From the NCBI GenBank assembly GCA_033551855.1, contig JAWSUI010000021.1, positions 1-58,155 on the forward strand: a stretch of DNA of 58,155 nt, written 5' to 3'. This document shows positions 1-58,155 of the stretch, one piece after another. Under the pieces are notes generated by a model that saw only the letters and a list, made by a program, of their open reading frames with translations, had not been told where the DNA came from and did no database searches. Each line of letters starts with the position of its first letter. The stretch's first letter is position 1. The DNA is from Deferrisomatales bacterium (GTDB taxonomy: Bacteria; Desulfobacterota; Deferrisomatia; Deferrisomatales; JACRMM01). The position numbers and the translations under genes were made by a program.

Positions 1-1
1 A

Positions 2-1156
2 CCAGCCCTTGTACTCGTCGAGGACGAAGGGCACGAGGTTCGTGAGGCTGGCCGAGAGCATCGCAGTGAAGGGCTTGTGCTGGGTGACGGAAGACCAGGG
101 CGTCTGGCCCCCGGAGTAGAACCGGAGGAGGACCTGCTCGGCCGTGGAGCTCTTGCCGCAGCCCTTGGGCCCCCAGAGAAGGAGGAAGGGGAACTTGCGG
201 GTGAGACGCTTCGCCAAGCGGGCCTTCCAGGCCAGCGCCCCCGTCCAGCCGACGATGGCCGCCGCCTTGCCGGTGGCGGTGAACTCCAGGCCGTGGACCA
301 TCAGCGCCCGGAAGTCTTCCGGAGAGGGCTTCGGGGTATCTCCCACGGTCCACCGCACTCCGGTCTCCCCGTCGCAATAATGGATCAGATCGGAGGTCTC
401 GAGGCCTCCCGGCAGGAGCGTCTTGTCGGTCAGGACGAGCGCCCACTCACCGTCGCGCTCGTTGAGCCCGAGGACCCGGGTGCCCCGCACCGTGCGTGCC
501 TGGGACCGGGAGAGATGGACCATGAGCTGCTGAAGTTGGTTGTCGGTGCCGAACCACCCGAACTCGGTCGTGGGAAGCCGGCGCTTGAACCCCACCTTGG
601 ACTCCCAGGCCTCGGGGGCCAGGGTGACTTCCCGTCGGATGCCCCGGTCGGGGCAGGCGATGGAGCCGAGCATGACCTCCCCGTCGCCGTTGAGCTGCAC
701 GCGGCGGTCGATCTCGATGTGCCCGGTGAAGATGAGCTCCCCGTACTTGGTCTGCTCCCGGGGGTTGTACTGGACCACCTCGGTGCCACGGCGGGTCTGG
801 ATGACCTGGCCGATTTCTGCGGCGTGGAGTTGCGCGTCGGAAGCGGCCGCGTGCTTGTCAGGAGAAGGAGGGGAGGGCGCTGAACTCTTGGAGACCTGTC
901 GTGAGGCCTCGACTTCCGCTACGATCTCGCGGACGACCTTGGCGGTGACCCCGAAGATCCGGGCGGCCTCTTTCCCGTACTTCTCCCGGGCTGCCGGGCC
1001 CACCCGCAGAAGCAGGGGTGCCACTTCGTCGCGCAGAGTGCGTTCCACTGCGAGGGGGCGGTGGGCCTCTGTGGCGAGCCGCTGCATCCGCCAGAGGAAG
1101 AGGTCCTCGGCGGACGTTGCGCGACAGGGAAGGCACCAGGGGAAGGAATAAGGCAC
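2..1156 (-). CDS. P-loop ATPase of mobile-element replication type (DUF927/Cch-like or primase-associated helicase); runs off the window edge
   Basis: Manual minus-strand translation from GTG 1156 stays open to the window start. It contains FPFLLLWGPKGCGKSST (Walker A) and LVPFVLDEYK (Walker B). It is absent from the ORF track because there is no stop in the window. Start codon uncertain. Confidence 0.65.
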   Translation of the reverse strand, partial: MPYSFPWCLPCRATSAEDLFLWRMQRLATEAHRPLAVERTLRDEVAPLLLRVGPAAREKYGKEAARIFGVTAKVVREIVAEVEASRQVSKSSAPSPPSPDKHAAASDAQLHAAEIGQVIQTRRGTEVVQYNPREQTKYGELIFTGHIEIDRRVQLNGDGEVMLGSIACPDRGIRREVTLAPEAWESKVGFKRRLPTTEFGWFGTDNQLQQLMVHLSRSQARTVRGTRVLGLNERDGEWALVLTDKTLLPGGLETSDLIHYCDGETGVRWTVGDTPKPSPEDFRALMVHGLEFTATGKAAAIVGWTGALAWKARLAKRLTRKFPFLLLWGPKGCGKSSTAEQVLLRFYSGGQTPWSSVTQHKPFTAMLSASLTNLVPFVLDEYKGW

Positions 1157-1221
1157 GTCAAACCGCCTGCCGGGCGGCGGTCCTGGGCGACGGTGAAGTG
1201 CTTGTTTCCATTGTCGAATCG

Positions 1222-1566
1222 TGACGCCTCCGCTGACCCCGGAACTGACCCCTGAAACCGCAAACTGGGACAGATTCAAACAGAGTATTGAAGAACAAAA
1301 CGAACGCCAGAAAAGCCGTCGAGACGCCAAGAAATGGATGTTGCCTACGAAAGCCTGCGAACGCGGAAACAGGCTTTCCAGGGAAACCGAGAAGTTCTAC
1401 GTTTCCGGGGTCGCCTCCCGCTGACCCCTGACTGACCCCTGAAACCCCAGAGTTGGGCAGTGTGAAACAGAGCACTACAGACCCCACACGAACGGCCGGA
1501 AAGGCCGTCAACACGCCAAAAAGTGGATGTTGCCTACGGAAACCTGCGAACGTGGAGACAGGCCTT
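1222..1566. repeat. Degenerate tandem duplication (~190-bp period) carrying phased TGACCCC direct repeats
   Basis: 1232-1377 aligns with 1420-1566 (e.g. TGGATGTTGCCTACG..A.CCTGCGAACG.GGA.ACAGGC in both). TGAC(G/C)CC occurs at 1222, 1234, 1246 (12-bp spacing) and at 1422, 1433 (11-bp spacing). Confidence 0.85.
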
Positions 1567-1742
1567 TTATGCATTCGAATCCCGTTTCCCGCTCCACCGA
1601 TCCTCCACGGAACCCTTCGGGGGTCCGTCCGAGGGGCCTTCGTTTCACCCCGTGATGTCGCGGGGTTGGGCGGAGGCCTTTTTCGCTTCTCTCGCCGTTC
1701 CTCCCCGGGCCACGGAACGCCCCGGACGCGGCAGCGTCCGGC

Positions 1743-2010
1743 TCAAGGGGCCAGGGTGGCGATCTCCCGGACTCGCTCCAGCACGATGGGCGTCCTCGCC
1801 TGACCGGCCGCATCAGGAGGCAGATGCCCCGGCACCGCTTCCAGGAAGGCGCGGTCGCTCAAGAAGGACGCAAAGGCCTCGCGGAGGAACTGCCGAAGGT
1901 CGGCCTCGCTCCCGGCGATTTCGGGCACGACCTCCGGCCCTCCAAGACCGTGATGATGTCCTCCAGGTCGTGGCTGCCCGGTAGTTTCGTCCGTCCGCCA
2001 GCGCCGTCAT
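1743..2010 (-). pseudogene. Internally deleted, frameshifted nucleotidyltransferase-like (AbiEii-type) toxin remnant
   Basis: ATG 2010 overlaps the upstream stop. After ~10 codons another frame reads GSHDLEDIITVLEGR, then a further shift gives ...FLEAVPGHLPPDAAGQARTPIVLERVREIA, the C-terminal part of this family. The N-terminal two-thirds are missing. Confidence 0.6.
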
Positions 2011-2514
2011 GACCTCAGCCTCGCTCGGAGCTCCCGAACTGCAACCTCGCGCTCCCGGGCACCGCCGTCGCGAATCGCGTCCGTGAGGACGAGGAACTCG
2101 TACAGGACCCGATCCCTCCTCGCCGCCTCCGGCACCGTTCGGTACAGGGGGGAGAAGGAAAACCCCTGCGCGTCCCCCGCCGAGTCCGGCCAGACGGGCG
2201 GAGGAGCATCCGGTTGGGTGATCAGGTCCCGCAGGGGGGCCCGCGTAGGCTGTGGGCACCCCCCGGCTGGGTCCTCCCCGATCCGGCGGAAACGCGTAGC
2301 GGACGCCGTGGACCAGGAACTCTTCGAGGGCCGCCTGGATCGGCCGCTGCCGGGAGGAATCCATGAGCCGCGCCACGAACGCCTGCTTCACCCCCGCGTG
2401 GACCTCGGACGCGCTCATGCACAACGCACCGGCCACGCTCGCGTAACTCCACTCGCGCTCGCCCAGGGAGACGAGCTTCAAGAGGATGAGCACATCTTGG
2501 GGCTTCAGGACCAT
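2007..2514 (-). pseudogene. Frameshifted wHTH protein, usual upstream partner (AbiEi-like antitoxin) of the nucleotidyltransferase
   Basis: MVLKPQDVLILLKL...SASEVH...LEEFLVHGVRYAFP...GVPTAYA, then a shift at the G6 run (2234-2239) to PPVWPD...FSPLYRTVPEAA...LYEFLVLTDAIRDGGARER, ending at TGA 2007-2009. The shift could be a sequencing error. Confidence 0.65.
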
Positions 2515-2673
2515 GCCCGTATCCTATTCGCGAATCGCGAATCGCGTAAGGCCTTGTCTCAACAGGTGGGCGGGAGAGCAGAGGTTGGTATCGCCGGCGG
2601 TACGCAAACCCCGGGTAGACGATCCGAGGCTCATCCGAACTGGGCGTTGGCCGCGCCTCTCACGGGCTGCCGT

Positions 2674-2823
2674 GCGCACCCCGAGGCGGTTCGTCTGGTT
2701 CAGGGTCAGCCAGTACGGGGAGCCGAAGCCCTGCATCCCCAGGAGGAAGACGTTGATCCCCCGGTAGGGCTTGCGGGTGGCCGGGTTCCGGAGGGGCTCG
2801 GATCCCGTCCAGGTCCGGCGCCA
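2674..2823 (-). pseudogene. ardC: ArdC-like (DUF1738) ssDNA-binding antirestriction domain fragment
   Basis: WRRTW...RNPATRKPYRGINVFLL...GFGSPYWLTLNQTNRLG matches the ArdC N-terminal pattern N..T...YRGIN..L...S..W.T..Q...LG. No start or C-terminal domain. Confidence 0.7.
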
Positions 2824-2926
2824 CTCCAGGATCGACTACCTCTCCCCGGTGCAGTATGAGCGCAGGCACCACGGAGCTACCCCAGTAGGCAAGCCACTCA
2901 CGGTCCACTGAACCGGGATAACTCCA
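2816..2926 (+). mobile_element. IS3-family remnant: transposase C-terminus plus right inverted repeat
   Basis: RRHSRIDYLSPVQYE is the IS3 OrfB C-terminal motif (RHSxLxYxSPxxFE). It is followed by GGTCCACTGAACCGGGATAACTCCA (2902-2926), an IS3-type IR ending in CA. Confidence 0.75.
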
Positions 2927-3314
2927 AGCTCAAGAGTGTCGGGCTCGGGGCGCGGAAGCCCCGGGCCCGGCCGGAGGGCCACACGCGAAGCCCCAGCACA
3001 CACCCGGGAGGGGCTATGGCGCGAGGGACGGCGAGGACGGGCGATCCGACGAGGGCCATACTTCGTCGCCCGCTCGCCAGGCGGAGGGCCGGGTTCTCCC
3101 CCTCGGGGCCAAGCCTACCTTGCCGGCACCAGCCGGGGCGCAGGACCCGCCTCGAACCGCGCCCTTCGTTCGCCCGGGAGGGGCGATCGAGCTCTGCGAG
3201 GCATGGGGCAGGAGAGAGAAGGTGAGGACCAGGGAGAAAATGGATACAATCGGGTCCCAGCGGCTTTCCTGAAGCCCTGTCCTTTTCTCGGATGCGATAA
3301 AGAGGTTCTCACAC

Positions 3315-3974
3315 GTGACGGGGAAAACAGACTCGCGCTACTCGACCGAAGGCCTCGTTGAGGCCCGGTTCGAGCCGGGATCGCGGAACCGGGTCCTGCG
3401 CAACCTCCTCGGCATCCGTCGAAAACGGGAGATGGACAGGCTCGAGGCTCGGGAGTTGCTGCGGGCGATGGAGGAAGTGGCCGGCCAATTCGATCGCGAT
3501 CACCGCTTCACCGCTGGCGATCTATGTCACATGCACAACGTGTGGCTGGGTGGGATCTACGAGTGGGCCGGCCGGTATCGCAGCGTGAACGTGGGGAAGG
3601 GTGGCTTCATGTTCGCGGCTGCGGCGAGGATTCCGGCGCTGATGGACGAGTTCGAAGACGGGCCGCTTGCGGAGCACACGCCCTGTCGATTCGAGACAGA
3701 CCGGGAGGTGGCTCGGGCGGTCGCCGTGGTCCATGTGGAGTTCGTCCTGATCCACCCTTTCCGGGAGGGCAATGGCCGGCTGGCGCGCCTCTTGGCAACG
3801 CTGATGGCCCTTCAGGCCGATCTCCCTCCATTGGACTTCGGCGGAATCCGGGGACGCAGGAGGCAGGAGTACTTCGAGGCGGTGCGGTCGGGACTGGACC
3901 GGGACTACGATCCGATGGCGCGGATCTTCACCGCCGTGATCGGTCGGACGCGGCGGCGTTTCGGCGCCGGCTAG
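3315..3974 (+). CDS. fic: Fic family protein (adenylyltransferase toxin, class I)
   Basis: Canonical HPFREGNGRLAR motif, plus VLRNLLGI and IYEWAGRYRSVNVGKG. Confidence 0.92.
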   Translation: MTGKTDSRYSTEGLVEARFEPGSRNRVLRNLLGIRRKREMDRLEARELLRAMEEVAGQFDRDHRFTAGDLCHMHNVWLGGIYEWAGRYRSVNVGKGGFMFAAAARIPALMDEFEDGPLAEHTPCRFETDREVARAVAVVHVEFVLIHPFREGNGRLARLLATLMALQADLPPLDFGGIRGRRRQEYFEAVRSGLDRDYDPMARIFTAVIGRTRRRFGAG

Positions 3975-4131
3975 CTGTCGGGGCCTCGATCCGTGCTGCG
4001 AGCGCCTCCTCGGCGGCCGCCACCACGCCTTCGATGGCCGTCGATGTTTGGATCGACGCTGCCAAGAGCTCGCGGCGCCGTTTCGGATCGAGCAGGTAGG
4101 GATTGGTTCGTATGAGCGGTTCGGTACGCAT
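3928..4131 (-). CDS. Putative Fic antitoxin (67 aa) with (S/T)xxxE(G/N) inhibitory motif
   Basis: MRTEPLIRTNPYLLDPKRRRELLAASIQTSTAIEGVV...; the STAIEG motif is present. Overlaps the fic 3' end convergently by 47 bp. Confidence 0.7.
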   Translation of the reverse strand: MRTEPLIRTNPYLLDPKRRRELLAASIQTSTAIEGVVAAAEEALAARIEAPTASRRRNAAASDRSRR

Positions 4132-4178
4132 GGCGACAGTATACGCCGTTGTCCACGTGATTGCAGCGCCCGGTGTGG

Positions 4179-4400
4179 TCACCCATTCCGGCGAAAGGGC
4201 TCTTCCTCTCTCTCGTCGCCCAGGATGGAAGGCGGGCTCTCCACCAACGGGTCCAGGCGATCGGCGTGTCGGGCGACCCACTCCACCCAGCGCGCGGTCT
4301 CTGGCTCCGGGACCCCAGAACATCCGTCTCGCCCCGCCTGTTCCCGGACGGCTTCGAGGTGCCGACGCAGTTGCCGGCTTCGGTTCCAGAGCAGAGCTCG
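4179..4400 (-). pseudogene. Possible C-terminal fragment of a mobile-element hypothetical protein
   Basis: W.RSRQLRRHLEAV...WVEWVARHADRLDPL looks like a real helical protein end, but there is no convincing start. Confidence 0.35.
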
Positions 4401-4618
4401 GGTGACTCTCAAGGAGTGGGTGCGCCGAGGCTGGGTTTGTGCCCGGCCCGCAGGAAACGGGGTCTGTGCCACCTCGCGAGGGACAAGCGCTGGCGGGGGC
4501 GGCGGTTTTGGTCCTTCGCTTCGAGCCCCTGGGGCTCCCGTTGCACCAGGACATGCACAGAGGGGCTCGACGACCTGATCCCCGTCGAAGCGGCGTCTCT
4601 CCGTACGGAGGGGGAACC

Positions 4619-5707
4619 TTGAGATTCTTGCACACGGCAGACCTGCAACTGGGGCTGAAACTCAGTTTCGTGGCGGGAGAGAACGGTTCGCGGGCACGGA
4701 GCCAGCGCTTCGATACCCTGCGTCGCATTGCCGGCACCGCAAGGGACGCTGCCGTACAGGCAGTCGTGATCGCCGGGGACCTCTTCGACGACAACAGCGT
4801 GGGGCCGGAGACGATTCAACAGGCGCGGGACGCGCTGGAGACGTTTGCTCCCATCCCGGTGCTGATCCTGCCCGGGAACCACGATGCCGCCACCGAGTAC
4901 TCGGCGCTGGCCCGGATGGACGCACCGGGGCACGTGCGGATTCTCAACGGCCGGGAACCGGTGGAGGTCGAGGGCGGCACCTTCTTTCCCTGCCCACTGG
5001 CCCGGCGACACGAGACGAGGGACCCCACGGCATGGCTTCCGGCACGGGAGCCGGGCGATGAACGGGTGCGGGTCGCGGTCGCCCACGGCGGCGTGATCGA
5101 GTTCAGCGAGAGCAGCGAATCCCCCAACCTCATCGACGCCGAGGAGGTGATCGCGAAGGGGTTCGACTACCTCGCCCTCGGCGACTGGCACGGCACGTTC
5201 CGCTATGGGGATCGGGTCTGGTATCCCGGAACGCCGGAACCCACCCACTGGCGAGAGAAGGAGCCGGGCAACGTGCTGATCGTGGAGCTCCCCGCCGCGG
5301 GGGTGCTCCCCAAGGTCACCCCGGTTGCCGTGGGGCGCACGAGTTGGCTGGAGAAGACGGTGACCTTCGAACACGACCAGGACGTCGAGACCCTGGAGAA
5401 GTGGTTTGCCGGGCTGGGTGAGAAGTCCTGGACCTTGGTGCGGCTGTCCCTGGACGGGCACCTCTCGCTCGGGGCTCGGGTCGATCTCGATCGCGTGCTC
5501 GAGCACCTGGCGGAGCGGCTGCTCTGCCTTCAGATCCGGGAAGACCGGGTAACGGTCGCACCCACAGAAGCAGACATCCAGGCGCTCGTGTTGGAGGGGT
5601 TCGTCGGAGACGCCGTGGAGCAGCTCCGCGCGGAGGGAAGCCGGGAGTCGGACGACGCGCTGCGCCTGCTGTACCGGTTGCGCAGGGACGTGGGGGGCGA
5701 CCGATGA
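4619..5707 (+). CDS. SbcD/Mre11-like (YhaO-type) metallophosphoesterase nuclease
   Basis: RFLHTADLQLG, AGDLFD, LPGNHD, AHGG, YLALGDWH and YPGTPEP motifs. TTG start follows a GGAGGGGG RBS. Confidence 0.9.
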   Translation: MRFLHTADLQLGLKLSFVAGENGSRARSQRFDTLRRIAGTARDAAVQAVVIAGDLFDDNSVGPETIQQARDALETFAPIPVLILPGNHDAATEYSALARMDAPGHVRILNGREPVEVEGGTFFPCPLARRHETRDPTAWLPAREPGDERVRVAVAHGGVIEFSESSESPNLIDAEEVIAKGFDYLALGDWHGTFRYGDRVWYPGTPEPTHWREKEPGNVLIVELPAAGVLPKVTPVAVGRTSWLEKTVTFEHDQDVETLEKWFAGLGEKSWTLVRLSLDGHLSLGARVDLDRVLEHLAERLLCLQIREDRVTVAPTEADIQALVLEGFVGDAVEQLRAEGSRESDDALRLLYRLRRDVGGDR

Positions 5708-8355
5708 GGATCAAGAACGTGGTGCTCCAGCACTGGCGCGGTATCGAGCAGCTGGAGCTCGCGGATCTGGACCCGGGGTTGAATCTCGTTCTCGGCGACA
5801 ACGAGACCGGCAAGAGCCGCGTGGCCCAGGCCATCTGGTTCGGGCTCTTCGAGTCGAGCAAGGGAAAGTCGAAGCACAAGGCGGACCTCATGAGCTGGGA
5901 CGGCAGCGGCGACCCTCGCGTGGAGCTCGTGCTCGAATCCGGCGGCCGCTCCTACCGCATCGCCAAGGTCTTCGGGAAGCCGACGCACAACACCTTGCTG
6001 GAAGGTCCTGGAGAGACCCGGCACGGGGAAGAGGCCGAGCGCCTCCTGGCGTCCCTTCTCCAAGTCGATCCGGAAGAGATCAGCCGACACGCGAAGGACG
6101 AGGCCCTGGGGAAGTGGCCCCTTCTCTGGGTCCGCCAGTTCGAATCCGGCACGGAACCGGATCGCGCCCTCAACCCCGACGCGCGGTCCCGGCTCCAGGA
6201 CGTTCTCGCGGACTCGGTGGGAGAGGTGGCGGCCGGCCCGGCGGGGCACGCGCTCTTGGAGAAGGCCCGGGAACAGAGAGCGGTGTTCTGCACCGATGGC
6301 GGCCAGATGCGAAAGCCCCTGACCGACGCCGAAGCTGCCGTGGAACGGGCGCGCACCGAGCTCCGGCAGGCGTGGGAGGCCCGGGAACGGGTGGAGAAGT
6401 CCTCGGACGAGCTCGCCACGCTTCGCCTCGAGCTGAAGAGGCAGGAGGAGAGCGTCGCCAAGTCGCGGGCGGCGCTGGAGGAGGCGCGGAGGAGGGCGTC
6501 CGAGGCCGGGGACCTCCGTGCCAGGATCGAACTGGAGCGAGGCGACGCCAAGGGGTTGGAGGGGCAGGTGGGGTCACTGCGGCGGGACCTGCAGACCCGG
6601 GAACAGCGGGAAGACTCCCTGGCCACAGCGAAGAGGGAAGGTGAGAGGCTGCGCCGGGAGGAGCTCGAGCCTCTCCAGGAGGAGCAGCGGAGGGCCTCCG
6701 CCGAGTTGGAGAAGGCGAAGACGGACCTTCTCGCCGCCACGGAGGCTCGAAAGGCGGCGAAGGAGAGGGCGAGACGGGCTGCAGACGAGCAGAAGCGAAA
6801 AGGACTGGACCGCCGAATCGCCGAGCAGGAGAAGAAGGTCGACCAGGCGAGAGGCATGCAGGAGCGGATACGCCAGGTCGCCAAGAATCACGGGGCGATC
6901 CGCGCCGACAAGAAGACGGTCGAGGACCTGAAGGGGGTGTACAGAGAGTGGGAAAAGACCCGGGCGCGCCTCCTGGGGGCCTCCACCCACGTGCGGCTGC
7001 GGGCCCGTCGGGGGCTCTCGATCGGTGGTGAGCCGCTGGCCGGAGGAGAGGCCCGGGACTGGACCTGCACCGAGCCGACCACGATCCGCATCGACGACAC
7101 GGCGGACTTCGAGATCACTCCCGGCGGGCAGGAGTTGACCGCTCTCCAGGAAGCCGCGACGCGACGGAAGGAGGAGTGGGAGGCCCTGCTCCGGGATGCG
7201 GGTGCGGAAACCGTGGAGGCCGCGGAGGCGGCGCTCCAGGAGAAATCCAAGCTCTCCCAGCAGAAGAAGGAGCTTGAGAGACTCTTCCAGGAAACCTTCC
7301 CCGAGGGGGTTTCTGCCCTGGAAGCCGCCCTCGCCGACTTGGTTGGTCAGAGGCAGATCCTCGGACCGGGCGACCCCGAAGCACCGGACGAACTGGACGC
7401 CGACGCGGGAGTCACGGCCGCCGAGAACGAAGAAAACGACAAGCGGGGTGCCGTGGAGGCGCAGCAGAAGGCCCTGTCGGGCATCGACAACCGGCTGACC
7501 GCCGCCCGGACGAAGGCGGAGGGGTACGAGCGCGCCTCCAGGGAGCTGGAGGGGCTTCTCGAGAAGATGCCCTCGAAGGAGGAATGGGAAGTGCAGTTGC
7601 GGGCTGTCGCGTCGAAGTGGCAAGCGGCGCTGGCGACGGTCAAGGGGATGGAGGAGCAGTACAGGGAGAAGGGCGGACAACAGGCGGAGAACGACGTCGA
7701 ACGCCTCCAGAAGGCCTGCGAGGGGCTGAAGGCCGAGCTCGACCAGATGGTCGAACGGCGAGCGGAGCTCAAGACGGAGCTCGGGATCCTGGCGGGCCAG
7801 GACATCCACGAGAAGGAACAAGAGGCGGCGGCTCGTCTGGGAGAGGCGGAGAAGGCCGAGCAGGACGTGAAGCGGCGGGCCGCAGCGGCCAAGAAGCTCT
7901 CCGACACTCTGGAGGCGTGCCGCGCCGCCCGACAGAAGAGGCTTCTGGCCCCAGCCGTGGCTGCGGTTCGACGCCATCTGCACGTGCTCTTCCCCGGAAT
8001 CGACATTGCCTTGGATGAAGACCTCGGGGTCGCCGGACTTCAGACGGCCAGCCGGGCCGAGCCGCTCACGGATCTCTCCGGCGGCACGAGGGAGCAGGTT
8101 GGTATGATCGTCCGTGTGGGGCTGGCCGAGCTCCTGGCGGGTGACGAGCGGCTCCCCCTCGTGTTCGACGACGCGCTCACGAACACCGACTTTCGACGGA
8201 TCGCCCGGATGCACCAGATCCTGTTCGAGGCCGCCAAGAGACTCCAGATCCTGGTCTTCTCCTGCCATCCGGAAGCGTTCGAGGGGCTGGGCGCCGGACG
8301 GCGCTACCGGTTGCGCGAACCCCCGAAGCGCAAAGTCATCGTGGAGAGCCACTGA
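5704..8355 (+). CDS. SbcC/Rad50-like (YhaN-type) SMC ATPase
   Basis: Walker A GDNETGKS, long coiled coils, signature LSGGTREQ, Walker B LPLVFDDAL, FSCH. ATGA overlap with the nuclease gene. Confidence 0.9.
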   Translation: MRIKNVVLQHWRGIEQLELADLDPGLNLVLGDNETGKSRVAQAIWFGLFESSKGKSKHKADLMSWDGSGDPRVELVLESGGRSYRIAKVFGKPTHNTLLEGPGETRHGEEAERLLASLLQVDPEEISRHAKDEALGKWPLLWVRQFESGTEPDRALNPDARSRLQDVLADSVGEVAAGPAGHALLEKAREQRAVFCTDGGQMRKPLTDAEAAVERARTELRQAWEARERVEKSSDELATLRLELKRQEESVAKSRAALEEARRRASEAGDLRARIELERGDAKGLEGQVGSLRRDLQTREQREDSLATAKREGERLRREELEPLQEEQRRASAELEKAKTDLLAATEARKAAKERARRAADEQKRKGLDRRIAEQEKKVDQARGMQERIRQVAKNHGAIRADKKTVEDLKGVYREWEKTRARLLGASTHVRLRARRGLSIGGEPLAGGEARDWTCTEPTTIRIDDTADFEITPGGQELTALQEAATRRKEEWEALLRDAGAETVEAAEAALQEKSKLSQQKKELERLFQETFPEGVSALEAALADLVGQRQILGPGDPEAPDELDADAGVTAAENEENDKRGAVEAQQKALSGIDNRLTAARTKAEGYERASRELEGLLEKMPSKEEWEVQLRAVASKWQAALATVKGMEEQYREKGGQQAENDVERLQKACEGLKAELDQMVERRAELKTELGILAGQDIHEKEQEAAARLGEAEKAEQDVKRRAAAAKKLSDTLEACRAARQKRLLAPAVAAVRRHLHVLFPGIDIALDEDLGVAGLQTASRAEPLTDLSGGTREQVGMIVRVGLAELLAGDERLPLVFDDALTNTDFRRIARMHQILFEAAKRLQILVFSCHPEAFEGLGAGRRYRLREPPKRKVIVESH

Positions 8356-8390
8356 AACTGGGGGGATGAAGACCGGCGAGGGGAACGTCG

Positions 8391-8627
8391 ATGCCGGAAG
8401 TGCCGACCTCCGGGGAGCGTGCGCAAGGGTTTGCGACCCTCTCCGAGGGGCTGGAAGAGATCCTAGACGCCTCCCGGAGATATCCGGAGCCGGAGCCGGT
8501 CTCCCGCGTGCTCGAGGCCTTGGCCGGCGTCGTCCCTGCCCCGGGCGCCGTGGCCGAGGTGTACGCGATGGTGATGGGGATCCGCGCCGGGGGCCCGGGC
8601 CTCGCAGCCCCGACGGGTTGCCCGTGA
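8391..8627 (+). CDS. Small hypothetical protein (78 aa)
   Basis: GAGGGG RBS; the stop overlaps the GTG start of the next gene (GTGA). Confidence 0.45.
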   Translation: MPEVPTSGERAQGFATLSEGLEEILDASRRYPEPEPVSRVLEALAGVVPAPGAVAEVYAMVMGIRAGGPGLAAPTGCP

Positions 8628-10330
8628 CGGACCGTGAGGAGCTCCGGCGGCGCCTGCTCCGCCTCGACGGAGGCCCCTACCCGGCCTACAGGGACATCAA
8701 GGGGTCCTACGAGCTCGCCGGATTCACGCTTCACGTGGACCACGTCCAGGGCGACCCCTACGCGGAGCCCAGCCGGGTGCGGGTCCGGGTCGCTCTGGGA
8801 CAGGCGGGTTTTTCCCGGGATCTGTGGGCGCATCCCAGCCGCAGGGTAGGGGTGTGCTCCTTTCTCGCGGACCGCTTCGCCTCGGAGGCCGGCCGCCTGA
8901 GCTCGGGGCGGGGCACGGGGAAGAGCGGGCTGGTGACGATCGACGCACCCGGGCAGGAAGTCCTGGAGTCCACCGCCGTCCTCCTCTCCGGCGACGCCCT
9001 GGAGGCTCGGTTCCGGGTGGGCCTCCCCGCGCGGGGGCGGAGGATCCTGGGACGGGCCGCAGCCGAGCTCCTCTGCGACGATCTGCCGGAAATCACGGCC
9101 CGCAGCCTCTTCTTCGCGAGCCTCGACCCCGAGGAGGTGCGTCGGCACGCCGACGTCAACGAGGATGCCGATTTCCTCCGTTCGAAGCTGCCGGAGCTCG
9201 GCCTGGCCGCCTTCGTCGCCGACGGCGCGATCCTGCCGCGTCGCTCCGGAGTCGATCCCTGCCCCATGCCTCGGGGCGCGGTCGCTTTTCGGAGCCCTCC
9301 CGGTCTCCGCGTGGAGGTCGATCTGCCGCGCGCCGGCCGGGTCTCGGGCATGGGGATCCCCCGGGGCGTCACCCTGGTGGTGGGGGGCGGCTTCCACGGC
9401 AAGTCCACCCTGCTCGAGGCCCTCGAGCTCGGGGTTTACAACCACCGTCCCGGGGACGGACGGGAGCTGGCGGTCACCGACGCCTGCGCGGTGAAGGTCC
9501 GCTCCGAAGACGGCCGCTCGGTGGCCGCCGTGGACATCTCCCCCTTCATCGGGGAGCTGCCTCTCGGGGTGGACACCCGAACCTTCTCCACCCAGGACGC
9601 TTCCGGCTCCACCAGCCAGGCCGCGAACATCCTGGAGGCCCTGGAGGCCGGGGCGAGAGTGCTCCTCATCGACGAAGACACCTCGGCGTCGAACTTCATG
9701 ATTCGAGACCACCGGATGCAGGAGCTGGTCTCCAAGGACAAGGAGCCCATCACCCCCTTCGTGGACAACGTGCGTCGGATCTGGGAGGAGCTGGAGGTCT
9801 CGACGATCCTGGTCATGGGGGGCAGCGGAGACTACTTCGACGCGGCGGACACGGTGATCGCCATGGAGGAGTATGTGCCCCGGGACGCCACGGTAGAGGC
9901 GAAGGCGGTGGCGGAACGTTGCCCGACCTATCGCCTGTCGGAAGGGGGGGAGCGCTTCGGCGCGCCGAAGGCCCGCCGCCCTCTGGGGCGGAGCCTGGAC
10001 CCGAGCCGGGGCCGGCGGGAAGAGAGCGTGAAGAGCCGCGGGGTGAAGACCGTGCTCTTCGGCACGGCGGAGATCGACCTCTCGGCCGTCGAGCAGCTCG
10101 TCCGTCCCGGCCAGCTTCGCTCGATCGGCGCGGCACTCCTCCGGGTGCGTGCCCTGGCCGACGGCAGGCGCGACGTGCCCTCGATCCTCGACGCCGTGGA
10201 GGCGGAGGTAGCCGCCGGAGGTCTGGACGCGCTCACCGGCCGTCCCCTCGGCGAGCTGGCGGCGTTCCGCCGCTTCGAGCTCGCTGCGGCCCTGAACCGG
10301 CTGCGAACCCTGGAGATCGCCCCCGGCTGA
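8624..10330 (+). CDS. ABC-class ATPase domain protein (ABC_ATPase/PF09818-like)
   Basis: DHVQGDPYAEPSR, GGGFHGKSTLL, STQDASGSTSQAANI, LLIDEDTSASNFMIRD, RRFELAAALNRLR. Confidence 0.88.
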   Translation: MTDREELRRRLLRLDGGPYPAYRDIKGSYELAGFTLHVDHVQGDPYAEPSRVRVRVALGQAGFSRDLWAHPSRRVGVCSFLADRFASEAGRLSSGRGTGKSGLVTIDAPGQEVLESTAVLLSGDALEARFRVGLPARGRRILGRAAAELLCDDLPEITARSLFFASLDPEEVRRHADVNEDADFLRSKLPELGLAAFVADGAILPRRSGVDPCPMPRGAVAFRSPPGLRVEVDLPRAGRVSGMGIPRGVTLVVGGGFHGKSTLLEALELGVYNHRPGDGRELAVTDACAVKVRSEDGRSVAAVDISPFIGELPLGVDTRTFSTQDASGSTSQAANILEALEAGARVLLIDEDTSASNFMIRDHRMQELVSKDKEPITPFVDNVRRIWEELEVSTILVMGGSGDYFDAADTVIAMEEYVPRDATVEAKAVAERCPTYRLSEGGERFGAPKARRPLGRSLDPSRGRREESVKSRGVKTVLFGTAEIDLSAVEQLVRPGQLRSIGAALLRVRALADGRRDVPSILDAVEAEVAAGGLDALTGRPLGELAAFRRFELAAALNRLRTLEIAPG

Positions 10331-10361
10331 CCCACCCTCGTCCCAACGGCCCCGAGAAGCG

Positions 10362-10408
10362 GCGGGCCTCCTGCCGGCGCCGGAAGGAACTCGGCCGGGG
10401 AGGCCCGC
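10362..10408. terminator. Stem-loop between convergent genes (possible bidirectional terminator)
   Basis: GCGGGCCTCC (10362-10371) and GGAGGCCCGC (10399-10408) form a perfect 10-bp stem. No strong U-tract. Confidence 0.4.
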
Positions 10409-10431
10409 TCTTCTGCCTTCCGCACACGCAC

Positions 10432-10968
10432 TTATCTGAATGCGACCCGGCGGTTCTTCTCCCACGCCGTCTCGTCATGACCCACGGCGGCCGGCCGTTC
10501 CTTGCCGTAACTGACGACGGCTAGGCGGTCGGGGGGCACCCCCTTGGCCAGCAGGTAATCCCTGGCGGCCGCGGCGCGCCGTTCCCCGAGGGCCAGATTG
10601 TACCGGTCGGACCCGCGCTCGTCGCAATGCCCCTCGATGGTTGCCGTCACCTCCTTGTTTTCCTGCAGCCACTCGGCGTGGTTCTCGAGAGTCCTCCGGG
10701 CCTTCGCGGTCAGGACGGACGAGTCGTAGTCGAAGAACACGATCTCGAGACCCCCGGCCGTTGGGGGGGCAGCGGTAACGGCCTCGCGCTTGCTGCTTTC
10801 CGCGATGATGTCCTCGATCGATACGGGTTCGGGCGCCGGCTTGCTGTCGACTTCGGTCACCGTCGGCGCGGGAGCCTCCTCCGCGACCCGGGCGGTCTTG
10901 CCGGCGCAACCCGCAAACAAGAGAAGCGAGAACAGGGCGAACGCGGTGGTGAGATGGGAACGAGTCAT
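10432..10968 (-). CDS. pal: Peptidoglycan-associated lipoprotein (Pal/OmpA C-terminal domain)
   Basis: AAGGAGG RBS, lipobox FAGC, VFFDYDSS, IEGHCDERGSDRYNLALGERRA, SYGKERP, NRRV. Confidence 0.9.
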   Translation of the reverse strand: MTRSHLTTAFALFSLLLFAGCAGKTARVAEEAPAPTVTEVDSKPAPEPVSIEDIIAESSKREAVTAAPPTAGGLEIVFFDYDSSVLTAKARRTLENHAEWLQENKEVTATIEGHCDERGSDRYNLALGERRAAAARDYLLAKGVPPDRLAVVSYGKERPAAVGHDETAWEKNRRVAFR

Positions 10969-11145
10969 GATGGCCTCCTTGGCAAGGGACATTTCCGTGG
11001 TGATGGCCTCGATCGACGGCCCGTCCGCCGATCGGGCATCGCACGGCGGGAAAGAACACTCCACACGGATCGGCCAGGTCCTCGTCGCCGATTGCCCGCA
11101 CCTGCTGTCTCCTTTGTGGCCTCCCACGCTCCCGCCCGAGGAGTC

Positions 11146-12693
11146 CTAACCCGCGGGCAGGAAATCGATCGGGTAGAGGATGGTGGTCGGGGGTACGTCG
11201 TCCTTCGGGCCGAAGTTGAACCGTTCCACCCGTGCGACCACCTTCGCCACCAACTCCGCAGAAGCCAGGTCGGTCGACTCCACCCTGCAGAACGAGATCG
11301 CGCCGTCCGGCTCGATGGTGATCCGCAAGAGCAGCTTCCCGCGAAGGGTGGGGTCCTTTCGCAACTCGGCGTTGTAGATCCGGTAGAGGGTCGCCTTGTA
11401 CCGGTCGAACACGATCTGGATCTCCTCATCGGTCCGCCCCGCCCCGGGCCCGTCGCTCAGGGGTCGTCCTTCCTCAGCTGTCAGACCCGCCAAGGCGCTC
11501 TCGACCTGGGCCAAACCGACGCCGCCGATCTGTCCGCCGGTCCCGTACCCGGTGCCGCCCTGCCCCGCGGTCGCGTACCCGTGGCCGCCTCCCTGGCCGC
11601 CGCCGCCGAGGTTGCGACTGACACCGTGATTGCTGATGCCGCCGCTGCCGCCCCCCTCGGCTTGAATGGCCACGAGGGCGCGCTGGGCTCGGGCCTGCCC
11701 CGGCATCTTCGGGTCGGTCTTCTGCAGGCGGGCCTCAGCCCCGATCTTGGCGACGGGCACTTCCTCCATCAGGTCGGAAAAGCTGCTCTTGAAGGCCAGG
11801 ACCCCGGTCTTTTCGGCCGTTTTCCTGGCGACCTTGGCTTCGCTCTCAGCCGGTTTGGCTTCGGGCGGGGGCCTTTCCGGTTCCTTCTTCGGTTCGACCG
11901 CCACCGCTTCCGGCGCTGCCGGCTTGGGCTTCTGCGGTTCGGCCTTCTTCTCTTCGGGCGCCTTCCGGGGCTCCGCCGGCTTCTCCGGCTCCGGTTCGAC
12001 TTTCTTCTCCTCGGGCGGTCTCTGCGGGGCCGGGGCCGGCTCGAGGGGTTCCTGTTTGACCAGCATCGCCAACCGCTGGGGAATGACGGGGACCGCCTGG
12101 GTCCGATCCGGCAGGGGGATGCGGACCAGGGGAATGGTGACCCCCAGGAACAGGCAGAAGAGCAACGAGATCCGCAGCGCCCGCTGAAAACGCCGGTCGC
12201 TCTCGGGGTCCTTCGACCAGGGCATGAGCGTTGGCCGAGAGGGGACGGACGAGATCTCCCGGTCGATCTGGAACTCGTCCAGGCGCCGCTCTTCCCGGGC
12301 GTACGCCTGCTGCACCTCGTAGTGGAACTCCTCGAGCTCGTCCCATTGCCGATCGATCTGGGTCCGGAGCGCCGCCCGCGTTTCCTCAAGCCCCGCGGTC
12401 TGTGCGTTGAAGTCCGCGATGCGGCCGCGCAGCCGCTCGCTGTGGACCGCTGCCGCCTCGCCGTTCGCCAGCCCATCCCAGAACAGGTCGGCGGCACCCA
12501 GGTCCTGCAGCCGGTCGAGAGCGGCACAGGCATCCTGGAGGATTTCGACCCGTTGGCGTTCCAGCGCAAAGGTTTCCAGTTCCGCCTCGACCTCCCGAAG
12601 ATCGCCTTCCAGCCGCGCGACGGCCTGCTGGCCCTCGTCGATCCGGGCGTTCAGAGGCTCCAATTCCTGTGCAAGCATCGATGTCGTTCTCAC
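11146..12693 (-). CDS. TonB/TolA-like energy transducer with AgmX/PglI-type C-terminal domain (GltG-like)
   Basis: N-terminal coiled coil, single TM helix (ISLLFCLFLGVTIPLV), Pro/Glu/Lys-rich linker, Gly-rich stretch, C-terminal RTDEEIQIVFDRYKATLYRIYNAELRKDPTLRGKLLLRITIEPDG...YPIDF. Confidence 0.8.
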   Translation of the reverse strand: MRTTSMLAQELEPLNARIDEGQQAVARLEGDLREVEAELETFALERQRVEILQDACAALDRLQDLGAADLFWDGLANGEAAAVHSERLRGRIADFNAQTAGLEETRAALRTQIDRQWDELEEFHYEVQQAYAREERRLDEFQIDREISSVPSRPTLMPWSKDPESDRRFQRALRISLLFCLFLGVTIPLVRIPLPDRTQAVPVIPQRLAMLVKQEPLEPAPAPQRPPEEKKVEPEPEKPAEPRKAPEEKKAEPQKPKPAAPEAVAVEPKKEPERPPPEAKPAESEAKVARKTAEKTGVLAFKSSFSDLMEEVPVAKIGAEARLQKTDPKMPGQARAQRALVAIQAEGGGSGGISNHGVSRNLGGGGQGGGHGYATAGQGGTGYGTGGQIGGVGLAQVESALAGLTAEEGRPLSDGPGAGRTDEEIQIVFDRYKATLYRIYNAELRKDPTLRGKLLLRITIEPDGAISFCRVESTDLASAELVAKVVARVERFNFGPKDDVPPTTILYPIDFLPAG

Positions 12694-12704
12694 GGGAGCC
12701 CCAA

Positions 12705-13199
12705 TCAGCTCTGCGAGGCCTTCTGGATCACCGCCAGGGATATCATCCCGTATCCAGAATCCGTGCAGGTTGTCATGATCTTCTTGAGCGCCCGGAAAGG
12801 GATCGACTTGTCGGCGAGGATGGTGATCTCTCGACTCTCGGCGACCGTCTTGGTGCTGATCCCGATGATGCTACGTTCCAGCTGTCCCAACCGTTCGCTG
12901 ATCGCGGGCACTCGCTCGCCCGTCGAGGCGAGCAGGTCGGGAGTCGCCAGGACGGCTTCCCCCTGCACCACCACGGTTTCGGGGCTGACCAGGATGACCA
13001 CCGTTTCCCGGGGCTTGGCTTCCACCACGGAATGGGGCAGCGCGACCTGCTTGGGCGTGGTCAGGACCTCGCTCGACGAGGCGTTGGCCAGCAGGAAGAA
13101 CACCAGAATGGTGAAGACGTCCATCAGGGAAGTGAGATTGAGGCCTGTCACCTTCTTCCGGTTCCGCTCCATCCGCCGGATCCGTCGGCTGTCTCTCAT
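12705..13199 (-). CDS. exbD: ExbD/TolR family protein (AglS-like)
   Basis: LNLTSLMDVFTILVFFLL TM helix with the conserved Asp; ITILADKSIPFRALKKIMTT. Confidence 0.88.
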   Translation of the reverse strand: MRDSRRIRRMERNRKKVTGLNLTSLMDVFTILVFFLLANASSSEVLTTPKQVALPHSVVEAKPRETVVILVSPETVVVQGEAVLATPDLLASTGERVPAISERLGQLERSIIGISTKTVAESREITILADKSIPFRALKKIMTTCTDSGYGMISLAVIQKASQS

Positions 13200-13687
13200 G
13201 GCGCATCTCCTATCGATACCAGGGGAAAGAGCGCCACCCTCTGCATCTCTTCGCCCGTCTCCCCGGTCAGTTGCGCCTCACGAACGGTGTCCATGACTCG
13301 AATCAGCACGTCGTACTCGATGTCCGGTTCCATCAGGACGGTCGCGTCGTCCTTCTGCGGGTAGTCGTTCTTGAGCCGGACGAGCATCTGGGACAGCCTG
13401 TCCAGGTCGTAGTCGCCGTCCTTCTTCGGGAGTGCCGCCACCACCTGGGTTCCATTGGCGAGCTCCAGCCCCTCTTTGCGCACCACCACCTCGATGGTGA
13501 AGGTCGGTTTGACGATCTCCGCGCCGCCGGCCGCGGTCGGCATGCTCAACTCCAGAATCGTGACCCGCGAGAAGACCGCGCCGATGAGCAGGAACGGGAC
13601 CAGGACCACCATCAGGTTGAGAAACGAGGTGATGTTGAGCTCGGGGGGCCCCTTGGTCCGCCTGCGGTAGTGATGTCGTCGTTTCAT
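13196..13687 (-). CDS. exbD: ExbD/TolR family protein (AglQ-like), Asn at the conserved TM Asp position
   Basis: ELNITSFLNLMVVLVPFLL; VLMEPDIEYDVLIRVMDTVR...LFPLVS. Confidence 0.85.
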   Translation of the reverse strand: MKRRHHYRRRTKGPPELNITSFLNLMVVLVPFLLIGAVFSRVTILELSMPTAAGGAEIVKPTFTIEVVVRKEGLELANGTQVVAALPKKDGDYDLDRLSQMLVRLKNDYPQKDDATVLMEPDIEYDVLIRVMDTVREAQLTGETGEEMQRVALFPLVSIGDAP

Positions 13688-14340
13688 GACTGGCCCGCCA
13701 GGTGGGGGCGCTTGGTGAAGTTCGAGATGCTGTTGAGCGCCTTGACCGACGCCATCTCCAGGCTGTCGACGATCTGGCCGGTGGTCGAGGTCAACTTGGC
13801 ATGGGCCAGCAGGAGCGGAATCGCCACCATCAGCCCGAACGCCGTGGTGTTCATGGCCACCGAGATGCTCGCGGAGAGCAGGTCGGCCTTCTCGGCGGGG
13901 TTGGCATTGGCGACGGCGGTAAACGCCTCGATCAGGCCCATGATCGTGCCGAGCAGCCCGAGCAGGGTCGCGATGTTCGACAACAGGCCCACATAGGGGG
14001 TGCGCTTTTCCAGCTGGGGGATGATCTCCATCATGCTCTCTTCCATGGCGATCTCGATGTCTTCCCGGCGCCGGACCGCCCCCTGTCGCGCCAGCCCCAA
14101 GGACAGCATCTGAGAGATGGTCGATGTGTCGTCGTTGACCACCTCGCGTGCCTTGTCGAAGTCGCCTTCCGACAGCAGCGGCTGGATCTGGATCCACATC
14201 TTTCGGTTCTGATTCCGGGTTCGGGCCAATTGCACCCAGCGCTCGACCGCGATGGCAACGCCGACGGCAAACACGAGCAGAATCGGGTACATGAACATGC
14301 CGCCCTTCTGAAAGAATCCCACGATGGAATAGGTTGCCAT
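13684..14340 (-). CDS. exbB: MotA/TolQ/ExbB proton channel protein (AglR-like)
   Basis: GGMFMYPI, ATLLGLLGTIMGLIEAF, ISVAMNTTAFGLMVAIP. Confidence 0.92.
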   Translation of the reverse strand: MATYSIVGFFQKGGMFMYPILLVFAVGVAIAVERWVQLARTRNQNRKMWIQIQPLLSEGDFDKAREVVNDDTSTISQMLSLGLARQGAVRRREDIEIAMEESMMEIIPQLEKRTPYVGLLSNIATLLGLLGTIMGLIEAFTAVANANPAEKADLLSASISVAMNTTAFGLMVAIPLLLAHAKLTSTTGQIVDSLEMASVKALNSISNFTKRPHLAGQS

Positions 14341-14415
14341 TTGTCTTCCTCCCGTATGATGGTTTATGGCGGAGTTTCTGATTGCGGTTGCGCGTCAAAT
14401 TCCCAGGCTACTCGG

Positions 14416-14727
14416 TTACGGCGCGTTGCTCGGCCTCTCGGTGCTGACGCGGTGGTACGTCAGCTGCCGCAGGAACACCTCGCGGTCGACCGGCGCGGCT
14501 CTCCCGCCCAACGGCATGTGCAGGCTGGTTTCGTCGCCGAGCTCGGAGCTCTTCCACGGGACGATGTAGAGGGACTTGGGAGCTTCGTCGTTTCCGACGA
14601 TCGACATACCGGACAGCTCCTTGGCCTCGCCCGGAGTCTGTCGTTGCTCCTGCCCGACATCCTGGGCCGTGGCCGTGAAGGTGCACAGAAGGGCCAGGCA
14701 CGCGCTGAGAATCACCATCCGACACAT
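14416..14727 (-). CDS. Small secreted GltF/CglF-like protein
   Basis: GAGGAG RBS, signal peptide, LSGMSIVGNDEAPKSLYIVPWK motif. Sits between the TPR genes and the motor genes. Confidence 0.65.
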   Translation of the reverse strand: MCRMVILSACLALLCTFTATAQDVGQEQRQTPGEAKELSGMSIVGNDEAPKSLYIVPWKSSELGDETSLHMPLGGRAAPVDREVFLRQLTYHRVSTERPSNAP

Positions 14728-14791
14728 ACTCCGTCTCCTCTGCTCTTCCTCTGTTGGGTTTCGCGTCCCGAGCAAACACCCGTCATCCGGC

Positions 14792-15508
14792 TCACTGCCG
14801 GAGGCGCTGGCGGAGGTCGGCAAGCCACACGATTGCCTGCTCGTCCCCCGGGTTGGCCGCGTGGTAGAGCTCATACTGACCGAGGGCGCACTCCAGGTCG
14901 TTCAGGTACAGCTCGCACAGAATGCCGAGATTTCGGTGCGCCGGGGCGTAGTCCGGGAATCGCGCCAGGACCTGCTCGTAGACCGTCCGCGCTTCCGCGA
15001 AGCGGCCGCCCCTGCGCAGGAGCAGCCCGTAGGCGTTGCCGGCCACCGGGTGCGCGGGAAACAGCTCCAGCGCCTTCTTCAGGCTCTCTTCCGCCGGCCC
15101 CGGTTGGTCGAGCTCCCGATAGGCCAGCGCGATGGCGGTGTAGGGGGCGGTGACGCCCGGTTCCTGGGCAATGACCTTCTGCAGCAGCGCGACGGCCCCG
15201 GCGTAGTCCTGCCGGTCCAGACAGTCCAGCGCCGCGGCGAAGTCGCCTTCCCACTCCTCCGGGAGGTTCGGGACCTCGCGGATGACGAACCCGGACCCGT
15301 CCGGGAGCGGCGTCACGCTGGGGCCGACCGGTTCGGCCGGGGGAGCAGGGCCGGCAACGGCCGGCTCCCCCGGAACCGTACCGAAGGTGGCGCAGCCGGG
15401 GAGCACGGTGAGCAGGGCCGCGAGGAGGGTCGATGCGACAACCACTCGGCCCCACCCGGAGGACAGGCGGCGCATCGCCGGGTTCTGGCTCATCGGGAAC
15501 ACCCTCAC
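14792..15508 (-). CDS. TPR lipoprotein (GltE-like)
   Basis: Lipobox LPGC; TPR helices; AHRNLGILCELYL...ALGQYELY...WLADL. Confidence 0.8.
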   Translation of the reverse strand: MRVFPMSQNPAMRRLSSGWGRVVVASTLLAALLTVLPGCATFGTVPGEPAVAGPAPPAEPVGPSVTPLPDGSGFVIREVPNLPEEWEGDFAAALDCLDRQDYAGAVALLQKVIAQEPGVTAPYTAIALAYRELDQPGPAEESLKKALELFPAHPVAGNAYGLLLRRGGRFAEARTVYEQVLARFPDYAPAHRNLGILCELYLNDLECALGQYELYHAANPGDEQAIVWLADLRQRLRQ

Positions 15509-18500
15509 CTCTCCGACGTCCCCGCCCCGTGGGCGGGTTCGCCGCTTACGATGGCCTGGTGATCGATCGCGACTGGGGCCATCTCCGCTGTCGCCTGATC
15601 CGAACCCTCGCCCGGCTCGCCCCGTTCGTGAGCCTCCGTCTCGGTCGCCTCCACCTCCGTTGCGCCTTCCTCTGCGCCTGCGAGAGCAGGAGGCTGCGGG
15701 CGGACGACCGCGTACGTGTAGCTCTCAAAGGAGGCGGTGACGGGGCTCTCCTGCTCCGGCTTGGCGTAGCGGGCCGGGACGAGTCCGGCCAGTCTCTGCA
15801 GGCTCCTGTCGATCCAAGCGTTGTAGATGCCGCGAGGGATCAGCTGGAGGTTGCTCTCGTGCACCTCGATCGCTCGTTCCTCGAAGGGGTAGGCCTGTTC
15901 TTCGATCGCCAACTCGTACTCTTCGAGCTCCAGGGGGCTCAGCTCCGTGGGGCGTTCGGACTCCAGCAGCGCCTGGCTGAAGTGGGCGAAGATCTCCGCG
16001 AGGTAGAAGGTCGCCGCGGCAGTGACCTCCCCGATCTCGTAGGCGAGAAGCCCCGTGAAGTCCCCCGTCGCCGCCCTCATCGCTTCTTGCTTCCGGGGCA
16101 GGGTTCGCTCGATCGGCAAGACCAGCTCGATGGCGACCAGCCGGGCGTAGCTCAGCTCGGCCAGCACCAGTGCCGCCTTGGCGGCGAGATACCGGGTCCG
16201 GGCGGTCTGCTCAGTCCCGGCGTCCGCCTCGACGGCGACGATGGTTCGGAGCTCGCGAAGGTAGCCCTCCCGGTCGTCGGCGGCCTTGAGGAGGTCGGCG
16301 ATCCGGTTGCGGGTCTCCAGGTGGGGCTGCACCGGCTGCGGGAAATGGTCGACGTACCGCTGATAGACCTGCAGCGCCCGGTCGGGCCGCTCGGCCTGCT
16401 CGTACAACTCTGCGGCGATCAACAGCGTTTCTTGCCGGATCTGCACGTCGTCGGTTTCCGCTTCGATCCGCTCATGCTCCCCCGCCGAGAGGGCGAGCTG
16501 CCCGTCCTCCCGGTACACGAAGGCGAGTCTCTTCGTCACCTGGGGCTGGAGCTCGTGCCTCGGGAAGGCGGTCCGGAAGCCCTGGAGGACCTGGGCGGCC
16601 AGCGGCCAGTCCTGGAGCTGAATCAGGGCCGCGGCGGCGTCGTACTCGGCGTTGGACCGGATCTTCGAGGTCGGTGCCGTGTGCCCGACCCGGAGAAAGT
16701 GGTTCGCAGCGGCCCGGAAGTCCTCCAGCACGACGGCCTGCTCCCCTTGCTTGTAGATCGACGCCGCCAGGTTGTCGGTGAGGGCCTCCCGGGTCTCGTC
16801 CTGCTCCGGGAGCAGGGCCAGCACCTGCAGATAGCCCTCTTCGGCCTCTGCGAAGTGCTGCAGCTCGTAGCTGGAGTGGGCGACGACCAGCCAGGCTCCG
16901 CGACGCACATCGGACTCGGCGGCCGGGAACGCGTCGATCAGCTTCCGGCCGGCGGCCAGCGCCTGCTCGAACTCCTGCAGCCCGTAGAGGTCGTCCACGG
17001 CGGCACCGAGCACGACCCCCGCCTTGTCGTGCTCCGGGAAGGTCTCGGCGAACTGCAGCGAGCTTCTCACCACCTCCCGCCGAGTCGCGGCGTCGTCGGC
17101 CGGTCCGACGGTGTCCAGATGGCGACGGTATGCGTAGACCGCCGCGTATCCCGCCGTCGAGGACCGCTCGTGGGGCGGGTAGTCGTAGGCGGTCTTCTCG
17201 TATTCCACGGCGGCCTCGCCGAAAGAGCGGTTCTCCATCAGGAGGTCGGCCAGCTGGTAGTGGATGACCGGCGACTCGCCTTCCCGCGGGAAGGAGGCGA
17301 GGAACTCCCGATACCAGTGCAGCGCCTCGCGGTAGTTCTCCGACGCCAGTTCCTGGGCCCGCGGGTCGCGGTACAGGGCATGGAAATGATGGGCCAGGTC
17401 GGTCAGGTTCGCTTTCAGATAGGCGAGAACCTCCGGCCGCTCGTTCGGCTCGAAGTGCTCCCAGTACTCGGCCTGCAGGCCGTAGTTGGTGGCGAAGGCC
17501 TTCTTGGCTTCGACGACCAGCGAGGGAAAGCCCCCGGCGATGTTGATCTCGATCACCCGCATGTGGAAGTGGGGCGCCTTCCTGTGGAACCGGTTCCGGC
17601 TGGCGAAGGCGTTGTAGGTCGCCACCGCGTCGGCATAGCGACGTTTGGTGTAGTAATACTCCCCGAGATTGCTGTAGACACTGTCCTCGTAACTTCGCCC
17701 TCCCTGCTCGGAGAAATAGGAAACCACCGAGTCGGCTCCGCCAAGATTGGAGAAGCTGAGACTGATGACCCGGAATGTGTCGTCCATTCGCTTGCGTTCC
17801 TGATCGTCCTCCGTCTGATCAAAGTCGTATCCCACCGATACCTGGTAATCGAGCAGGGCGATGAATCGGTGCAGTGCATCCTCGTACAATTCCTGCTTGT
17901 AGAAGGTCCACCCGAGCTTGTAGAGGGCCAGTCGGTACATCGAGGAGGCGACACCGAGGGACACGATGCTCTCGTAGGCCTCCTCCGCGTCCCGGTAGCG
18001 CCGGTGCGTGAAGAAGAACTCGGCCCGGCGGAACTGCACTTCGTCAAAGAAGCGGGACTGGGGAAACTCGCGCGCCAGCCGGTCCATGACCTCCATCGCC
18101 TCTTCGACACGCCCCAGTTCCTCGTAGGCGCGGGCCATCTGGTAGAGCACCTGATCGCTGCGCCGGTACGCCGGATACTCCGCGAGCAGTCTCTGGTAGA
18201 GTTCGATCGCCTCGCGGGCGCCGGCCCTGTCCAGGTCGTCGAACGCCGCCGGCTCCCTGGCCGGCAGGGCATCTCCGAGGGTCGTGCGCCGCTCGAACTC
18301 CGCGTCGGACTCGCCTTCCGCCGCCGCGGCCGCAGGCTGCGCAGTCACCAGGGACGGCGCCGGCGCAGGTTCCGGCGCCGACAGGGCCGGAGCCTGGTCG
18401 GCCAAGGGCCGGTCGCCGCTGATGAACCCGTATTCCTTCTCGATCTTCAGGTCGGCCAGCCGGCGAATCGCCTCGGGTGCCATCGGCGCATCCGGAGACT

Positions 18501-18675
18501 CCTCCAGAAAGCGCTCGTAACCAGCCATCGCCTTTTCCAGACCGCCTTCGATCCGTTCCCTCCGGATGTCGACCTCAACCCCGCGCAGACCGGCGATCGT
18601 CCTCCCGCCGCTGCCCGGCGCGCAGGCCTGGAGCAGGAGCGGGAACACCACCAGGAAGAGTCGCGACCGGTTCAT
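15505..18675 (-). CDS. Large TPR lipoprotein (GltD/AgmU-like)
   Basis: Start MNRSRLFLVVFPLLLQAC (lipobox); many TPRs (DQVLYQMARAYE, EVQFRRAEFFF, ALYKLGWTFYK); C-terminal LEEYELAIEEQAYPFEERAIEVHESN...PARYAK. Confidence 0.82.
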   Translation of the reverse strand: MNRSRLFLVVFPLLLQACAPGSGGRTIAGLRGVEVDIRRERIEGGLEKAMAGYERFLEESPDAPMAPEAIRRLADLKIEKEYGFISGDRPLADQAPALSAPEPAPAPSLVTAQPAAAAAEGESDAEFERRTTLGDALPAREPAAFDDLDRAGAREAIELYQRLLAEYPAYRRSDQVLYQMARAYEELGRVEEAMEVMDRLAREFPQSRFFDEVQFRRAEFFFTHRRYRDAEEAYESIVSLGVASSMYRLALYKLGWTFYKQELYEDALHRFIALLDYQVSVGYDFDQTEDDQERKRMDDTFRVISLSFSNLGGADSVVSYFSEQGGRSYEDSVYSNLGEYYYTKRRYADAVATYNAFASRNRFHRKAPHFHMRVIEINIAGGFPSLVVEAKKAFATNYGLQAEYWEHFEPNERPEVLAYLKANLTDLAHHFHALYRDPRAQELASENYREALHWYREFLASFPREGESPVIHYQLADLLMENRSFGEAAVEYEKTAYDYPPHERSSTAGYAAVYAYRRHLDTVGPADDAATRREVVRSSLQFAETFPEHDKAGVVLGAAVDDLYGLQEFEQALAAGRKLIDAFPAAESDVRRGAWLVVAHSSYELQHFAEAEEGYLQVLALLPEQDETREALTDNLAASIYKQGEQAVVLEDFRAAANHFLRVGHTAPTSKIRSNAEYDAAAALIQLQDWPLAAQVLQGFRTAFPRHELQPQVTKRLAFVYREDGQLALSAGEHERIEAETDDVQIRQETLLIAAELYEQAERPDRALQVYQRYVDHFPQPVQPHLETRNRIADLLKAADDREGYLRELRTIVAVEADAGTEQTARTRYLAAKAALVLAELSYARLVAIELVLPIERTLPRKQEAMRAATGDFTGLLAYEIGEVTAAATFYLAEIFAHFSQALLESERPTELSPLELEEYELAIEEQAYPFEERAIEVHESNLQLIPRGIYNAWIDRSLQRLAGLVPARYAKPEQESPVTASFESYTYAVVRPQPPALAGAEEGATEVEATETEAHERGEPGEGSDQATAEMAPVAIDHQAIVSGEPAHGAGTSER

Positions 18676-20561
18676 TGCTCGATCCCCTTCACCCCTTCGG
18701 CTCGGCTGGCACGGTCGTAGCTGTCGGCGAGGGCGAATCTCGCCTTGACCTGGAACTCCTCCAGGCGGTCGCGGCGGGCGGTCAGTTCGTTCACCGCCAT
18801 CACGTCGATCAGGTGTCCCTGGCGCCGCAGCAGGGTCTCGACCTGTTCCAGCGCGGTGGCGACGCGCTGCCGCAACCGGTGGATCGTCCCGTCGTAGCCC
18901 TCGCAGCTCTGGGTGGCGGCCTGCCGGGCCCGCACGAACGAGGTATACTGCTCGTTGAGTCGGGCGACGTCCCGGTGCAGTGCCTCCAGGTTCCGGTGGG
19001 CCTCGGTCAGCCGATGGTGGTAGGCGGTCCGAATGTTCCACGTCAGTACGCCCTGCAGGAGCGCGATCTGTGCCGCGTGCCCGGGAAGCGCCTCGCCACC
19101 CGGCACCCCCGGGGTGCGCTCCAACCGCGCGAGCCGTTCGCGGGCAATCCGTTCCTCTGCCGTCGCCAGGGAATCGGGGTGCGGGCTCACCAACAGGTTC
19201 TGCAGGCGCTGGGCGACCCGGTCCCGCTGCTCCAGGCGCAGCCGCATCTGGGAGTCAGCCTGCTGGAATCTGCTGTCGATCTCCGGCAGCAGCGGCTCGT
19301 AGTAGCGCCGGCGAAGGGCGATGATCTCCTCGTAGGCATCGAGATCTCCTCGCCACGCCTCCAGCTTGTCGCGCAGCTCATCGAGATCGAGATAGTTCCT
19401 CAGGGACTCCTGGAAGTCGTGAGAGGCCAACAACTCCAGGAGGTAGTAGGTTTCCGGAGAGTCCGGAAGCTGGCGCAGCTTCACGACCCAGTCGGAGTCG
19501 TGCCGGAGCTCCTCCCGAGTCAGCGCCTCGAGAAACCTTCCTTCGAGGATGCTTTGGATCGATGCGCCGAGCTTGTCGATCTCCGACGCGATCGTTTCGA
19601 GGACGCCGCCGTACAGCAGCGCCGACCTGCCGTAGACCCCCAGTTTCCCGTAGGCGTACGGGACGGCGAGCAGCGCTTCCTGCACCGCGCCGTCGGTCAC
19701 CTCGCGCTCGAACAGGACATTCCAGGGCACCAGCGCCCGCTCGAAGCGGCCCGCCGAGGCATCCGCCCACCCGGAGCCGAGCAGTGCCCGATTGGAAAAG
19801 GGGCCGTCCAGTCGGACCCGATCCAGCACTTCCTTGGCCGCTGCAAAATCCGCCTCGTCGAGCAGTTTCTCACCGAGCACCATGTTCGCCTTGTCCCGGA
19901 TCGCCAGGATGACCGGGTCATCGCTGCGGAGCTGTCCGGTCTGATACAGGACCTGCCTCCCCTGGCGCTCCTGGCCGTTGCTCAGCAGGGCGACGCCGAG
20001 GTTGTATCCGGTGAAGCCCTCCAGCCGCCTGGCCGCGTGAAGCTGCTGCAGAATGGGGATGGCCTCCTCGAACCGCCCGCTCGCCATGAGCGCCTGCGCC
20101 CGCAGGAAGGGGAGGTCGTCGCGGATCTCGGTCGGCACGGGTCCCTGGATTCGTTCCAGTGCGGCCAGGGCCTGGAGCGGCTGGTCCTTGTGGAAGTAGA
20201 TCCTGGCCAGCCGGTAGCTGGCCCCGTTGCGCACGGCTGCCTCGACAGCGCCTTCGATGACCGCCGAGATCGCCCGCCCGGCCCGACGGTGCATGCGGTA
20301 CGCCAGCTCGAAATCTCCGACGTCGAACTCGGCCTGACCGACGTGGCGGTAGAGGGAGTCGAGCTCCGGCTCATCGAGGCCGTAGTGCTGCATCAGCTCC
20401 GTGTCGAGCCGGGAGATCGCCTCGAACCACTCCCCCTGGTAGGCGTGGTAGAGGGCCTCGCCGAAATGGAGGTCGTGCAGCTCCCTCGAAGCCCTGGGGC
20501 CGGCCGCCGCGGTGGCCGCCGCCAGGAGCACAAGGGTCAGGAAGATGCTCACGCGTGCCAT
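18672..20561 (-). CDS. Secreted TPR/coiled-coil protein (GltC-like)
   Basis: Signal peptide; DLHFGEALYHAYQ; LDRVRLDGPFSNRALLGSGWA; VQEALLAVPYAY; C-terminal KARFALADSYD. Confidence 0.75.
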   Translation of the reverse strand: MARVSIFLTLVLLAAATAAAGPRASRELHDLHFGEALYHAYQGEWFEAISRLDTELMQHYGLDEPELDSLYRHVGQAEFDVGDFELAYRMHRRAGRAISAVIEGAVEAAVRNGASYRLARIYFHKDQPLQALAALERIQGPVPTEIRDDLPFLRAQALMASGRFEEAIPILQQLHAARRLEGFTGYNLGVALLSNGQERQGRQVLYQTGQLRSDDPVILAIRDKANMVLGEKLLDEADFAAAKEVLDRVRLDGPFSNRALLGSGWADASAGRFERALVPWNVLFEREVTDGAVQEALLAVPYAYGKLGVYGRSALLYGGVLETIASEIDKLGASIQSILEGRFLEALTREELRHDSDWVVKLRQLPDSPETYYLLELLASHDFQESLRNYLDLDELRDKLEAWRGDLDAYEEIIALRRRYYEPLLPEIDSRFQQADSQMRLRLEQRDRVAQRLQNLLVSPHPDSLATAEERIARERLARLERTPGVPGGEALPGHAAQIALLQGVLTWNIRTAYHHRLTEAHRNLEALHRDVARLNEQYTSFVRARQAATQSCEGYDGTIHRLRQRVATALEQVETLLRRQGHLIDVMAVNELTARRDRLEEFQVKARFALADSYDRASRAEGVKGIEQ

Positions 20562-20564
20562 GAA

Positions 20565-21128
20565 CTACCTGTCTTCAAACGTGATCGCCTGCCGGTCCAG
20601 GGTGACTTTGACGATCTTCGGCCCGACGCCCTTCTCCACCTGGTGGCTGTCGGTCCGTCGGAACTCGTCCCCCCCCTTCGACTTGCCGTGGAAACTCACC
20701 TGCAGCTGATGGGAGCCGGTGCGGACGTTGCCGGTGAAGAGACGCTGCACGCCGCCCATGCGCAGCGCTTCCTGCTCCCGATAGGTGTAGAGGTGGTGGG
20801 CGACCTCGCTCCCCCCCAACCGGAGATCGACCGAGTCCAGGCGGAACGAATCTCCGCCGGCCAGGGCGACGAAGACCGTGATCTGGGTCTCCGAGGGGTA
20901 GAGGAGCTTCTCCTCGAGCAGGTTCAGCTCCGACGCAATGGCGAGGACGTCACCCTTGATCTCCTGGATCTGCTCGTCGAGCCCCTTGAGCTGCTCCTTG
21001 GAGGTCTGCTCCCCTTGGGACGCCGTGCCTACCGCCAGCAGGATCCCGACTCCAAGAACCATCGCCTTCCAGAGTGTCGTCATCGTGGCCCCTCGTTGTC
21101 TGGCATCTCGTCCCGTCGGCATCGTCAC
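20565..21128 (-). CDS. Secreted hypothetical protein (coiled coil plus beta-sandwich) of the Glt-like cluster
   Basis: Signal peptide (second ATG possible); LDEQIQEIKGDVLAIASELNLLEEKLLYP; HHLYTYREQEALRMGGVQRLFTGNVRTGSH. Confidence 0.75.
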   Translation of the reverse strand: MTMPTGRDARQRGATMTTLWKAMVLGVGILLAVGTASQGEQTSKEQLKGLDEQIQEIKGDVLAIASELNLLEEKLLYPSETQITVFVALAGGDSFRLDSVDLRLGGSEVAHHLYTYREQEALRMGGVQRLFTGNVRTGSHQLQVSFHGKSKGGDEFRRTDSHQVEKGVGPKIVKVTLDRQAITFEDR

Positions 21129-24100
21129 AGCTTCCCGACGAAGTTGACGAACAGCCCCTGGTGGTCATAGTCCAGATCGGTCAGATCGTCGGAAAACTTG
21201 CTGAAGTTGTAGCCGACCCCGAGCTTGGCGTGGTTGCCCAGGTGCCGATAGAGACCGACCAGCACGCCGCTGAGTCGGTCCTCGGCGTCCGGCAGATCGA
21301 GCATGCGTCCCTCGACCAGGGCGTCCCAGCGATGGAGGATGTGCCAGTCCGTCCGCAGGATGTAGAGGTGCGCGTCGCTGCGGAAGAACTCGCGGTTCAC
21401 CCGGTCCTGACTCACCTCGCCCATGCGGTAGGCGTACTTGCCACCCACGGTCAGGGCCCTGATCAGGTCGTAGGTCACGTCGATCGCGCCAATGTGGCTG
21501 CGTTGGATGAAACCGCTTGCCGTCGAGGTGCCGGAGATTTGATCGGCGACCGGGACGTTGGAGAAATAGGTGTACTTGAGCAGGGCGTTGAGCCGGTCGT
21601 TGTGAACGGGACGGTAGGCCGAGCCGAGAACGGCCTCGGTGTACTCGCCGTCGTAGAATTCTCCTTGGGAACTGGTGCTGTACGCGAAATGGAACTTTCC
21701 AATCAGGCGCCAGTCCGGAGACAGTTGGAGCCCGAGGTTGTTTCGCAACAGCCAGGTGGTCCGCTCGATGACGCTGGCGTCGGTGAGCTCGGACTCGTCC
21801 TTGCGGTATTCGACCGCGCTGGCCACCTTCAGCCGGTCGAACCCGTAGCCGGCGCTGACCCCCGCGGCGGTGCGTTTGGTCTCGGCGCCGGTCTGGCGGT
21901 CCTTCAGGGTGCCGAAGTCGACGTTCGCGCCGAGGTTGAGCCGATCACCGGGGCTCAAGTCCACGCCGGTCGAGTGCATCAGGCCGGTGGGAACCTCGCC
22001 GTGGGTGTAGCGCTCCTCCAGGTAGACGCTGGCACTGTCGGAGTAGCGCGTTCGAAACCCGGACACGAGGCTTCCCTTGCGGGCCCGCAAGCCGTTGTCC
22101 GAGCGCTCGTTGGCCAGGGCGTAGTTGAGGTAGATCGTCGTCCGGTCGGAGTAGAGATACTCGGTGCCCAGTTGCCCGGCCGCCCCGAGGTCTCCGCCGG
22201 ACGCTTCCCCGTTCAGCCGGAAGCGGTCCGTCACCTGGTAGCTGCCGCCGCTCCCGGCGCGGTTGTTCTCCTCGCGGGTGCCGGTCGTGGCGAGCGACCC
22301 CTGGAGGAAGCCGTAGGCCGTCCAGCGGTCCCTGGAGTCGTAGAGCAGCTTCACGAGGGCGTCGGTCCGCTCCCCTTGCTCCTGCGTCAGGGGAACCTCG
22401 GGGGAGTGGTCCCTGCGGCGGTCGTGGCGAACCCCCGAGCCGACGCTCCAGTGGTCGGTCGCTTGGTACACGACCCCCAGTTCCCCTGTGTCGGTCTGAA
22501 GCCCGCGTTCTTGGTCGAGCTTGTCTGCCTTGGCCTGCAGGCTGACGCGGTCCGACACCGGTACCTCCATCGTTCCGCCGTACTGCAGCGTGTCGGCGGA
22601 GGTGACCTGTCCCGGGGCCCCATAGCCGGCCTCCCGTTGCTGGACGTAGGAGGTGACCCGCCCCCGGCCTCCGGAGAGGACGTCCTCGAAGGCCAGGCTG
22701 CCGTCGGCGCGGTGCGCGCGGGAAGCCGAGGTCGGGCCCGCGTCGGCGGTCCCCGGGGCAAAGCGGAACCCCCCATCGACCGAGGTCTCCTCGACCAAGC
22801 CGGGACCCTTGCTGCGGCCGGTCTCGAGCTTGAGCCAGGACCCGGCCGATTTGCGCAGGGTGATGTCGGCCGCGGCGAGATCGCTCCGCTCGCCGTCTTC
22901 CTCGTCCCGGCTGCCGGTCACGCCGACCTTGACGTGGTCGTTCAGCCAGTAGTGCGCCCGCCCGCCGGTGACGAGCGTGTCGGGCTCCTCGAAGCCGGGG
23001 GCGTACTCGTAGCGGACGACCAGGTAGGCGGGATGGCCGCCGCTGGCGTCGCTCTGGACCAGAAGGGCGTCGTCTGCGCTCGGGGAGAGCGGTTGGGCCA
23101 GCAGCAGCCGCCCCTGCAGGTAGTCGATGTCGTAGTCGAGGCCGGGGGACAGGTTCTTCACCTGGAGGACGATGCCGGAGTCCTTGTCGCGGATCTCGAC
23201 GCGCACCCGCTCGGAGCCCTCCAGCAGGTCCCGCCGACGCAGGTAGTACAGCGACCCGCCGGTGCCGCGAAACTCGTCGCGCGCGGCCACGGTTCCCGGG
23301 TCTGCGGCGAACCCGTCCAGCATCAGGCGCTGTTCGCCGAAACCGGTCACGGCAGTGGACCCGTGGTGCACGTTCGCGCCGTACAGGCCTCGATCGACAT
23401 GGGCCAGGTCGTTGTCGGTGTAGCCGATCTTGAAGTTTCCCCAGAGCCCGTGGGTGTCGTCCTTCTTCACCTTGACGTGGAACTTGCCCAGGGTGGGCGC
23501 ATCCTCTTCGACCGTGCTGTCGTCGCCGAAGGTCGGCTGGCCGTAGTCCGGGTCCATGCGCCGGAAGAGCGCCTCGGGGGACTTGTCGAGGGGGTTGCGG
23601 AAGATCTCGCCCAACTCGTCCTCCCGGGTGTCGGCGCTCGCCGTCAGCTCCCAGCCGGAGCGAAACTGCCCCTTGGTGTAGAACGCCAACCGCCCCCGCT
23701 CGTCGACGTCGTCGCGATAGCGCCTGTCGTCCGGATTGAGCAGATCGGCAGGACCCTTGGTCCGGTTGAGCCCCAGGGTGAGGTCGGCGATGCCGACGGT
23801 GAACCAGTCGTCGCCCCGCAGGGCCAGGTCACGGAGGAACAGCTCGCCGTTGCCCGCCCGGTCGAGGACGGCAAGCTCCACCGTATGCAGCCCCTCGGGA
23901 AGGATCGTCTCGGCCGCGAACCTCCCTTCGGAGTCGACCGGCACCGGGTAGCCGGCCAGCCAGACCGAGTGGCCCGCAGGCACGGAGCCGCCCTGGGCCA
24001 CGATCGTCCCGCCGCGCAGCGGAATGTTGCGGCGGGCGAGGCGGCTCTCGCCGTAGCCGGCGAGAAGCTCCCTGTCCACGTCCGCCTGGGCCCCGCCGGG

Positions 24101-26227
24101 GTCGACCCGTGCGACGACCCACAACGGCTGGGCTGCGGTCTCGTCGTAGCGCCCCTGCTCGTCGTAGACCCGTACCAGGTACCGCAGACTCCGTCCGGTC
24201 GCGGAGATCGACTCGAGCTCCGGCCGCCAGTGCGCCAGGCCGGCGGCGTCCATCTCCACCACGGCCAGCGGCTCGTCCCGCTCGGACTGCTCTTCGGCAA
24301 AGAGCCGCACCTCGGCGCGCGCGATGTAGCTCGGGTAGTTGGTGTAGAGGCGGAAGTACACGAGGTCCTCGGGGAATTCCGTCGATTCGTCGTCCCGGTA
24401 GGCGATGGTCCGGGGCCAGGCCGTGACGTTGAGACGGGGCTCCCGCCGCAGGCCGTCGGCCTTGAACTGCACCTGCGCCCGGTCCAGCGCCACGTCGGTG
24501 CAGCGCTGCACGTCGGGTATGCTCTTCCTCGGGTCGTCCACCGGCCTGCCGTCGACGCTGATCCGCATGAGATTGAGGCCGAAGGGGTTGGAGGTGTGCA
24601 CCTCCCGCTGCAGTCGGGTGATCTCCACCCCCTCGTAGTCGTCCCGAGGGACCCGTTCGTCGTACACGACCTGGACTTCGACCCGGGAGGTATCCGACGT
24701 GACAAATCCGGAATTGACGACGTCCTGGGACTGGACGTACCCGTGCCCCTCGAACTCCGCGTCCCAGGCGGTCAGCCCCATCTGCTCGCGGACCGCTGCC
24801 ATCGCCCGACCGGCCCGGGCCGTCGACCAGCCGATGTCGTCCCCGTAGACCGAGGCGGTGCGTCGGTCGAGGCGCTCGTTGCTGGCGTAGCCGATGAAGC
24901 GTGGGCGCACGTTGCTCTTGTCGCGCACCTCGTCCAGGAGGCGGCGCAACGTCTCGGCCGTGCCGGGGGGGATGACCGGCTGGCCGTCCCGGAACAGGAT
25001 CGCCTCGACGCCGCCGGAGGGGGAGTGGTAGACTCGGGTCACCACTTCGGTGCCCGCGTCCTCGGGGCAGAGTTGCGGCTCGTCCGGGAGCTCCTGGAGC
25101 GGGTCGTCGTGCCAGAACTCCACCTCGACGCGGCGGTTGAGCATTCGGCCCTGCGGTGTGTCGTTGGAGGCGACCGGCCGGGTCGCGCCCCGACCCTCAC
25201 TGAGCACAGCGGTGTCCGGGAGCGCGAGCCCCTCTTGGACCGCCACGGCCACGCGGCGGGCGACGGCCTTCGACAGACCGAGCGGCGTGCCGTAGATCCG
25301 TTCGTCGCGACCCGTCAGGGGGGTGTCGTCGGTGTAGGCGATGATCTTGACGGCGACGTTCCGGTTGCCGCGCAGGTTGGCCAGGGATTGGTCGATCTGC
25401 TGCAGGAACCGGTCCGGCACCCGCACCAGCCCTTCCTCGTAATGCAGGGGAGCGAGAAGGTTCTTGACTTGGGCTCGTCGAGAATGCCCTTCCACGTAAC
25501 GCAGCTTGCAGACCGTCTCGGTCCGGCAGACCTTGATGCGGTTGATCTCGCGCGGGATGATCTCTTCCCGTTCCACCACGGTTTCCCCCATCTCGTCGTA
25601 CCAGACCTCGACCTCCACCCGGCGGTTGCGGGCCCGCCCCTCTTCGGTGGTGTTGTCCGCACGCGGCTGACTGTCGCCGAGCCCCTCGAAGGAAATCGCC
25701 TCGGGGGGGAGTCCGAGCTCGTTCTGGCAGTATTCGGCGGCGGCCCCGGCCCGTTCCCGGGACAGCCCGACGTTGTCGCCGTACCGGGCCTCGAGGGCCG
25801 GCCGGAGCGGGAGGGAATCGGTGTGCCCGACGAAGTGCAGTCGGACGTTGGCGCGGTGGCGCATGCTGTCGAGCACGGCGCGGAGCCGGTCGAGGTAGTC
25901 GGCGGGGATCTCCGCGTCGCCTTCGCGGAAGGGAATCGGCGGGAACAGGTCGGCGAGCTTGACCGTCCTGAGCGCGGCTTCGACGACCTCGCGCCGCTCG
26001 ACGCGGTCGCCCTGATCGGCGGCAAGCACGGCCGGATCGAGCAGCCAGGACCGGAACGGTTCATCGGCCGGAAGGTGCTGTTCGGTGGTCGCGCCGCACG
26101 CGACGGCCTCCCGGACGCCGGCCTGGGTCCAGACTGCCGCAGACGCCGCCGTCGGGAGGACCGGGGCTACGCCACCGGCCGCCAAGAGGGCGCCTACACA
26201 AGAGACGATGATGCGTCGGTTTCCCAT
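21125..26227 (-). CDS. 1700-aa outer-membrane protein: three OmpA-like domains plus a large C-terminal beta-barrel
   Basis: Signal peptide; GHTDS...LSRERA...GRARNRRVEV; AYTDD...GRMLNRRVEV; a third degenerate OmpA-like domain; ~900 aa of amphipathic beta-strand pattern ending GLFVNFVGKL. Confidence 0.82.
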   Translation of the reverse strand: MGNRRIIVSCVGALLAAGGVAPVLPTAASAAVWTQAGVREAVACGATTEQHLPADEPFRSWLLDPAVLAADQGDRVERREVVEAALRTVKLADLFPPIPFREGDAEIPADYLDRLRAVLDSMRHRANVRLHFVGHTDSLPLRPALEARYGDNVGLSRERAGAAAEYCQNELGLPPEAISFEGLGDSQPRADNTTEEGRARNRRVEVEVWYDEMGETVVEREEIIPREINRIKVCRTETVCKLRYVEGHSRRAQVKNLLAPLHYEEGLVRVPDRFLQQIDQSLANLRGNRNVAVKIIAYTDDTPLTGRDERIYGTPLGLSKAVARRVAVAVQEGLALPDTAVLSEGRGATRPVASNDTPQGRMLNRRVEVEFWHDDPLQELPDEPQLCPEDAGTEVVTRVYHSPSGGVEAILFRDGQPVIPPGTAETLRRLLDEVRDKSNVRPRFIGYASNERLDRRTASVYGDDIGWSTARAGRAMAAVREQMGLTAWDAEFEGHGYVQSQDVVNSGFVTSDTSRVEVQVVYDERVPRDDYEGVEITRLQREVHTSNPFGLNLMRISVDGRPVDDPRKSIPDVQRCTDVALDRAQVQFKADGLRREPRLNVTAWPRTIAYRDDESTEFPEDLVYFRLYTNYPSYIARAEVRLFAEEQSERDEPLAVVEMDAAGLAHWRPELESISATGRSLRYLVRVYDEQGRYDETAAQPLWVVARVDPGGAQADVDRELLAGYGESRLARRNIPLRGGTIVAQGGSVPAGHSVWLAGYPVPVDSEGRFAAETILPEGLHTVELAVLDRAGNGELFLRDLALRGDDWFTVGIADLTLGLNRTKGPADLLNPDDRRYRDDVDERGRLAFYTKGQFRSGWELTASADTREDELGEIFRNPLDKSPEALFRRMDPDYGQPTFGDDSTVEEDAPTLGKFHVKVKKDDTHGLWGNFKIGYTDNDLAHVDRGLYGANVHHGSTAVTGFGEQRLMLDGFAADPGTVAARDEFRGTGGSLYYLRRRDLLEGSERVRVEIRDKDSGIVLQVKNLSPGLDYDIDYLQGRLLLAQPLSPSADDALLVQSDASGGHPAYLVVRYEYAPGFEEPDTLVTGGRAHYWLNDHVKVGVTGSRDEEDGERSDLAAADITLRKSAGSWLKLETGRSKGPGLVEETSVDGGFRFAPGTADAGPTSASRAHRADGSLAFEDVLSGGRGRVTSYVQQREAGYGAPGQVTSADTLQYGGTMEVPVSDRVSLQAKADKLDQERGLQTDTGELGVVYQATDHWSVGSGVRHDRRRDHSPEVPLTQEQGERTDALVKLLYDSRDRWTAYGFLQGSLATTGTREENNRAGSGGSYQVTDRFRLNGEASGGDLGAAGQLGTEYLYSDRTTIYLNYALANERSDNGLRARKGSLVSGFRTRYSDSASVYLEERYTHGEVPTGLMHSTGVDLSPGDRLNLGANVDFGTLKDRQTGAETKRTAAGVSAGYGFDRLKVASAVEYRKDESELTDASVIERTTWLLRNNLGLQLSPDWRLIGKFHFAYSTSSQGEFYDGEYTEAVLGSAYRPVHNDRLNALLKYTYFSNVPVADQISGTSTASGFIQRSHIGAIDVTYDLIRALTVGGKYAYRMGEVSQDRVNREFFRSDAHLYILRTDWHILHRWDALVEGRMLDLPDAEDRLSGVLVGLYRHLGNHAKLGVGYNFSKFSDDLTDLDYDHQGLFVNFVGKL

Positions 26228-26293
26228 CCGTGGCTACCTGTTTGTCCTACTTGGCTCCGCCAGGGTGTCGGATTGCGCTTTCGGCGGCCCGGT

Positions 26294-29200
26294 TCATGGC
26301 GGCGACCCGCGCCGCCAGAACACCTCGGTCTCGATGTCCAGCCGGTCGCCGCGGCCCACCCGCTCCCAGCGCCCGGAGATCTCTTTCTTCAGCGCATGGA
26401 GGCGGCGCCGGACGAGCCTCTCGGATTCGACGTCCGCCAGGTACGAGAGGCGCAGCACCGACGGCGATTCCTCCAACACGCCGAGCAGTTGATCGAGCTT
26501 CCCCTGCCACTGGAGGCGCAGGTCGGTAGTCCCAGGTTCGTAGGCGGCGTCGGCGACATCGAGGGTCACCACCCGGTGAATCGTCGCGCCGAACTGGAAT
26601 CGCAGCATCTTCCCGCGGGTGGCGCGCTGGACACGGGGGTTCTCGGTGGTCAGGCGATACCCGCTCGGAAGCGTGCGGTCGTCCACCTTGAGGATGAAGT
26701 TGCTGCCCCGCTCCCGGTCGGGGACCGCCGCGCACGCGATGTGGAACCGCCCGTACGGGTCGGTGTTGGCGATCAGCCCGCGGGCGGTCACCACCCGCAC
26801 CCCGGACAGGCCCGGCTCCCCATCGTCCTGGCGCCCGTTGCGGTTGCGGTCGTCGAAGACCTTGCCGATCACGTCCGTGCAGTCGAAGGTCGGGTCGGGG
26901 ACGACCCGCACCGTCGCCGTGGCCTCCTCCGTGACGCGACCCCCGGTGATCCCGTTCAGCACCTGCGCGCGATTCACATATTCCGCCTCGGCCACACCCG
27001 CGCCGACCACCAGCAGTAACTGGAGAGTGCGGGTCTGGTTGGTCTCCAGGGTGAAACCGTCCCAGGTCAGGGTCTGGCCGTTGATGACCGGCTCGCTCGG
27101 AGTGCCGTCGAGCCGGGCCGAGCTCTCCACGTACTTGAAACCGGCCGGGAAGCGGTCGACGATGCTCAGGTCGGTGAGCGGCGCGCCGAAGAGGTTGCGG
27201 ACGGTGATGGTGTACGGAACCAAGTCCCCCCGGCTGACGTTGAGTTTCGCGGCGGTCTTGGTGATCGAGGCTGCACCGTCCAGGACGGGATCGATCGGAA
27301 CCGGGTTGTTGAAGATCTGGCTCTGCCCCGGGATCGACCCGTTGCTGAGGGTCAGGTTCAGGTAGTAGGTGGTTCCCGCCGTCCGCGGCCCTACCGACAG
27401 CGGCGGCGGGAGGGCGGAAGTGGTCGCCTCGCAGTATTCGGTCGTGGCCGGAACCGCGTCTGCGGTGGTGCCTGGGCAGGCCGGCACCGAAAACGACGAC
27501 GTCGTAGCGTCGCTGGCGGGAGGGATGACCCGGGAGGGATACGTGTCGTACCCGTTGGCCGGCGGCGTGACCGCGATCAGAAAGTCGCCTCCCGGCGGGC
27601 AGGAGGGCTCGCTGAAGTTGAGATCGAACTTGTAGAAGCCATCCGCCGGAGTGACCTGATTCTGCTGCGCCGGGTCGTCGAAGCAGGAACTCGGCAGCGG
27701 GGCGCCGCTCGCCGCACTCACCAGAGCCAGTCGTGCCCCACGGACCGGGGTCCGCCGGACCGAGTCGTAGACCGTGCCGTTGGGAGTGATCGGCAGGTTC
27801 AGATTCTGGAGGTTGCTCCCCGAGGGGACGGTGACCCCCAGGATCCGCTGCGAGCCGTTGGTGAACGGAGAATCGGCGTAACCGAGATGGGCCGTATTCG
27901 GACCGGCGCCGGCGGCGCGGAAGCGCACGTCGTAGGGCTCCCCGGCGGCGTCGTTGGAGAGCAGTCCGCCGATGCGCCAGAGACCCTCGGCATCGGTGAA
28001 AACGGTGGCGAGCACTCGACTGCCGCGATGGAGCTCGACCGACCACCCCTCCAGCGCCCTTTCGTCGCCGTCACGGACCTTGTCGAGGTTGCCGTCATGC
28101 CAGACGCGGCCGCCCACGGTCCCGCTGCCCGGGGTGCCGCCGACTTCTACCGACACGCTGGCGGAGGCGCTCTGGGCGGGGTCGTTCCAGGTGACCACCC
28201 CCGTGTTGGTGATGGTCGTCCCGAAGGGGAGCGCCGGGTCGATCCGGACGCGGAAGCGCACGACGGTCGTGCCGCCCGGCGGCAGGTCGCCGTAGGCCAC
28301 CGAAAGGATCGGCGCGTCATAGGCGACACTGCCGAAGAGGCCGTCGACCGTCGCCGAGCCGGCGACATAGGGGTCCGGACCGAGGTGGCCCAGGTCATCG
28401 GCGATGACGACCCTCGTGGCCGGAACCGTGCTGATGTTGGTGACGCGAAGGACATACTCCAGTTGTCCGCCGGCCTGGGCCGGGCCGCCGCCGACCACGG
28501 AAACCTCCTTGGTGATCACCAGCATCTGGGCGTCGCCGACGACCACCTCCGTAGGCTGGTACCCATTCCCGGGAATCCCGTCCGCATCCGTCGGCAGCGG
28601 CGGCAGCTGGCTGGTGCCGACGGTCGCCTGGTTGCGGATGACGGTGCCGCTCTCGGTGCCGGCGTTGACCTGAACATCGAAGGTGACGGTCGCCGTCCCG
28701 CCGTTCGGCGAGAGGGTGCCGGCGTCGGCTCCAGGCAGAGGCGGCGTCAGGTCGCGGGAACTGACGGGTATGCCGGCGACGAGTGGCGAGATGCCGCCGT
28801 CCGGCTGCCCCACCGGCAATCCGTTCAAGAACAGCGAGTCGGGAACGTACGTGGTGTGCGGCGGCACCGCGTCGGTCAGAGTCACGCCGGCAGCCGGCGT
28901 GGCCGCCGAGTTGGTTAGCGTGATCGTGTACCGGAGCACATCCCCGGGGTCGACGACGCCGACCGTACCGCCGGGTGCCTCGGCAACGATCTGCACCGTC
29001 TTCGTCGCATAGACGAGCGGCAGGTTGCCGACGACATCGCGGGTCGGGTCGTCCACCAGGTCGGTATCCGGGTCATCGGAAGGTCTCTCCGAGAAGACCC
29101 CGCTTCCCTCCCCGCTGCCCGAGACGAAGCCCTGGTTGGAGATGATGGCCCCGTCCGCCAGGTGTGGGCTGACGACGACGTCGAAGGTGACCGTGGCGAC

Positions 29201-32200
29201 GTTGGCCAGGGTGTCGCTTGCGTCCGCGCGCAGGTTCCCCGGCGTGGGGTCCTCCGGCGCGTGGATCGGCATGCCGTTCTGCAGCGGCGACACTCCGGGG
29301 CCTGCATCCGCCACCGGTGCGCCGTTCAGGGTCGTGCTGCCTGCCACGTAGGTGGTGTTCGCCGGCACCTGGTCGCGCAGCGACACGCCGACGGCGTCTT
29401 CGGTGCCGATGTTCTTCACCGTGATCGTGTAGCGCAGCGCCTCGCCGGCCATGAGCACGCTCGGGTCGCCGTCGAGGTACTGCGAAGTCTTCAGGACCCG
29501 CAGCTGCGGCGCCGAGCTGATCAGGGTGGACGTCTCGTTGCTGAGGGCGAGAAGCAGATTGTCCGCCGTGAGCCGCGCCCGGTTCGGCACGCTCGTGCCA
29601 CTTCGAATCACGGGAGCGAGGGTGGCCTCGAACTCGATGGTCAAACTGTCGTTGGCCTCCCCTGCGGCACCCAGGGTCAGATTGCGGATGTCGACCATTC
29701 CGGTGCCGTGGACACCCCCCGCGACGTTGCTGAAGCTGTTGCCGGCGGCGCTGAGCACCTGAAGGGTCCCGGGGGCGAACTGCGCCGCCAGCTCGTCGAC
29801 CACCGAGATGTCGTTCACCGAAACGATGCTCTCGTTGACGAGAACGAGGGTGAACCGAAGGGTGTCGCCGGGCGCGGCGTTCGCGCCCGGGTCCTGTTCT
29901 GTGGTCGCATTGACGACGGACTTCGCGAGGGAGACGGCGAGCGGAGTCGTCAGCGTCAGCTCGGCGGGCTCGGTGAAGTAATCGTTGACCGCAGGGGTGC
30001 CGCTGCCGTTTCGCTCGAAGTCGTTGACCCCGTCCAGGCCGGTCCAGCGACCCACGACGCTGTTGGTCAAGGTCTGGCCGGGGGCGACCGAATCGAGCAC
30101 GCGCGCCTGGTAGGTGAGGGTGGCGGTGGTGCCCTCGGCGATGTCGATGTCGATGCCGATGCCGTTCGCCGGCTCCCAGACCAGGGTCTGTGCGGCGCCG
30201 ATGCCGTCGGCGCCGTTGGTTTCGGGATCGGCCAGCGCCGCGCCGTTCAGGGTCGCGCTCCCCGGCACATAGAGCAGACCCAGACCCAGGGTGTTCTCGA
30301 CGGTGAGGTCGAAGGCGCTCGAGAAGCTGTCCCCAGCGCCGCCCCCGGCGGCGGTGAAGCTCACGGTGTAGGTCAGGACCTCCCCCGCCCGGGGCGACGT
30401 CGTCGACGCCGACGTGGAAACGGTCACCAGCGGCTCGACGATGGCAAGCAGGCCGCTGCTGGACGCCGTGACGGCGCCGTCGGGGATGCCCGAATAGGTG
30501 TAGGACGCGGTGTTGGCGAAGCTCGTCCCGGCATTGGCCTGTTCATTGTTGGCCACCCGCGTCCGCAGCGTGATGGTCGCCTGCTGACCCGCCGGGATGG
30601 TGCCGAGGGTCCAGCCCAGGGTTTGGCCGGACTGGGTGGGAGTAACCGCCAGCGGTGCGCCGTTCAGCGTTGCGGCGGAACCGACGTACTCCAGCGCGCC
30701 GTGCAGCGTGTCGGTGACCACCACGCCGTCCATCGAGGCATTGACTGGGGCTGCGGGCACCAGGATCTGGTAGTCCACCTCTTCCCCGATGGTCGCTTCC
30801 GCCGGGGTTCCGGGGGCGGGCGCTGCGGGGGAGACCAGGGTCTTGGCCAGTGGCTGGTGTCTCACCACGTTGGTCATCCAGACCTGGGCCGGGCCGACGG
30901 GGGCGTAGAGGCGGCCGTCGGTCGGCAGCGACCAGTACTCGTGCAGCCGGGCCTGGTTGCTCCAGATGGTCTGACTGTCGAGGTCGGTGCGGAAGCCGAG
31001 CTCGTAGTCGACGGTGACGCATTGGCCCGGGTCGACGGGAACGTCGTCCAGAAGCGCGATGCGCATCTCGCCGCCGCGCCCGGGCGCGGCGTAGGTGTAA
31101 TCGCTGCCGGCAGCCAGGGGGGTCGTGCCGACTCTGACCACCGGCGGCGCCGCCAGGTAGCTTTCGTCGAACTCCGGCGCCAGCAGGTCGGTCATCACGA
31201 CGCCATAGGCGGGCCCCAGGCCGTCGTTGCAGGAGGACAGCCGGAAGCTCATCACGTCGGTCGCAATGTTGACCTGGTAGGGGTCGGCGGCCGTGCCGGT
31301 GCCGAGACGGCCGCTGCCCAGGTCGACCTTGCTGATCGTCTGCATCCGCGGCTGGCGAACGTCGATCCGCTCGGTGGCGGTCAGGCGAACGGGATGGACT
31401 GCCGGATCACCCCCCGCGTAGGCGAGCTTCGCTACATTGTCGAGCAGCGTCGAGGCCTCGTAGCCGATGCCCGCCGGCGGCGCCTCGGTGAGGACCCTGG
31501 CGACGTAGCGGACCGCCAGAGGGTCGATCGGCGTCCCGTCGTTGCTCGGCTGATTGAAGATGTCGCCGAACTCCCAGCGCAAGGTGCCCGTCGCGCCCGC
31601 AGCGGGTTGGGCCGCCAACGTGTAGCTGAAGCCGGGGGCGGCATCGATGCTGAAGCTGTCCAGCACCATCCCTGCCGGCAGCGCGTCCTCGACCACGACG
31701 CTGCGGGTGGTGTTCTCCTGCAGGCTCAGCGTCAGCTGATAGGTGACGGTGTCGCCGACGCGGACGACCGGGTCCGTGGTGCTGGCCGGTGACTCGGCAT
31801 AGGAGTCCGTGAGCACCGCTTTGGAGATCGAGGTGTTGTCGACCGTGTCGACGGTGGCAACCACGGGGCCGTAGCAGTACGTGTCGGGCGCGGTAATGGT
31901 CGGGCACCCCTCGCCGGTGCGCTCGACCATGCTCGCGCCCTGGAGCGAGGTCCAATCCGCATAGACGCTGTTGGAGATGTAGGGGCCCGTGACCGAGTCC
32001 ACCGTCACCTGATAGGTGAGCACCAGCGACTGGCCCGCGGGGATGTCGAGGCTGCCGTCTCCGTTCTCTTGGCCCCAGGCCAGGGCACCACCGGGAAGCG
32101 TGGTGGGATTCGCCTCGAAACCGCCGACCTCGACGCCGTTGATCCTGGCGGTGGCGGAACCGGCGACCAGTGTCACGTTCGCCGGCAGCCTGTCGGTCAC

Positions 32201-34669
32201 CGTCACGTCGAAGGCGGTGGATCCGCCGCTGTTGGGAAGGGTGACGACATATTCGAGGACGTCACCGAACGTGGCGGGGTCGGTTGCCGCTTTGCCCGCC
32301 GGGGTGACAAACCGCGCCGTCTTGGTGGCGGCGGCGACGGCCGGCTCGACCACCGTCATGGGGGCGGCGCTGCCTTCCCCGCCGAACATCCGGGTGTTGT
32401 CGTCGCCGTTCGCCCGGTTGTATGTGTAGGATGCGGTGTTGGTGAAGAGGAGGCCGCTCCTGTTGGTGGACGTGTTCAGCAACTCGACGGTGATCTCGAT
32501 GACCACCTGGCCGTTGGGGGGGATGTCGATGCCGGTGACGAGGTCTTCGAGCACCAGTTGGGTGTCGCTGCCGCTGGTATTGGTCGGCGTCCAGGGGCCG
32601 CCCGAGACCACGCCGGCACTCACGAAGCGTAGGTCGGCGGCGGAGCGGCTCAGGTCGTCGAGGATCCGCACGTCGTACAGGGGTTGGGCGATCGGGGTTG
32701 CGGGCACGGCAATGCGGTAGGCGAACTGCTCTCCGATCGTGGCACTCGGCTGGGTGGTGGCCTTCGCCAGCGGGCCGGGAGTCTGGATCAGCACCCTGGT
32801 CGGGTCGGCGGGTTCCCCTGGTGGGGCGATGCCGTTGACGTAGGGGTCGTCGCTGAGGGCGCTGATGGCGTCGGCGGCGGACAGGCTCGCCTGGTTGAGG
32901 ACGACGGTGCCGTTGGTGAGAGTCGACCTCAGGGTGATTTCGAACTCGAAGACGAGCTCCTCGCCGGCGGCGACGCCCAGCGGGGCCGTGTCGCCGCGAA
33001 TCTGCAGCAGGCCCGTTCCCGGCTCGAAACTGTAGGCAGCGCCCGCGGGGAGCGTCCCCATGGCGAAGGTGTCCGGCAGGAAGCTGTTCAGGTCGAGCGG
33101 GTCGTCGATGGCGATGTCGTTGATCGTTTGGTCCACGTTGAAGAGGCGCAGCCGGTAGCGCAGCCGGTCCCCCGGAGCGGCGGTAAAGGCCGGGTTCGCA
33201 TGGCTCGTCAGGTTCTCGACGGTTTTCTGGAAGTAGTAGCCGGAGAGCGCCGTCGTAATGGTGTAGCTGTCCTGGTGGTCGAGGATCGACGGCGTGCCGT
33301 CGCTGAGCGTTTTGCTGTAAGTGCGGAGGCCGGTATGGCTGCCGTCGCCGCTCCACCACTCGGTGGCGCCCGCAACGTTGGTGAGCTCGATGCCGTCGGC
33401 GGTGGTGCCGGCATCGAGTTGGCTCTGGTAGGTGATGATCAGGTGCTGTTCGGGTGCGATCGGGCCGGCGGCCCCGGTCATGGTCAGACGGAGCTGGCAC
33501 GCGGGCGGGCCGGCATAGCCGAGGGTGTAATCGGTCCCCGCGCTCAACTGCCGGACCAGGGTGCCGTCGGCCGCGACGATCCGCGCGCTGACCCCCGGCT
33601 CGGCGGGGGGGTTGATGGTGCGGGGGTCGTAGTCGCACATCCCGGCGTCGCCTCCGCCGGGGAGCAGGTCGAGGATCGTGACGTTCCAGGCGTCACTGCC
33701 GCCGGTGTTCTGGACATCGACGGTGAAGGGGGCCATGACCCCGATGTTGAGGGCCGTCTCACTGCTCGTCTTGGTGACGACGAGGTTGGGCTCGGCGATG
33801 GTCATCGGCTCCGAGACCCCCCACTCGCCCGGGAGGGGTTGATAGAAGATGTCGTCGATGAGCCGCCCGAACTCCCACTTGGCGGTGTTGACGAACTGCG
33901 TCCCCGCCGTGTTCGCGGGGGTGTCCCGGAGGACGACCGTGATCTCGATGATGATCTGCCCCCCGGCCGGGACCACCAAGTCGCCGGGAAACTCGAAGGT
34001 GAGCAGGCCGCCATCGTTCGAGAAGGTGTGCGCCAAGGGCGTGCCGGCGCCCTGCCAATAGGCAACGTGGCCCACGTAGGCGAGGTCGGCGCCCGTGGCG
34101 TTGAGGTCGTCCCAGACCGTGATGCCGTGCAGGGTGTTGGGCGACCCGCTGCTGTTCATGATGACGCCCAGCGCCGGGTCGTAGAGGACGGGGATCGTGA
34201 GCTTGTAGGTAAACGGCACCCCGATGGTCGCGGTAGGCTGGCCGGGAGGGTCTTGCTTGTCGATCTTCTCGACCGGTATCAGGAGGTTCTGGCACCCCTC
34301 CTGGATCTTGGTCGAAGACCCGTTGGTGAACCAGATCCGGTGGCCGGCGACGGCGTTGCACGCCATGTTGCCGGTGTGCACGACGTTGTCGAAGACCACC
34401 AGCCATCTCTCGTCGGTGCCGCCCGGCTGGGTGTAGAAGCTGAAGTTCGTGCTGAGGATGTTGGGGGACGGGAAGTTCCGGATCGTGCAGTTGGTATCGA
34501 TCTGGATCTGGGAGGGTGCGGAGACGAAGTTGCCGTCAATCACCCCGAAGTATGGAGCGTCGGAGCAGTTGACCGCCAACGCCGGAGCGGCCGCCCCCAG
34601 CAACAGGGCGAGAGGGCCAAAGGCGGCACGGATCAGTTTGGTCCAGAGTTGCGGAACGAATCCCTGCAT
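26294..34669 (-). CDS. Giant secreted adhesin (~2790 aa) with DUF11/isopeptide-pilin-type repeats, SdrD-B-like domains and a degenerate OmpA-like C-terminus
   Basis: Signal peptide ending APALA; repeated K-T...G-(D/E)-x-L-x-Y...N...D-x-L-P...N-x-A units; GRVWHDGNLD and GKVFDDRNRNGRQDDGEPG. Start placed at ATG 34669 (GGTGA RBS) because the longer ORF runs into the riboswitch terminator. Confidence 0.88.
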   Translation of the reverse strand: MQGFVPQLWTKLIRAAFGPLALLLGAAAPALAVNCSDAPYFGVIDGNFVSAPSQIQIDTNCTIRNFPSPNILSTNFSFYTQPGGTDERWLVVFDNVVHTGNMACNAVAGHRIWFTNGSSTKIQEGCQNLLIPVEKIDKQDPPGQPTATIGVPFTYKLTIPVLYDPALGVIMNSSGSPNTLHGITVWDDLNATGADLAYVGHVAYWQGAGTPLAHTFSNDGGLLTFEFPGDLVVPAGGQIIIEITVVLRDTPANTAGTQFVNTAKWEFGRLIDDIFYQPLPGEWGVSEPMTIAEPNLVVTKTSSETALNIGVMAPFTVDVQNTGGSDAWNVTILDLLPGGGDAGMCDYDPRTINPPAEPGVSARIVAADGTLVRQLSAGTDYTLGYAGPPACQLRLTMTGAAGPIAPEQHLIITYQSQLDAGTTADGIELTNVAGATEWWSGDGSHTGLRTYSKTLSDGTPSILDHQDSYTITTALSGYYFQKTVENLTSHANPAFTAAPGDRLRYRLRLFNVDQTINDIAIDDPLDLNSFLPDTFAMGTLPAGAAYSFEPGTGLLQIRGDTAPLGVAAGEELVFEFEITLRSTLTNGTVVLNQASLSAADAISALSDDPYVNGIAPPGEPADPTRVLIQTPGPLAKATTQPSATIGEQFAYRIAVPATPIAQPLYDVRILDDLSRSAADLRFVSAGVVSGGPWTPTNTSGSDTQLVLEDLVTGIDIPPNGQVVIEITVELLNTSTNRSGLLFTNTASYTYNRANGDDNTRMFGGEGSAAPMTVVEPAVAAATKTARFVTPAGKAATDPATFGDVLEYVVTLPNSGGSTAFDVTVTDRLPANVTLVAGSATARINGVEVGGFEANPTTLPGGALAWGQENGDGSLDIPAGQSLVLTYQVTVDSVTGPYISNSVYADWTSLQGASMVERTGEGCPTITAPDTYCYGPVVATVDTVDNTSISKAVLTDSYAESPASTTDPVVRVGDTVTYQLTLSLQENTTRSVVVEDALPAGMVLDSFSIDAAPGFSYTLAAQPAAGATGTLRWEFGDIFNQPSNDGTPIDPLAVRYVARVLTEAPPAGIGYEASTLLDNVAKLAYAGGDPAVHPVRLTATERIDVRQPRMQTISKVDLGSGRLGTGTAADPYQVNIATDVMSFRLSSCNDGLGPAYGVVMTDLLAPEFDESYLAAPPVVRVGTTPLAAGSDYTYAAPGRGGEMRIALLDDVPVDPGQCVTVDYELGFRTDLDSQTIWSNQARLHEYWSLPTDGRLYAPVGPAQVWMTNVVRHQPLAKTLVSPAAPAPGTPAEATIGEEVDYQILVPAAPVNASMDGVVVTDTLHGALEYVGSAATLNGAPLAVTPTQSGQTLGWTLGTIPAGQQATITLRTRVANNEQANAGTSFANTASYTYSGIPDGAVTASSSGLLAIVEPLVTVSTSASTTSPRAGEVLTYTVSFTAAGGGAGDSFSSAFDLTVENTLGLGLLYVPGSATLNGAALADPETNGADGIGAAQTLVWEPANGIGIDIDIAEGTTATLTYQARVLDSVAPGQTLTNSVVGRWTGLDGVNDFERNGSGTPAVNDYFTEPAELTLTTPLAVSLAKSVVNATTEQDPGANAAPGDTLRFTLVLVNESIVSVNDISVVDELAAQFAPGTLQVLSAAGNSFSNVAGGVHGTGMVDIRNLTLGAAGEANDSLTIEFEATLAPVIRSGTSVPNRARLTADNLLLALSNETSTLISSAPQLRVLKTSQYLDGDPSVLMAGEALRYTITVKNIGTEDAVGVSLRDQVPANTTYVAGSTTLNGAPVADAGPGVSPLQNGMPIHAPEDPTPGNLRADASDTLANVATVTFDVVVSPHLADGAIISNQGFVSGSGEGSGVFSERPSDDPDTDLVDDPTRDVVGNLPLVYATKTVQIVAEAPGGTVGVVDPGDVLRYTITLTNSAATPAAGVTLTDAVPPHTTYVPDSLFLNGLPVGQPDGGISPLVAGIPVSSRDLTPPLPGADAGTLSPNGGTATVTFDVQVNAGTESGTVIRNQATVGTSQLPPLPTDADGIPGNGYQPTEVVVGDAQMLVITKEVSVVGGGPAQAGGQLEYVLRVTNISTVPATRVVIADDLGHLGPDPYVAGSATVDGLFGSVAYDAPILSVAYGDLPPGGTTVVRFRVRIDPALPFGTTITNTGVVTWNDPAQSASASVSVEVGGTPGSGTVGGRVWHDGNLDKVRDGDERALEGWSVELHRGSRVLATVFTDAEGLWRIGGLLSNDAAGEPYDVRFRAAGAGPNTAHLGYADSPFTNGSQRILGVTVPSGSNLQNLNLPITPNGTVYDSVRRTPVRGARLALVSAASGAPLPSSCFDDPAQQNQVTPADGFYKFDLNFSEPSCPPGGDFLIAVTPPANGYDTYPSRVIPPASDATTSSFSVPACPGTTADAVPATTEYCEATTSALPPPLSVGPRTAGTTYYLNLTLSNGSIPGQSQIFNNPVPIDPVLDGAASITKTAAKLNVSRGDLVPYTITVRNLFGAPLTDLSIVDRFPAGFKYVESSARLDGTPSEPVINGQTLTWDGFTLETNQTRTLQLLLVVGAGVAEAEYVNRAQVLNGITGGRVTEEATATVRVVPDPTFDCTDVIGKVFDDRNRNGRQDDGEPGLSGVRVVTARGLIANTDPYGRFHIACAAVPDRERGSNFILKVDDRTLPSGYRLTTENPRVQRATRGKMLRFQFGATIHRVVTLDVADAAYEPGTTDLRLQWQGKLDQLLGVLEESPSVLRLSYLADVESERLVRRRLHALKKEISGRWERVGRGDRLDIETEVFWRRGSPP

Positions 34670-34686
34670 CGGCATCACCAGTCGTG

Positions 34687-34725
34687 AAATAGAAAAGCGC
34701 CCATCTTTCTGCCGAAGATGAGCGC
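34687..34725 (-). terminator. Intrinsic terminator of the riboswitch expression platform
   Basis: Minus strand GCGCTCATCTT-CGGCAGA-AAGATGGGCGC-TTTTCTATTT. Its 5' arm can alternatively pair with GAAGAGATGAGC just after the aptamer. Confidence 0.75.
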
Positions 34726-34771
34726 TCCTGGGATACATGCCTCTGCCGGGGCCGCAGGATGCAGAGCTCAT

Positions 34772-34852
34772 CTCTTCGGCAACCCGGCTATCCTGTGCTC
34801 AGGACCCGTGGCTTTGCGTCACCAGATTACTCTGGTTTTGCCCTTTCGGAGA
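34772..34852 (-). ncRNA. Cyclic-di-GMP-I (GEMM) riboswitch aptamer, gene-proximal copy
   Basis: Minus strand CCGAAAGGGCAAAACCAGAGTAATCTGGTGACGCAAAGCCACGGGTCCTGAGCACAGGATAGCCGGGTTGCCGAA has the GGCAAA-P2(GNRA loop GTAA)-GACGCAAAGCC-P3-AGCCGGGTTGCCG pattern. Confidence 0.9.
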
Positions 34853-34988
34853 TCTTGCTTGTTTTCTCAGATATCGGCTTCCGTCTCCCCTTTCCGTCCT
34901 TGTAACGAAACGATCGTCCCATCTCCCGCAGAAGATGAGCGCCCCTGGGATACGCACCTCTGACGAGGTCACAGGGTGCGGCACTCAT

Positions 34989-35069
34989 CTCTTCGGCAAC
35001 CCGGCTATCGTGTGCCCAGGACCCGTGGCCTTGCGTCACCAGATTACTCTGGTCTTTCCCTTTCGGAGA
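34989..35069 (-). ncRNA. Cyclic-di-GMP-I (GEMM) riboswitch aptamer, promoter-proximal divergent copy
   Basis: Near-duplicate of 34772-34852 with substitutions (GGGAAAGACC, GCAAGGCC, CACACGATAGCC), followed by a similar platform with a weaker hairpin (~34915-34941). Confidence 0.75.
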
Positions 35070-35560
35070 CGCGGTCTGTTCGTTCCTGCTGCCGCCGTGT
35101 CCCCCAATGTGCACTTTCCATCGGGACCGTGGGCCACCGGATTGCTCCGGCTCTGCCTCGTCGGCGCACGTTCTCCCGTCGTGCAACGGGCATGCCACGG
35201 CGTACCGGAGCCTGGTGGCCGTCGAGCGCGACTGGCGGCGCGGGTGGCGACCCGTGACGTTACGATTTCGGTACTGAGGCATGGGAAGGCGTGGGTGCAG
35301 CGGGGAGGGCGCCGGGGAGGCTTGGCCCCAGGTCCGCCCTGCCTGGGGGCCTGCCACCTCCACCCGCCTGCGGCTGCCTTCGGCCGGGGCCGGGAGTCCA
35401 CGTGGTTCGGGTGACCTCTCCTGCCCCGTCGGCGGCCCGAGGTACGGGAGTACCGGGGCCGTGTCTGTGCGGGCGCGGGATCAGGGGGATTGGAACGAGA
35501 CGGTTGGGAGCTTTGGCAGGGGGTGCTCTGCCGGGGCGCGAGGGGCGGCGTGCCCGTGGG

Positions 35561-36838
35561 TCAGCGGTAGAAGGTCTGGGGCAGCCACAGGCTCACGGCC
35601 GGCACGAAGGTGATGACCAAGAGGGCGCCGAGGAGGAGCAGGACGAAGGGGGCGGTGGCGAGGGCCACGGTGCCCATGGGCTTCTTGGTCAGTCCCATGG
35701 CGACGAACAGATTGAGCCCGAAGGGCGGGGTGAGGAAGCCGGCCTCGATCCCCAGGACCATGAGGATGCCGTAGTGGACCGGGTCGATGCCGAGCCGCTG
35801 GAGGGTCTCGGCGAAGATCGGTGAGAGGATCAGCATCGCGGAGACGTTGTCCCCCACGGACCCCAGGAGGAGGAACAGGACGTTCACGAGGAGCAGGAAC
35901 GTCCACGCGCTGTCCACCCGGCCCAGGATCCACTCGGCCACCAGGAGGGGGAGCCCCTGGCTGGTCAGGAGCCACACGAAGGTCATGGCGCAGGAGAGGA
36001 TGAGCAGGAGGGAGCCCGAGAGCACGGCCGAGTCGACCAGGGCCTGGTGGAGCCCCTTGACCGTGAGCCCCCGGTGGATCACCGCCTCCACGAAGAGGGC
36101 GTATACCACGCTCACGGCTGCGGCCTCCGTGGGGGTGAACACCCCGGAGTAGATCCCCCCCAGGACGATCACCGGCAGGAACAGGGCCCAGATGCCCCGG
36201 CGCACCACCCGCAGGCTCTCTGCCCAGGTATACCCCTCCTCCACGCGCCACTTTTCACGCCGGGCCCTCCACACTACGTACCCGATGAAGATGCTCCCGA
36301 TGAACAGGCCGGGCACGATGCCGGCCAGGAAGAGCTCGGCCACGGAGACGTTCATCACCAGGGCGTAGAGGATCATCGGGATGGACGGCGGGATGACGAT
36401 CCCCAGGCTCCCGGAGGCCGTGACCAGGCCCACCGCGAAGTTCTCCGGGTAGCCGCTCCGGGTCAGGGCCGGGATCATGATGGACCCGATGGCGACCACC
36501 GTGGCCGGGCTCGACCCGGACAGGGCCGCGAAGAAGAGGCAGGCCAGGACGGCGGTCACCGCCAGGCCCCCCCGCTTGTTCCCCACCAGGGCTCGCATCA
36601 CGTCCACCAGCCGCTGCGCCATAGTGCCGGTGGTCATGATCCGGCCGGCCAGGACGAAGAATGGGATGGCGAGAAGGACGAAGTTGTCCAGGGCGTTGAA
36701 GATCTGTTGGGGGAGGACCAGCAGGGGGGTGTTCGTGTGCAGCGCCACCGTGAGGGCGGTCACCCCGGCCAGCACCGCGGCGATGGGCACGCCGAGGAGG
36801 AGCAGCAGGACGAAGGCGATCGCGACGGTGGTGAGCAT
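35561..36838 (-). CDS. dctM: TRAP transporter large permease
   Basis: LLAIPFFVLAG, FAALSGSSPAT, GSLGIVIPPSIPMILY, GVFTPTEAA, TPPFGLNLFV. Confidence 0.93.
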   Translation of the reverse strand: MLTTVAIAFVLLLLLGVPIAAVLAGVTALTVALHTNTPLLVLPQQIFNALDNFVLLAIPFFVLAGRIMTTGTMAQRLVDVMRALVGNKRGGLAVTAVLACLFFAALSGSSPATVVAIGSIMIPALTRSGYPENFAVGLVTASGSLGIVIPPSIPMILYALVMNVSVAELFLAGIVPGLFIGSIFIGYVVWRARREKWRVEEGYTWAESLRVVRRGIWALFLPVIVLGGIYSGVFTPTEAAAVSVVYALFVEAVIHRGLTVKGLHQALVDSAVLSGSLLLILSCAMTFVWLLTSQGLPLLVAEWILGRVDSAWTFLLLVNVLFLLLGSVGDNVSAMLILSPIFAETLQRLGIDPVHYGILMVLGIEAGFLTPPFGLNLFVAMGLTKKPMGTVALATAPFVLLLLGALLVITFVPAVSLWLPQTFYR

Positions 36839-37338
36839 CACGCCCCTGGGCTTTGCCCGGGAACGCCGTGCACCGCCCGCCGCGCGTGCTGCACCGCCTG
36901 CAGCAGGAAGCGCAGGGCCAAGGTGGCCGAGAGCACGGGAATGGGCGCGTACGGAATCCACATGGGGATCCGCAGGCTGGCGCTGGTGACCCCGAAGCCG
37001 TGGAGCCGGGAGGCGTGGGTCCACCCGTACCACATCACCACGGCAAAGAGCGCCGCGGTGAAGAGGCTCGCGAACGCCCGGACGGCGGAGGAGGCCCTGG
37101 GGGGCAGGGCCTTGACCAGGGCCTCCACCGAGAAGTGGGTTCCGTGCTTGACGCCCACGCTAGCGCCCAGGAAGGTGAGGAATATCCCCACGTAGCGCCC
37201 GAACTCCTCCACCCAGTCGAAGCCCGTGGAGAAGGCGTAGCGCAGCACCACCTGGACGAAAGCCAGGAGCGCGAGCCCGAGGAGGGTCCAGCCGAGGACG
37301 ATCTCCTCGAGGAAGTGCCAGAGGCGCAAGGCCTTCAT
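36838..37338 (-). CDS. dctQ: TRAP transporter small permease
   Basis: QVVLRY...WVEEFGRY...FLGASVGVKHGTHFSVE; four TM helices. Confidence 0.9.
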   Translation of the reverse strand: MKALRLWHFLEEIVLGWTLLGLALLAFVQVVLRYAFSTGFDWVEEFGRYVGIFLTFLGASVGVKHGTHFSVEALVKALPPRASSAVRAFASLFTAALFAVVMWYGWTHASRLHGFGVTSASLRIPMWIPYAPIPVLSATLALRFLLQAVQHARRAVHGVPGQSPGA

Positions 37339-37359
37339 GAACGGCGGAGCGCCTGCGTC

Positions 37360-38373
37360 CTACTTTCCGCTGTGCTCCTCGACCTTAGCGAGCACGAAGT
37401 CGAAGAAGTCCGCCCCGATGATGGGGCGGTACTTCTCGTAGATGGGGGTCATGGCCTGCCGGAAGGCGGCCCGCTCCTCGGACGTGAGCTCCACCACCTG
37501 GATGTCGTTCTTCCGGTTGTACTCCTCGATCGAGATCTCGATGTTCGGCAGCTTCTCGAACTGCTCCGCGGTCACGCGGCGGTTGGTCTCGATGGTTTCC
37601 CGGGCGGCCTGGCGGAACACCTGCTGCACGTCCGGGGGCAGGCGGTTCCAGTAGTCGGCGTTCACCACGATGACGCACTCGGTCAGGGCGTGATTGGTGA
37701 GGGTGACGTGCTTGGCCACCTCGGGAAACTTCATCAGGATGGAGGTGTAGTGGGGGTTGTCCTGGGCATCGATCACCCCCTGCTGCAGGGCCGTGTAGAT
37801 CTCGGGAAAAGGCATCGGCACGGGCACGGCCCCGAGCTGACGGAAGCTGTCGAGGAAGATGGGGGCCTCCATGAGCCGCAGCTTCAGGCCGGTCAGGTCC
37901 TCGGGCTTGCGGATCGGCCGCTTGGTGTTGCTCAGGTGGCGGAACTCGTTCTCCGTGTACCCGATGGCGATGAGCCCCTTGGCCGGGAAGTACCCGAAAA
38001 ACTTCTCCTGGAAGGCGGGGTCGTCGAGCACGGCGTAGGCCGTGCGGCGATCGGGCCACAGGAAGGGGAGGTCGAGGGCCGAGGCTTGGGGCACGAAGTT
38101 CGAGAGCACCGCCGTGGTGATGGAGGCGACCTCGAGGGTTCCCATCTGGACCTGCTCGGCCATGGAGCGCTCGCCGCCGAGCTGGCCGAGGGGGAACACC
38201 TGAACGGTGTAGGCTCCCTTCGTCTGTTCGGAAACCACCTCCGCGAAGCGCAGGAGGCCCTGGTGCTGGCCGTGGAAGGGCGGGGCCACGTGGCCGAGCT
38301 TGAGGGTGTTGGCCGCCGGTGCTGCCGAGGCGGCGGCGAGGAGCACGATCACGGCTGCGGCAAGGCGCTTCAT
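37360..38373 (-). CDS. dctP: TRAP substrate-binding protein
   Basis: Signal peptide; FPLGQLGGE; ENEFRH; DLTGLKLR; EIYTALQQGVIDAQDNP. Confidence 0.93.
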   Translation of the reverse strand: MKRLAAAVIVLLAAASAAPAANTLKLGHVAPPFHGQHQGLLRFAEVVSEQTKGAYTVQVFPLGQLGGERSMAEQVQMGTLEVASITTAVLSNFVPQASALDLPFLWPDRRTAYAVLDDPAFQEKFFGYFPAKGLIAIGYTENEFRHLSNTKRPIRKPEDLTGLKLRLMEAPIFLDSFRQLGAVPVPMPFPEIYTALQQGVIDAQDNPHYTSILMKFPEVAKHVTLTNHALTECVIVVNADYWNRLPPDVQQVFRQAARETIETNRRVTAEQFEKLPNIEISIEEYNRKNDIQVVELTSEERAAFRQAMTPIYEKYRPIIGADFFDFVLAKVEEHSGK

Positions 38374-38516
38374 GGATCCCTCCTTTTCTGGTGCGGGAAC
38401 AGTGAGGAGAAGGATAGAGCAAAGAGCCGGAAAAGGGAACAACCCGGACGCGCTTCGATCCGCCGACGGGCACGTGCCCGGAGTCGGGGAGGGAGCCCGT
38501 CGTTTCCGAAAGCCCG

Positions 38517-40550
38517 TCAGGGGGTGTCCAGGATCCAGTGGAGCACCCGGCCCGGGCCGTGGACCCCGGTGGAGAGCGTTCCCTCGATGTCGCCCGTGCG
38601 GCTGGGGCCGGTCACGAGTTGGAGGCGCGAGGGCAGGCCGGCGGTTCTCGCCAGGTACTCATCGAGTCCGGGCAGGCACCCGCCCGGAGGGCTCACGGCG
38701 AGGTGGACCGGCGGGAGGAGGGAGGCCAGGGTCCCCCGGCCGGGACCTGCGCGGAACACGAGGGAGCCCGTGTCGGCGAGGTAGGCGTCGCAGGGGGTGA
38801 TCCCCAAGCCCGCCCCGTCCAGGGCCTTCCGGTCCCAGGCCCAGCCGCCCTCTGCCGGGGCGGGCCGCACGATGGGGCACCCCGCCCGCCGCAGCGTCTC
38901 CTCGAGTACCTCCCAGAGCCCCGGGGGCCACCCCTCGGCAGGACAGGCGGTGACGGGATCGTGCAGCGCGGCCAGGAGCCCGGCCAGACGAGCCGTCCAC
39001 GAGCCCGCCGGCACGCGCGCCACCTCGACCCCTGCGGCGCGCGCCTGCCGTATGTACCGGTCGAGGGGCGGGTCCGCCCCTGGGTCGCGCGGCGCGCAGG
39101 ACCTCGGGGCCTCGCCTCCCCCGATACCGCCCCCTGGAGGGGAAACCGGGGAGGCGCCGGGGCGGTCGGGGGCGTCACCCCGCGCCGCCCACCACTCGCG
39201 AAAGCCCGCTCCCGGTCTCGGCCTCGGCAGCTCCCGGCAGGTGGACCACTCCCGCACCCCGCTGAGCCTGCGGCCGGGGCCGAGGCGGCCGGAGCGCAGG
39301 AGCCGTCGAGCCACGGCCAACGCGGGCCGATAGAGCGCCGGGCTGGCCGCCGCACGCGCCAGGGCGCGGGACGCGGTAGACGGGGATCCGCCGCGGAGCC
39401 TGCGGTGATACTCGGGCAGGGGAATGCGGACCGGGCAGACCTCGGCGCACCGGCCGCACAGGGTGCAGGCCTGGGGGAGGTCCGGGTACGCCTCGGGCCC
39501 CCAGAGCAGGGGAGAGAGCACCGAGCCCATGGGCCCCGGGTAGGGGGAGGCGTAGGCGTGACCGCCCACGGCCCGGTACACCGGGCAGTGGTTCAGGCAG
39601 GTGCCGCAGCGCAGGCAGTGGAGCATCTCGCGGAACGGTCCGCCGGCCAGTCTCGTGCGGCCGTTGTCGAGGAGGATCACGTGGAGCGCGTCGGGGCCCT
39701 CCTCCTCACCGGGCCGCCGCGGGCCGGTCAGCAGGGCGACGTAGGTCGAGACGGTCTGGCCGGAGGCGGATCGGGTGAGCAGGGTGAGAAAGCCGGGGAG
39801 GTCCGACGGGTCCGGGACGATCTTGTCGATCCCCACCACCGCGATCTGGGTCCGGGGCAGCGTGGTGGCTAGACGGCCGTTGCCCTCGTTGGTCACAAGC
39901 ACCAGCGTGCCGGTGCTCGCCACGGCGAAGTTTCCGCCCGTGATCCCGAGGTCTGCGCGGAGGAACCGCTCCCGCAGGGTCCGGCGGGCCCAGGCGATGA
40001 GCCCGTCCACGTCGGCGCCCGGGGGCGCCCCCAGCTCTCGGGTGAAGAGCTCCGCCACCTGCTCCCGGCTCCGGTGGATGGCGGGAGCCAGGATGTGGGA
40101 CGGCTTCTCCCCGGCGAGCTGAATGATGAACTCTCCGAGGTCCGTCTCGGTGACGCGGGTGCCGGCAGCCTCCAGGGCTTCGTTGAGCGCGACCTCCTCG
40201 GCCGTCATGGACTTGGCCTTCACGGCCTCGCGGAGGCCGGTTTCCCGGGCGATGTCTGCCGCGATCTTCGCGGCGTCTCGAGCGTCCGTGGCGAAGTGGA
40301 CGGAGGCCCCGGCCACCCGGGCGTTCCGGGAGAATTCCCGGACGTGCGCGTCCAGGGCCCCGGCGACCAGGGCCTTGCGCTCCCGCCCCCAGGCGCGCAG
40401 GGCCTCGAAGCCCGGGCAGGCGGCGACCGCCGCCGCCCGGCGCTCCTCGAGCAGGCCCGCGGTCTTGCGGATGGCTGCGCCGAGTGCCTCATCGGCCAGG
40501 GCCATCCGGGAGGCCTGCCGGAAAGGGCCCGGGCTGCGGCGCCGGCTCAC
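38517..40550 (-). CDS. lutB: LutB/LldF lactate-utilisation Fe-S protein fused to a LutC/LUD domain
   Basis: VKAKSMTAEE, ETDLGEFIIQL, PSHILAPAIH, VTNEGNG, CLRCGTCLNHCPVY, CTLCGRCAEVCP; C-terminal ADTGS...SLLPPVH...TGPSRTGDIE...GVHGP. GTG start overlaps the lutA stop. Confidence 0.88.
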   Translation of the reverse strand: MSRRRSPGPFRQASRMALADEALGAAIRKTAGLLEERRAAAVAACPGFEALRAWGRERKALVAGALDAHVREFSRNARVAGASVHFATDARDAAKIAADIARETGLREAVKAKSMTAEEVALNEALEAAGTRVTETDLGEFIIQLAGEKPSHILAPAIHRSREQVAELFTRELGAPPGADVDGLIAWARRTLRERFLRADLGITGGNFAVASTGTLVLVTNEGNGRLATTLPRTQIAVVGIDKIVPDPSDLPGFLTLLTRSASGQTVSTYVALLTGPRRPGEEEGPDALHVILLDNGRTRLAGGPFREMLHCLRCGTCLNHCPVYRAVGGHAYASPYPGPMGSVLSPLLWGPEAYPDLPQACTLCGRCAEVCPVRIPLPEYHRRLRGGSPSTASRALARAAASPALYRPALAVARRLLRSGRLGPGRRLSGVREWSTCRELPRPRPGAGFREWWAARGDAPDRPGASPVSPPGGGIGGGEAPRSCAPRDPGADPPLDRYIRQARAAGVEVARVPAGSWTARLAGLLAALHDPVTACPAEGWPPGLWEVLEETLRRAGCPIVRPAPAEGGWAWDRKALDGAGLGITPCDAYLADTGSLVFRAGPGRGTLASLLPPVHLAVSPPGGCLPGLDEYLARTAGLPSRLQLVTGPSRTGDIEGTLSTGVHGPGRVLHWILDTP

Positions 40551-41299
40551 GGCGCCCCCTCCTCGAGTGCCTCGGCCACGAGCTCGACCACGTGGGCGAA
40601 CCCCAGCGCCAGACCGCGTCGGGCCGCCCCACCGGCGAGGTGGGTGAGGCATCCCAGGTCCAGGGACGTCACCCTCTCGGCGCCGGTCGAGACCAAGGCC
40701 CGAAGTTTCTCTTCCATGAGCCGGCCCGAGATCTCGGGGAGCTTCACGCTGAAGGTTCCGCCGAAGCCGCAGCAAGCCTGGGCCTGGTGGGGAGGGAGGG
40801 GACGGAACGCCTCGCCCGCGAGACAGCGCAGCCATGCCTCGGGTACATCGCGAAATCCCAGGCCCCGCAGTGTGCGGCAGCTCGAGTGGTAGGTCACGGC
40901 CGGTGGCCGCGGCAGCCTGGGCAGCTGGGTGACGCCGACGACCCGGTGCAGGTACTCGCAGACCTCGAACGTGCGGCCGCCCAGGTCACGGAAGCGCGCG
41001 GCGAGGCCGGGATCGTCCTCGAACAGGACCGGAAAGGTGTTTCGGATGGTATCAACACAGGAGGCGCTTGGAGCCACTACGGCATGGGATTCCGCAAAAA
41101 TATCCAAAAAATGGAGGGCCGGCCCCTTAGCCGCCTCGGGTTGGCCGGCGTTGGCCCAGGCCTGGCCGCAGCAGGTCTGGCCGCTCGGGAAGTCCACCGC
41201 GACCCCGAAGGCCTCCAGGGCCCGCACCGCCGCCCTCCCTGCCTCCGGATACAGGAGGTCGGCGGAGCAGGTCAGGAAGAGGGAGGCGCGCCGGCTCAC
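40547..41299 (-). CDS. lutA: LutA/LldE CCG-domain Fe-S protein
   Basis: LFLTC, QTCCGQ, PSASC, YHSSC, CCGFGGTFSVK, DLGCL. Confidence 0.9.
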   Translation of the reverse strand: MSRRASLFLTCSADLLYPEAGRAAVRALEAFGVAVDFPSGQTCCGQAWANAGQPEAAKGPALHFLDIFAESHAVVAPSASCVDTIRNTFPVLFEDDPGLAARFRDLGGRTFEVCEYLHRVVGVTQLPRLPRPPAVTYHSSCRTLRGLGFRDVPEAWLRCLAGEAFRPLPPHQAQACCGFGGTFSVKLPEISGRLMEEKLRALVSTGAERVTSLDLGCLTHLAGGAARRGLALGFAHVVELVAEALEEGAP

Positions 41300-41619
41300 T
41301 TCGGCGGCCGGCGTGGGAAGGAGATCACCTGCCCCGCGTCCCGGGCCGGCGGGGGCTCCGCTTCCTCCACCCCGGGCCGGGGGTCGGAAAGCCGCTCGAT
41401 GCGGATCGCCGTGCCCCCCATGGTGAACGGCGCACCGTCGATCTGCGCGGGCTCCAGGGTCCAGACGAGCTCTTGGAGGGGGACGCTCAGCACCTGGAAG
41501 CGCAGGCGCCGCCAGCCCTTCTTCACGTCGGGAAGGATCTCCTCCACCCGGGCGTAGAAGGCGGGCTTGTCCTGCACGTGCACCAGGACGACGTCGCGGG
41601 GTTGGACCACGGTCTCCAT
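41296..41619 (-). CDS. Conserved-looking hypothetical protein (107 aa)
   Basis: GGAAGGA RBS; DVVLVH...FYARVEEILPDVKKGW...FTMGG; stop overlaps the lutA start. Confidence 0.7.
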   Translation of the reverse strand: METVVQPRDVVLVHVQDKPAFYARVEEILPDVKKGWRRLRFQVLSVPLQELVWTLEPAQIDGAPFTMGGTAIRIERLSDPRPGVEEAEPPPARDAGQVISFPRRPPK

Positions 41620-41765
41620 GGGATGTCCTTCCTCCTGGCCCGGCTGCGGCTCGAGCGGGTCATCCGCTGCGAAGGTGTCGGCCCCAGTGGGGCGGGCTGC
41701 GCCCCGCTCGGTCGACACCCCCTGGTTTCCGCTGCCCCGGGAAGCCGGCGCCTCCCGTCTCCCCA

Positions 41766-42242
41766 TCAGGGGGCGGTGGGAACGGACGGGGTACCGAGCC
41801 TTGCGAGTGCTGCGTTGGTGTAGCGCGGGTCCTCGGTGACCTCCGGACCGGCCCAGGGGGGCGGCTCGGGCGCCTCGTCCGCCGCCCCGAGCTCCACCTC
41901 CACGAGGACGAGGCCGTCGAGGGGGGGAAGGTACACGTCCACCTCCCAGGTTCGCCCGCCATGGGGAAGCTCGTGGCGCGTCTTGCGGATCACCGCGGTC
42001 CCTTCCACCCGCAGCTCCGCCAGGGCCCGGGCGGCCGGGACCGGGATCTCGAGCTCCACCTCCCGGCGGGCCACGAGGCCCGGCCCCTTGACCGTGAGGA
42101 ACGCCCGCTCCCCCTGGAGGCGGACCCGGACCACGGGGTCGAAGCCCAGGTAGGACTGCTCCATGGGGGTACCGGGGGGAAGGGGGGGGAGGGCGCCGGG
42201 GTCGGCCAGGTAGCGGCGCTCGATCTCCAGGGTGTCTCTCAC
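41766..42242 (-). CDS. CYTH domain protein (triphosphate tunnel metalloenzyme)
   Basis: EIERRYL, VRVR, LTVKG, IRKTR, WEVDVY, LVEVEL, EVTEDPRYTN. Confidence 0.88.
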   Translation of the reverse strand: MRDTLEIERRYLADPGALPPLPPGTPMEQSYLGFDPVVRVRLQGERAFLTVKGPGLVARREVELEIPVPAARALAELRVEGTAVIRKTRHELPHGGRTWEVDVYLPPLDGLVLVEVELGAADEAPEPPPWAGPEVTEDPRYTNAALARLGTPSVPTAP

Positions 42243-43123
42243 GGGTTGGGCCCTCTCCCCGCCGGGTCCCGGGCGGTCTCGGTTGAAGTCGAAGGGGGCC
42301 GCTCGCCGTGCCGCCGGGTGGCATAGCAGTACAGGCACCCATGGGTGCAGGTGTCGTAGGCGCCGATGTCGACCGACGGCGCGCACCGGCAGCCGGCACG
42401 CTGCCCCGGGTCCCTCCGGCTGCCGACCCCGAGATCCCACAGCCTGTCCAGGAGGGGGCCGTCGATACAGCTCCCGGGCGGGACGTCCGCCGGAAGCTCC
42501 GCCTCGCAGCAGGCTTGGAGTGGGATCCCGCCCCCCCGGGCCTCCTCCGCCAGGGCCGAGAGAAGGGAGGCGGCGTCCGCAGCCGGAGCCGGCGCGAGGC
42601 CCGCTGCCGCGAGGCGGCGACGGGCCTTGGGATAGTCGTCGTACAGGCTCACGATACACCGACCGGCCGCGCCCTCCAAGAGCGCCGCGAGGCGGCGGAA
42701 GTTCCCGAGGTGCCACCGGACGTCCATCCCCAGGGAAGGACACAGGAGGACGGGGTCGTACCGCCAGGCGATGCGCGCGGACCCCACCAGGGAGCCCAGC
42801 AGGCGAAGGGCCGCCGCGGCCTCCTCGGGCGGGGGGGACCGGGGTTCGAGGGGGCGGGGGTAGCCCGTGAGGGTCACGAGCCAGAGGGTCCGGAGCCCTG
42901 CCGCCTCCCAGCGAGGGACCTCCTCGAGGAGCGGCGCCGGGTTCCGGGTCCAGAGGACGAGGGCCTCCAGGGAGCCCGCCGGCGCAGGAACCAGGTCCAC
43001 CCGCCGCACCCGGGAAGGAGCGAAAGGGTGGCGCACCTCCGCGAAGCCCGCCGCGAGGCGGTCCAGCAGCCAGCCGGCGTGCACCGCGGGCAGATCGGTG
43101 CGCCGGCTCGCCGAGACGATCAC
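42239..43123 (-). CDS. DUF1848 domain protein
   Basis: IVSASRRTDLPA, WRYDP, C-terminal CRCAPSVDIGAYDTCTHGCLYCYA. Confidence 0.88.
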   Translation of the reverse strand: MIVSASRRTDLPAVHAGWLLDRLAAGFAEVRHPFAPSRVRRVDLVPAPAGSLEALVLWTRNPAPLLEEVPRWEAAGLRTLWLVTLTGYPRPLEPRSPPPEEAAAALRLLGSLVGSARIAWRYDPVLLCPSLGMDVRWHLGNFRRLAALLEGAAGRCIVSLYDDYPKARRRLAAAGLAPAPAADAASLLSALAEEARGGGIPLQACCEAELPADVPPGSCIDGPLLDRLWDLGVGSRRDPGQRAGCRCAPSVDIGAYDTCTHGCLYCYATRRHGERPPSTSTETARDPAGRGPNP

Positions 43124-43689
43124 TCGGCGCGCTCCGCCAGCAGGAGCAGACCCACCGCGTTCACCGCGAAGTGGGCAGAGATGGCGGCCAGCAGGCCTCC
43201 GGTAGCCAAGGTGATCCACCCCAGGGCCAGCCCGGCCCCTGCGGCCCAGAGGGACCAGGGCCACAGCCCCTGGCGCGGAATCAGATGGGCCGCCCCGAAG
43301 GCCAGGGATGAGGCCAGGAGGCCCGCGTAGGGCAACAGGAGGCCCCGGAACAAGATCTCCTCGGCCAGGGCGCTGAGCCCCGCCAGGAGCAGGGCGTCTG
43401 CCGGGTGGAGCGATCCGACGATCCGTGAGAGGATGCGCGACAGGCGCCGGCCCCAGGCGGTCCACCGGATGATGCCCTGCCCGGCGGCCGCAAGCGCTCC
43501 CCCCAGGGCCAGGCCCCAGAGGAGGCCCTGGAGCGGTTCCCGGCCGAGGAGGAGGGCGCCGGCGTGGGCCGCCCCGAAGGTCTCCAGGGGGGTCTCCAGG
43601 TGCGGCAGCACGGCCAGGGCCAGCACCGTCGTGCCGGCGTAGGCGAAGGCTGCGGCCGTCAGGGGAGACGGCCGGGGCGGAGTCTCCAA
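43120..43689 (-). CDS. CPBP (CAAX/Abi) intramembrane metalloprotease
   Basis: AEEILFRG, FGAAH, AHFAVN motifs; hydrophobic. Start uncertain. Confidence 0.85.
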   Translation of the reverse strand: METPPRPSPLTAAAFAYAGTTVLALAVLPHLETPLETFGAAHAGALLLGREPLQGLLWGLALGGALAAAGQGIIRWTAWGRRLSRILSRIVGSLHPADALLLAGLSALAEEILFRGLLLPYAGLLASSLAFGAAHLIPRQGLWPWSLWAAGAGLALGWITLATGGLLAAISAHFAVNAVGLLLLAERAE

Positions 43690-43983
43690 ACGGGTCTTCC
43701 TGGGAGAGAGGGGAGGGGCCGAGGTGGCGAATCTACAACCCGACGGGACCGGGGGGCAAGCAGCAGAGCCGCACCCGATCCGGCCGCCGGCAACGGCGCG
43801 GGGACCGGGAGCCCCCGCGCTCCTCCCCCCCATCCGCGGCCCTTGGAAGGCGCACCCTCGCAAGGGCCGTCACGCCGAGCTGCAGCCGTTCCCAGCCCGC
43901 CGGGCGGGTCGGGCGATGCCGGGCGGGGCTCTGCTCCGGGACTCCCGGCCACGTTATGGGGGTGGCGCCGGAGCCGGGCTGCC

Positions 43984-44430
43984 GTGAAGTGGACCGGCGG
44001 GTTCCTGGGGAGAGGGGCGGAGAGTCTCGGGAGGCGGCTGGTGAGGCGCTTGAGGAGCCGACCCAGGCCCCGCCGGGGGTGCCTGTCCTGCGGGATCTGC
44101 TGCGAGCTGTACGGGCACGACCTGCGAGCCGACCAGGAGGACTTGGAGCGGTGGGCTGCCGAGGGGCGTTCGGACCTCCTCCTGCGGGTGGGGGAGGGCG
44201 GCGTGCTCTGGTGCGAGCCCGGAAGCGGCCGGCGTCTGCCCGGCTGCCCCTTCCTCGTCCCCTCGCCGGAGGGGAGGGTTCTGTGCGGTATCCACTCGAC
44301 GAAGCCGGCCGTCTGTCGGGACTACCCGACCCGTGCCCACCGTTTCCGCTGTGTCCGGGGCATGCCGTTCCCGGGGGGCGGGCCGGGGGGCCCGGACGGG
44401 GGTCGGGCGGGCCCGGCGGCCGAGCCCTGA
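43984..44430 (+). CDS. YkgJ family cysteine-cluster protein
   Basis: CLSCGICC...CPFL...CGIHSTKPAVCRDYP. Confidence 0.8.
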   Translation: MKWTGGFLGRGAESLGRRLVRRLRSRPRPRRGCLSCGICCELYGHDLRADQEDLERWAAEGRSDLLLRVGEGGVLWCEPGSGRRLPGCPFLVPSPEGRVLCGIHSTKPAVCRDYPTRAHRFRCVRGMPFPGGGPGGPDGGRAGPAAEP

Positions 44431-44461
44431 CCAGGGCGCCAACGTACCCGGAGGAGAACCC

Positions 44462-44947
44462 ATGGAACGCCTCCCCTCGTTTCGCTCTTGCTACTTCTGC
44501 GGCACCGAGAACCGGAGCGGCCTCGGAATCCGGTATTTCCGCGACGGGGGGAAGGACCGGGTCTGGGGTTCGGTGGATCCGGGGTCCATGCTGTGCGGGT
44601 ACCCGGGCATCCTCCACGGCGGGATCCAGGCGGCGCTCCTGGACGACGTGATCTACTGGGCCGTGGCCTACCGCTTCGCCCTCACCTCGGTGACCGTGAG
44701 CCTGAACACCCGGTTCCGGGCCCCGGCGCGGCTGGGCCGGGCGTTCCGCCTGGAGGCCTGGGTGGCTGTTGCCCGGGGGCGGAAGGTCACCGCCCGGGGC
44801 GAGTTGCGCGACGCGAAGGGAGGCGTCGTGGCGGAAGGGGAGGGGGTCTACCTCCTCCACCCCACCGAGGTGTTTCGGGAGCAGATGCTCCCGTACTTCG
44901 ACTTCTCGGGGTGCTCGGAGGCCATGCGGGCGCGGTTCGGGGGGTGA
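44462..44947 (+). CDS. PaaI-family hotdog thioesterase
   Basis: CYFCGTEN..GL, GYPGILHGGIQAALLDD; GGAGGAG RBS. Confidence 0.87.
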   Translation: MERLPSFRSCYFCGTENRSGLGIRYFRDGGKDRVWGSVDPGSMLCGYPGILHGGIQAALLDDVIYWAVAYRFALTSVTVSLNTRFRAPARLGRAFRLEAWVAVARGRKVTARGELRDAKGGVVAEGEGVYLLHPTEVFREQMLPYFDFSGCSEAMRARFGG

Positions 44948-44969
44948 GGGCAGGGCCGGCGCCGGAGGC

Positions 44970-45542
44970 TCAGGCCAGCTCTCGGTACCGGAAGCACCCG
45001 GTCAGGTGATCGTTGACCAGGCCCACCGCCTGCATGAAGGCGTAGCAGATCGTGGGGCCGACGAACCGGAACCCCCGCCGCCGGAGGTCGCGGCTCAGGG
45101 CCCGGGACTCCTCGGTCTGGACCGGTACGTCCCGGAGGTCCGCCCAGCGGTTCCGGATCGGTTGGCCCCCCACGAACCCCCACAGGTAGGCGTCGAAGCT
45201 GCCGTGCTCCTCCTGCACTCGGAGGAATGCCCGGGCGTTGGCCACCGCCGCCGCGACCTTGAGGCGGTTCCGCACGATGCCGGGGTCGGCCAGGAGGGCG
45301 GCCACCTTCTCCGGCCCGTAGGCCGCGACGCGGGAAGGGTCGAAGCGGTCGAAGGCCTCGCGGTAACGGGAACGCTTCTTCAGGATGGTCTCCCAGCTCA
45401 GCCCTGCCTGGGCTCCCTCGAGGACCAGGAACTCGAACAGGGTGCGGTCGTCGTGGACGGGGACGCCCCACTCGCCGTCGTGGTAGGCGGTGGACAGGGG
45501 CGTAGCCGCCCAGGGGCAGCGGGGGGGTGGGGAGGAGGTCAG
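44970..45542 (-). CDS. tag: DNA-3-methyladenine glycosylase I
   Basis: RCPW, YHDGEWG, LEGAQAGLSWETILKKR, GIVRNRLKV, FVGPTICYAFMQAVGLVNDH..C. Start codon appears to be CTG. Confidence 0.93.
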   Translation of the reverse strand: MTSSPPPRCPWAATPLSTAYHDGEWGVPVHDDRTLFEFLVLEGAQAGLSWETILKKRSRYREAFDRFDPSRVAAYGPEKVAALLADPGIVRNRLKVAAAVANARAFLRVQEEHGSFDAYLWGFVGGQPIRNRWADLRDVPVQTEESRALSRDLRRRGFRFVGPTICYAFMQAVGLVNDHLTGCFRYRELA

Positions 45543-45615
45543 GTCTCGTTCTCCCGGCTGGGAGGGTCTGGGGCGACGGGTGCCGATGATAGCCCGGCCC
45601 GAGGAGAAGGGGGAA

Positions 45616-46049
45616 GGGGTGGCCGGGGCCGGGGGGTCCCTGCGCTCCGCCGCGCGATCCGCGATCATTCGAGGAGAGGGCACCATTGGGGGGCGCCGGT
45701 GCGCCGGGCTTGCTTGCGGACGCGGGTTGCGATGGTTCGGTGGAGGCGGCGCACGGCTGTGCTCCGAGACCCCCCGACCCCGGCTCGGGGTGAGGCGGTG
45801 GTTTCGGGGGGGTGGCCGGGGCCGGGGGGTCCCTGCGCTCCGCCGCGCGATCCGCGATCATTCGAGGAGAGGGCACCATTGGGGGGCGCCGGTGCGCCGG
45901 GCTTGCTTGCGGACGCGGGTTGCGATGGTTCGGTGGAGGCGGCGCACGGCTGTGCTCCGAGACCCCCCGACCCCGGCTCGGGGTGAGGCGGTGGTTTCGG
46001 GGGGGTGGCCGGGGCCGGGGGGTCCCTGCGCTCCGCCGCGCGATCCGCG
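45616..46049. repeat. 2.25 tandem copies of a 193-bp unit with internal inverted repeats (MITE/REPIN-like)
   Basis: Apparently identical units with a 193-bp period (matching base at 45620, 45813, 46006). GCCGGGGCCGGGGGGTC (45622-45638) versus GACCCCCCGACCCCGGC (45768-45784) form a 17-bp IR with 1 mismatch. Confidence 0.9.
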
Positions 46050-46129
46050 GTGACCCGCAGCGGCAAGTCTTGGGGTATTCTTTCGGAGGCGTCCACGCGA
46101 CAGGCTGCGCGGGGGGAGGAGGCGGAGCG

Positions 46130-46582
46130 GTGAAGGCGGCGGAGGGGAGGATGGGGAGGGTCTTCGTCCTGCGGCTCGAGGACGGGGACCGGGTCCCGGA
46201 GTGCATCGAGGAGTTCGCCAAGGGCAGGGGGGTCGCCCGGGGCCTGTGCGCCCTGGTGGGCGGGATCGGTGGGGGACGGGTCGTGGTGGGCCCCCGGGAG
46301 GCCGACGCGTCGCCCGTGGTGCCGCTGGTCCACGAGCTCCTGGGCGTCCACGAGGCCGCCGCGGTGGGGACCCTGTTCCCCGACGAACAGGGGGTGCCGC
46401 GACTGCACATGCACGCGGCACTGGGGCGCGACGGGCTCACCCGGACCGGGTGCGTGCGCCAGGGCGTCGATGTCTGGAAGCTCGGGGAGGTGGTCCTCCT
46501 GGAGCTCCTCGGGACGGACGCCTGCCGGCGCCGGGACCCGGTCACCGGCTTCGAGGTCCTGGAGGTCTCCCCCCTCCCTTGA
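46130..46582 (+). CDS. PPC/DUF296 domain protein
   Basis: GRVFVLRLEDGD, GTLFPDE, LHMHAALGR...TGC. Confidence 0.85.
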   Translation: MKAAEGRMGRVFVLRLEDGDRVPECIEEFAKGRGVARGLCALVGGIGGGRVVVGPREADASPVVPLVHELLGVHEAAAVGTLFPDEQGVPRLHMHAALGRDGLTRTGCVRQGVDVWKLGEVVLLELLGTDACRRRDPVTGFEVLEVSPLP

Positions 46583-46586
46583 GGGG

Positions 46587-47603
46587 TCAGGCCTCCTCGA
46601 GCCCCAGGAACCGCCGGGCCAGGGCCCGGGCGATCAGGGGGGCGTTGCCTCCCGCGCGATTGTTGACGATGACGTTGAGCCGCCGGCCTTTCCCAGCCGC
46701 CTCGTGCATGAGGCCCGCTGCGCCGGCCAGCATGCCGGGGTCGAGCATCCCCGGCACCAGACGGTCGAAGGGGTGGGCGGCGGCATAGGCATCCTCGTAC
46801 CGGACGCCCCTCGGCGTCATCAGGCGCACCACCGCCTCCCCGCCGCGATTGAGGAACCGTCTCCCCCCCAGCTCGAACTGGTGCTCCAAGGGGGGAAGCC
46901 ACGTCCAGTGGGAGAGGACCTGGCCGACCCCATGCTTCTCGAGGACCGCGAAGACCGCCGGCGCGAGGTAGGACTCGGTGCGCAGCTCCAGGTGGAAGCG
47001 GCCGTCCGCCGGCACCGACGCGAAGAAGCGGTCCCAGTCCTCGGCCAGCCTCTCGGGGAGGATGCGCTCCGCCTTCCTCTGGTACTCCTGCTCGAGGATG
47101 ACACCGGCCAACGCCTCCCCCAGGAGCTCCGCGGCGGGTTGGAGGAAGCGGTCGGTGAAGAGCTGCGCGTCCAGATACCCCGGGTTGGGGACGAAGGAGC
47201 CGCCGCGTCGGAGCTTCTGGGCGGAGACGGCCTGGGGTGCCTTGAGGAGCAGCCGGGCGCCGCCGGGCAGGTGGCGGCGGTAGGCGGCCAGGGTCCGCAG
47301 GGTCCCGGTGGGCCGGCCGGCGGTGTCCAGGAGGGGCCCGTAGAAGGTGTAGTCGAGCTCCAGGACCGGGAAGTGCTCGAAGTACTCGGCGACACACGCC
47401 ACGGGGAGGACCTCCTCGACGAAGGACCTCCCGGCGATGGTCTTCGAGCGCCGGGTGACCCGAGCGGCGAAGCGTTCGGGGGAGTAGATCTGTCCCAGCC
47501 ACCCGGCGTAGCGGTCGCTGGCGGTTCCGAGGTGGACCAGGGGGTGGAGGCCCCGGAACCGGAAGGACTCCAGGTCCAGGACCTCGGCGGGTGCGCCGGT
47601 CAC
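46587..47603 (-). CDS. DUF72 domain protein
   Basis: LGTASDRYAGWLGQIY, EYFEHFPVLELDYTFY, LKAP, ELR, VRL, IVNNRAGGNAP. Confidence 0.85.
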   Translation of the reverse strand: MTGAPAEVLDLESFRFRGLHPLVHLGTASDRYAGWLGQIYSPERFAARVTRRSKTIAGRSFVEEVLPVACVAEYFEHFPVLELDYTFYGPLLDTAGRPTGTLRTLAAYRRHLPGGARLLLKAPQAVSAQKLRRGGSFVPNPGYLDAQLFTDRFLQPAAELLGEALAGVILEQEYQRKAERILPERLAEDWDRFFASVPADGRFHLELRTESYLAPAVFAVLEKHGVGQVLSHWTWLPPLEHQFELGGRRFLNRGGEAVVRLMTPRGVRYEDAYAAAHPFDRLVPGMLDPGMLAGAAGLMHEAAGKGRRLNVIVNNRAGGNAPLIARALARRFLGLEEA

Positions 47604-48451
47604 GAGAAGCGGTCCAGGGCATGCCCCAGACCCGGGTGCCAGAGGGGTCGCGCGCCGCGGGCCGCCTCCAGTGCCGCCGCCAGGTGGAGGGCGCGCAGGC
47701 CGACCCGGATGCAGCGGCCCTCGGCGGCGCCCCGCTCCTCGGGTGTCGCGAAGGTGCCGTGGGGGCGGGCGGCGTACACGGCGCACACCGCGCCGGCCCG
47801 GAAACCCCGCAGGCTCGCCAGGGTGAAGAGGCACGAGGTCTCCATCTCCATGTTGAGGATGCCCTGGCGGGCCAGGTCGTCCAGGAGCCCCGGGTCGCGG
47901 GGCGGGAAGCCGGGCACGTCCCGGGCCTGCGCCCCGTAGAAACCCGGCGCCGTCGCCGTGATGCCCACGTGGTAGGGGTGGCCCGCCTCGTCCGCCGCCT
48001 GCGCGAGGGCCAGGAGCGCCTCGGGGTGGGCGGCGGCGGGATATCCTTCGCCCACGAACTGGAGCGAGGTGTTCTCCAGGCGGTAGGCGGCGCGGGAGAT
48101 GACCAGCTCTCCGATGCCCAGCTCGGGCCGCAGCCCGCCGCAGGAGCCGCAGCGGATGATCGTCGGGCGTTCGACGAGCCGGCAGAGCTCCACCACGGCG
48201 ATCTCCGTGTTGTCGGGGCCGATCCCGGTCGCCACCACGGATATCCGTCGTCCCTGGTGGAGCCCGGTACGGGTGACGAACTCCCGGTGGCGACGCCGCA
48301 CCTCCACCTCTTCGAAGAGCGCCGCCACCCGGTCCGCCCGGTCCGGGTCCCCCACGAGGAGGATGGCTTCGGCCGCCTCGCCGGGGGCGAGGTCCAGGTG
48401 GTACTGGCGCCCGGGCCCCGCCGTTCCCTGGTGCCCACGGCCCACGGTCAC
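47600..48451 (-). CDS. Nucleoside phosphorylase (uridine phosphorylase family)
   Basis: YHL, LVGDPDRA, HREFVT, TGIG, IIRCGSCG, FYGAQ.R, NMEMETS. Confidence 0.9.
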   Translation of the reverse strand: MTVGRGHQGTAGPGRQYHLDLAPGEAAEAILLVGDPDRADRVAALFEEVEVRRRHREFVTRTGLHQGRRISVVATGIGPDNTEIAVVELCRLVERPTIIRCGSCGGLRPELGIGELVISRAAYRLENTSLQFVGEGYPAAAHPEALLALAQAADEAGHPYHVGITATAPGFYGAQARDVPGFPPRDPGLLDDLARQGILNMEMETSCLFTLASLRGFRAGAVCAVYAARPHGTFATPEERGAAEGRCIRVGLRALHLAAALEAARGARPLWHPGLGHALDRFS

Positions 48452-48885
48452 GGCAGCGGCTCCACCGAGGCGGTGATGGGCCCCTCCGGCGGGCCGGACC
48501 ACCGGACACGGCAGCCTGCCCGGGCGCCTTCCCCGCCCTCCGCGACGGAGGCGCGGACCGTGAAATCCCACCCGAGGGCTGCCTTGATCCCGAAGAGGTG
48601 GACCTTGCTCCGGAAGCCCCGCCCCCGCTCCAGGAAGACCTCGTAGAGGTCCCAGGCGGCGCAGTCGCCGGGCGCCAGCTCCCCCGGGAGGGGGACCTCC
48701 GCATCCAGGATGGGGCCCTCGCCTTGGAGGGCTTCCAGCCGGACCCGGAGACCCGTGACGCTGCGGGGGCCGCCGTTGCAGAGCTCGAGGACGACCCGCT
48801 CGAAGGGGACGCCGGGGTCCGCCTTGGTTGCCAGGTGGCCGGGGGATACCCGGGTGCTCCATGTCAGGCCGGAGGCGTCTTCCAT
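48448..48885 (-). CDS. Hypothetical protein (145 aa)
   Basis: GAGGAGGG RBS; stop overlaps the next start; protein-like composition. Confidence 0.6.
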   Translation of the reverse strand: MEDASGLTWSTRVSPGHLATKADPGVPFERVVLELCNGGPRSVTGLRVRLEALQGEGPILDAEVPLPGELAPGDCAAWDLYEVFLERGRGFRSKVHLFGIKAALGWDFTVRASVAEGGEGARAGCRVRWSGPPEGPITASVEPLP

Positions 48886-49051
48886 TGTGGTTCCCTCCTC
48901 TCGACGGTCCTGTATAGGCCCGAACTCCCGGTGGCGCAACCGGCCCGGGCCGCCCGGACTTGTTGGGCCAGGGGGGTCCGGTATGATGATGATGGTCGGT
49001 ATCCGGGGGCGCCGGCGGGGCCGGTCGCCCAACGGCCGGCGAGGAGGGCGG

Positions 49052-50209
49052 ATGAGCGGTTCAAAGGCCGGAAGGAGGCTGGTCTTCGTGGGCGGCGGGC
49101 ACGCCCACCTCTACTCCCTCAAGCGGGCCGCGGACCTCGTGGGGCAGGGGGCCGAGGTCGTGCTGGTGGCCCCCCAGCGATACCACTACTACTCGGGGAT
49201 GGGGCCGGGGTTCCTGTCCCGGATCTACCGGCCCGAGCAAGTCCGGGTCGACGTCCGCTCTCTGGCCGTTTCCCGGGGGTGCACCTTCGTGGAGGACCGG
49301 GTCGTCTCGGTGGATCCCGGCGCCCGGCTCCTCCTGCTGGAGAGCGGACGGGCGCTGCCCTATGACGCGGTGTCCTTCAACACCGGGAGTCGCGTGCCGG
49401 CCGAGCGCATCCCCGGCGCCGCCGAGGAGGCGACCCCCGTGAAGCCCGTGGAGAACCTGGATCGGGTCCGGGAACGGGTCCTCGACTCCGGACGGGGCCG
49501 GCCGTGCCGGGTGCTGGTGTTGGGTGGGGGGCCGGCGGGGGTCGAGGTGGCGGCGAATCTGTGGCGGCTCGGGCGGACCGAGGGGGTCCCCGCCGAGGTC
49601 ACCGTGTGCGAGGCGGCTCCCCGACTCCTGCCCGGGCTGCCCCCCCGGGCCGGGGAGCTCGCGAGGCGTTCCCTCGAGGGGCGGGGCATCGCGGTCCGCA
49701 CGGGGCTCGCTGCCGCCGGCCTGGAGGCAGGGGTGGCCTCCTTCGAGGGCGGCGACTCCTTCGCCTACGACGTGGCCGTGCTCACGGTGGGGATCGTGCC
49801 CCACGAGCTCTACCGCGACTCCGGGCTGCCGACCGGGGCGGACGGGGGGCTCCTGGTGGACGAGTTCCTGCGGAGCCCGCAGTACCCGGAGGTCTTCGGC
49901 GGGGGGGACTGCGTGTGCTTCTCCCCCCGGGAGCTCCCGCGGGTGGGAGTGTACGCCGTGCGTCAGGGGCCGGTGCTCTTCCGCAACCTCCGGGCGTGCT
50001 TGGGGGCAGGGGCAGCGGTCCCCTTCCGTCCCCAGCGCCGTTTCCTCCTCATCCTCAACCTGGCGGACGGCACCGGCCTGGCCGTGTGGGGTCGCTGGGC
50101 TGCCCGGGGGCGCTGGGCCTTCCGTTGGAAGGACTACCTGGACCGCTCGTTCATGGGCAGGTTCCAGGTCTCGGGGGAGCTCTCCGGACCGGAGGAGGAG
50201 GCGCCTTGA
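49052..50209 (+). CDS. FAD-dependent pyridine nucleotide oxidoreductase (NDH-2-like, resembling the domain found N-terminal to some SelD proteins)
   Basis: LVFVGGGHAH, YYSGMGPG, PVKPVE, GGGPAGVE, FGGGDC, GVYAVRQG, WKDYLDRSFM. Confidence 0.88.
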   Translation: MSGSKAGRRLVFVGGGHAHLYSLKRAADLVGQGAEVVLVAPQRYHYYSGMGPGFLSRIYRPEQVRVDVRSLAVSRGCTFVEDRVVSVDPGARLLLLESGRALPYDAVSFNTGSRVPAERIPGAAEEATPVKPVENLDRVRERVLDSGRGRPCRVLVLGGGPAGVEVAANLWRLGRTEGVPAEVTVCEAAPRLLPGLPPRAGELARRSLEGRGIAVRTGLAAAGLEAGVASFEGGDSFAYDVAVLTVGIVPHELYRDSGLPTGADGGLLVDEFLRSPQYPEVFGGGDCVCFSPRELPRVGVYAVRQGPVLFRNLRACLGAGAAVPFRPQRRFLLILNLADGTGLAVWGRWAARGRWAFRWKDYLDRSFMGRFQVSGELSGPEEEAP

Positions 50210-50797
50210 GATTCCTGGACCCGATGGCGGGGAATCCGGAACCTGGGGGTCGAGGAGGCCCAGCGCTGGATGGCGGAGCGGGGGGAAGGGGGCTACACCC
50301 TCCTCGACGTGCGCCAGCCCCAGGATTACGAAGGGGCGGGGCACATCCCCGGCGCCCTGCTGATCCCCTTGCCGGAGCTCCCGGACCGCCTGGGGAAGCT
50401 CGCCCCCGAGAAGCCCGTACTCGCCTACTGAAAGGCCGGCGGGCGCAGCCGGTCGGCTGCAGGGTTGCTGGGGAGCCACGGGTTCGAGGCCTACTCCCTC
50501 GACGGCGGGATGGACGCCTGGAACGGCCTGGTCTCCCGGGCTGAGGTGGACCAGGGCAAGTGGCTCCTGGACGGGGGGGAGACCCCGGAAGAAGCCCTGG
50601 ACCTGGCCTTGGCCCTCGAGGCGGACTCCCTCGACCTCTACCTGCGCCTGGCCCGGGAGGTGCAGGCGTCGGGAGCGAAGGCCGTCTTCCTGGAGATCGC
50701 GGAGGAGGAGAAGGCCCACCTCCGGCGCCTGGGGGACCTGCGGGGGCGCGGGACGGTCAGCCCGCCGCCGGCCGGGGGCGCCGGCCGCACAGGCTGA
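50206..50797 (+). CDS. Probable selenoprotein: rhodanese domain with Sec at the catalytic position, fused to a rubrerythrin/ferritin-like helix pair
   Basis: LLDVRQPQDYEGAGHIPGA...VLAY-TGA(50429-50431)-KAGGRS...LDGGMDAW is one continuous frame; C-terminal ALEADSLDLY...EEKAHL. The TTG 50206 start needs a 1-nt correction in the G-run near 50229-50232; otherwise the start is ATG 50270. Confidence 0.8.
50445..50460 (+). promoter_or_regulatory. Putative bacterial SECIS apical hairpin
   Basis: GCAGCC-GGTC-GGCTGC, with a G-leading 4-nt loop starting ~19 nt after the in-frame UGA. Confidence 0.7.
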
Positions 50798-51578
50798 TTC
50801 CCACCAGGTAGGCGGTCGCCAGGGCGTAGGCGGCCAGGGTCCCCCAGCCCACCCCCAGCCGGGGGTAGAGCAGCGCCACCGCCGCGCAGTAGATCACCAG
50901 GCTGAAGAGCCCCCGGGGGAGGTTCTTCAGGATGGTGTGCACGTGCTCCGGCCGGTAGCCGTAGTGGATGATCACCAGGAACGGGAGCAGGGTGGTGGGG
51001 AAGGCGGCGAAGAGACCGGCCCACGCCGGCCCCACCCACCGGGCGGAGGCCGTGACCGCGAGCACTACGGCCGCGGCGAAGGCGCCCCGCACGACGGTGG
51101 TCCCGAGTCCGACCCGGGGGCGGGTCGCGATCACCGCGTCCATCACCCGGCGGAAGAGGCGCTCGGAGACGAGGATCGCGCCGGTGGTGATCAGGGCGGC
51201 GGTCCACAGGCCCACCCGCAGCCTTTCGAGGACCAGCACCGCGAGGAGGTAGCCCCCCAGCCCGCCGGCCAGGCCCGCGGCGATGCCCGCGGCAGCCGAG
51301 CGCCCCCCCGCCCAGCTCGCCCCCCGGTGGTAGCCGTACGCGAAGCACAGGATGGCGGTGAGCCCGAGGGTGGAGAACACCGCCGCCCGGGAGGCGAACT
51401 CGGGCCCGAGCTCGTACCCGATGAAGAACAGGGTGAGGGCCGCGCCCAGGGGAAACCCGGAGAACACACCGGCAAACCGGGGGCTCACCCGCTCCGCCAG
51501 GGCGGAGAGTCCCAGCACCATTCCCACCGCGGCCGTGACCTTGACGAGAGCGAGGGGTTCCAGCAATCCGGCCGTCAA
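50757..51578 (-). CDS. Polytopic membrane protein with internal two-fold repeat
   Basis: AERVSPRFAGVFSGFP and ARWVGPAWAGLFAAFP repeats; about 8-9 hydrophobic segments. Start uncertain. Confidence 0.75.
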   Translation of the reverse strand: MTAGLLEPLALVKVTAAVGMVLGLSALAERVSPRFAGVFSGFPLGAALTLFFIGYELGPEFASRAAVFSTLGLTAILCFAYGYHRGASWAGGRSAAAGIAAGLAGGLGGYLLAVLVLERLRVGLWTAALITTGAILVSERLFRRVMDAVIATRPRVGLGTTVVRGAFAAAVVLAVTASARWVGPAWAGLFAAFPTTLLPFLVIIHYGYRPEHVHTILKNLPRGLFSLVIYCAAVALLYPRLGVGWGTLAAYALATAYLVGISLCGRRPRPAAG

Positions 51579-51595
51579 CGGGACGCGCCACTCCC

Positions 51596-52885
51596 TCAGG
51601 GCCCGTACAGCCCGGCCTTGACCGGGAGGTACAGGGAGAGGATGGGCAGCAGGGAGAGCAGCACGAGGACGACCACGTCCATGACCACGTAGGGGATCGC
51701 CTCCTTCGCCACGCCGTCCACGTCGCCGCCCACCAGGTTGGCCGCGGTGAAGAGGTTCACCCCCACCGGGGGCGTGGCCTGGCCGATGGCGAGGGCCGTG
51801 ATGAAGATCACGCCGTACCAGAGGGGGTCCACCCCGAAGGCGGCCAGCACCGGCATGAGGATCGGCATGAGCAGAAAGGAGATCGAGATGGCGTCGAGGA
51901 TCATCCCGAGGGCGAGCAGCAGCAGGTTGACCAGGAGGATCATCACGAAGGGGTTGGGCGCCACCTTCACGATGGCCTCGGCGGCCAGGTCGATCACCCC
52001 GATCACCGATGCGACCCAGGTGAAGATGCCGGCGAAGGCCACGATGAACAGGATCACGCTGGAGGTCACCGCCGAGTCCACCAGGATGTCCACCAGGTCC
52101 CGGAGGGTGATGGACCGGTAGACGACGCGCGCTACGAACAGGCTGTAGAAGACCGCCACCACCGCGGCCTCGGTCGGGGTGAAGATCCCCGAGTAGATGC
52201 CGCCCAGGATGACCACCGGGGTGAGCAGGGCCCAGAAGCTCTTCCGTAGGGCCGTCAGGATCTCCGGGAGGGTGCCCGAGGCCTCCAGCCCCCGGTATCC
52301 CCGGCGCCAGCTGACGAGCCATGCCACCAGGATCGTCCCGATGCCGGTGAGGATGCCGGGGACGATCCCCGCCAGGAAGAGCGCGCTCACCGACACGCCG
52401 GTGATGCTCCCGTAGATGATGAAGGCGATGCTCGGCGGGATGATGATCGAGAGGTCCGAGGCGTTGGCGATGGTGGCCCCGGCGAAGTTCTTGTCGTAGC
52501 CGTGCCGGACCATGGGCGCAAGGAGGATCAGCCCCACAGCCGCCGTCGTGGCCGGCCCCGATCCGGACAGCGCCCCCCAGAACATGCAGGTCAGCACCGA
52601 CACCACGGCCAGGCCGCCGGTCATGCGCCCGACCAGGAGCTCGAAGAACCGGGCGATGGTGGCGGCCAGGCCGGCCCGCTCCAAGATCACCCCCGCCAGC
52701 ACGAAGAACGGGATCGCCAGGAGGGGGAAGGACGCGATCCCGGAGGCGAAGTTCACTCCCAGCATCTCGATGCCGAGATCGAACCAGTAGATGGTCACCA
52801 CGGCTGCCACGCCCAGGGACGTGGCGATGGGGACACCGAGAACCATCAGGACCAGGAAGGTCAGGCCGACGACTGCGAGCTCCAT
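51596..52885 (-). CDS. dctM: TRAP transporter large permease
   Basis: FPLLAIPFFVLAG, GALSGSGPAT, IIIPPSI, GIFTPTEAA, TPPVGVNLF. Confidence 0.93.
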   Translation of the reverse strand: MELAVVGLTFLVLMVLGVPIATSLGVAAVVTIYWFDLGIEMLGVNFASGIASFPLLAIPFFVLAGVILERAGLAATIARFFELLVGRMTGGLAVVSVLTCMFWGALSGSGPATTAAVGLILLAPMVRHGYDKNFAGATIANASDLSIIIPPSIAFIIYGSITGVSVSALFLAGIVPGILTGIGTILVAWLVSWRRGYRGLEASGTLPEILTALRKSFWALLTPVVILGGIYSGIFTPTEAAVVAVFYSLFVARVVYRSITLRDLVDILVDSAVTSSVILFIVAFAGIFTWVASVIGVIDLAAEAIVKVAPNPFVMILLVNLLLLALGMILDAISISFLLMPILMPVLAAFGVDPLWYGVIFITALAIGQATPPVGVNLFTAANLVGGDVDGVAKEAIPYVVMDVVVLVLLSLLPILSLYLPVKAGLYGP

Positions 52886-53379
52886 CAGGCGCCTTCCTGC
52901 AGCTCCAGAGCCCGGAGCCTCAGCCGGGCGCCGCGCCACACGCCCCGGAAGACGAACAGGGAGCAGACCGGCACGCCCAGGTAATAGATCCAGACGGGGA
53001 GGCCGAGGGCCGGGCTGCGGGCGTGAAACAGGGTGATCTCGTCGTGGATGGCCTCCAGCATGTAGAGGCCGACGAGGAGGAAGAGCCCGGCGCTGAGGGT
53101 GGCGCTCAGGAGCACCGAGGCCTTCTTGAGGCGCCGGGGAAACAGGTTGTAGAAGGTCACCATGCCCAGGTGCCCGCCCCGCTCGAAGGCGATCCCGCCT
53201 CCGATCACGGTCAGCCAGACGAAGAGGTTGATGGTGAGCTCCTCGGTGGCGGCGAAGGAGAAGTGGAAGAAGTAGCGGCTGACCACGTTCAGGAACGCGA
53301 TCAGCGCCATGACGAACAGGATCGCCGCGGCCAGGAGGTGGTCGGGCCGCAGGGGACCCTTCTCTGCAGCGCTCATCAA
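52885..53379 (-). CDS. dctQ: TRAP transporter small permease
   Basis: NVVSRY...TEEL...FVWL...GGHLG; four TM helices. Confidence 0.9.
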   Translation of the reverse strand: MMSAAEKGPLRPDHLLAAAILFVMALIAFLNVVSRYFFHFSFAATEELTINLFVWLTVIGGGIAFERGGHLGMVTFYNLFPRRLKKASVLLSATLSAGLFLLVGLYMLEAIHDEITLFHARSPALGLPVWIYYLGVPVCSLFVFRGVWRGARLRLRALELQEGA

Positions 53380-53395
53380 ACCCCACGCAACGAAG

Positions 53396-53429
53396 CGGCC
53401 CCTGAAGAGGTTTCGCCCTTCAGGGGCCG
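53396..53429. other. Intercistronic stem-loop between dctP and dctQ
   Basis: CGGCCCCTGAAG / CTTCAGGGGCCG form a perfect 12-bp stem. Confidence 0.7.
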
Positions 53430-53443
53430 AGACGCGACCCGGC

Positions 53444-54520
53444 TCAGATGCCCATGTCGGCCTTGGCGGCCTCGAAGACCTCCGTGCCGATCTCCCGGGA
53501 CCACTTGTCGAAGACGGCCTTGGTGGCGGCCTTGAAGGCCTCGACCTGCCCGTCGTCGAGGAACTGCACCGTCACTCCCTTCTCCTCCAGCCACCGCACC
53601 GGGTCGGGCACCTCCATCTCGAAGCCGAACTCGTTCTTCAGGATGTCGAGAGACGTGGTCCCGTCCAGGCCGGCCCGGCACAGGGCGATCTCGAAGCGGC
53701 CCGCCTCCTGGGCAGCCTCGAGGATCCCCTTCCGGATGTCCTCCGGGAAGGCGTTCCACTGGTCCTGGTTCCAGTAGATGATCAGGGGGTCCACTAGGTA
53801 GTTCCAGAAGGTCGCGTGCTTGTGGTACTGGTGCACCTGGAGCGGCACGATCACGCCCACCGGGTTCTCCTGGCCGTCCACGACCCCCTGCTGGAACCCC
53901 GCCACCGCGTCCCCCCAGTTCATGTTGATCGGGTCGGCCCCCAGGGCCCGGAACGTGTCGACGAACAGCGGGCTCCCCACCACGCGAATGCGCAGGCCCT
54001 TCAGGTCCTCGGGGGTGAGCACCGGCCGCTTGCTGTTGGTCAGCTGGCGAAACCCGTTCTCCCCCCAGGCCAGCGGCTTGAGCCCCTTCTTCTCCATGGC
54101 CGCGAAGACCATCTCCCCGGACCTTCCGGCCTTCATCTTGTCCAGGTTCTCGAAGGTGTTCACGAAGAACGGGAGGTGAAAGACGTTGGCCTCGGGAAAG
54201 ACCGGGGAGATGTTGATGGTGGACTCCATGGCGCAGTCGATGACGCCCTTGGCGACCATCTGGGCGGCGTTGAGCTGGGCGCCTTTGAGGAGCGCGCTGC
54301 CGTAGTAGGGCTTGACGTTGATCCGCCCGCCGGTCTTCTCCGCCACCAACTCGGCGAACTTCGCGGAGCCCATGCCCCAGTAGAAGGCCGGACCGACGTT
54401 GAGCTGCAGCTTGTACTCGCTCTTGAAGTCCTGGGCGCTCGCCTGGGTGAGAGAGCCCACGGCCAGGAGGGCGGCCGCCGCAACCGCGGCTGCGCCGTTG
54501 AGCCATCGGGGTGCCTTCAT
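53444..54520 (-). CDS. dctP: TRAP substrate-binding protein
   Basis: AAGGAGG RBS; signal peptide; WGENGFRQLTN; DLKGLRIRV; QQGVVDGQENP. Confidence 0.93.
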   Translation of the reverse strand: MKAPRWLNGAAAVAAAALLAVGSLTQASAQDFKSEYKLQLNVGPAFYWGMGSAKFAELVAEKTGGRINVKPYYGSALLKGAQLNAAQMVAKGVIDCAMESTINISPVFPEANVFHLPFFVNTFENLDKMKAGRSGEMVFAAMEKKGLKPLAWGENGFRQLTNSKRPVLTPEDLKGLRIRVVGSPLFVDTFRALGADPINMNWGDAVAGFQQGVVDGQENPVGVIVPLQVHQYHKHATFWNYLVDPLIIYWNQDQWNAFPEDIRKGILEAAQEAGRFEIALCRAGLDGTTSLDILKNEFGFEMEVPDPVRWLEEKGVTVQFLDDGQVEAFKAATKAVFDKWSREIGTEVFEAAKADMGI

Positions 54521-54735
54521 GGGGGCCTCCTTTCGTCGGGGGGGTGCGGGAGGGACAGGAAAACGAGGTGGCCGGACGGGCGCTACGCATACCACCATGC
54601 TGCCCCGGGAGCAAGGGCCGATGCCCCGCGGGGAACGGCCGCCTCGGAGGTGGGCGGGGGCGGGGACCGTCTCGCCTTCGTCGCGGGTTTGGCCTGGGGG
54701 CACCCCGTGGCTACAATGGGGGTGGAGGTGTCGTC

Positions 54736-55326
54736 ATGGCGGTCCCCGTTCCCCGGGTCTTTATGGTGCTGCTCCTGGCCACGGCGCCCGTTCTCGTCGG
54801 GTGGACCCACCCCCTGTCCCGGAGCGCCTTCTTCTCCGTGAATCCCCACGTGAGCTACTCACAGGTGGGGGCCGACCCGGAGGCGTTCGTCGGCACGACC
54901 CTCATGCTGGCGGGCCGCATCGAGGCCCACAGGCGGGGAGCGCAGGGGACGGAGCTCGAGATCCTGTGTTATTCCCGGAACCGGGACGATCGCCCGGTGG
55001 CCCGGGACGAGGAGTGCGGGAGCTTTCTGGCTCGGACGGGCGTCCTCCTCGACCCCGAGGGGTTTGCCCGCGAGCGGCTGGTCACCCTGACGGGGGTGGT
55101 GCGGGGGAGCGAGGTCCGCGCCGTGGAGGGGACGCCGTACGCGTATCCCGTCTTCGAGGTGGGGGAGATCCACCTCTGGCCCCTGCCTCGGGAACCCCGG
55201 CCGCGGCCGCGGTACCGGGACCCGTACTGGGATCCCTTCTGGGACCCCTGGTGCGACCCCTTCCACCGGCGCTACGATCCCTGGCGGCGCTACGATCCCT
55301 GGCGGCGCTGCCGCTATCGCTGGTAG
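54736..55326 (+). CDS. Slp family outer-membrane lipoprotein-like protein (lipobox Cys replaced by Trp)
   Basis: G.I...TELEI...GSFLA...LDP..F...RLVTLTG.V.G...Y.YPV.....IHLW; aromatic DP(Y/F/W) repeat tail. Confidence 0.8.
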   Translation: MAVPVPRVFMVLLLATAPVLVGWTHPLSRSAFFSVNPHVSYSQVGADPEAFVGTTLMLAGRIEAHRRGAQGTELEILCYSRNRDDRPVARDEECGSFLARTGVLLDPEGFARERLVTLTGVVRGSEVRAVEGTPYAYPVFEVGEIHLWPLPREPRPRPRYRDPYWDPFWDPWCDPFHRRYDPWRRYDPWRRCRYRW

Positions 55327-55451
55327 GGGCAGCGGGCGCCCCGCCCGTGCCCCGGGCTCGGAGTCTGTGCAATATCTGCTGCACGACCGGATTGTTTCGT
55401 CGCGCACTCCGGCCTGCTCGCGACGATTCTTTCACAAGGTTCTTCCCGTAA

Positions 55452-55608
55452 ACGACCGGGTGGGCCCGCCCCCTCCGGCGTACAATGCCGGGCTGTACGG
55501 TAGGTGCGCTCCCGCGCCGCATCCGGAATGCTCGCGGCATCACGGCTCCCGAAGCGGCGGCTCCCGTCGAGCGGCCGTCCGCCTGCGTGGCCGGGCCCAC
55601 CCGGTCGT
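55452..55608. repeat. Perfect 17-bp inverted repeat enclosing 123 bp
   Basis: ACGACCGGGTGGGCCCG (55452-55468) and CGGGCCCACCCGGTCGT (55592-55608). Confidence 0.85.
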
Positions 55609-55658
55609 CCCTGGACACGAGTACCCGGTCAATTCCCGGATGAACCTCTCCCAAACTC

Positions 55659-56069
55659 TCAAGGACGCCCGCCTGCCTGCCGGAGATACTCCCCCAGCGG
55701 GGCGTCGGCGGCGATCTCGTGGTGCGAGAGCCAACGCAGGATCCACCCGTGGATCTCGGTCACCACGCCGGGAGTATCCGGGTCGAGGGAGAAGACCTCC
55801 TCCCGTGCGGCGAGCTCCGCGCGAAAGGCCTCGTGCCTGGCCTGGTGCTCCGCACGGTCCGGGTACCCGTGGCGGGCCATCAGCTCCTCCTCCGCGGCGA
55901 AGTGCTCGTCGGCGTGGAGCCGCAGAAACCGCAGCAGCTCGGCCAGGCGCTCCCGGCCGCGCCCCCGTTTCATCGCGAGGCCCAGCTCCCCGAGCTGCTC
56001 GACGAGTTCCCGGTGACCCTCGTCGATCTCCTGGACCCCCACCCCCATCAGCGGGCTCCACTCCGGCAT
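55659..56069 (-). CDS. Bacteriohemerythrin
   Basis: W...GV.EIDEGH, HFAAEEELM, YP...H...H, WL..H...D; GAGGAGG RBS. Confidence 0.9.
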   Translation of the reverse strand: MPEWSPLMGVGVQEIDEGHRELVEQLGELGLAMKRGRGRERLAELLRFLRLHADEHFAAEEELMARHGYPDRAEHQARHEAFRAELAAREEVFSLDPDTPGVVTEIHGWILRWLSHHEIAADAPLGEYLRQAGGRP

Positions 56070-56197
56070 CGCGGACCTCCTCTTTCGACACCTTCCGGAT
56101 GCACAGGATAACCGAAGGCCGGGGGAAAGGGCAGGCGGTCCGAGGGGCGGAGGAGCGCGACGTCCTGCTATACTCCCGCTCCGGGGAGGGACCAGCC

Positions 56198-57064
56198 GTG
56201 GACTACGAGGAGTTCCTCCGGGCGGTGGCGCCGGAGCTCGGTTTGGACTGGCGCAAGTACCGACGGCGGACGTCGCGGCGGGCGGTCACAGCGCGGGTGG
56301 CGGAGCTCGGGCTCTCGAGCCTGGGGGAGTACCGGGAGAGGGTCCTGGGCGACCCCGAGGAGGCCCGGGGGCTGCCGGACCGGATGCGGGTCACGGTGTC
56401 GCGGTTCCTGCGGGAGCAATCGCGCTGGGATGCGCTCTTCGACCGCGTGATCCCCGAGCTGACCGCAGGGAGGAGCCGCTTTCGGGTGTGGAGCGCCGGG
56501 TGCTGCGGCGGGGAGGAGCCCTTCACCTTCTCGCTCCTCTGGCGGGACCGGATCGCCCCGAGCCGCCCCGGGCTCGAGCTCTCGGTGCTGGCCACCGACA
56601 TCGACCGGCCGTCCCTGGAGAGGGCAGCCCGGGGCGTCTACGGCGCCGGCAGCCTGAGGGAGGTCCCCACAGCGCTTCGCGCCTCCTGGTTCAGTGCCCA
56701 AGGGGGCCGCTGGCTGGTCTCGCCCGCGGCCCGCGGGGCCGTGTGCTTCCGGGAGCACAATCTGCTGGAGGACGCGCCCCCCCGGGGCATGGACCTCGTC
56801 CTGTGCCGGTACTTCGTCTTCACGTACTTTCGGGGGGTGCGCCGGGCCGAGGCCGTCCGGCGCCTGCACGGGGGGCTGCTCCCCGGGGGCGCGCTCGTGA
56901 TCGGCCGCAAGGAGGGGCTCACCCCGGACGACGGGAGGTTCTTCGAGGGGTGGCTCGGGGCGGAGGGGGTCCTGGCAAGACGTTCTTGGGTGCGCACGAC
57001 CCCGGGCTCTGGCAATCTGCCGCCTGAAGTGCCCGACGGGCCGGGGCGTCTGCCGCCGGGCTGA
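56198..57064 (+). CDS. cheR: CheR-type SAM-dependent methyltransferase (orphan)
   Basis: VTVSRFLRE, RVWSAGCCGGEEP, LATDID, FREHNLL, DLVLCRY, PGGALVIGRKE. Confidence 0.82.
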   Translation: MDYEEFLRAVAPELGLDWRKYRRRTSRRAVTARVAELGLSSLGEYRERVLGDPEEARGLPDRMRVTVSRFLREQSRWDALFDRVIPELTAGRSRFRVWSAGCCGGEEPFTFSLLWRDRIAPSRPGLELSVLATDIDRPSLERAARGVYGAGSLREVPTALRASWFSAQGGRWLVSPAARGAVCFREHNLLEDAPPRGMDLVLCRYFVFTYFRGVRRAEAVRRLHGGLLPGGALVIGRKEGLTPDDGRFFEGWLGAEGVLARRSWVRTTPGSGNLPPEVPDGPGRLPPG

Positions 57065-57077
57065 GGAGGAGGTGTCC

Positions 57078-58155
57078 ATGCCGATCGTCCCCGAGGGAGA
57101 GCTGCGCCGACGAATCGGCGGGCTGCAGGCGCGCCTGGGGGCCCGGAGCCTGCGCGGCGCCCTTTTCACGGCTCGGGTGGACCGCTTCTACTTCGCGGGT
57201 ACCGTGCAGGAGGGGCTGCTGTGGGTGCCCGCGGAGGGGGACCCCACCCTCTTCGTGCTGCGCGATGTGGACCGGGCGCGGCGGGAGACTCCCTGGGAGA
57301 TCGTGGCCGTCCCCGGCGGCCGGGAGCTGTGGTCCCGGGCGAGGGCGCTGGTGGCGGGGGGGGCGGCGGGCCTTTCCCTCGACGTCCTCTCGGGCCGCGA
57401 CCTGGCCCGCCTCGGCCTCCAGGACCTGCGCGACGCGGAGGACGTCGGCCCCCACGTGCTGGCTCTGCGGCGCCGAAAGAGCCCCTGGGAGATCGGTCGC
57501 CTGGAGGAGACCGGGCGCGTCGCGGTGGAGGTCTTCCGCTACGCGGGGGAGGTCCTGCGGGCCGGCATGACCGAGGCGGAGCTCGCCGGGCAGCTCTTCG
57601 CCCGGGCGATGGAGCTGGGCCACGAGGGGCTGCTCCGCTCCCGGGGCGACTTCGAGGCCTACTCCTGGCACGTGCTGTCGGGTCCCAACGCGGCGCGGCC
57701 GGGGGCCCTCGATTCCCCGATGTCCGGGGAAGGGCTCTCCCCGGCCTTCCCCTGGGGCGCCGGGCGCCGGGAGATCCGAAGGGGCGACCCCGTGATCGTG
57801 GATTTCGGGGTGAGCGTGTTCGGCTACCAGACCGACCAGACGCGCACCTTCTGCGTCGGGTCTCCCCCGGGCTGGCTTCGGGAGGCCCACGCGGGGCTCC
57901 TGGAGGTCCACGGGGCCCTCGCGGCTGCACTGCGGGCGGGGACAGCGGCGGGAGACGTGTTCGCGGCGGGCGAGCGGGGGGCGTCCCGCCTCGGCCTGGC
58001 CGGGTACCTCGGCCGCCCGGGGGGCCGGTGCCGCTTCGTCGGGCACGGCGTGGGGCTCGAGATCGTCGAGCCGCCGCTGATCGCCCAGGGCTCGCGGGAG
58101 GTGCTCGAGGCGTCGTCGGCCGTGGCCCTGGAGCCCAAGGCGGTGGTGGGGGATC
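57078..58155 (+). CDS. Xaa-Pro aminopeptidase family (M24) protein; runs off the window end
   Basis: GAGGAGGAGG RBS then ATG; RRRKSPWEI, VDFG...GYQTDQTRTF, FVGHGVGLEIVEPP, ALEPK. Confidence 0.87.
   Translation, partial: MPIVPEGELRRRIGGLQARLGARSLRGALFTARVDRFYFAGTVQEGLLWVPAEGDPTLFVLRDVDRARRETPWEIVAVPGGRELWSRARALVAGGAAGLSLDVLSGRDLARLGLQDLRDAEDVGPHVLALRRRKSPWEIGRLEETGRVAVEVFRYAGEVLRAGMTEAELAGQLFARAMELGHEGLLRSRGDFEAYSWHVLSGPNAARPGALDSPMSGEGLSPAFPWGAGRREIRRGDPVIVDFGVSVFGYQTDQTRTFCVGSPPGWLREAHAGLLEVHGALAAALRAGTAAGDVFAAGERGASRLGLAGYLGRPGGRCRFVGHGVGLEIVEPPLIAQGSREVLEASSAVALEPKAVVGD

Follow-up and report, generated by a model that had tools for sequence, protein, structure and literature searches.

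Tol-Pal and Ton motors pull on an outer-membrane target via a TolA/TonB-type transducer. A related set of genes, the Agl-Glt core, is found outside the myxobacteria, where its function is given as unknown and where the core alone is argued not to drive motility, while gltF is classed as restricted to Myxococcales and Bdellovibrionales (Luciano et al., 2011, PMC3169522, in the portion available). In Myxococcus, GltC is modelled as the link to GltA/B, according to the sections consulted of PMC11761067. On the secretion side, the accessible part of PMC7463736 describes SprA as a 36-stranded barrel that admits folded cargo, and the preprint 10.1101/2025.04.25.650565, as far as consulted, reports that DUF11/CLIPPER domains make an intramolecular isopeptide bond. 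A system combining a giant adhesin, a giant barrel and a Glt motor was not found described in the literature searched.

We analysed a contig of 58,155 nucleotides from a Deferrisomatales bacterium (the window), in which, as an earlier note on this DNA had stated and ORF calls bore out, 12 minus-strand ORFs follow one another from a giant adhesin to pal. We give an even chance to the reading that they encode a riboswitch-controlled, two-module surface-attachment apparatus, in which a barrel would put an isopeptide-locked fibre on display and keep it anchored, with a motor pulling on or gating that fibre. GC3, measured in frame with exbD1 left out, is 0.82-0.89 in 11 of the 12 ORFs. Overlapping stop and start codons, described earlier as many, are firm at three of the 11 junctions (gltC/D, exbB/exbD1 and exbD1/exbD2), and three further junctions have gaps of 3-11 nt. 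A consensus scan of the minus strand returned no promoter-like site, and terminator-like sites were in no excess over shuffled sequences (6 vs 6.2; 6 vs 5.8), both scans being weak in GC-rich DNA. The first module comprises:

26294..34669, minus strand: giant fibrillar adhesin of 2791 aa that matches DUF11, SdrD_B and RrgB-type isopeptide families (Pfam/NCBIfam)
26294..26575, minus strand: conserved adhesin C-terminal alpha/beta domain, about 93 aa, beta-alpha-beta-alpha-beta in the model
21125..26227, minus strand: outer-membrane protein, 1700 aa, with three OmpA-like domains, two beta-sandwich domains and a barrel at aa 807-1700 (Pfam, AlphaFold)
22841..23257, minus strand: module common to the barrel and SprA/Sov (aa 991-1129), made up of an inserted beta-sandwich and the two barrel strands that follow it (HHalign)

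The adhesin consists of a Sec-type signal, a variable Cys-containing tip, a DUF11/CLIPPER stalk, SdrD_B domains and a conserved neck, with DUF11 recognized in seven Pfam and eight TIGR01451 stretches. The Lys/Asp/Asn triad is present in eight of the ten motif-detected repeats, and by this test the protein is a tandem-DUF11, CLIPPER-type fibrillar adhesin with predicted isopeptide bonds, which fits the need for a wide pore. Its last 640 aa were modelled with pLDDT 88 as pilin/CLIPPER-like folds, and its neck DUF11 domain could be aligned with 9ifr, a crystal structure from the CLIPPER adhesin B9T28_05395 of Acinetobacter silvestris (Z 12.9, rmsd 2.7, 117 aligned). In related adhesins, tip types vary above the conserved neck. 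The C-terminal domain may, judging by its modelled fold, be an OmpA-like domain that has degenerated and serves periplasmic retention; its match to the OmpA profile (E 0.05-0.25) is below significance, and one adhesin homologue (L198) ends in a Pal-type domain.

As for the outer-membrane protein, Pfam recognizes two OmpA domains and the third was seen in the alignment. Both peptidoglycan-binding residues are kept only in the first, in which the Asp is found in 55 of 56 and the Arg in 56 of 56 cases, as in a canonical peptidoglycan-binding domain. The AlphaFold model (pLDDT 82.7, pTM 0.77) predicts a closed barrel of about 40 strands, a count taken from the DSSP list rather than from viewed coordinates; in alignment, the first strand and the last one correspond to the ends of porins. 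HHalign of the barrel against 13 SprA sequences gave 95.4% (E 1.7e-8) over 114 columns, compared with at most 2.1% for the barrel profile in 29 controls, which shows a relationship with SprA/Sov that is local only (114 of about 900 columns). Whole-fold likeness to SprA is low (Foldseek TM 0.13-0.16), barrels of differing strand number superposing badly. The analogy with the type IX system (T9SS) proposed earlier gains a sequence basis in the common module. The genome has no match to the SprA/Sov orthologue model TIGR04189, which matches one of 21 barrel-family sequences (E 0.039), and none to the type-A CTD cargo signal (TIGR04183); among the cluster proteins there is no family match to GldLM/GldKN, PorV or PorU.

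The OmpA domains, together with SlpA as the best, if weak, Foldseek match of the barrel (TM 0.16-0.19), would also suit a wall-tethered outer-membrane scaffold or large pore, with the repeat protein surfacing otherwise or staying periplasmic, and translocation through the barrel is something that we infer. We regard this as very improbable: the barrel is fused to the adhesin C-terminus in 29 of 150 barrel representatives and otherwise adjacent, so that adhesin and barrel are one unit; a variable tip on a conserved neck is typical of fibrillar adhesins; and neither SprA nor a T9SS type-A CTD was found in the genome as another route.

The second module and the gene that follows it are:

20565..21083, minus strand: secreted 172-aa protein, first gene of the core, no Pfam match
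18672..20561, minus strand: GltC-like periplasmic TPR protein of 629 aa, a candidate for the link to the barrel (TPR; length and place as Gura_3077)
15505..18675, minus strand: GltD-like TPR lipoprotein, 1056 aa (TPR, lipobox LQAC; position as Gura_3076)
14792..15493, minus strand: GltE-like TPR lipoprotein, 233 aa (NF033758 E 0.0013; lipobox LPGC)
14416..14727, minus strand: small secreted protein, 103 aa, kept in place between gltE and exbB
13684..14340, minus strand: AglR/ExbB/TolQ-type proton channel subunit (PF01618 E 4e-25; channel motif conserved)
13196..13687, minus strand: ExbD in the AglQ position (PF02472; Asn replaces the channel Asp, aligned to E. coli ExbD)
12705..13199, minus strand: ExbD in the AglS position (PF02472; channel Asp kept)
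11146..12693, minus strand: GltG-like transducer (NF033768, 50.7 bits vs cut-off 40; NF033760 E 2.9e-11, below its whole-protein cut-off)
10432..10968, minus strand: Pal lipoprotein, co-oriented (TIGR02802 over cut-off)

The assignment of this half to an Agl-Glt core held up, since gene order and lengths match Gura_3077-3070, and the two TPR proteins said to bear lipoboxes do so (LQAC in the GltD-like, LPGC in the GltE-like protein). The secreted 172-aa protein has 5609 relatives and occurs also in cores without the adhesin. The GltC model NF033756 matches two of 49 relatives (best 3.8e-6) and not the window protein, and the GltD-like protein has no GltD-specific family match. The label "GltF-like" given earlier to the small protein beside exbB proved to be positional only, with no family match in Pfam or NCBIfam. 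Membership of pal did not hold either: it lies 3' of gltG in only three of 18 related loci with at least 500 nt downstream and is not part of the conserved unit. Of 101 relatives of the ExbD in the AglQ position, 86 have Asn as the channel residue, 14 have Asp and one has a gap; in the AglS position it is Asp in 93 of 95, with two gaps. The GltG-like protein comprises a cytoplasmic coiled coil of about 155 aa, one membrane helix, a Pro-rich linker and a TonB/TolA-type C-terminal domain.

Homology of the core to Agl-Glt, and an adhesin at the outer end, would suit a gliding-like motility in which the motor carries the barrel and adhesin along the cell as a focal adhesion. This seems quite improbable, as the barrel keeps the canonical peptidoglycan-binding domain, the GltG-like protein has no FHA match in Pfam, and the best GltJ (NF033761) score in the genome is 32.7 bits vs a cut-off of 450, in addition to the argument from the core alone cited above. 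The absence of a GltA/B-type barrel noted earlier for the window extends to the whole genome (100% complete by markers), where none exceeds the cut-off. The single match to TIGR04565, a model that we take to stand in for GltA/B/H-type small outer-membrane barrels, reaches 48.2 bits vs a cut-off of 60 and lies in a 351-aa frame beside an OmpA-type domain on another contig.

A contact between the two modules is weakly suggested by complex prediction. For GltC-like residues 24-430 with barrel residues 41-600 the score was 0.39, compared with 0.00 for the best of three controls, a value in a range that the tool rates as more often wrong than right unless the pairing is likely beforehand. The models showed at least 73% contact agreement and partner pLDDT of at least 68. 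The mark was reached by 116 of 157 solved and two of 215 mismatched pairs, but among those scoring 0.60 or below were just 18 of the solved pairs, together with both mismatches.

The linkage of adhesin and barrel to the core, proposed earlier from this locus, was found by a neighbourhood survey across phyla and after rearrangement. Among the close loci (the best-scoring 80 of 561), the barrel lies directly upstream of the core in all 79 with sequence there, the adhesin is present in 55 of 56 with sequence there, and all parts occur together in 44 of 45. Linked cores form one clade with support 0.99 (28 labelled tips plus one core with the barrel on another contig); the link therefore arose once, and the linkage counts are not independent.

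This single origin is compatible with a core that has its own envelope job and merely has the operon in common with a physically separate adhesin/barrel pair, and so are one genome (G149) in which the closest core is on another contig than the closest barrel and the 73 of 80 examined gammaproteobacterial core regions that lack the pair, 28 of them without any recurring partner gene. Such co-regulation without contact is nevertheless improbable in our view. The link survives transfer between phyla and, in seven gammaproteobacterial genomes, is kept in the flipped order core-adhesin-barrel; a small-barrel module found in 38 of the 80 gammaproteobacterial core regions occurs in none of these seven, the two being mutually exclusive. 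Features of both modules also co-occur with linkage: triple-OmpA profile scores are 484-831 in seven linked barrels vs at most 460 in 13 unlinked ones, and the GltG cytoplasmic N-terminus has at least 137 aa in 45 of 48 linked proteins (89 in the other three) vs at most 36 in nine of nine unlinked. The genome, moreover, offers no GltA/B-type barrel over cut-off. The 38 regions with another outer-membrane module do speak against adhesin export as the general job of the core.

Nor did the motor fare well as an export engine. We found close homologues of the barrel in nine of 19 tested genomes without a GltD match, with the adhesin (up to about 4000 aa) adjoining it in all seven neighbourhoods examined of these nine; the motor is thus probably not needed for export itself. 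Distant relatives with small DUF11 genes gave no core match in the DNA examined. Taken together, these cases make rather unlikely a motor-powered, T9SS-like secretion in which the adhesin of this clade could not pass the barrel unless pulled or gated by the core, even though barrel size, the SprA-common module, tight linkage, clade-specific barrel and GltG domains and the weak GltC-barrel prediction (0.39 vs 0.00) would all agree with it.

The genomes without a GltD match could be incomplete, or a different TonB motor could operate in them.

The tandem riboswitches seen earlier at the head of the cluster were recovered as two c-di-GMP-I clan aptamers over Rfam gathering scores:

34992..35069, minus strand: c-di-GMP-I aptamer, promoter-distal copy (Rfam RF01051, 53.4 bits)
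34774..34851, minus strand: c-di-GMP-I aptamer, proximal copy (Rfam clan CL00126, 68.5 bits; G20/A47/C92 by motif)
34691..34773, minus strand: expression platform with anti-aptamer helix, alternative antiterminator and intrinsic terminator (ViennaRNA folds)

Residue 20 separates G20 aptamers for c-di-GMP from A20 aptamers for cGAMP (PMC6140456, in the part available), and by this residue the proximal copy is of the c-di-GMP and not the cGAMP type. In the distal copy G20/A47/C92 are kept, one P2 pair is broken, and aptamer and downstream platform are degenerate (Rfam match, folding). Among 35 aptamers read, G/A/C were present by motif in 28, one motif was missed in seven, and none had A20; of 31 loci, 17 have an aptamer upstream of the adhesin. 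The intrinsic terminator ends 22 nt 5' of the adhesin ATG. Folding covered the window and related copies of the platform, which is probably an ON switch, with high c-di-GMP turning the block on; we hold this direction as fairly likely and not higher because partial transcripts can fold an antiterminator even when ligand is absent.

Gene content, linkage, fusions, domain anatomy, the module common with SprA and the riboswitch type are established here, and the strand number and the weak GltC-barrel contact are predictions. As we infer the topology, the export through the barrel, the effect of force and the ON logic, high c-di-GMP would probably switch the block on, and the adhesin, exported by Sec, would form its isopeptide-locked Ig-like domains while in the periplasm and then traverse, already folded and with the tip leading, a very wide, SprA-related barrel of its own. 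The conserved neck at its C-terminus would stay inside and the first OmpA domain of the barrel would bind peptidoglycan, so that the fibre is proposed to be anchored to the cell wall. The ExbB/ExbD/ExbD channel would drive the GltG-like transducer, with force passing via a TPR scaffold of GltD/E/C-like proteins. Docking on the triple-OmpA region, in the place of GltA/B in Myxococcus, would fall to the GltC-like protein. The motor would then be an accessory, not strictly needed for export, by which the anchored fibre is put under tension, gated, unhooked or moved to another position. Somewhat short of an even chance, we think, is the fuller proposal of a so far undescribed system for secretion and anchoring. 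Its dedicated barrel, which with about 40 strands would exceed every solved single-chain barrel and which would have common ancestry with SprA/Sov, would thread a folded, isopeptide-locked fibre and hold its C-terminus, while a Glt-type motor with only one proton-carrying Asp would pull on the barrel. If true, a T9SS translocon and the myxobacterial gliding transducer would be joined in one machine, and the core would transduce force in a general way, with outer-membrane heads that can be exchanged. A concrete candidate partner is now at hand for one branch of this motor family, the job of which has stayed unknown since 2011.

Compared with described systems, the closest is the Group B core (gltC, D, E, G, aglR, Q, S) of Luciano et al. 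(2011, PMC3169522), with the same order as in Gura_3077-3070 and GM21_0438-0445 and lengths of 629/1056/233/218/163/164/515 aa here vs 629/1108/240/211/166/166/484 in G. uraniireducens. No adhesin, large barrel or riboswitch is named beside the core in the available portion of that paper and its supplement; in the present survey, the adhesin/barrel pair goes with one clade of cores and small barrels with other clades. With Tol-Pal and Ton (PMC12204202, in part) the locus has in common a pentamer-dimer motor, a TolA/TonB-type transducer, an outer-membrane target and OmpA-type wall anchors, but the cluster has no TolB or TonB-dependent receptor match, pal is not conserved and the TPR scaffold is large. 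With its tip, its CLIPPER stalk of predicted isopeptide locks and its possibly OmpA-like C-terminal anchor, the adhesin resembles the CLIPPER adhesin B9T28_05395 of Acinetobacter silvestris; the consulted text of that preprint (10.1101/2025.04.25.650565) lacks the words "outer membrane", "secretion" and "barrel" and so names no export route. Like SprA/Sov, the barrel is a very large single chain with a homologous 114-column module and, as in the T9SS, a proton motor belongs to the system and the cargo has a conserved C-terminal region (PMC7463736, as far as available). It differs from SprA in scoring below the family cut-off, in half the length, in its OmpA domains and in being apparently dedicated to one neighbouring cargo, often fused with it, and the system differs from the T9SS in its ExbB/ExbD-type motor and a genome without a type-A CTD. 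In turn, likeness to Myxococcus Agl-Glt (sections consulted of PMC11761067) extends to the ExbB/ExbD/ExbD motor with a heterodimeric plug, the TonB-like GltG, the scaffold of TPR proteins, an adhesin, and a GltC, here a candidate, that links the scaffold to barrels of the outer membrane. Yet GltG carries a coiled coil instead of FHA, no GltJ was found, and one giant peptidoglycan-binding barrel stands in place of GltA/B/H/K, as a stalked adhesin of 2800 aa does in that of CglB.

All 12 co-oriented genes listed by the earlier note are found in the same order on the minus strand, from 34669 to 10432, in a source genome of 4.24 Mb with a completeness score of 100%, and the tandem riboswitches claimed for this run are confirmed as two c-di-GMP-I clan aptamers standing before it. 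The features concerned and their surroundings are:

26294..34669, minus strand: adhesin, a 2791-aa DUF11 fibre
21125..26227, minus strand: barrel, a 1700-aa triple-OmpA outer-membrane protein
13196-13687, minus strand: first ExbD, in the AglQ position
4439-10330, plus strand: Mre11/SbcD-like phosphoesterase, Rad50/SMC-like ATPase and ABC-class ATPase (PF09818), converging on the cluster end
35561-41299 and 51596-54703, minus strand: two TRAP transporter sets and LUD/CCG lactate-utilisation genes
Right flank, further genes: DUF1848, DUF72, pyridine nucleotide-disulphide oxidoreductase and CheR

The "many" stop/start overlaps come down to three of the 11 junctions, three others having gaps of 3-11 nt and four gaps of 38-75 nt, while pal is spaced by about 160-180 nt from the preceding gene. 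Consensus scans for promoters and terminators within the cluster gave no excess over shuffled sequences. Pal was rejected as a conserved member of the unit, and so was a recent island, the GC content of the cluster (0.65-0.70) being like that of the left flank. Several related clusters in metagenome-assembled genomes (L027, L028, L048, L065, L199) are broken up into short frames, through either decay or faulty assembly. In four of 14 scanned regions (L213:3961-4123, L221:13244-13397, L228:14481-14635 and L226:11434-11791) the adhesin has tRNA or tmRNA genes upstream of it, which could flag sites where a mobile block integrates.

The motor half is borne out as an Agl-Glt core, the set described by Luciano et al. 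(2011) as gltC, D, E, G plus aglR, Q, S of unknown function, with the genes clustered in Geobacter and Gammaproteobacteria (PMC3169522). Gene order and lengths agree with the G. uraniireducens core as presented in that paper, and direct profile evidence is good for GltG, weak for GltE and GltC, and absent for GltD. "GltF-like", as applied to the 103-aa gene, can be kept as a name of position only. The first ExbD carries Asn at the site of the E. coli ExbD channel Asp, as do 86 of 101 relatives; Asp is kept at 14 loci, several of them titled Nitrospirota or Geobacterales. In turn, the second ExbD keeps the channel Asp in 93 of 95 relatives. Because the first is mostly Asn and the second mostly Asp, the motor is probably asymmetric, in linked cores (those with the adhesin/barrel pair nearby) and unlinked ones alike. 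A long cytoplasmic N-terminus of GltG and the triple-OmpA region of the barrel mark the linked systems and are lacking in unlinked ones. Four genomes hold two to three core-gene matches each, one of them adhesin-linked (G252, L103/L141; G304, L104/L170; G335, L101/L147; G414, L102/L124/L176), and in G335 and G414 a further core match is of the small-barrel type.

Co-occurrence of pair and motor across taxa held among close loci, whereas most gammaproteobacterial cores lack the pair. With the 172-aa core gene as anchor, the 80 best-scoring of 561 genome loci show the barrel upstream in 79 of 79 cases where the DNA covers it; on the same footing the adhesin is present in 55 of 56 and the complete set in 44 of 45. 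These loci bear titles such as Desulfobacterota, Nitrospirota, Gemmatimonadota, Zixibacteria and Proteobacteria, and some may be misbinned. A less biased survey of 401 genomes, all of one class, that of a genome titled Chromatiales (the centre), detected the core gene in 76 and the barrel in at least 49 of 400 (two candidates scored per genome). Among 30 non-centre genomes with a close barrel (>600 bits), seven carry it no more than 30 kb from the core, in the flipped order core-adhesin-barrel; in 14 unlinked ones a core gene or GltD sits elsewhere, and a GltD match was lacking in nine (19 of 23 unlinked tested). Around the core itself we sampled 80 of 94 non-centre matches, the 14 left out being mostly partial or near contig ends. 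Genes for TIGR04565, SH3-barrel or DUF3570 proteins adjoin 38 of these regions, often with HZS-alpha/LamG lipoproteins, TlpA and ApbE; seven regions are adhesin-linked, seven have LamG-group or ApbE genes only, and in 28 none of these partner genes was seen. Core-less pairs and small-barrel cores temper the notion of the adhesin as general core cargo. The commoner second partner module upstream of gammaproteobacterial cores (L108-L163, e.g., L137:1-20000 and L149:1-20000) comprises an HZS-alpha/PD40 lipoprotein, an SH3-barrel protein, the TIGR04565 barrel, a TlpA thioredoxin, DUF3570, a LamG protein, two unnamed proteins and ApbE.

In a tree of 91 GltD sequences, which took in one of every three close loci and labelled these linked by default, the cores tied to the adhesin group in a single clade (support 0.99). 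The link therefore has one origin, after which it passed between phyla and outlasted rearrangement. Mere co-regulation of core and pair is quite improbable. We found an aptamer no more than 640 nt from the adhesin start at 17 of 31 loci (30 genomes), 16 through a profile trained on Rfam-found copies and one through an Rfam rescan of 14 of the 15 negatives. "c-di-GMP-controlled" applies to part of the linked clade and not to the whole. Downstream of the aptamers, an anti-aptamer helix that recurs and a strong terminator point to transcripts that end early when ligand is absent and continue when it is present, and an ON switch looks likely. An OFF switch, the less likely direction, was also considered; an antiterminator can form in ligand-free partial transcripts as well. 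Sensing of cGAMP (Geobacter GEMM-I switches include cGAMP types) was rejected, as the aptamers read showed no A20, the cGAMP-type rule of PMC6140456. Three to four tandem c-di-GMP-I riboswitches precede one adhesin gene at L209, L202, L203, L206 and L218, and G474 has two cluster copies with riboswitches at each.

The adhesin possesses a signal peptide, a DUF11 stalk and a conserved neck; across 31 long copies the tip is of four types, and lengths range from ~2800 to 5000 aa. DUF11 is described as an isopeptide-bonded CLIPPER domain (10.1101/2025.04.25.650565); a Lys/Asp/Asn triad occurs in 8 of 10 motif-detected stalk repeats, and a model of the last 640 aa matches pilin, SdrD and CLIPPER folds. 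In 29 among the best 150 barrel representatives the adhesin C-terminal region is fused to the barrel chain, and the two very probably act together. Since in some fusions the stalk is N-terminal to the OmpA domains, an external stalk would, by this inferred topology, have to cross the barrel, which we regard with good confidence as the route of export and anchoring. A passive scaffold is a highly improbable role for the barrel. As for the motor, we favour, at about even confidence, a role in which it would tension, gate, unhook or reposition the anchored fibre. Obligate motor-powered export is unlikely, as adhesin/barrel pairs occur without a detectable core. Distant barrel relatives (~30% identity) at L091-L095 and L097 are fused to DUF11/SdrD_B/OmpA domains, come after small pilin-like DUF11 genes at L091-L093 and show no core match within the DNA examined; they are possibly a pilus-like branch of the barrel superfamily.

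AlphaFold modelled barrel residues 530-1700 at pLDDT 82.7 and pTM 0.77, with 40 predicted membrane strands counted from the DSSP list (realistic range 38-40); an inserted beta-sandwich separates the first seven from the other 33. Long and short loops alternate, and the first and last strands align with porin ends, as expected of a closed barrel. Both peptidoglycan-binding residues are kept solely in the first OmpA domain. A motif in the inserted domain, which we took to be SprA-like, prompted a profile comparison with 13 SprA N-terminal halves from two phyla. The SprA pieces, picked around the motif, and the barrel profile gave an alignment of 114 columns at 95.4% (E 1.7e-8), where the controls (six cluster alignments, 20 column shuffles and three small outer-membrane families) reached 2.1% at most. 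On this sequence evidence the homology of barrel and SprA is local, confined to those columns, and the source genome has no SprA family member. Zixibacteria proteins of ~1100-1270 aa that are not SprA match the SprA model over this stretch, at positions 601-653 (L247, G044:C1:2985563-2985721; L248, G476:C138:9095-9253) and are, by this match, further carriers of the shared module. A motif common to the N-termini of the barrel and TIGR04565 barrels was unsupported (E 0.69). The barrel family counts 2199 clusters at 50% identity (E up to 1e-10) and has no model in Pfam or NCBIfam. Its member in the cultured Desulfuromonas soudanensis shares 69% identity with the barrel described here. Neither the barrel profile nor the inserted domain alone gave anything significant when solved structures were searched by sequence, Foldseek and VIA returned generic barrels only and barely covered the periplasmic parts, and in the ESM Atlas the barrel and the 172-aa protein match only unnamed clusters. 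SprA, with 36 strands, is given as the largest solved barrel (10.64898/2026.03.07.710327; PMC7463736), and three 38-stranded barrels are predicted for D. radiodurans (PMC9388160).

The proposed structure-prediction check, one job with GltC-like residues 24-430 and barrel residues 41-600, lent weak support, scoring 0.39 where the best of three controls reached 0.00, with contact agreement of at least 73% and partner pLDDT of at least 68. In calibration the mark was reached by 116 of the 157 solved pairs and by 2 of the 215 mismatched ones, and at 0.60 or below by only 18 solved pairs plus both mismatches. The choice of GltC had a prior basis, since in Myxococcus it is modelled as the link to GltA/B (PMC11761067), and it is reasonably likely that the core touches the barrel. 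The barrel-GltC distance correlation (r 0.88) was not counted as evidence because kin share distances.

The core, the CLIPPER adhesin type and the riboswitch had been described before. The literature searched, which covered few subscription papers, contained nothing on the barrel family, its tie to SprA, the adhesin pairing or the clade-specific core coupling, and to that extent these are new here. What the Agl-Glt core does outside myxobacteria has been an open question since 2011; for one clade there is now a partner in the outer membrane, together with a cargo, a regulator and a predicted contact, each of which could be tested in cultured non-pathogens. If the model holds, the barrel exceeds the largest solved one and offers CLIPPER-stalk adhesins an export route in bacteria without T9SS. 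In small-barrel cores the transducer is the same but carries another head, a point relevant to the evolution of gliding. Gliding by the system described here is quite improbable. Membership tests place the system outside the gliding machinery, and likewise outside T9SS. The machine rather resembles an Agl-Glt-like transducer coupled to a wide pore of the T9SS kind.
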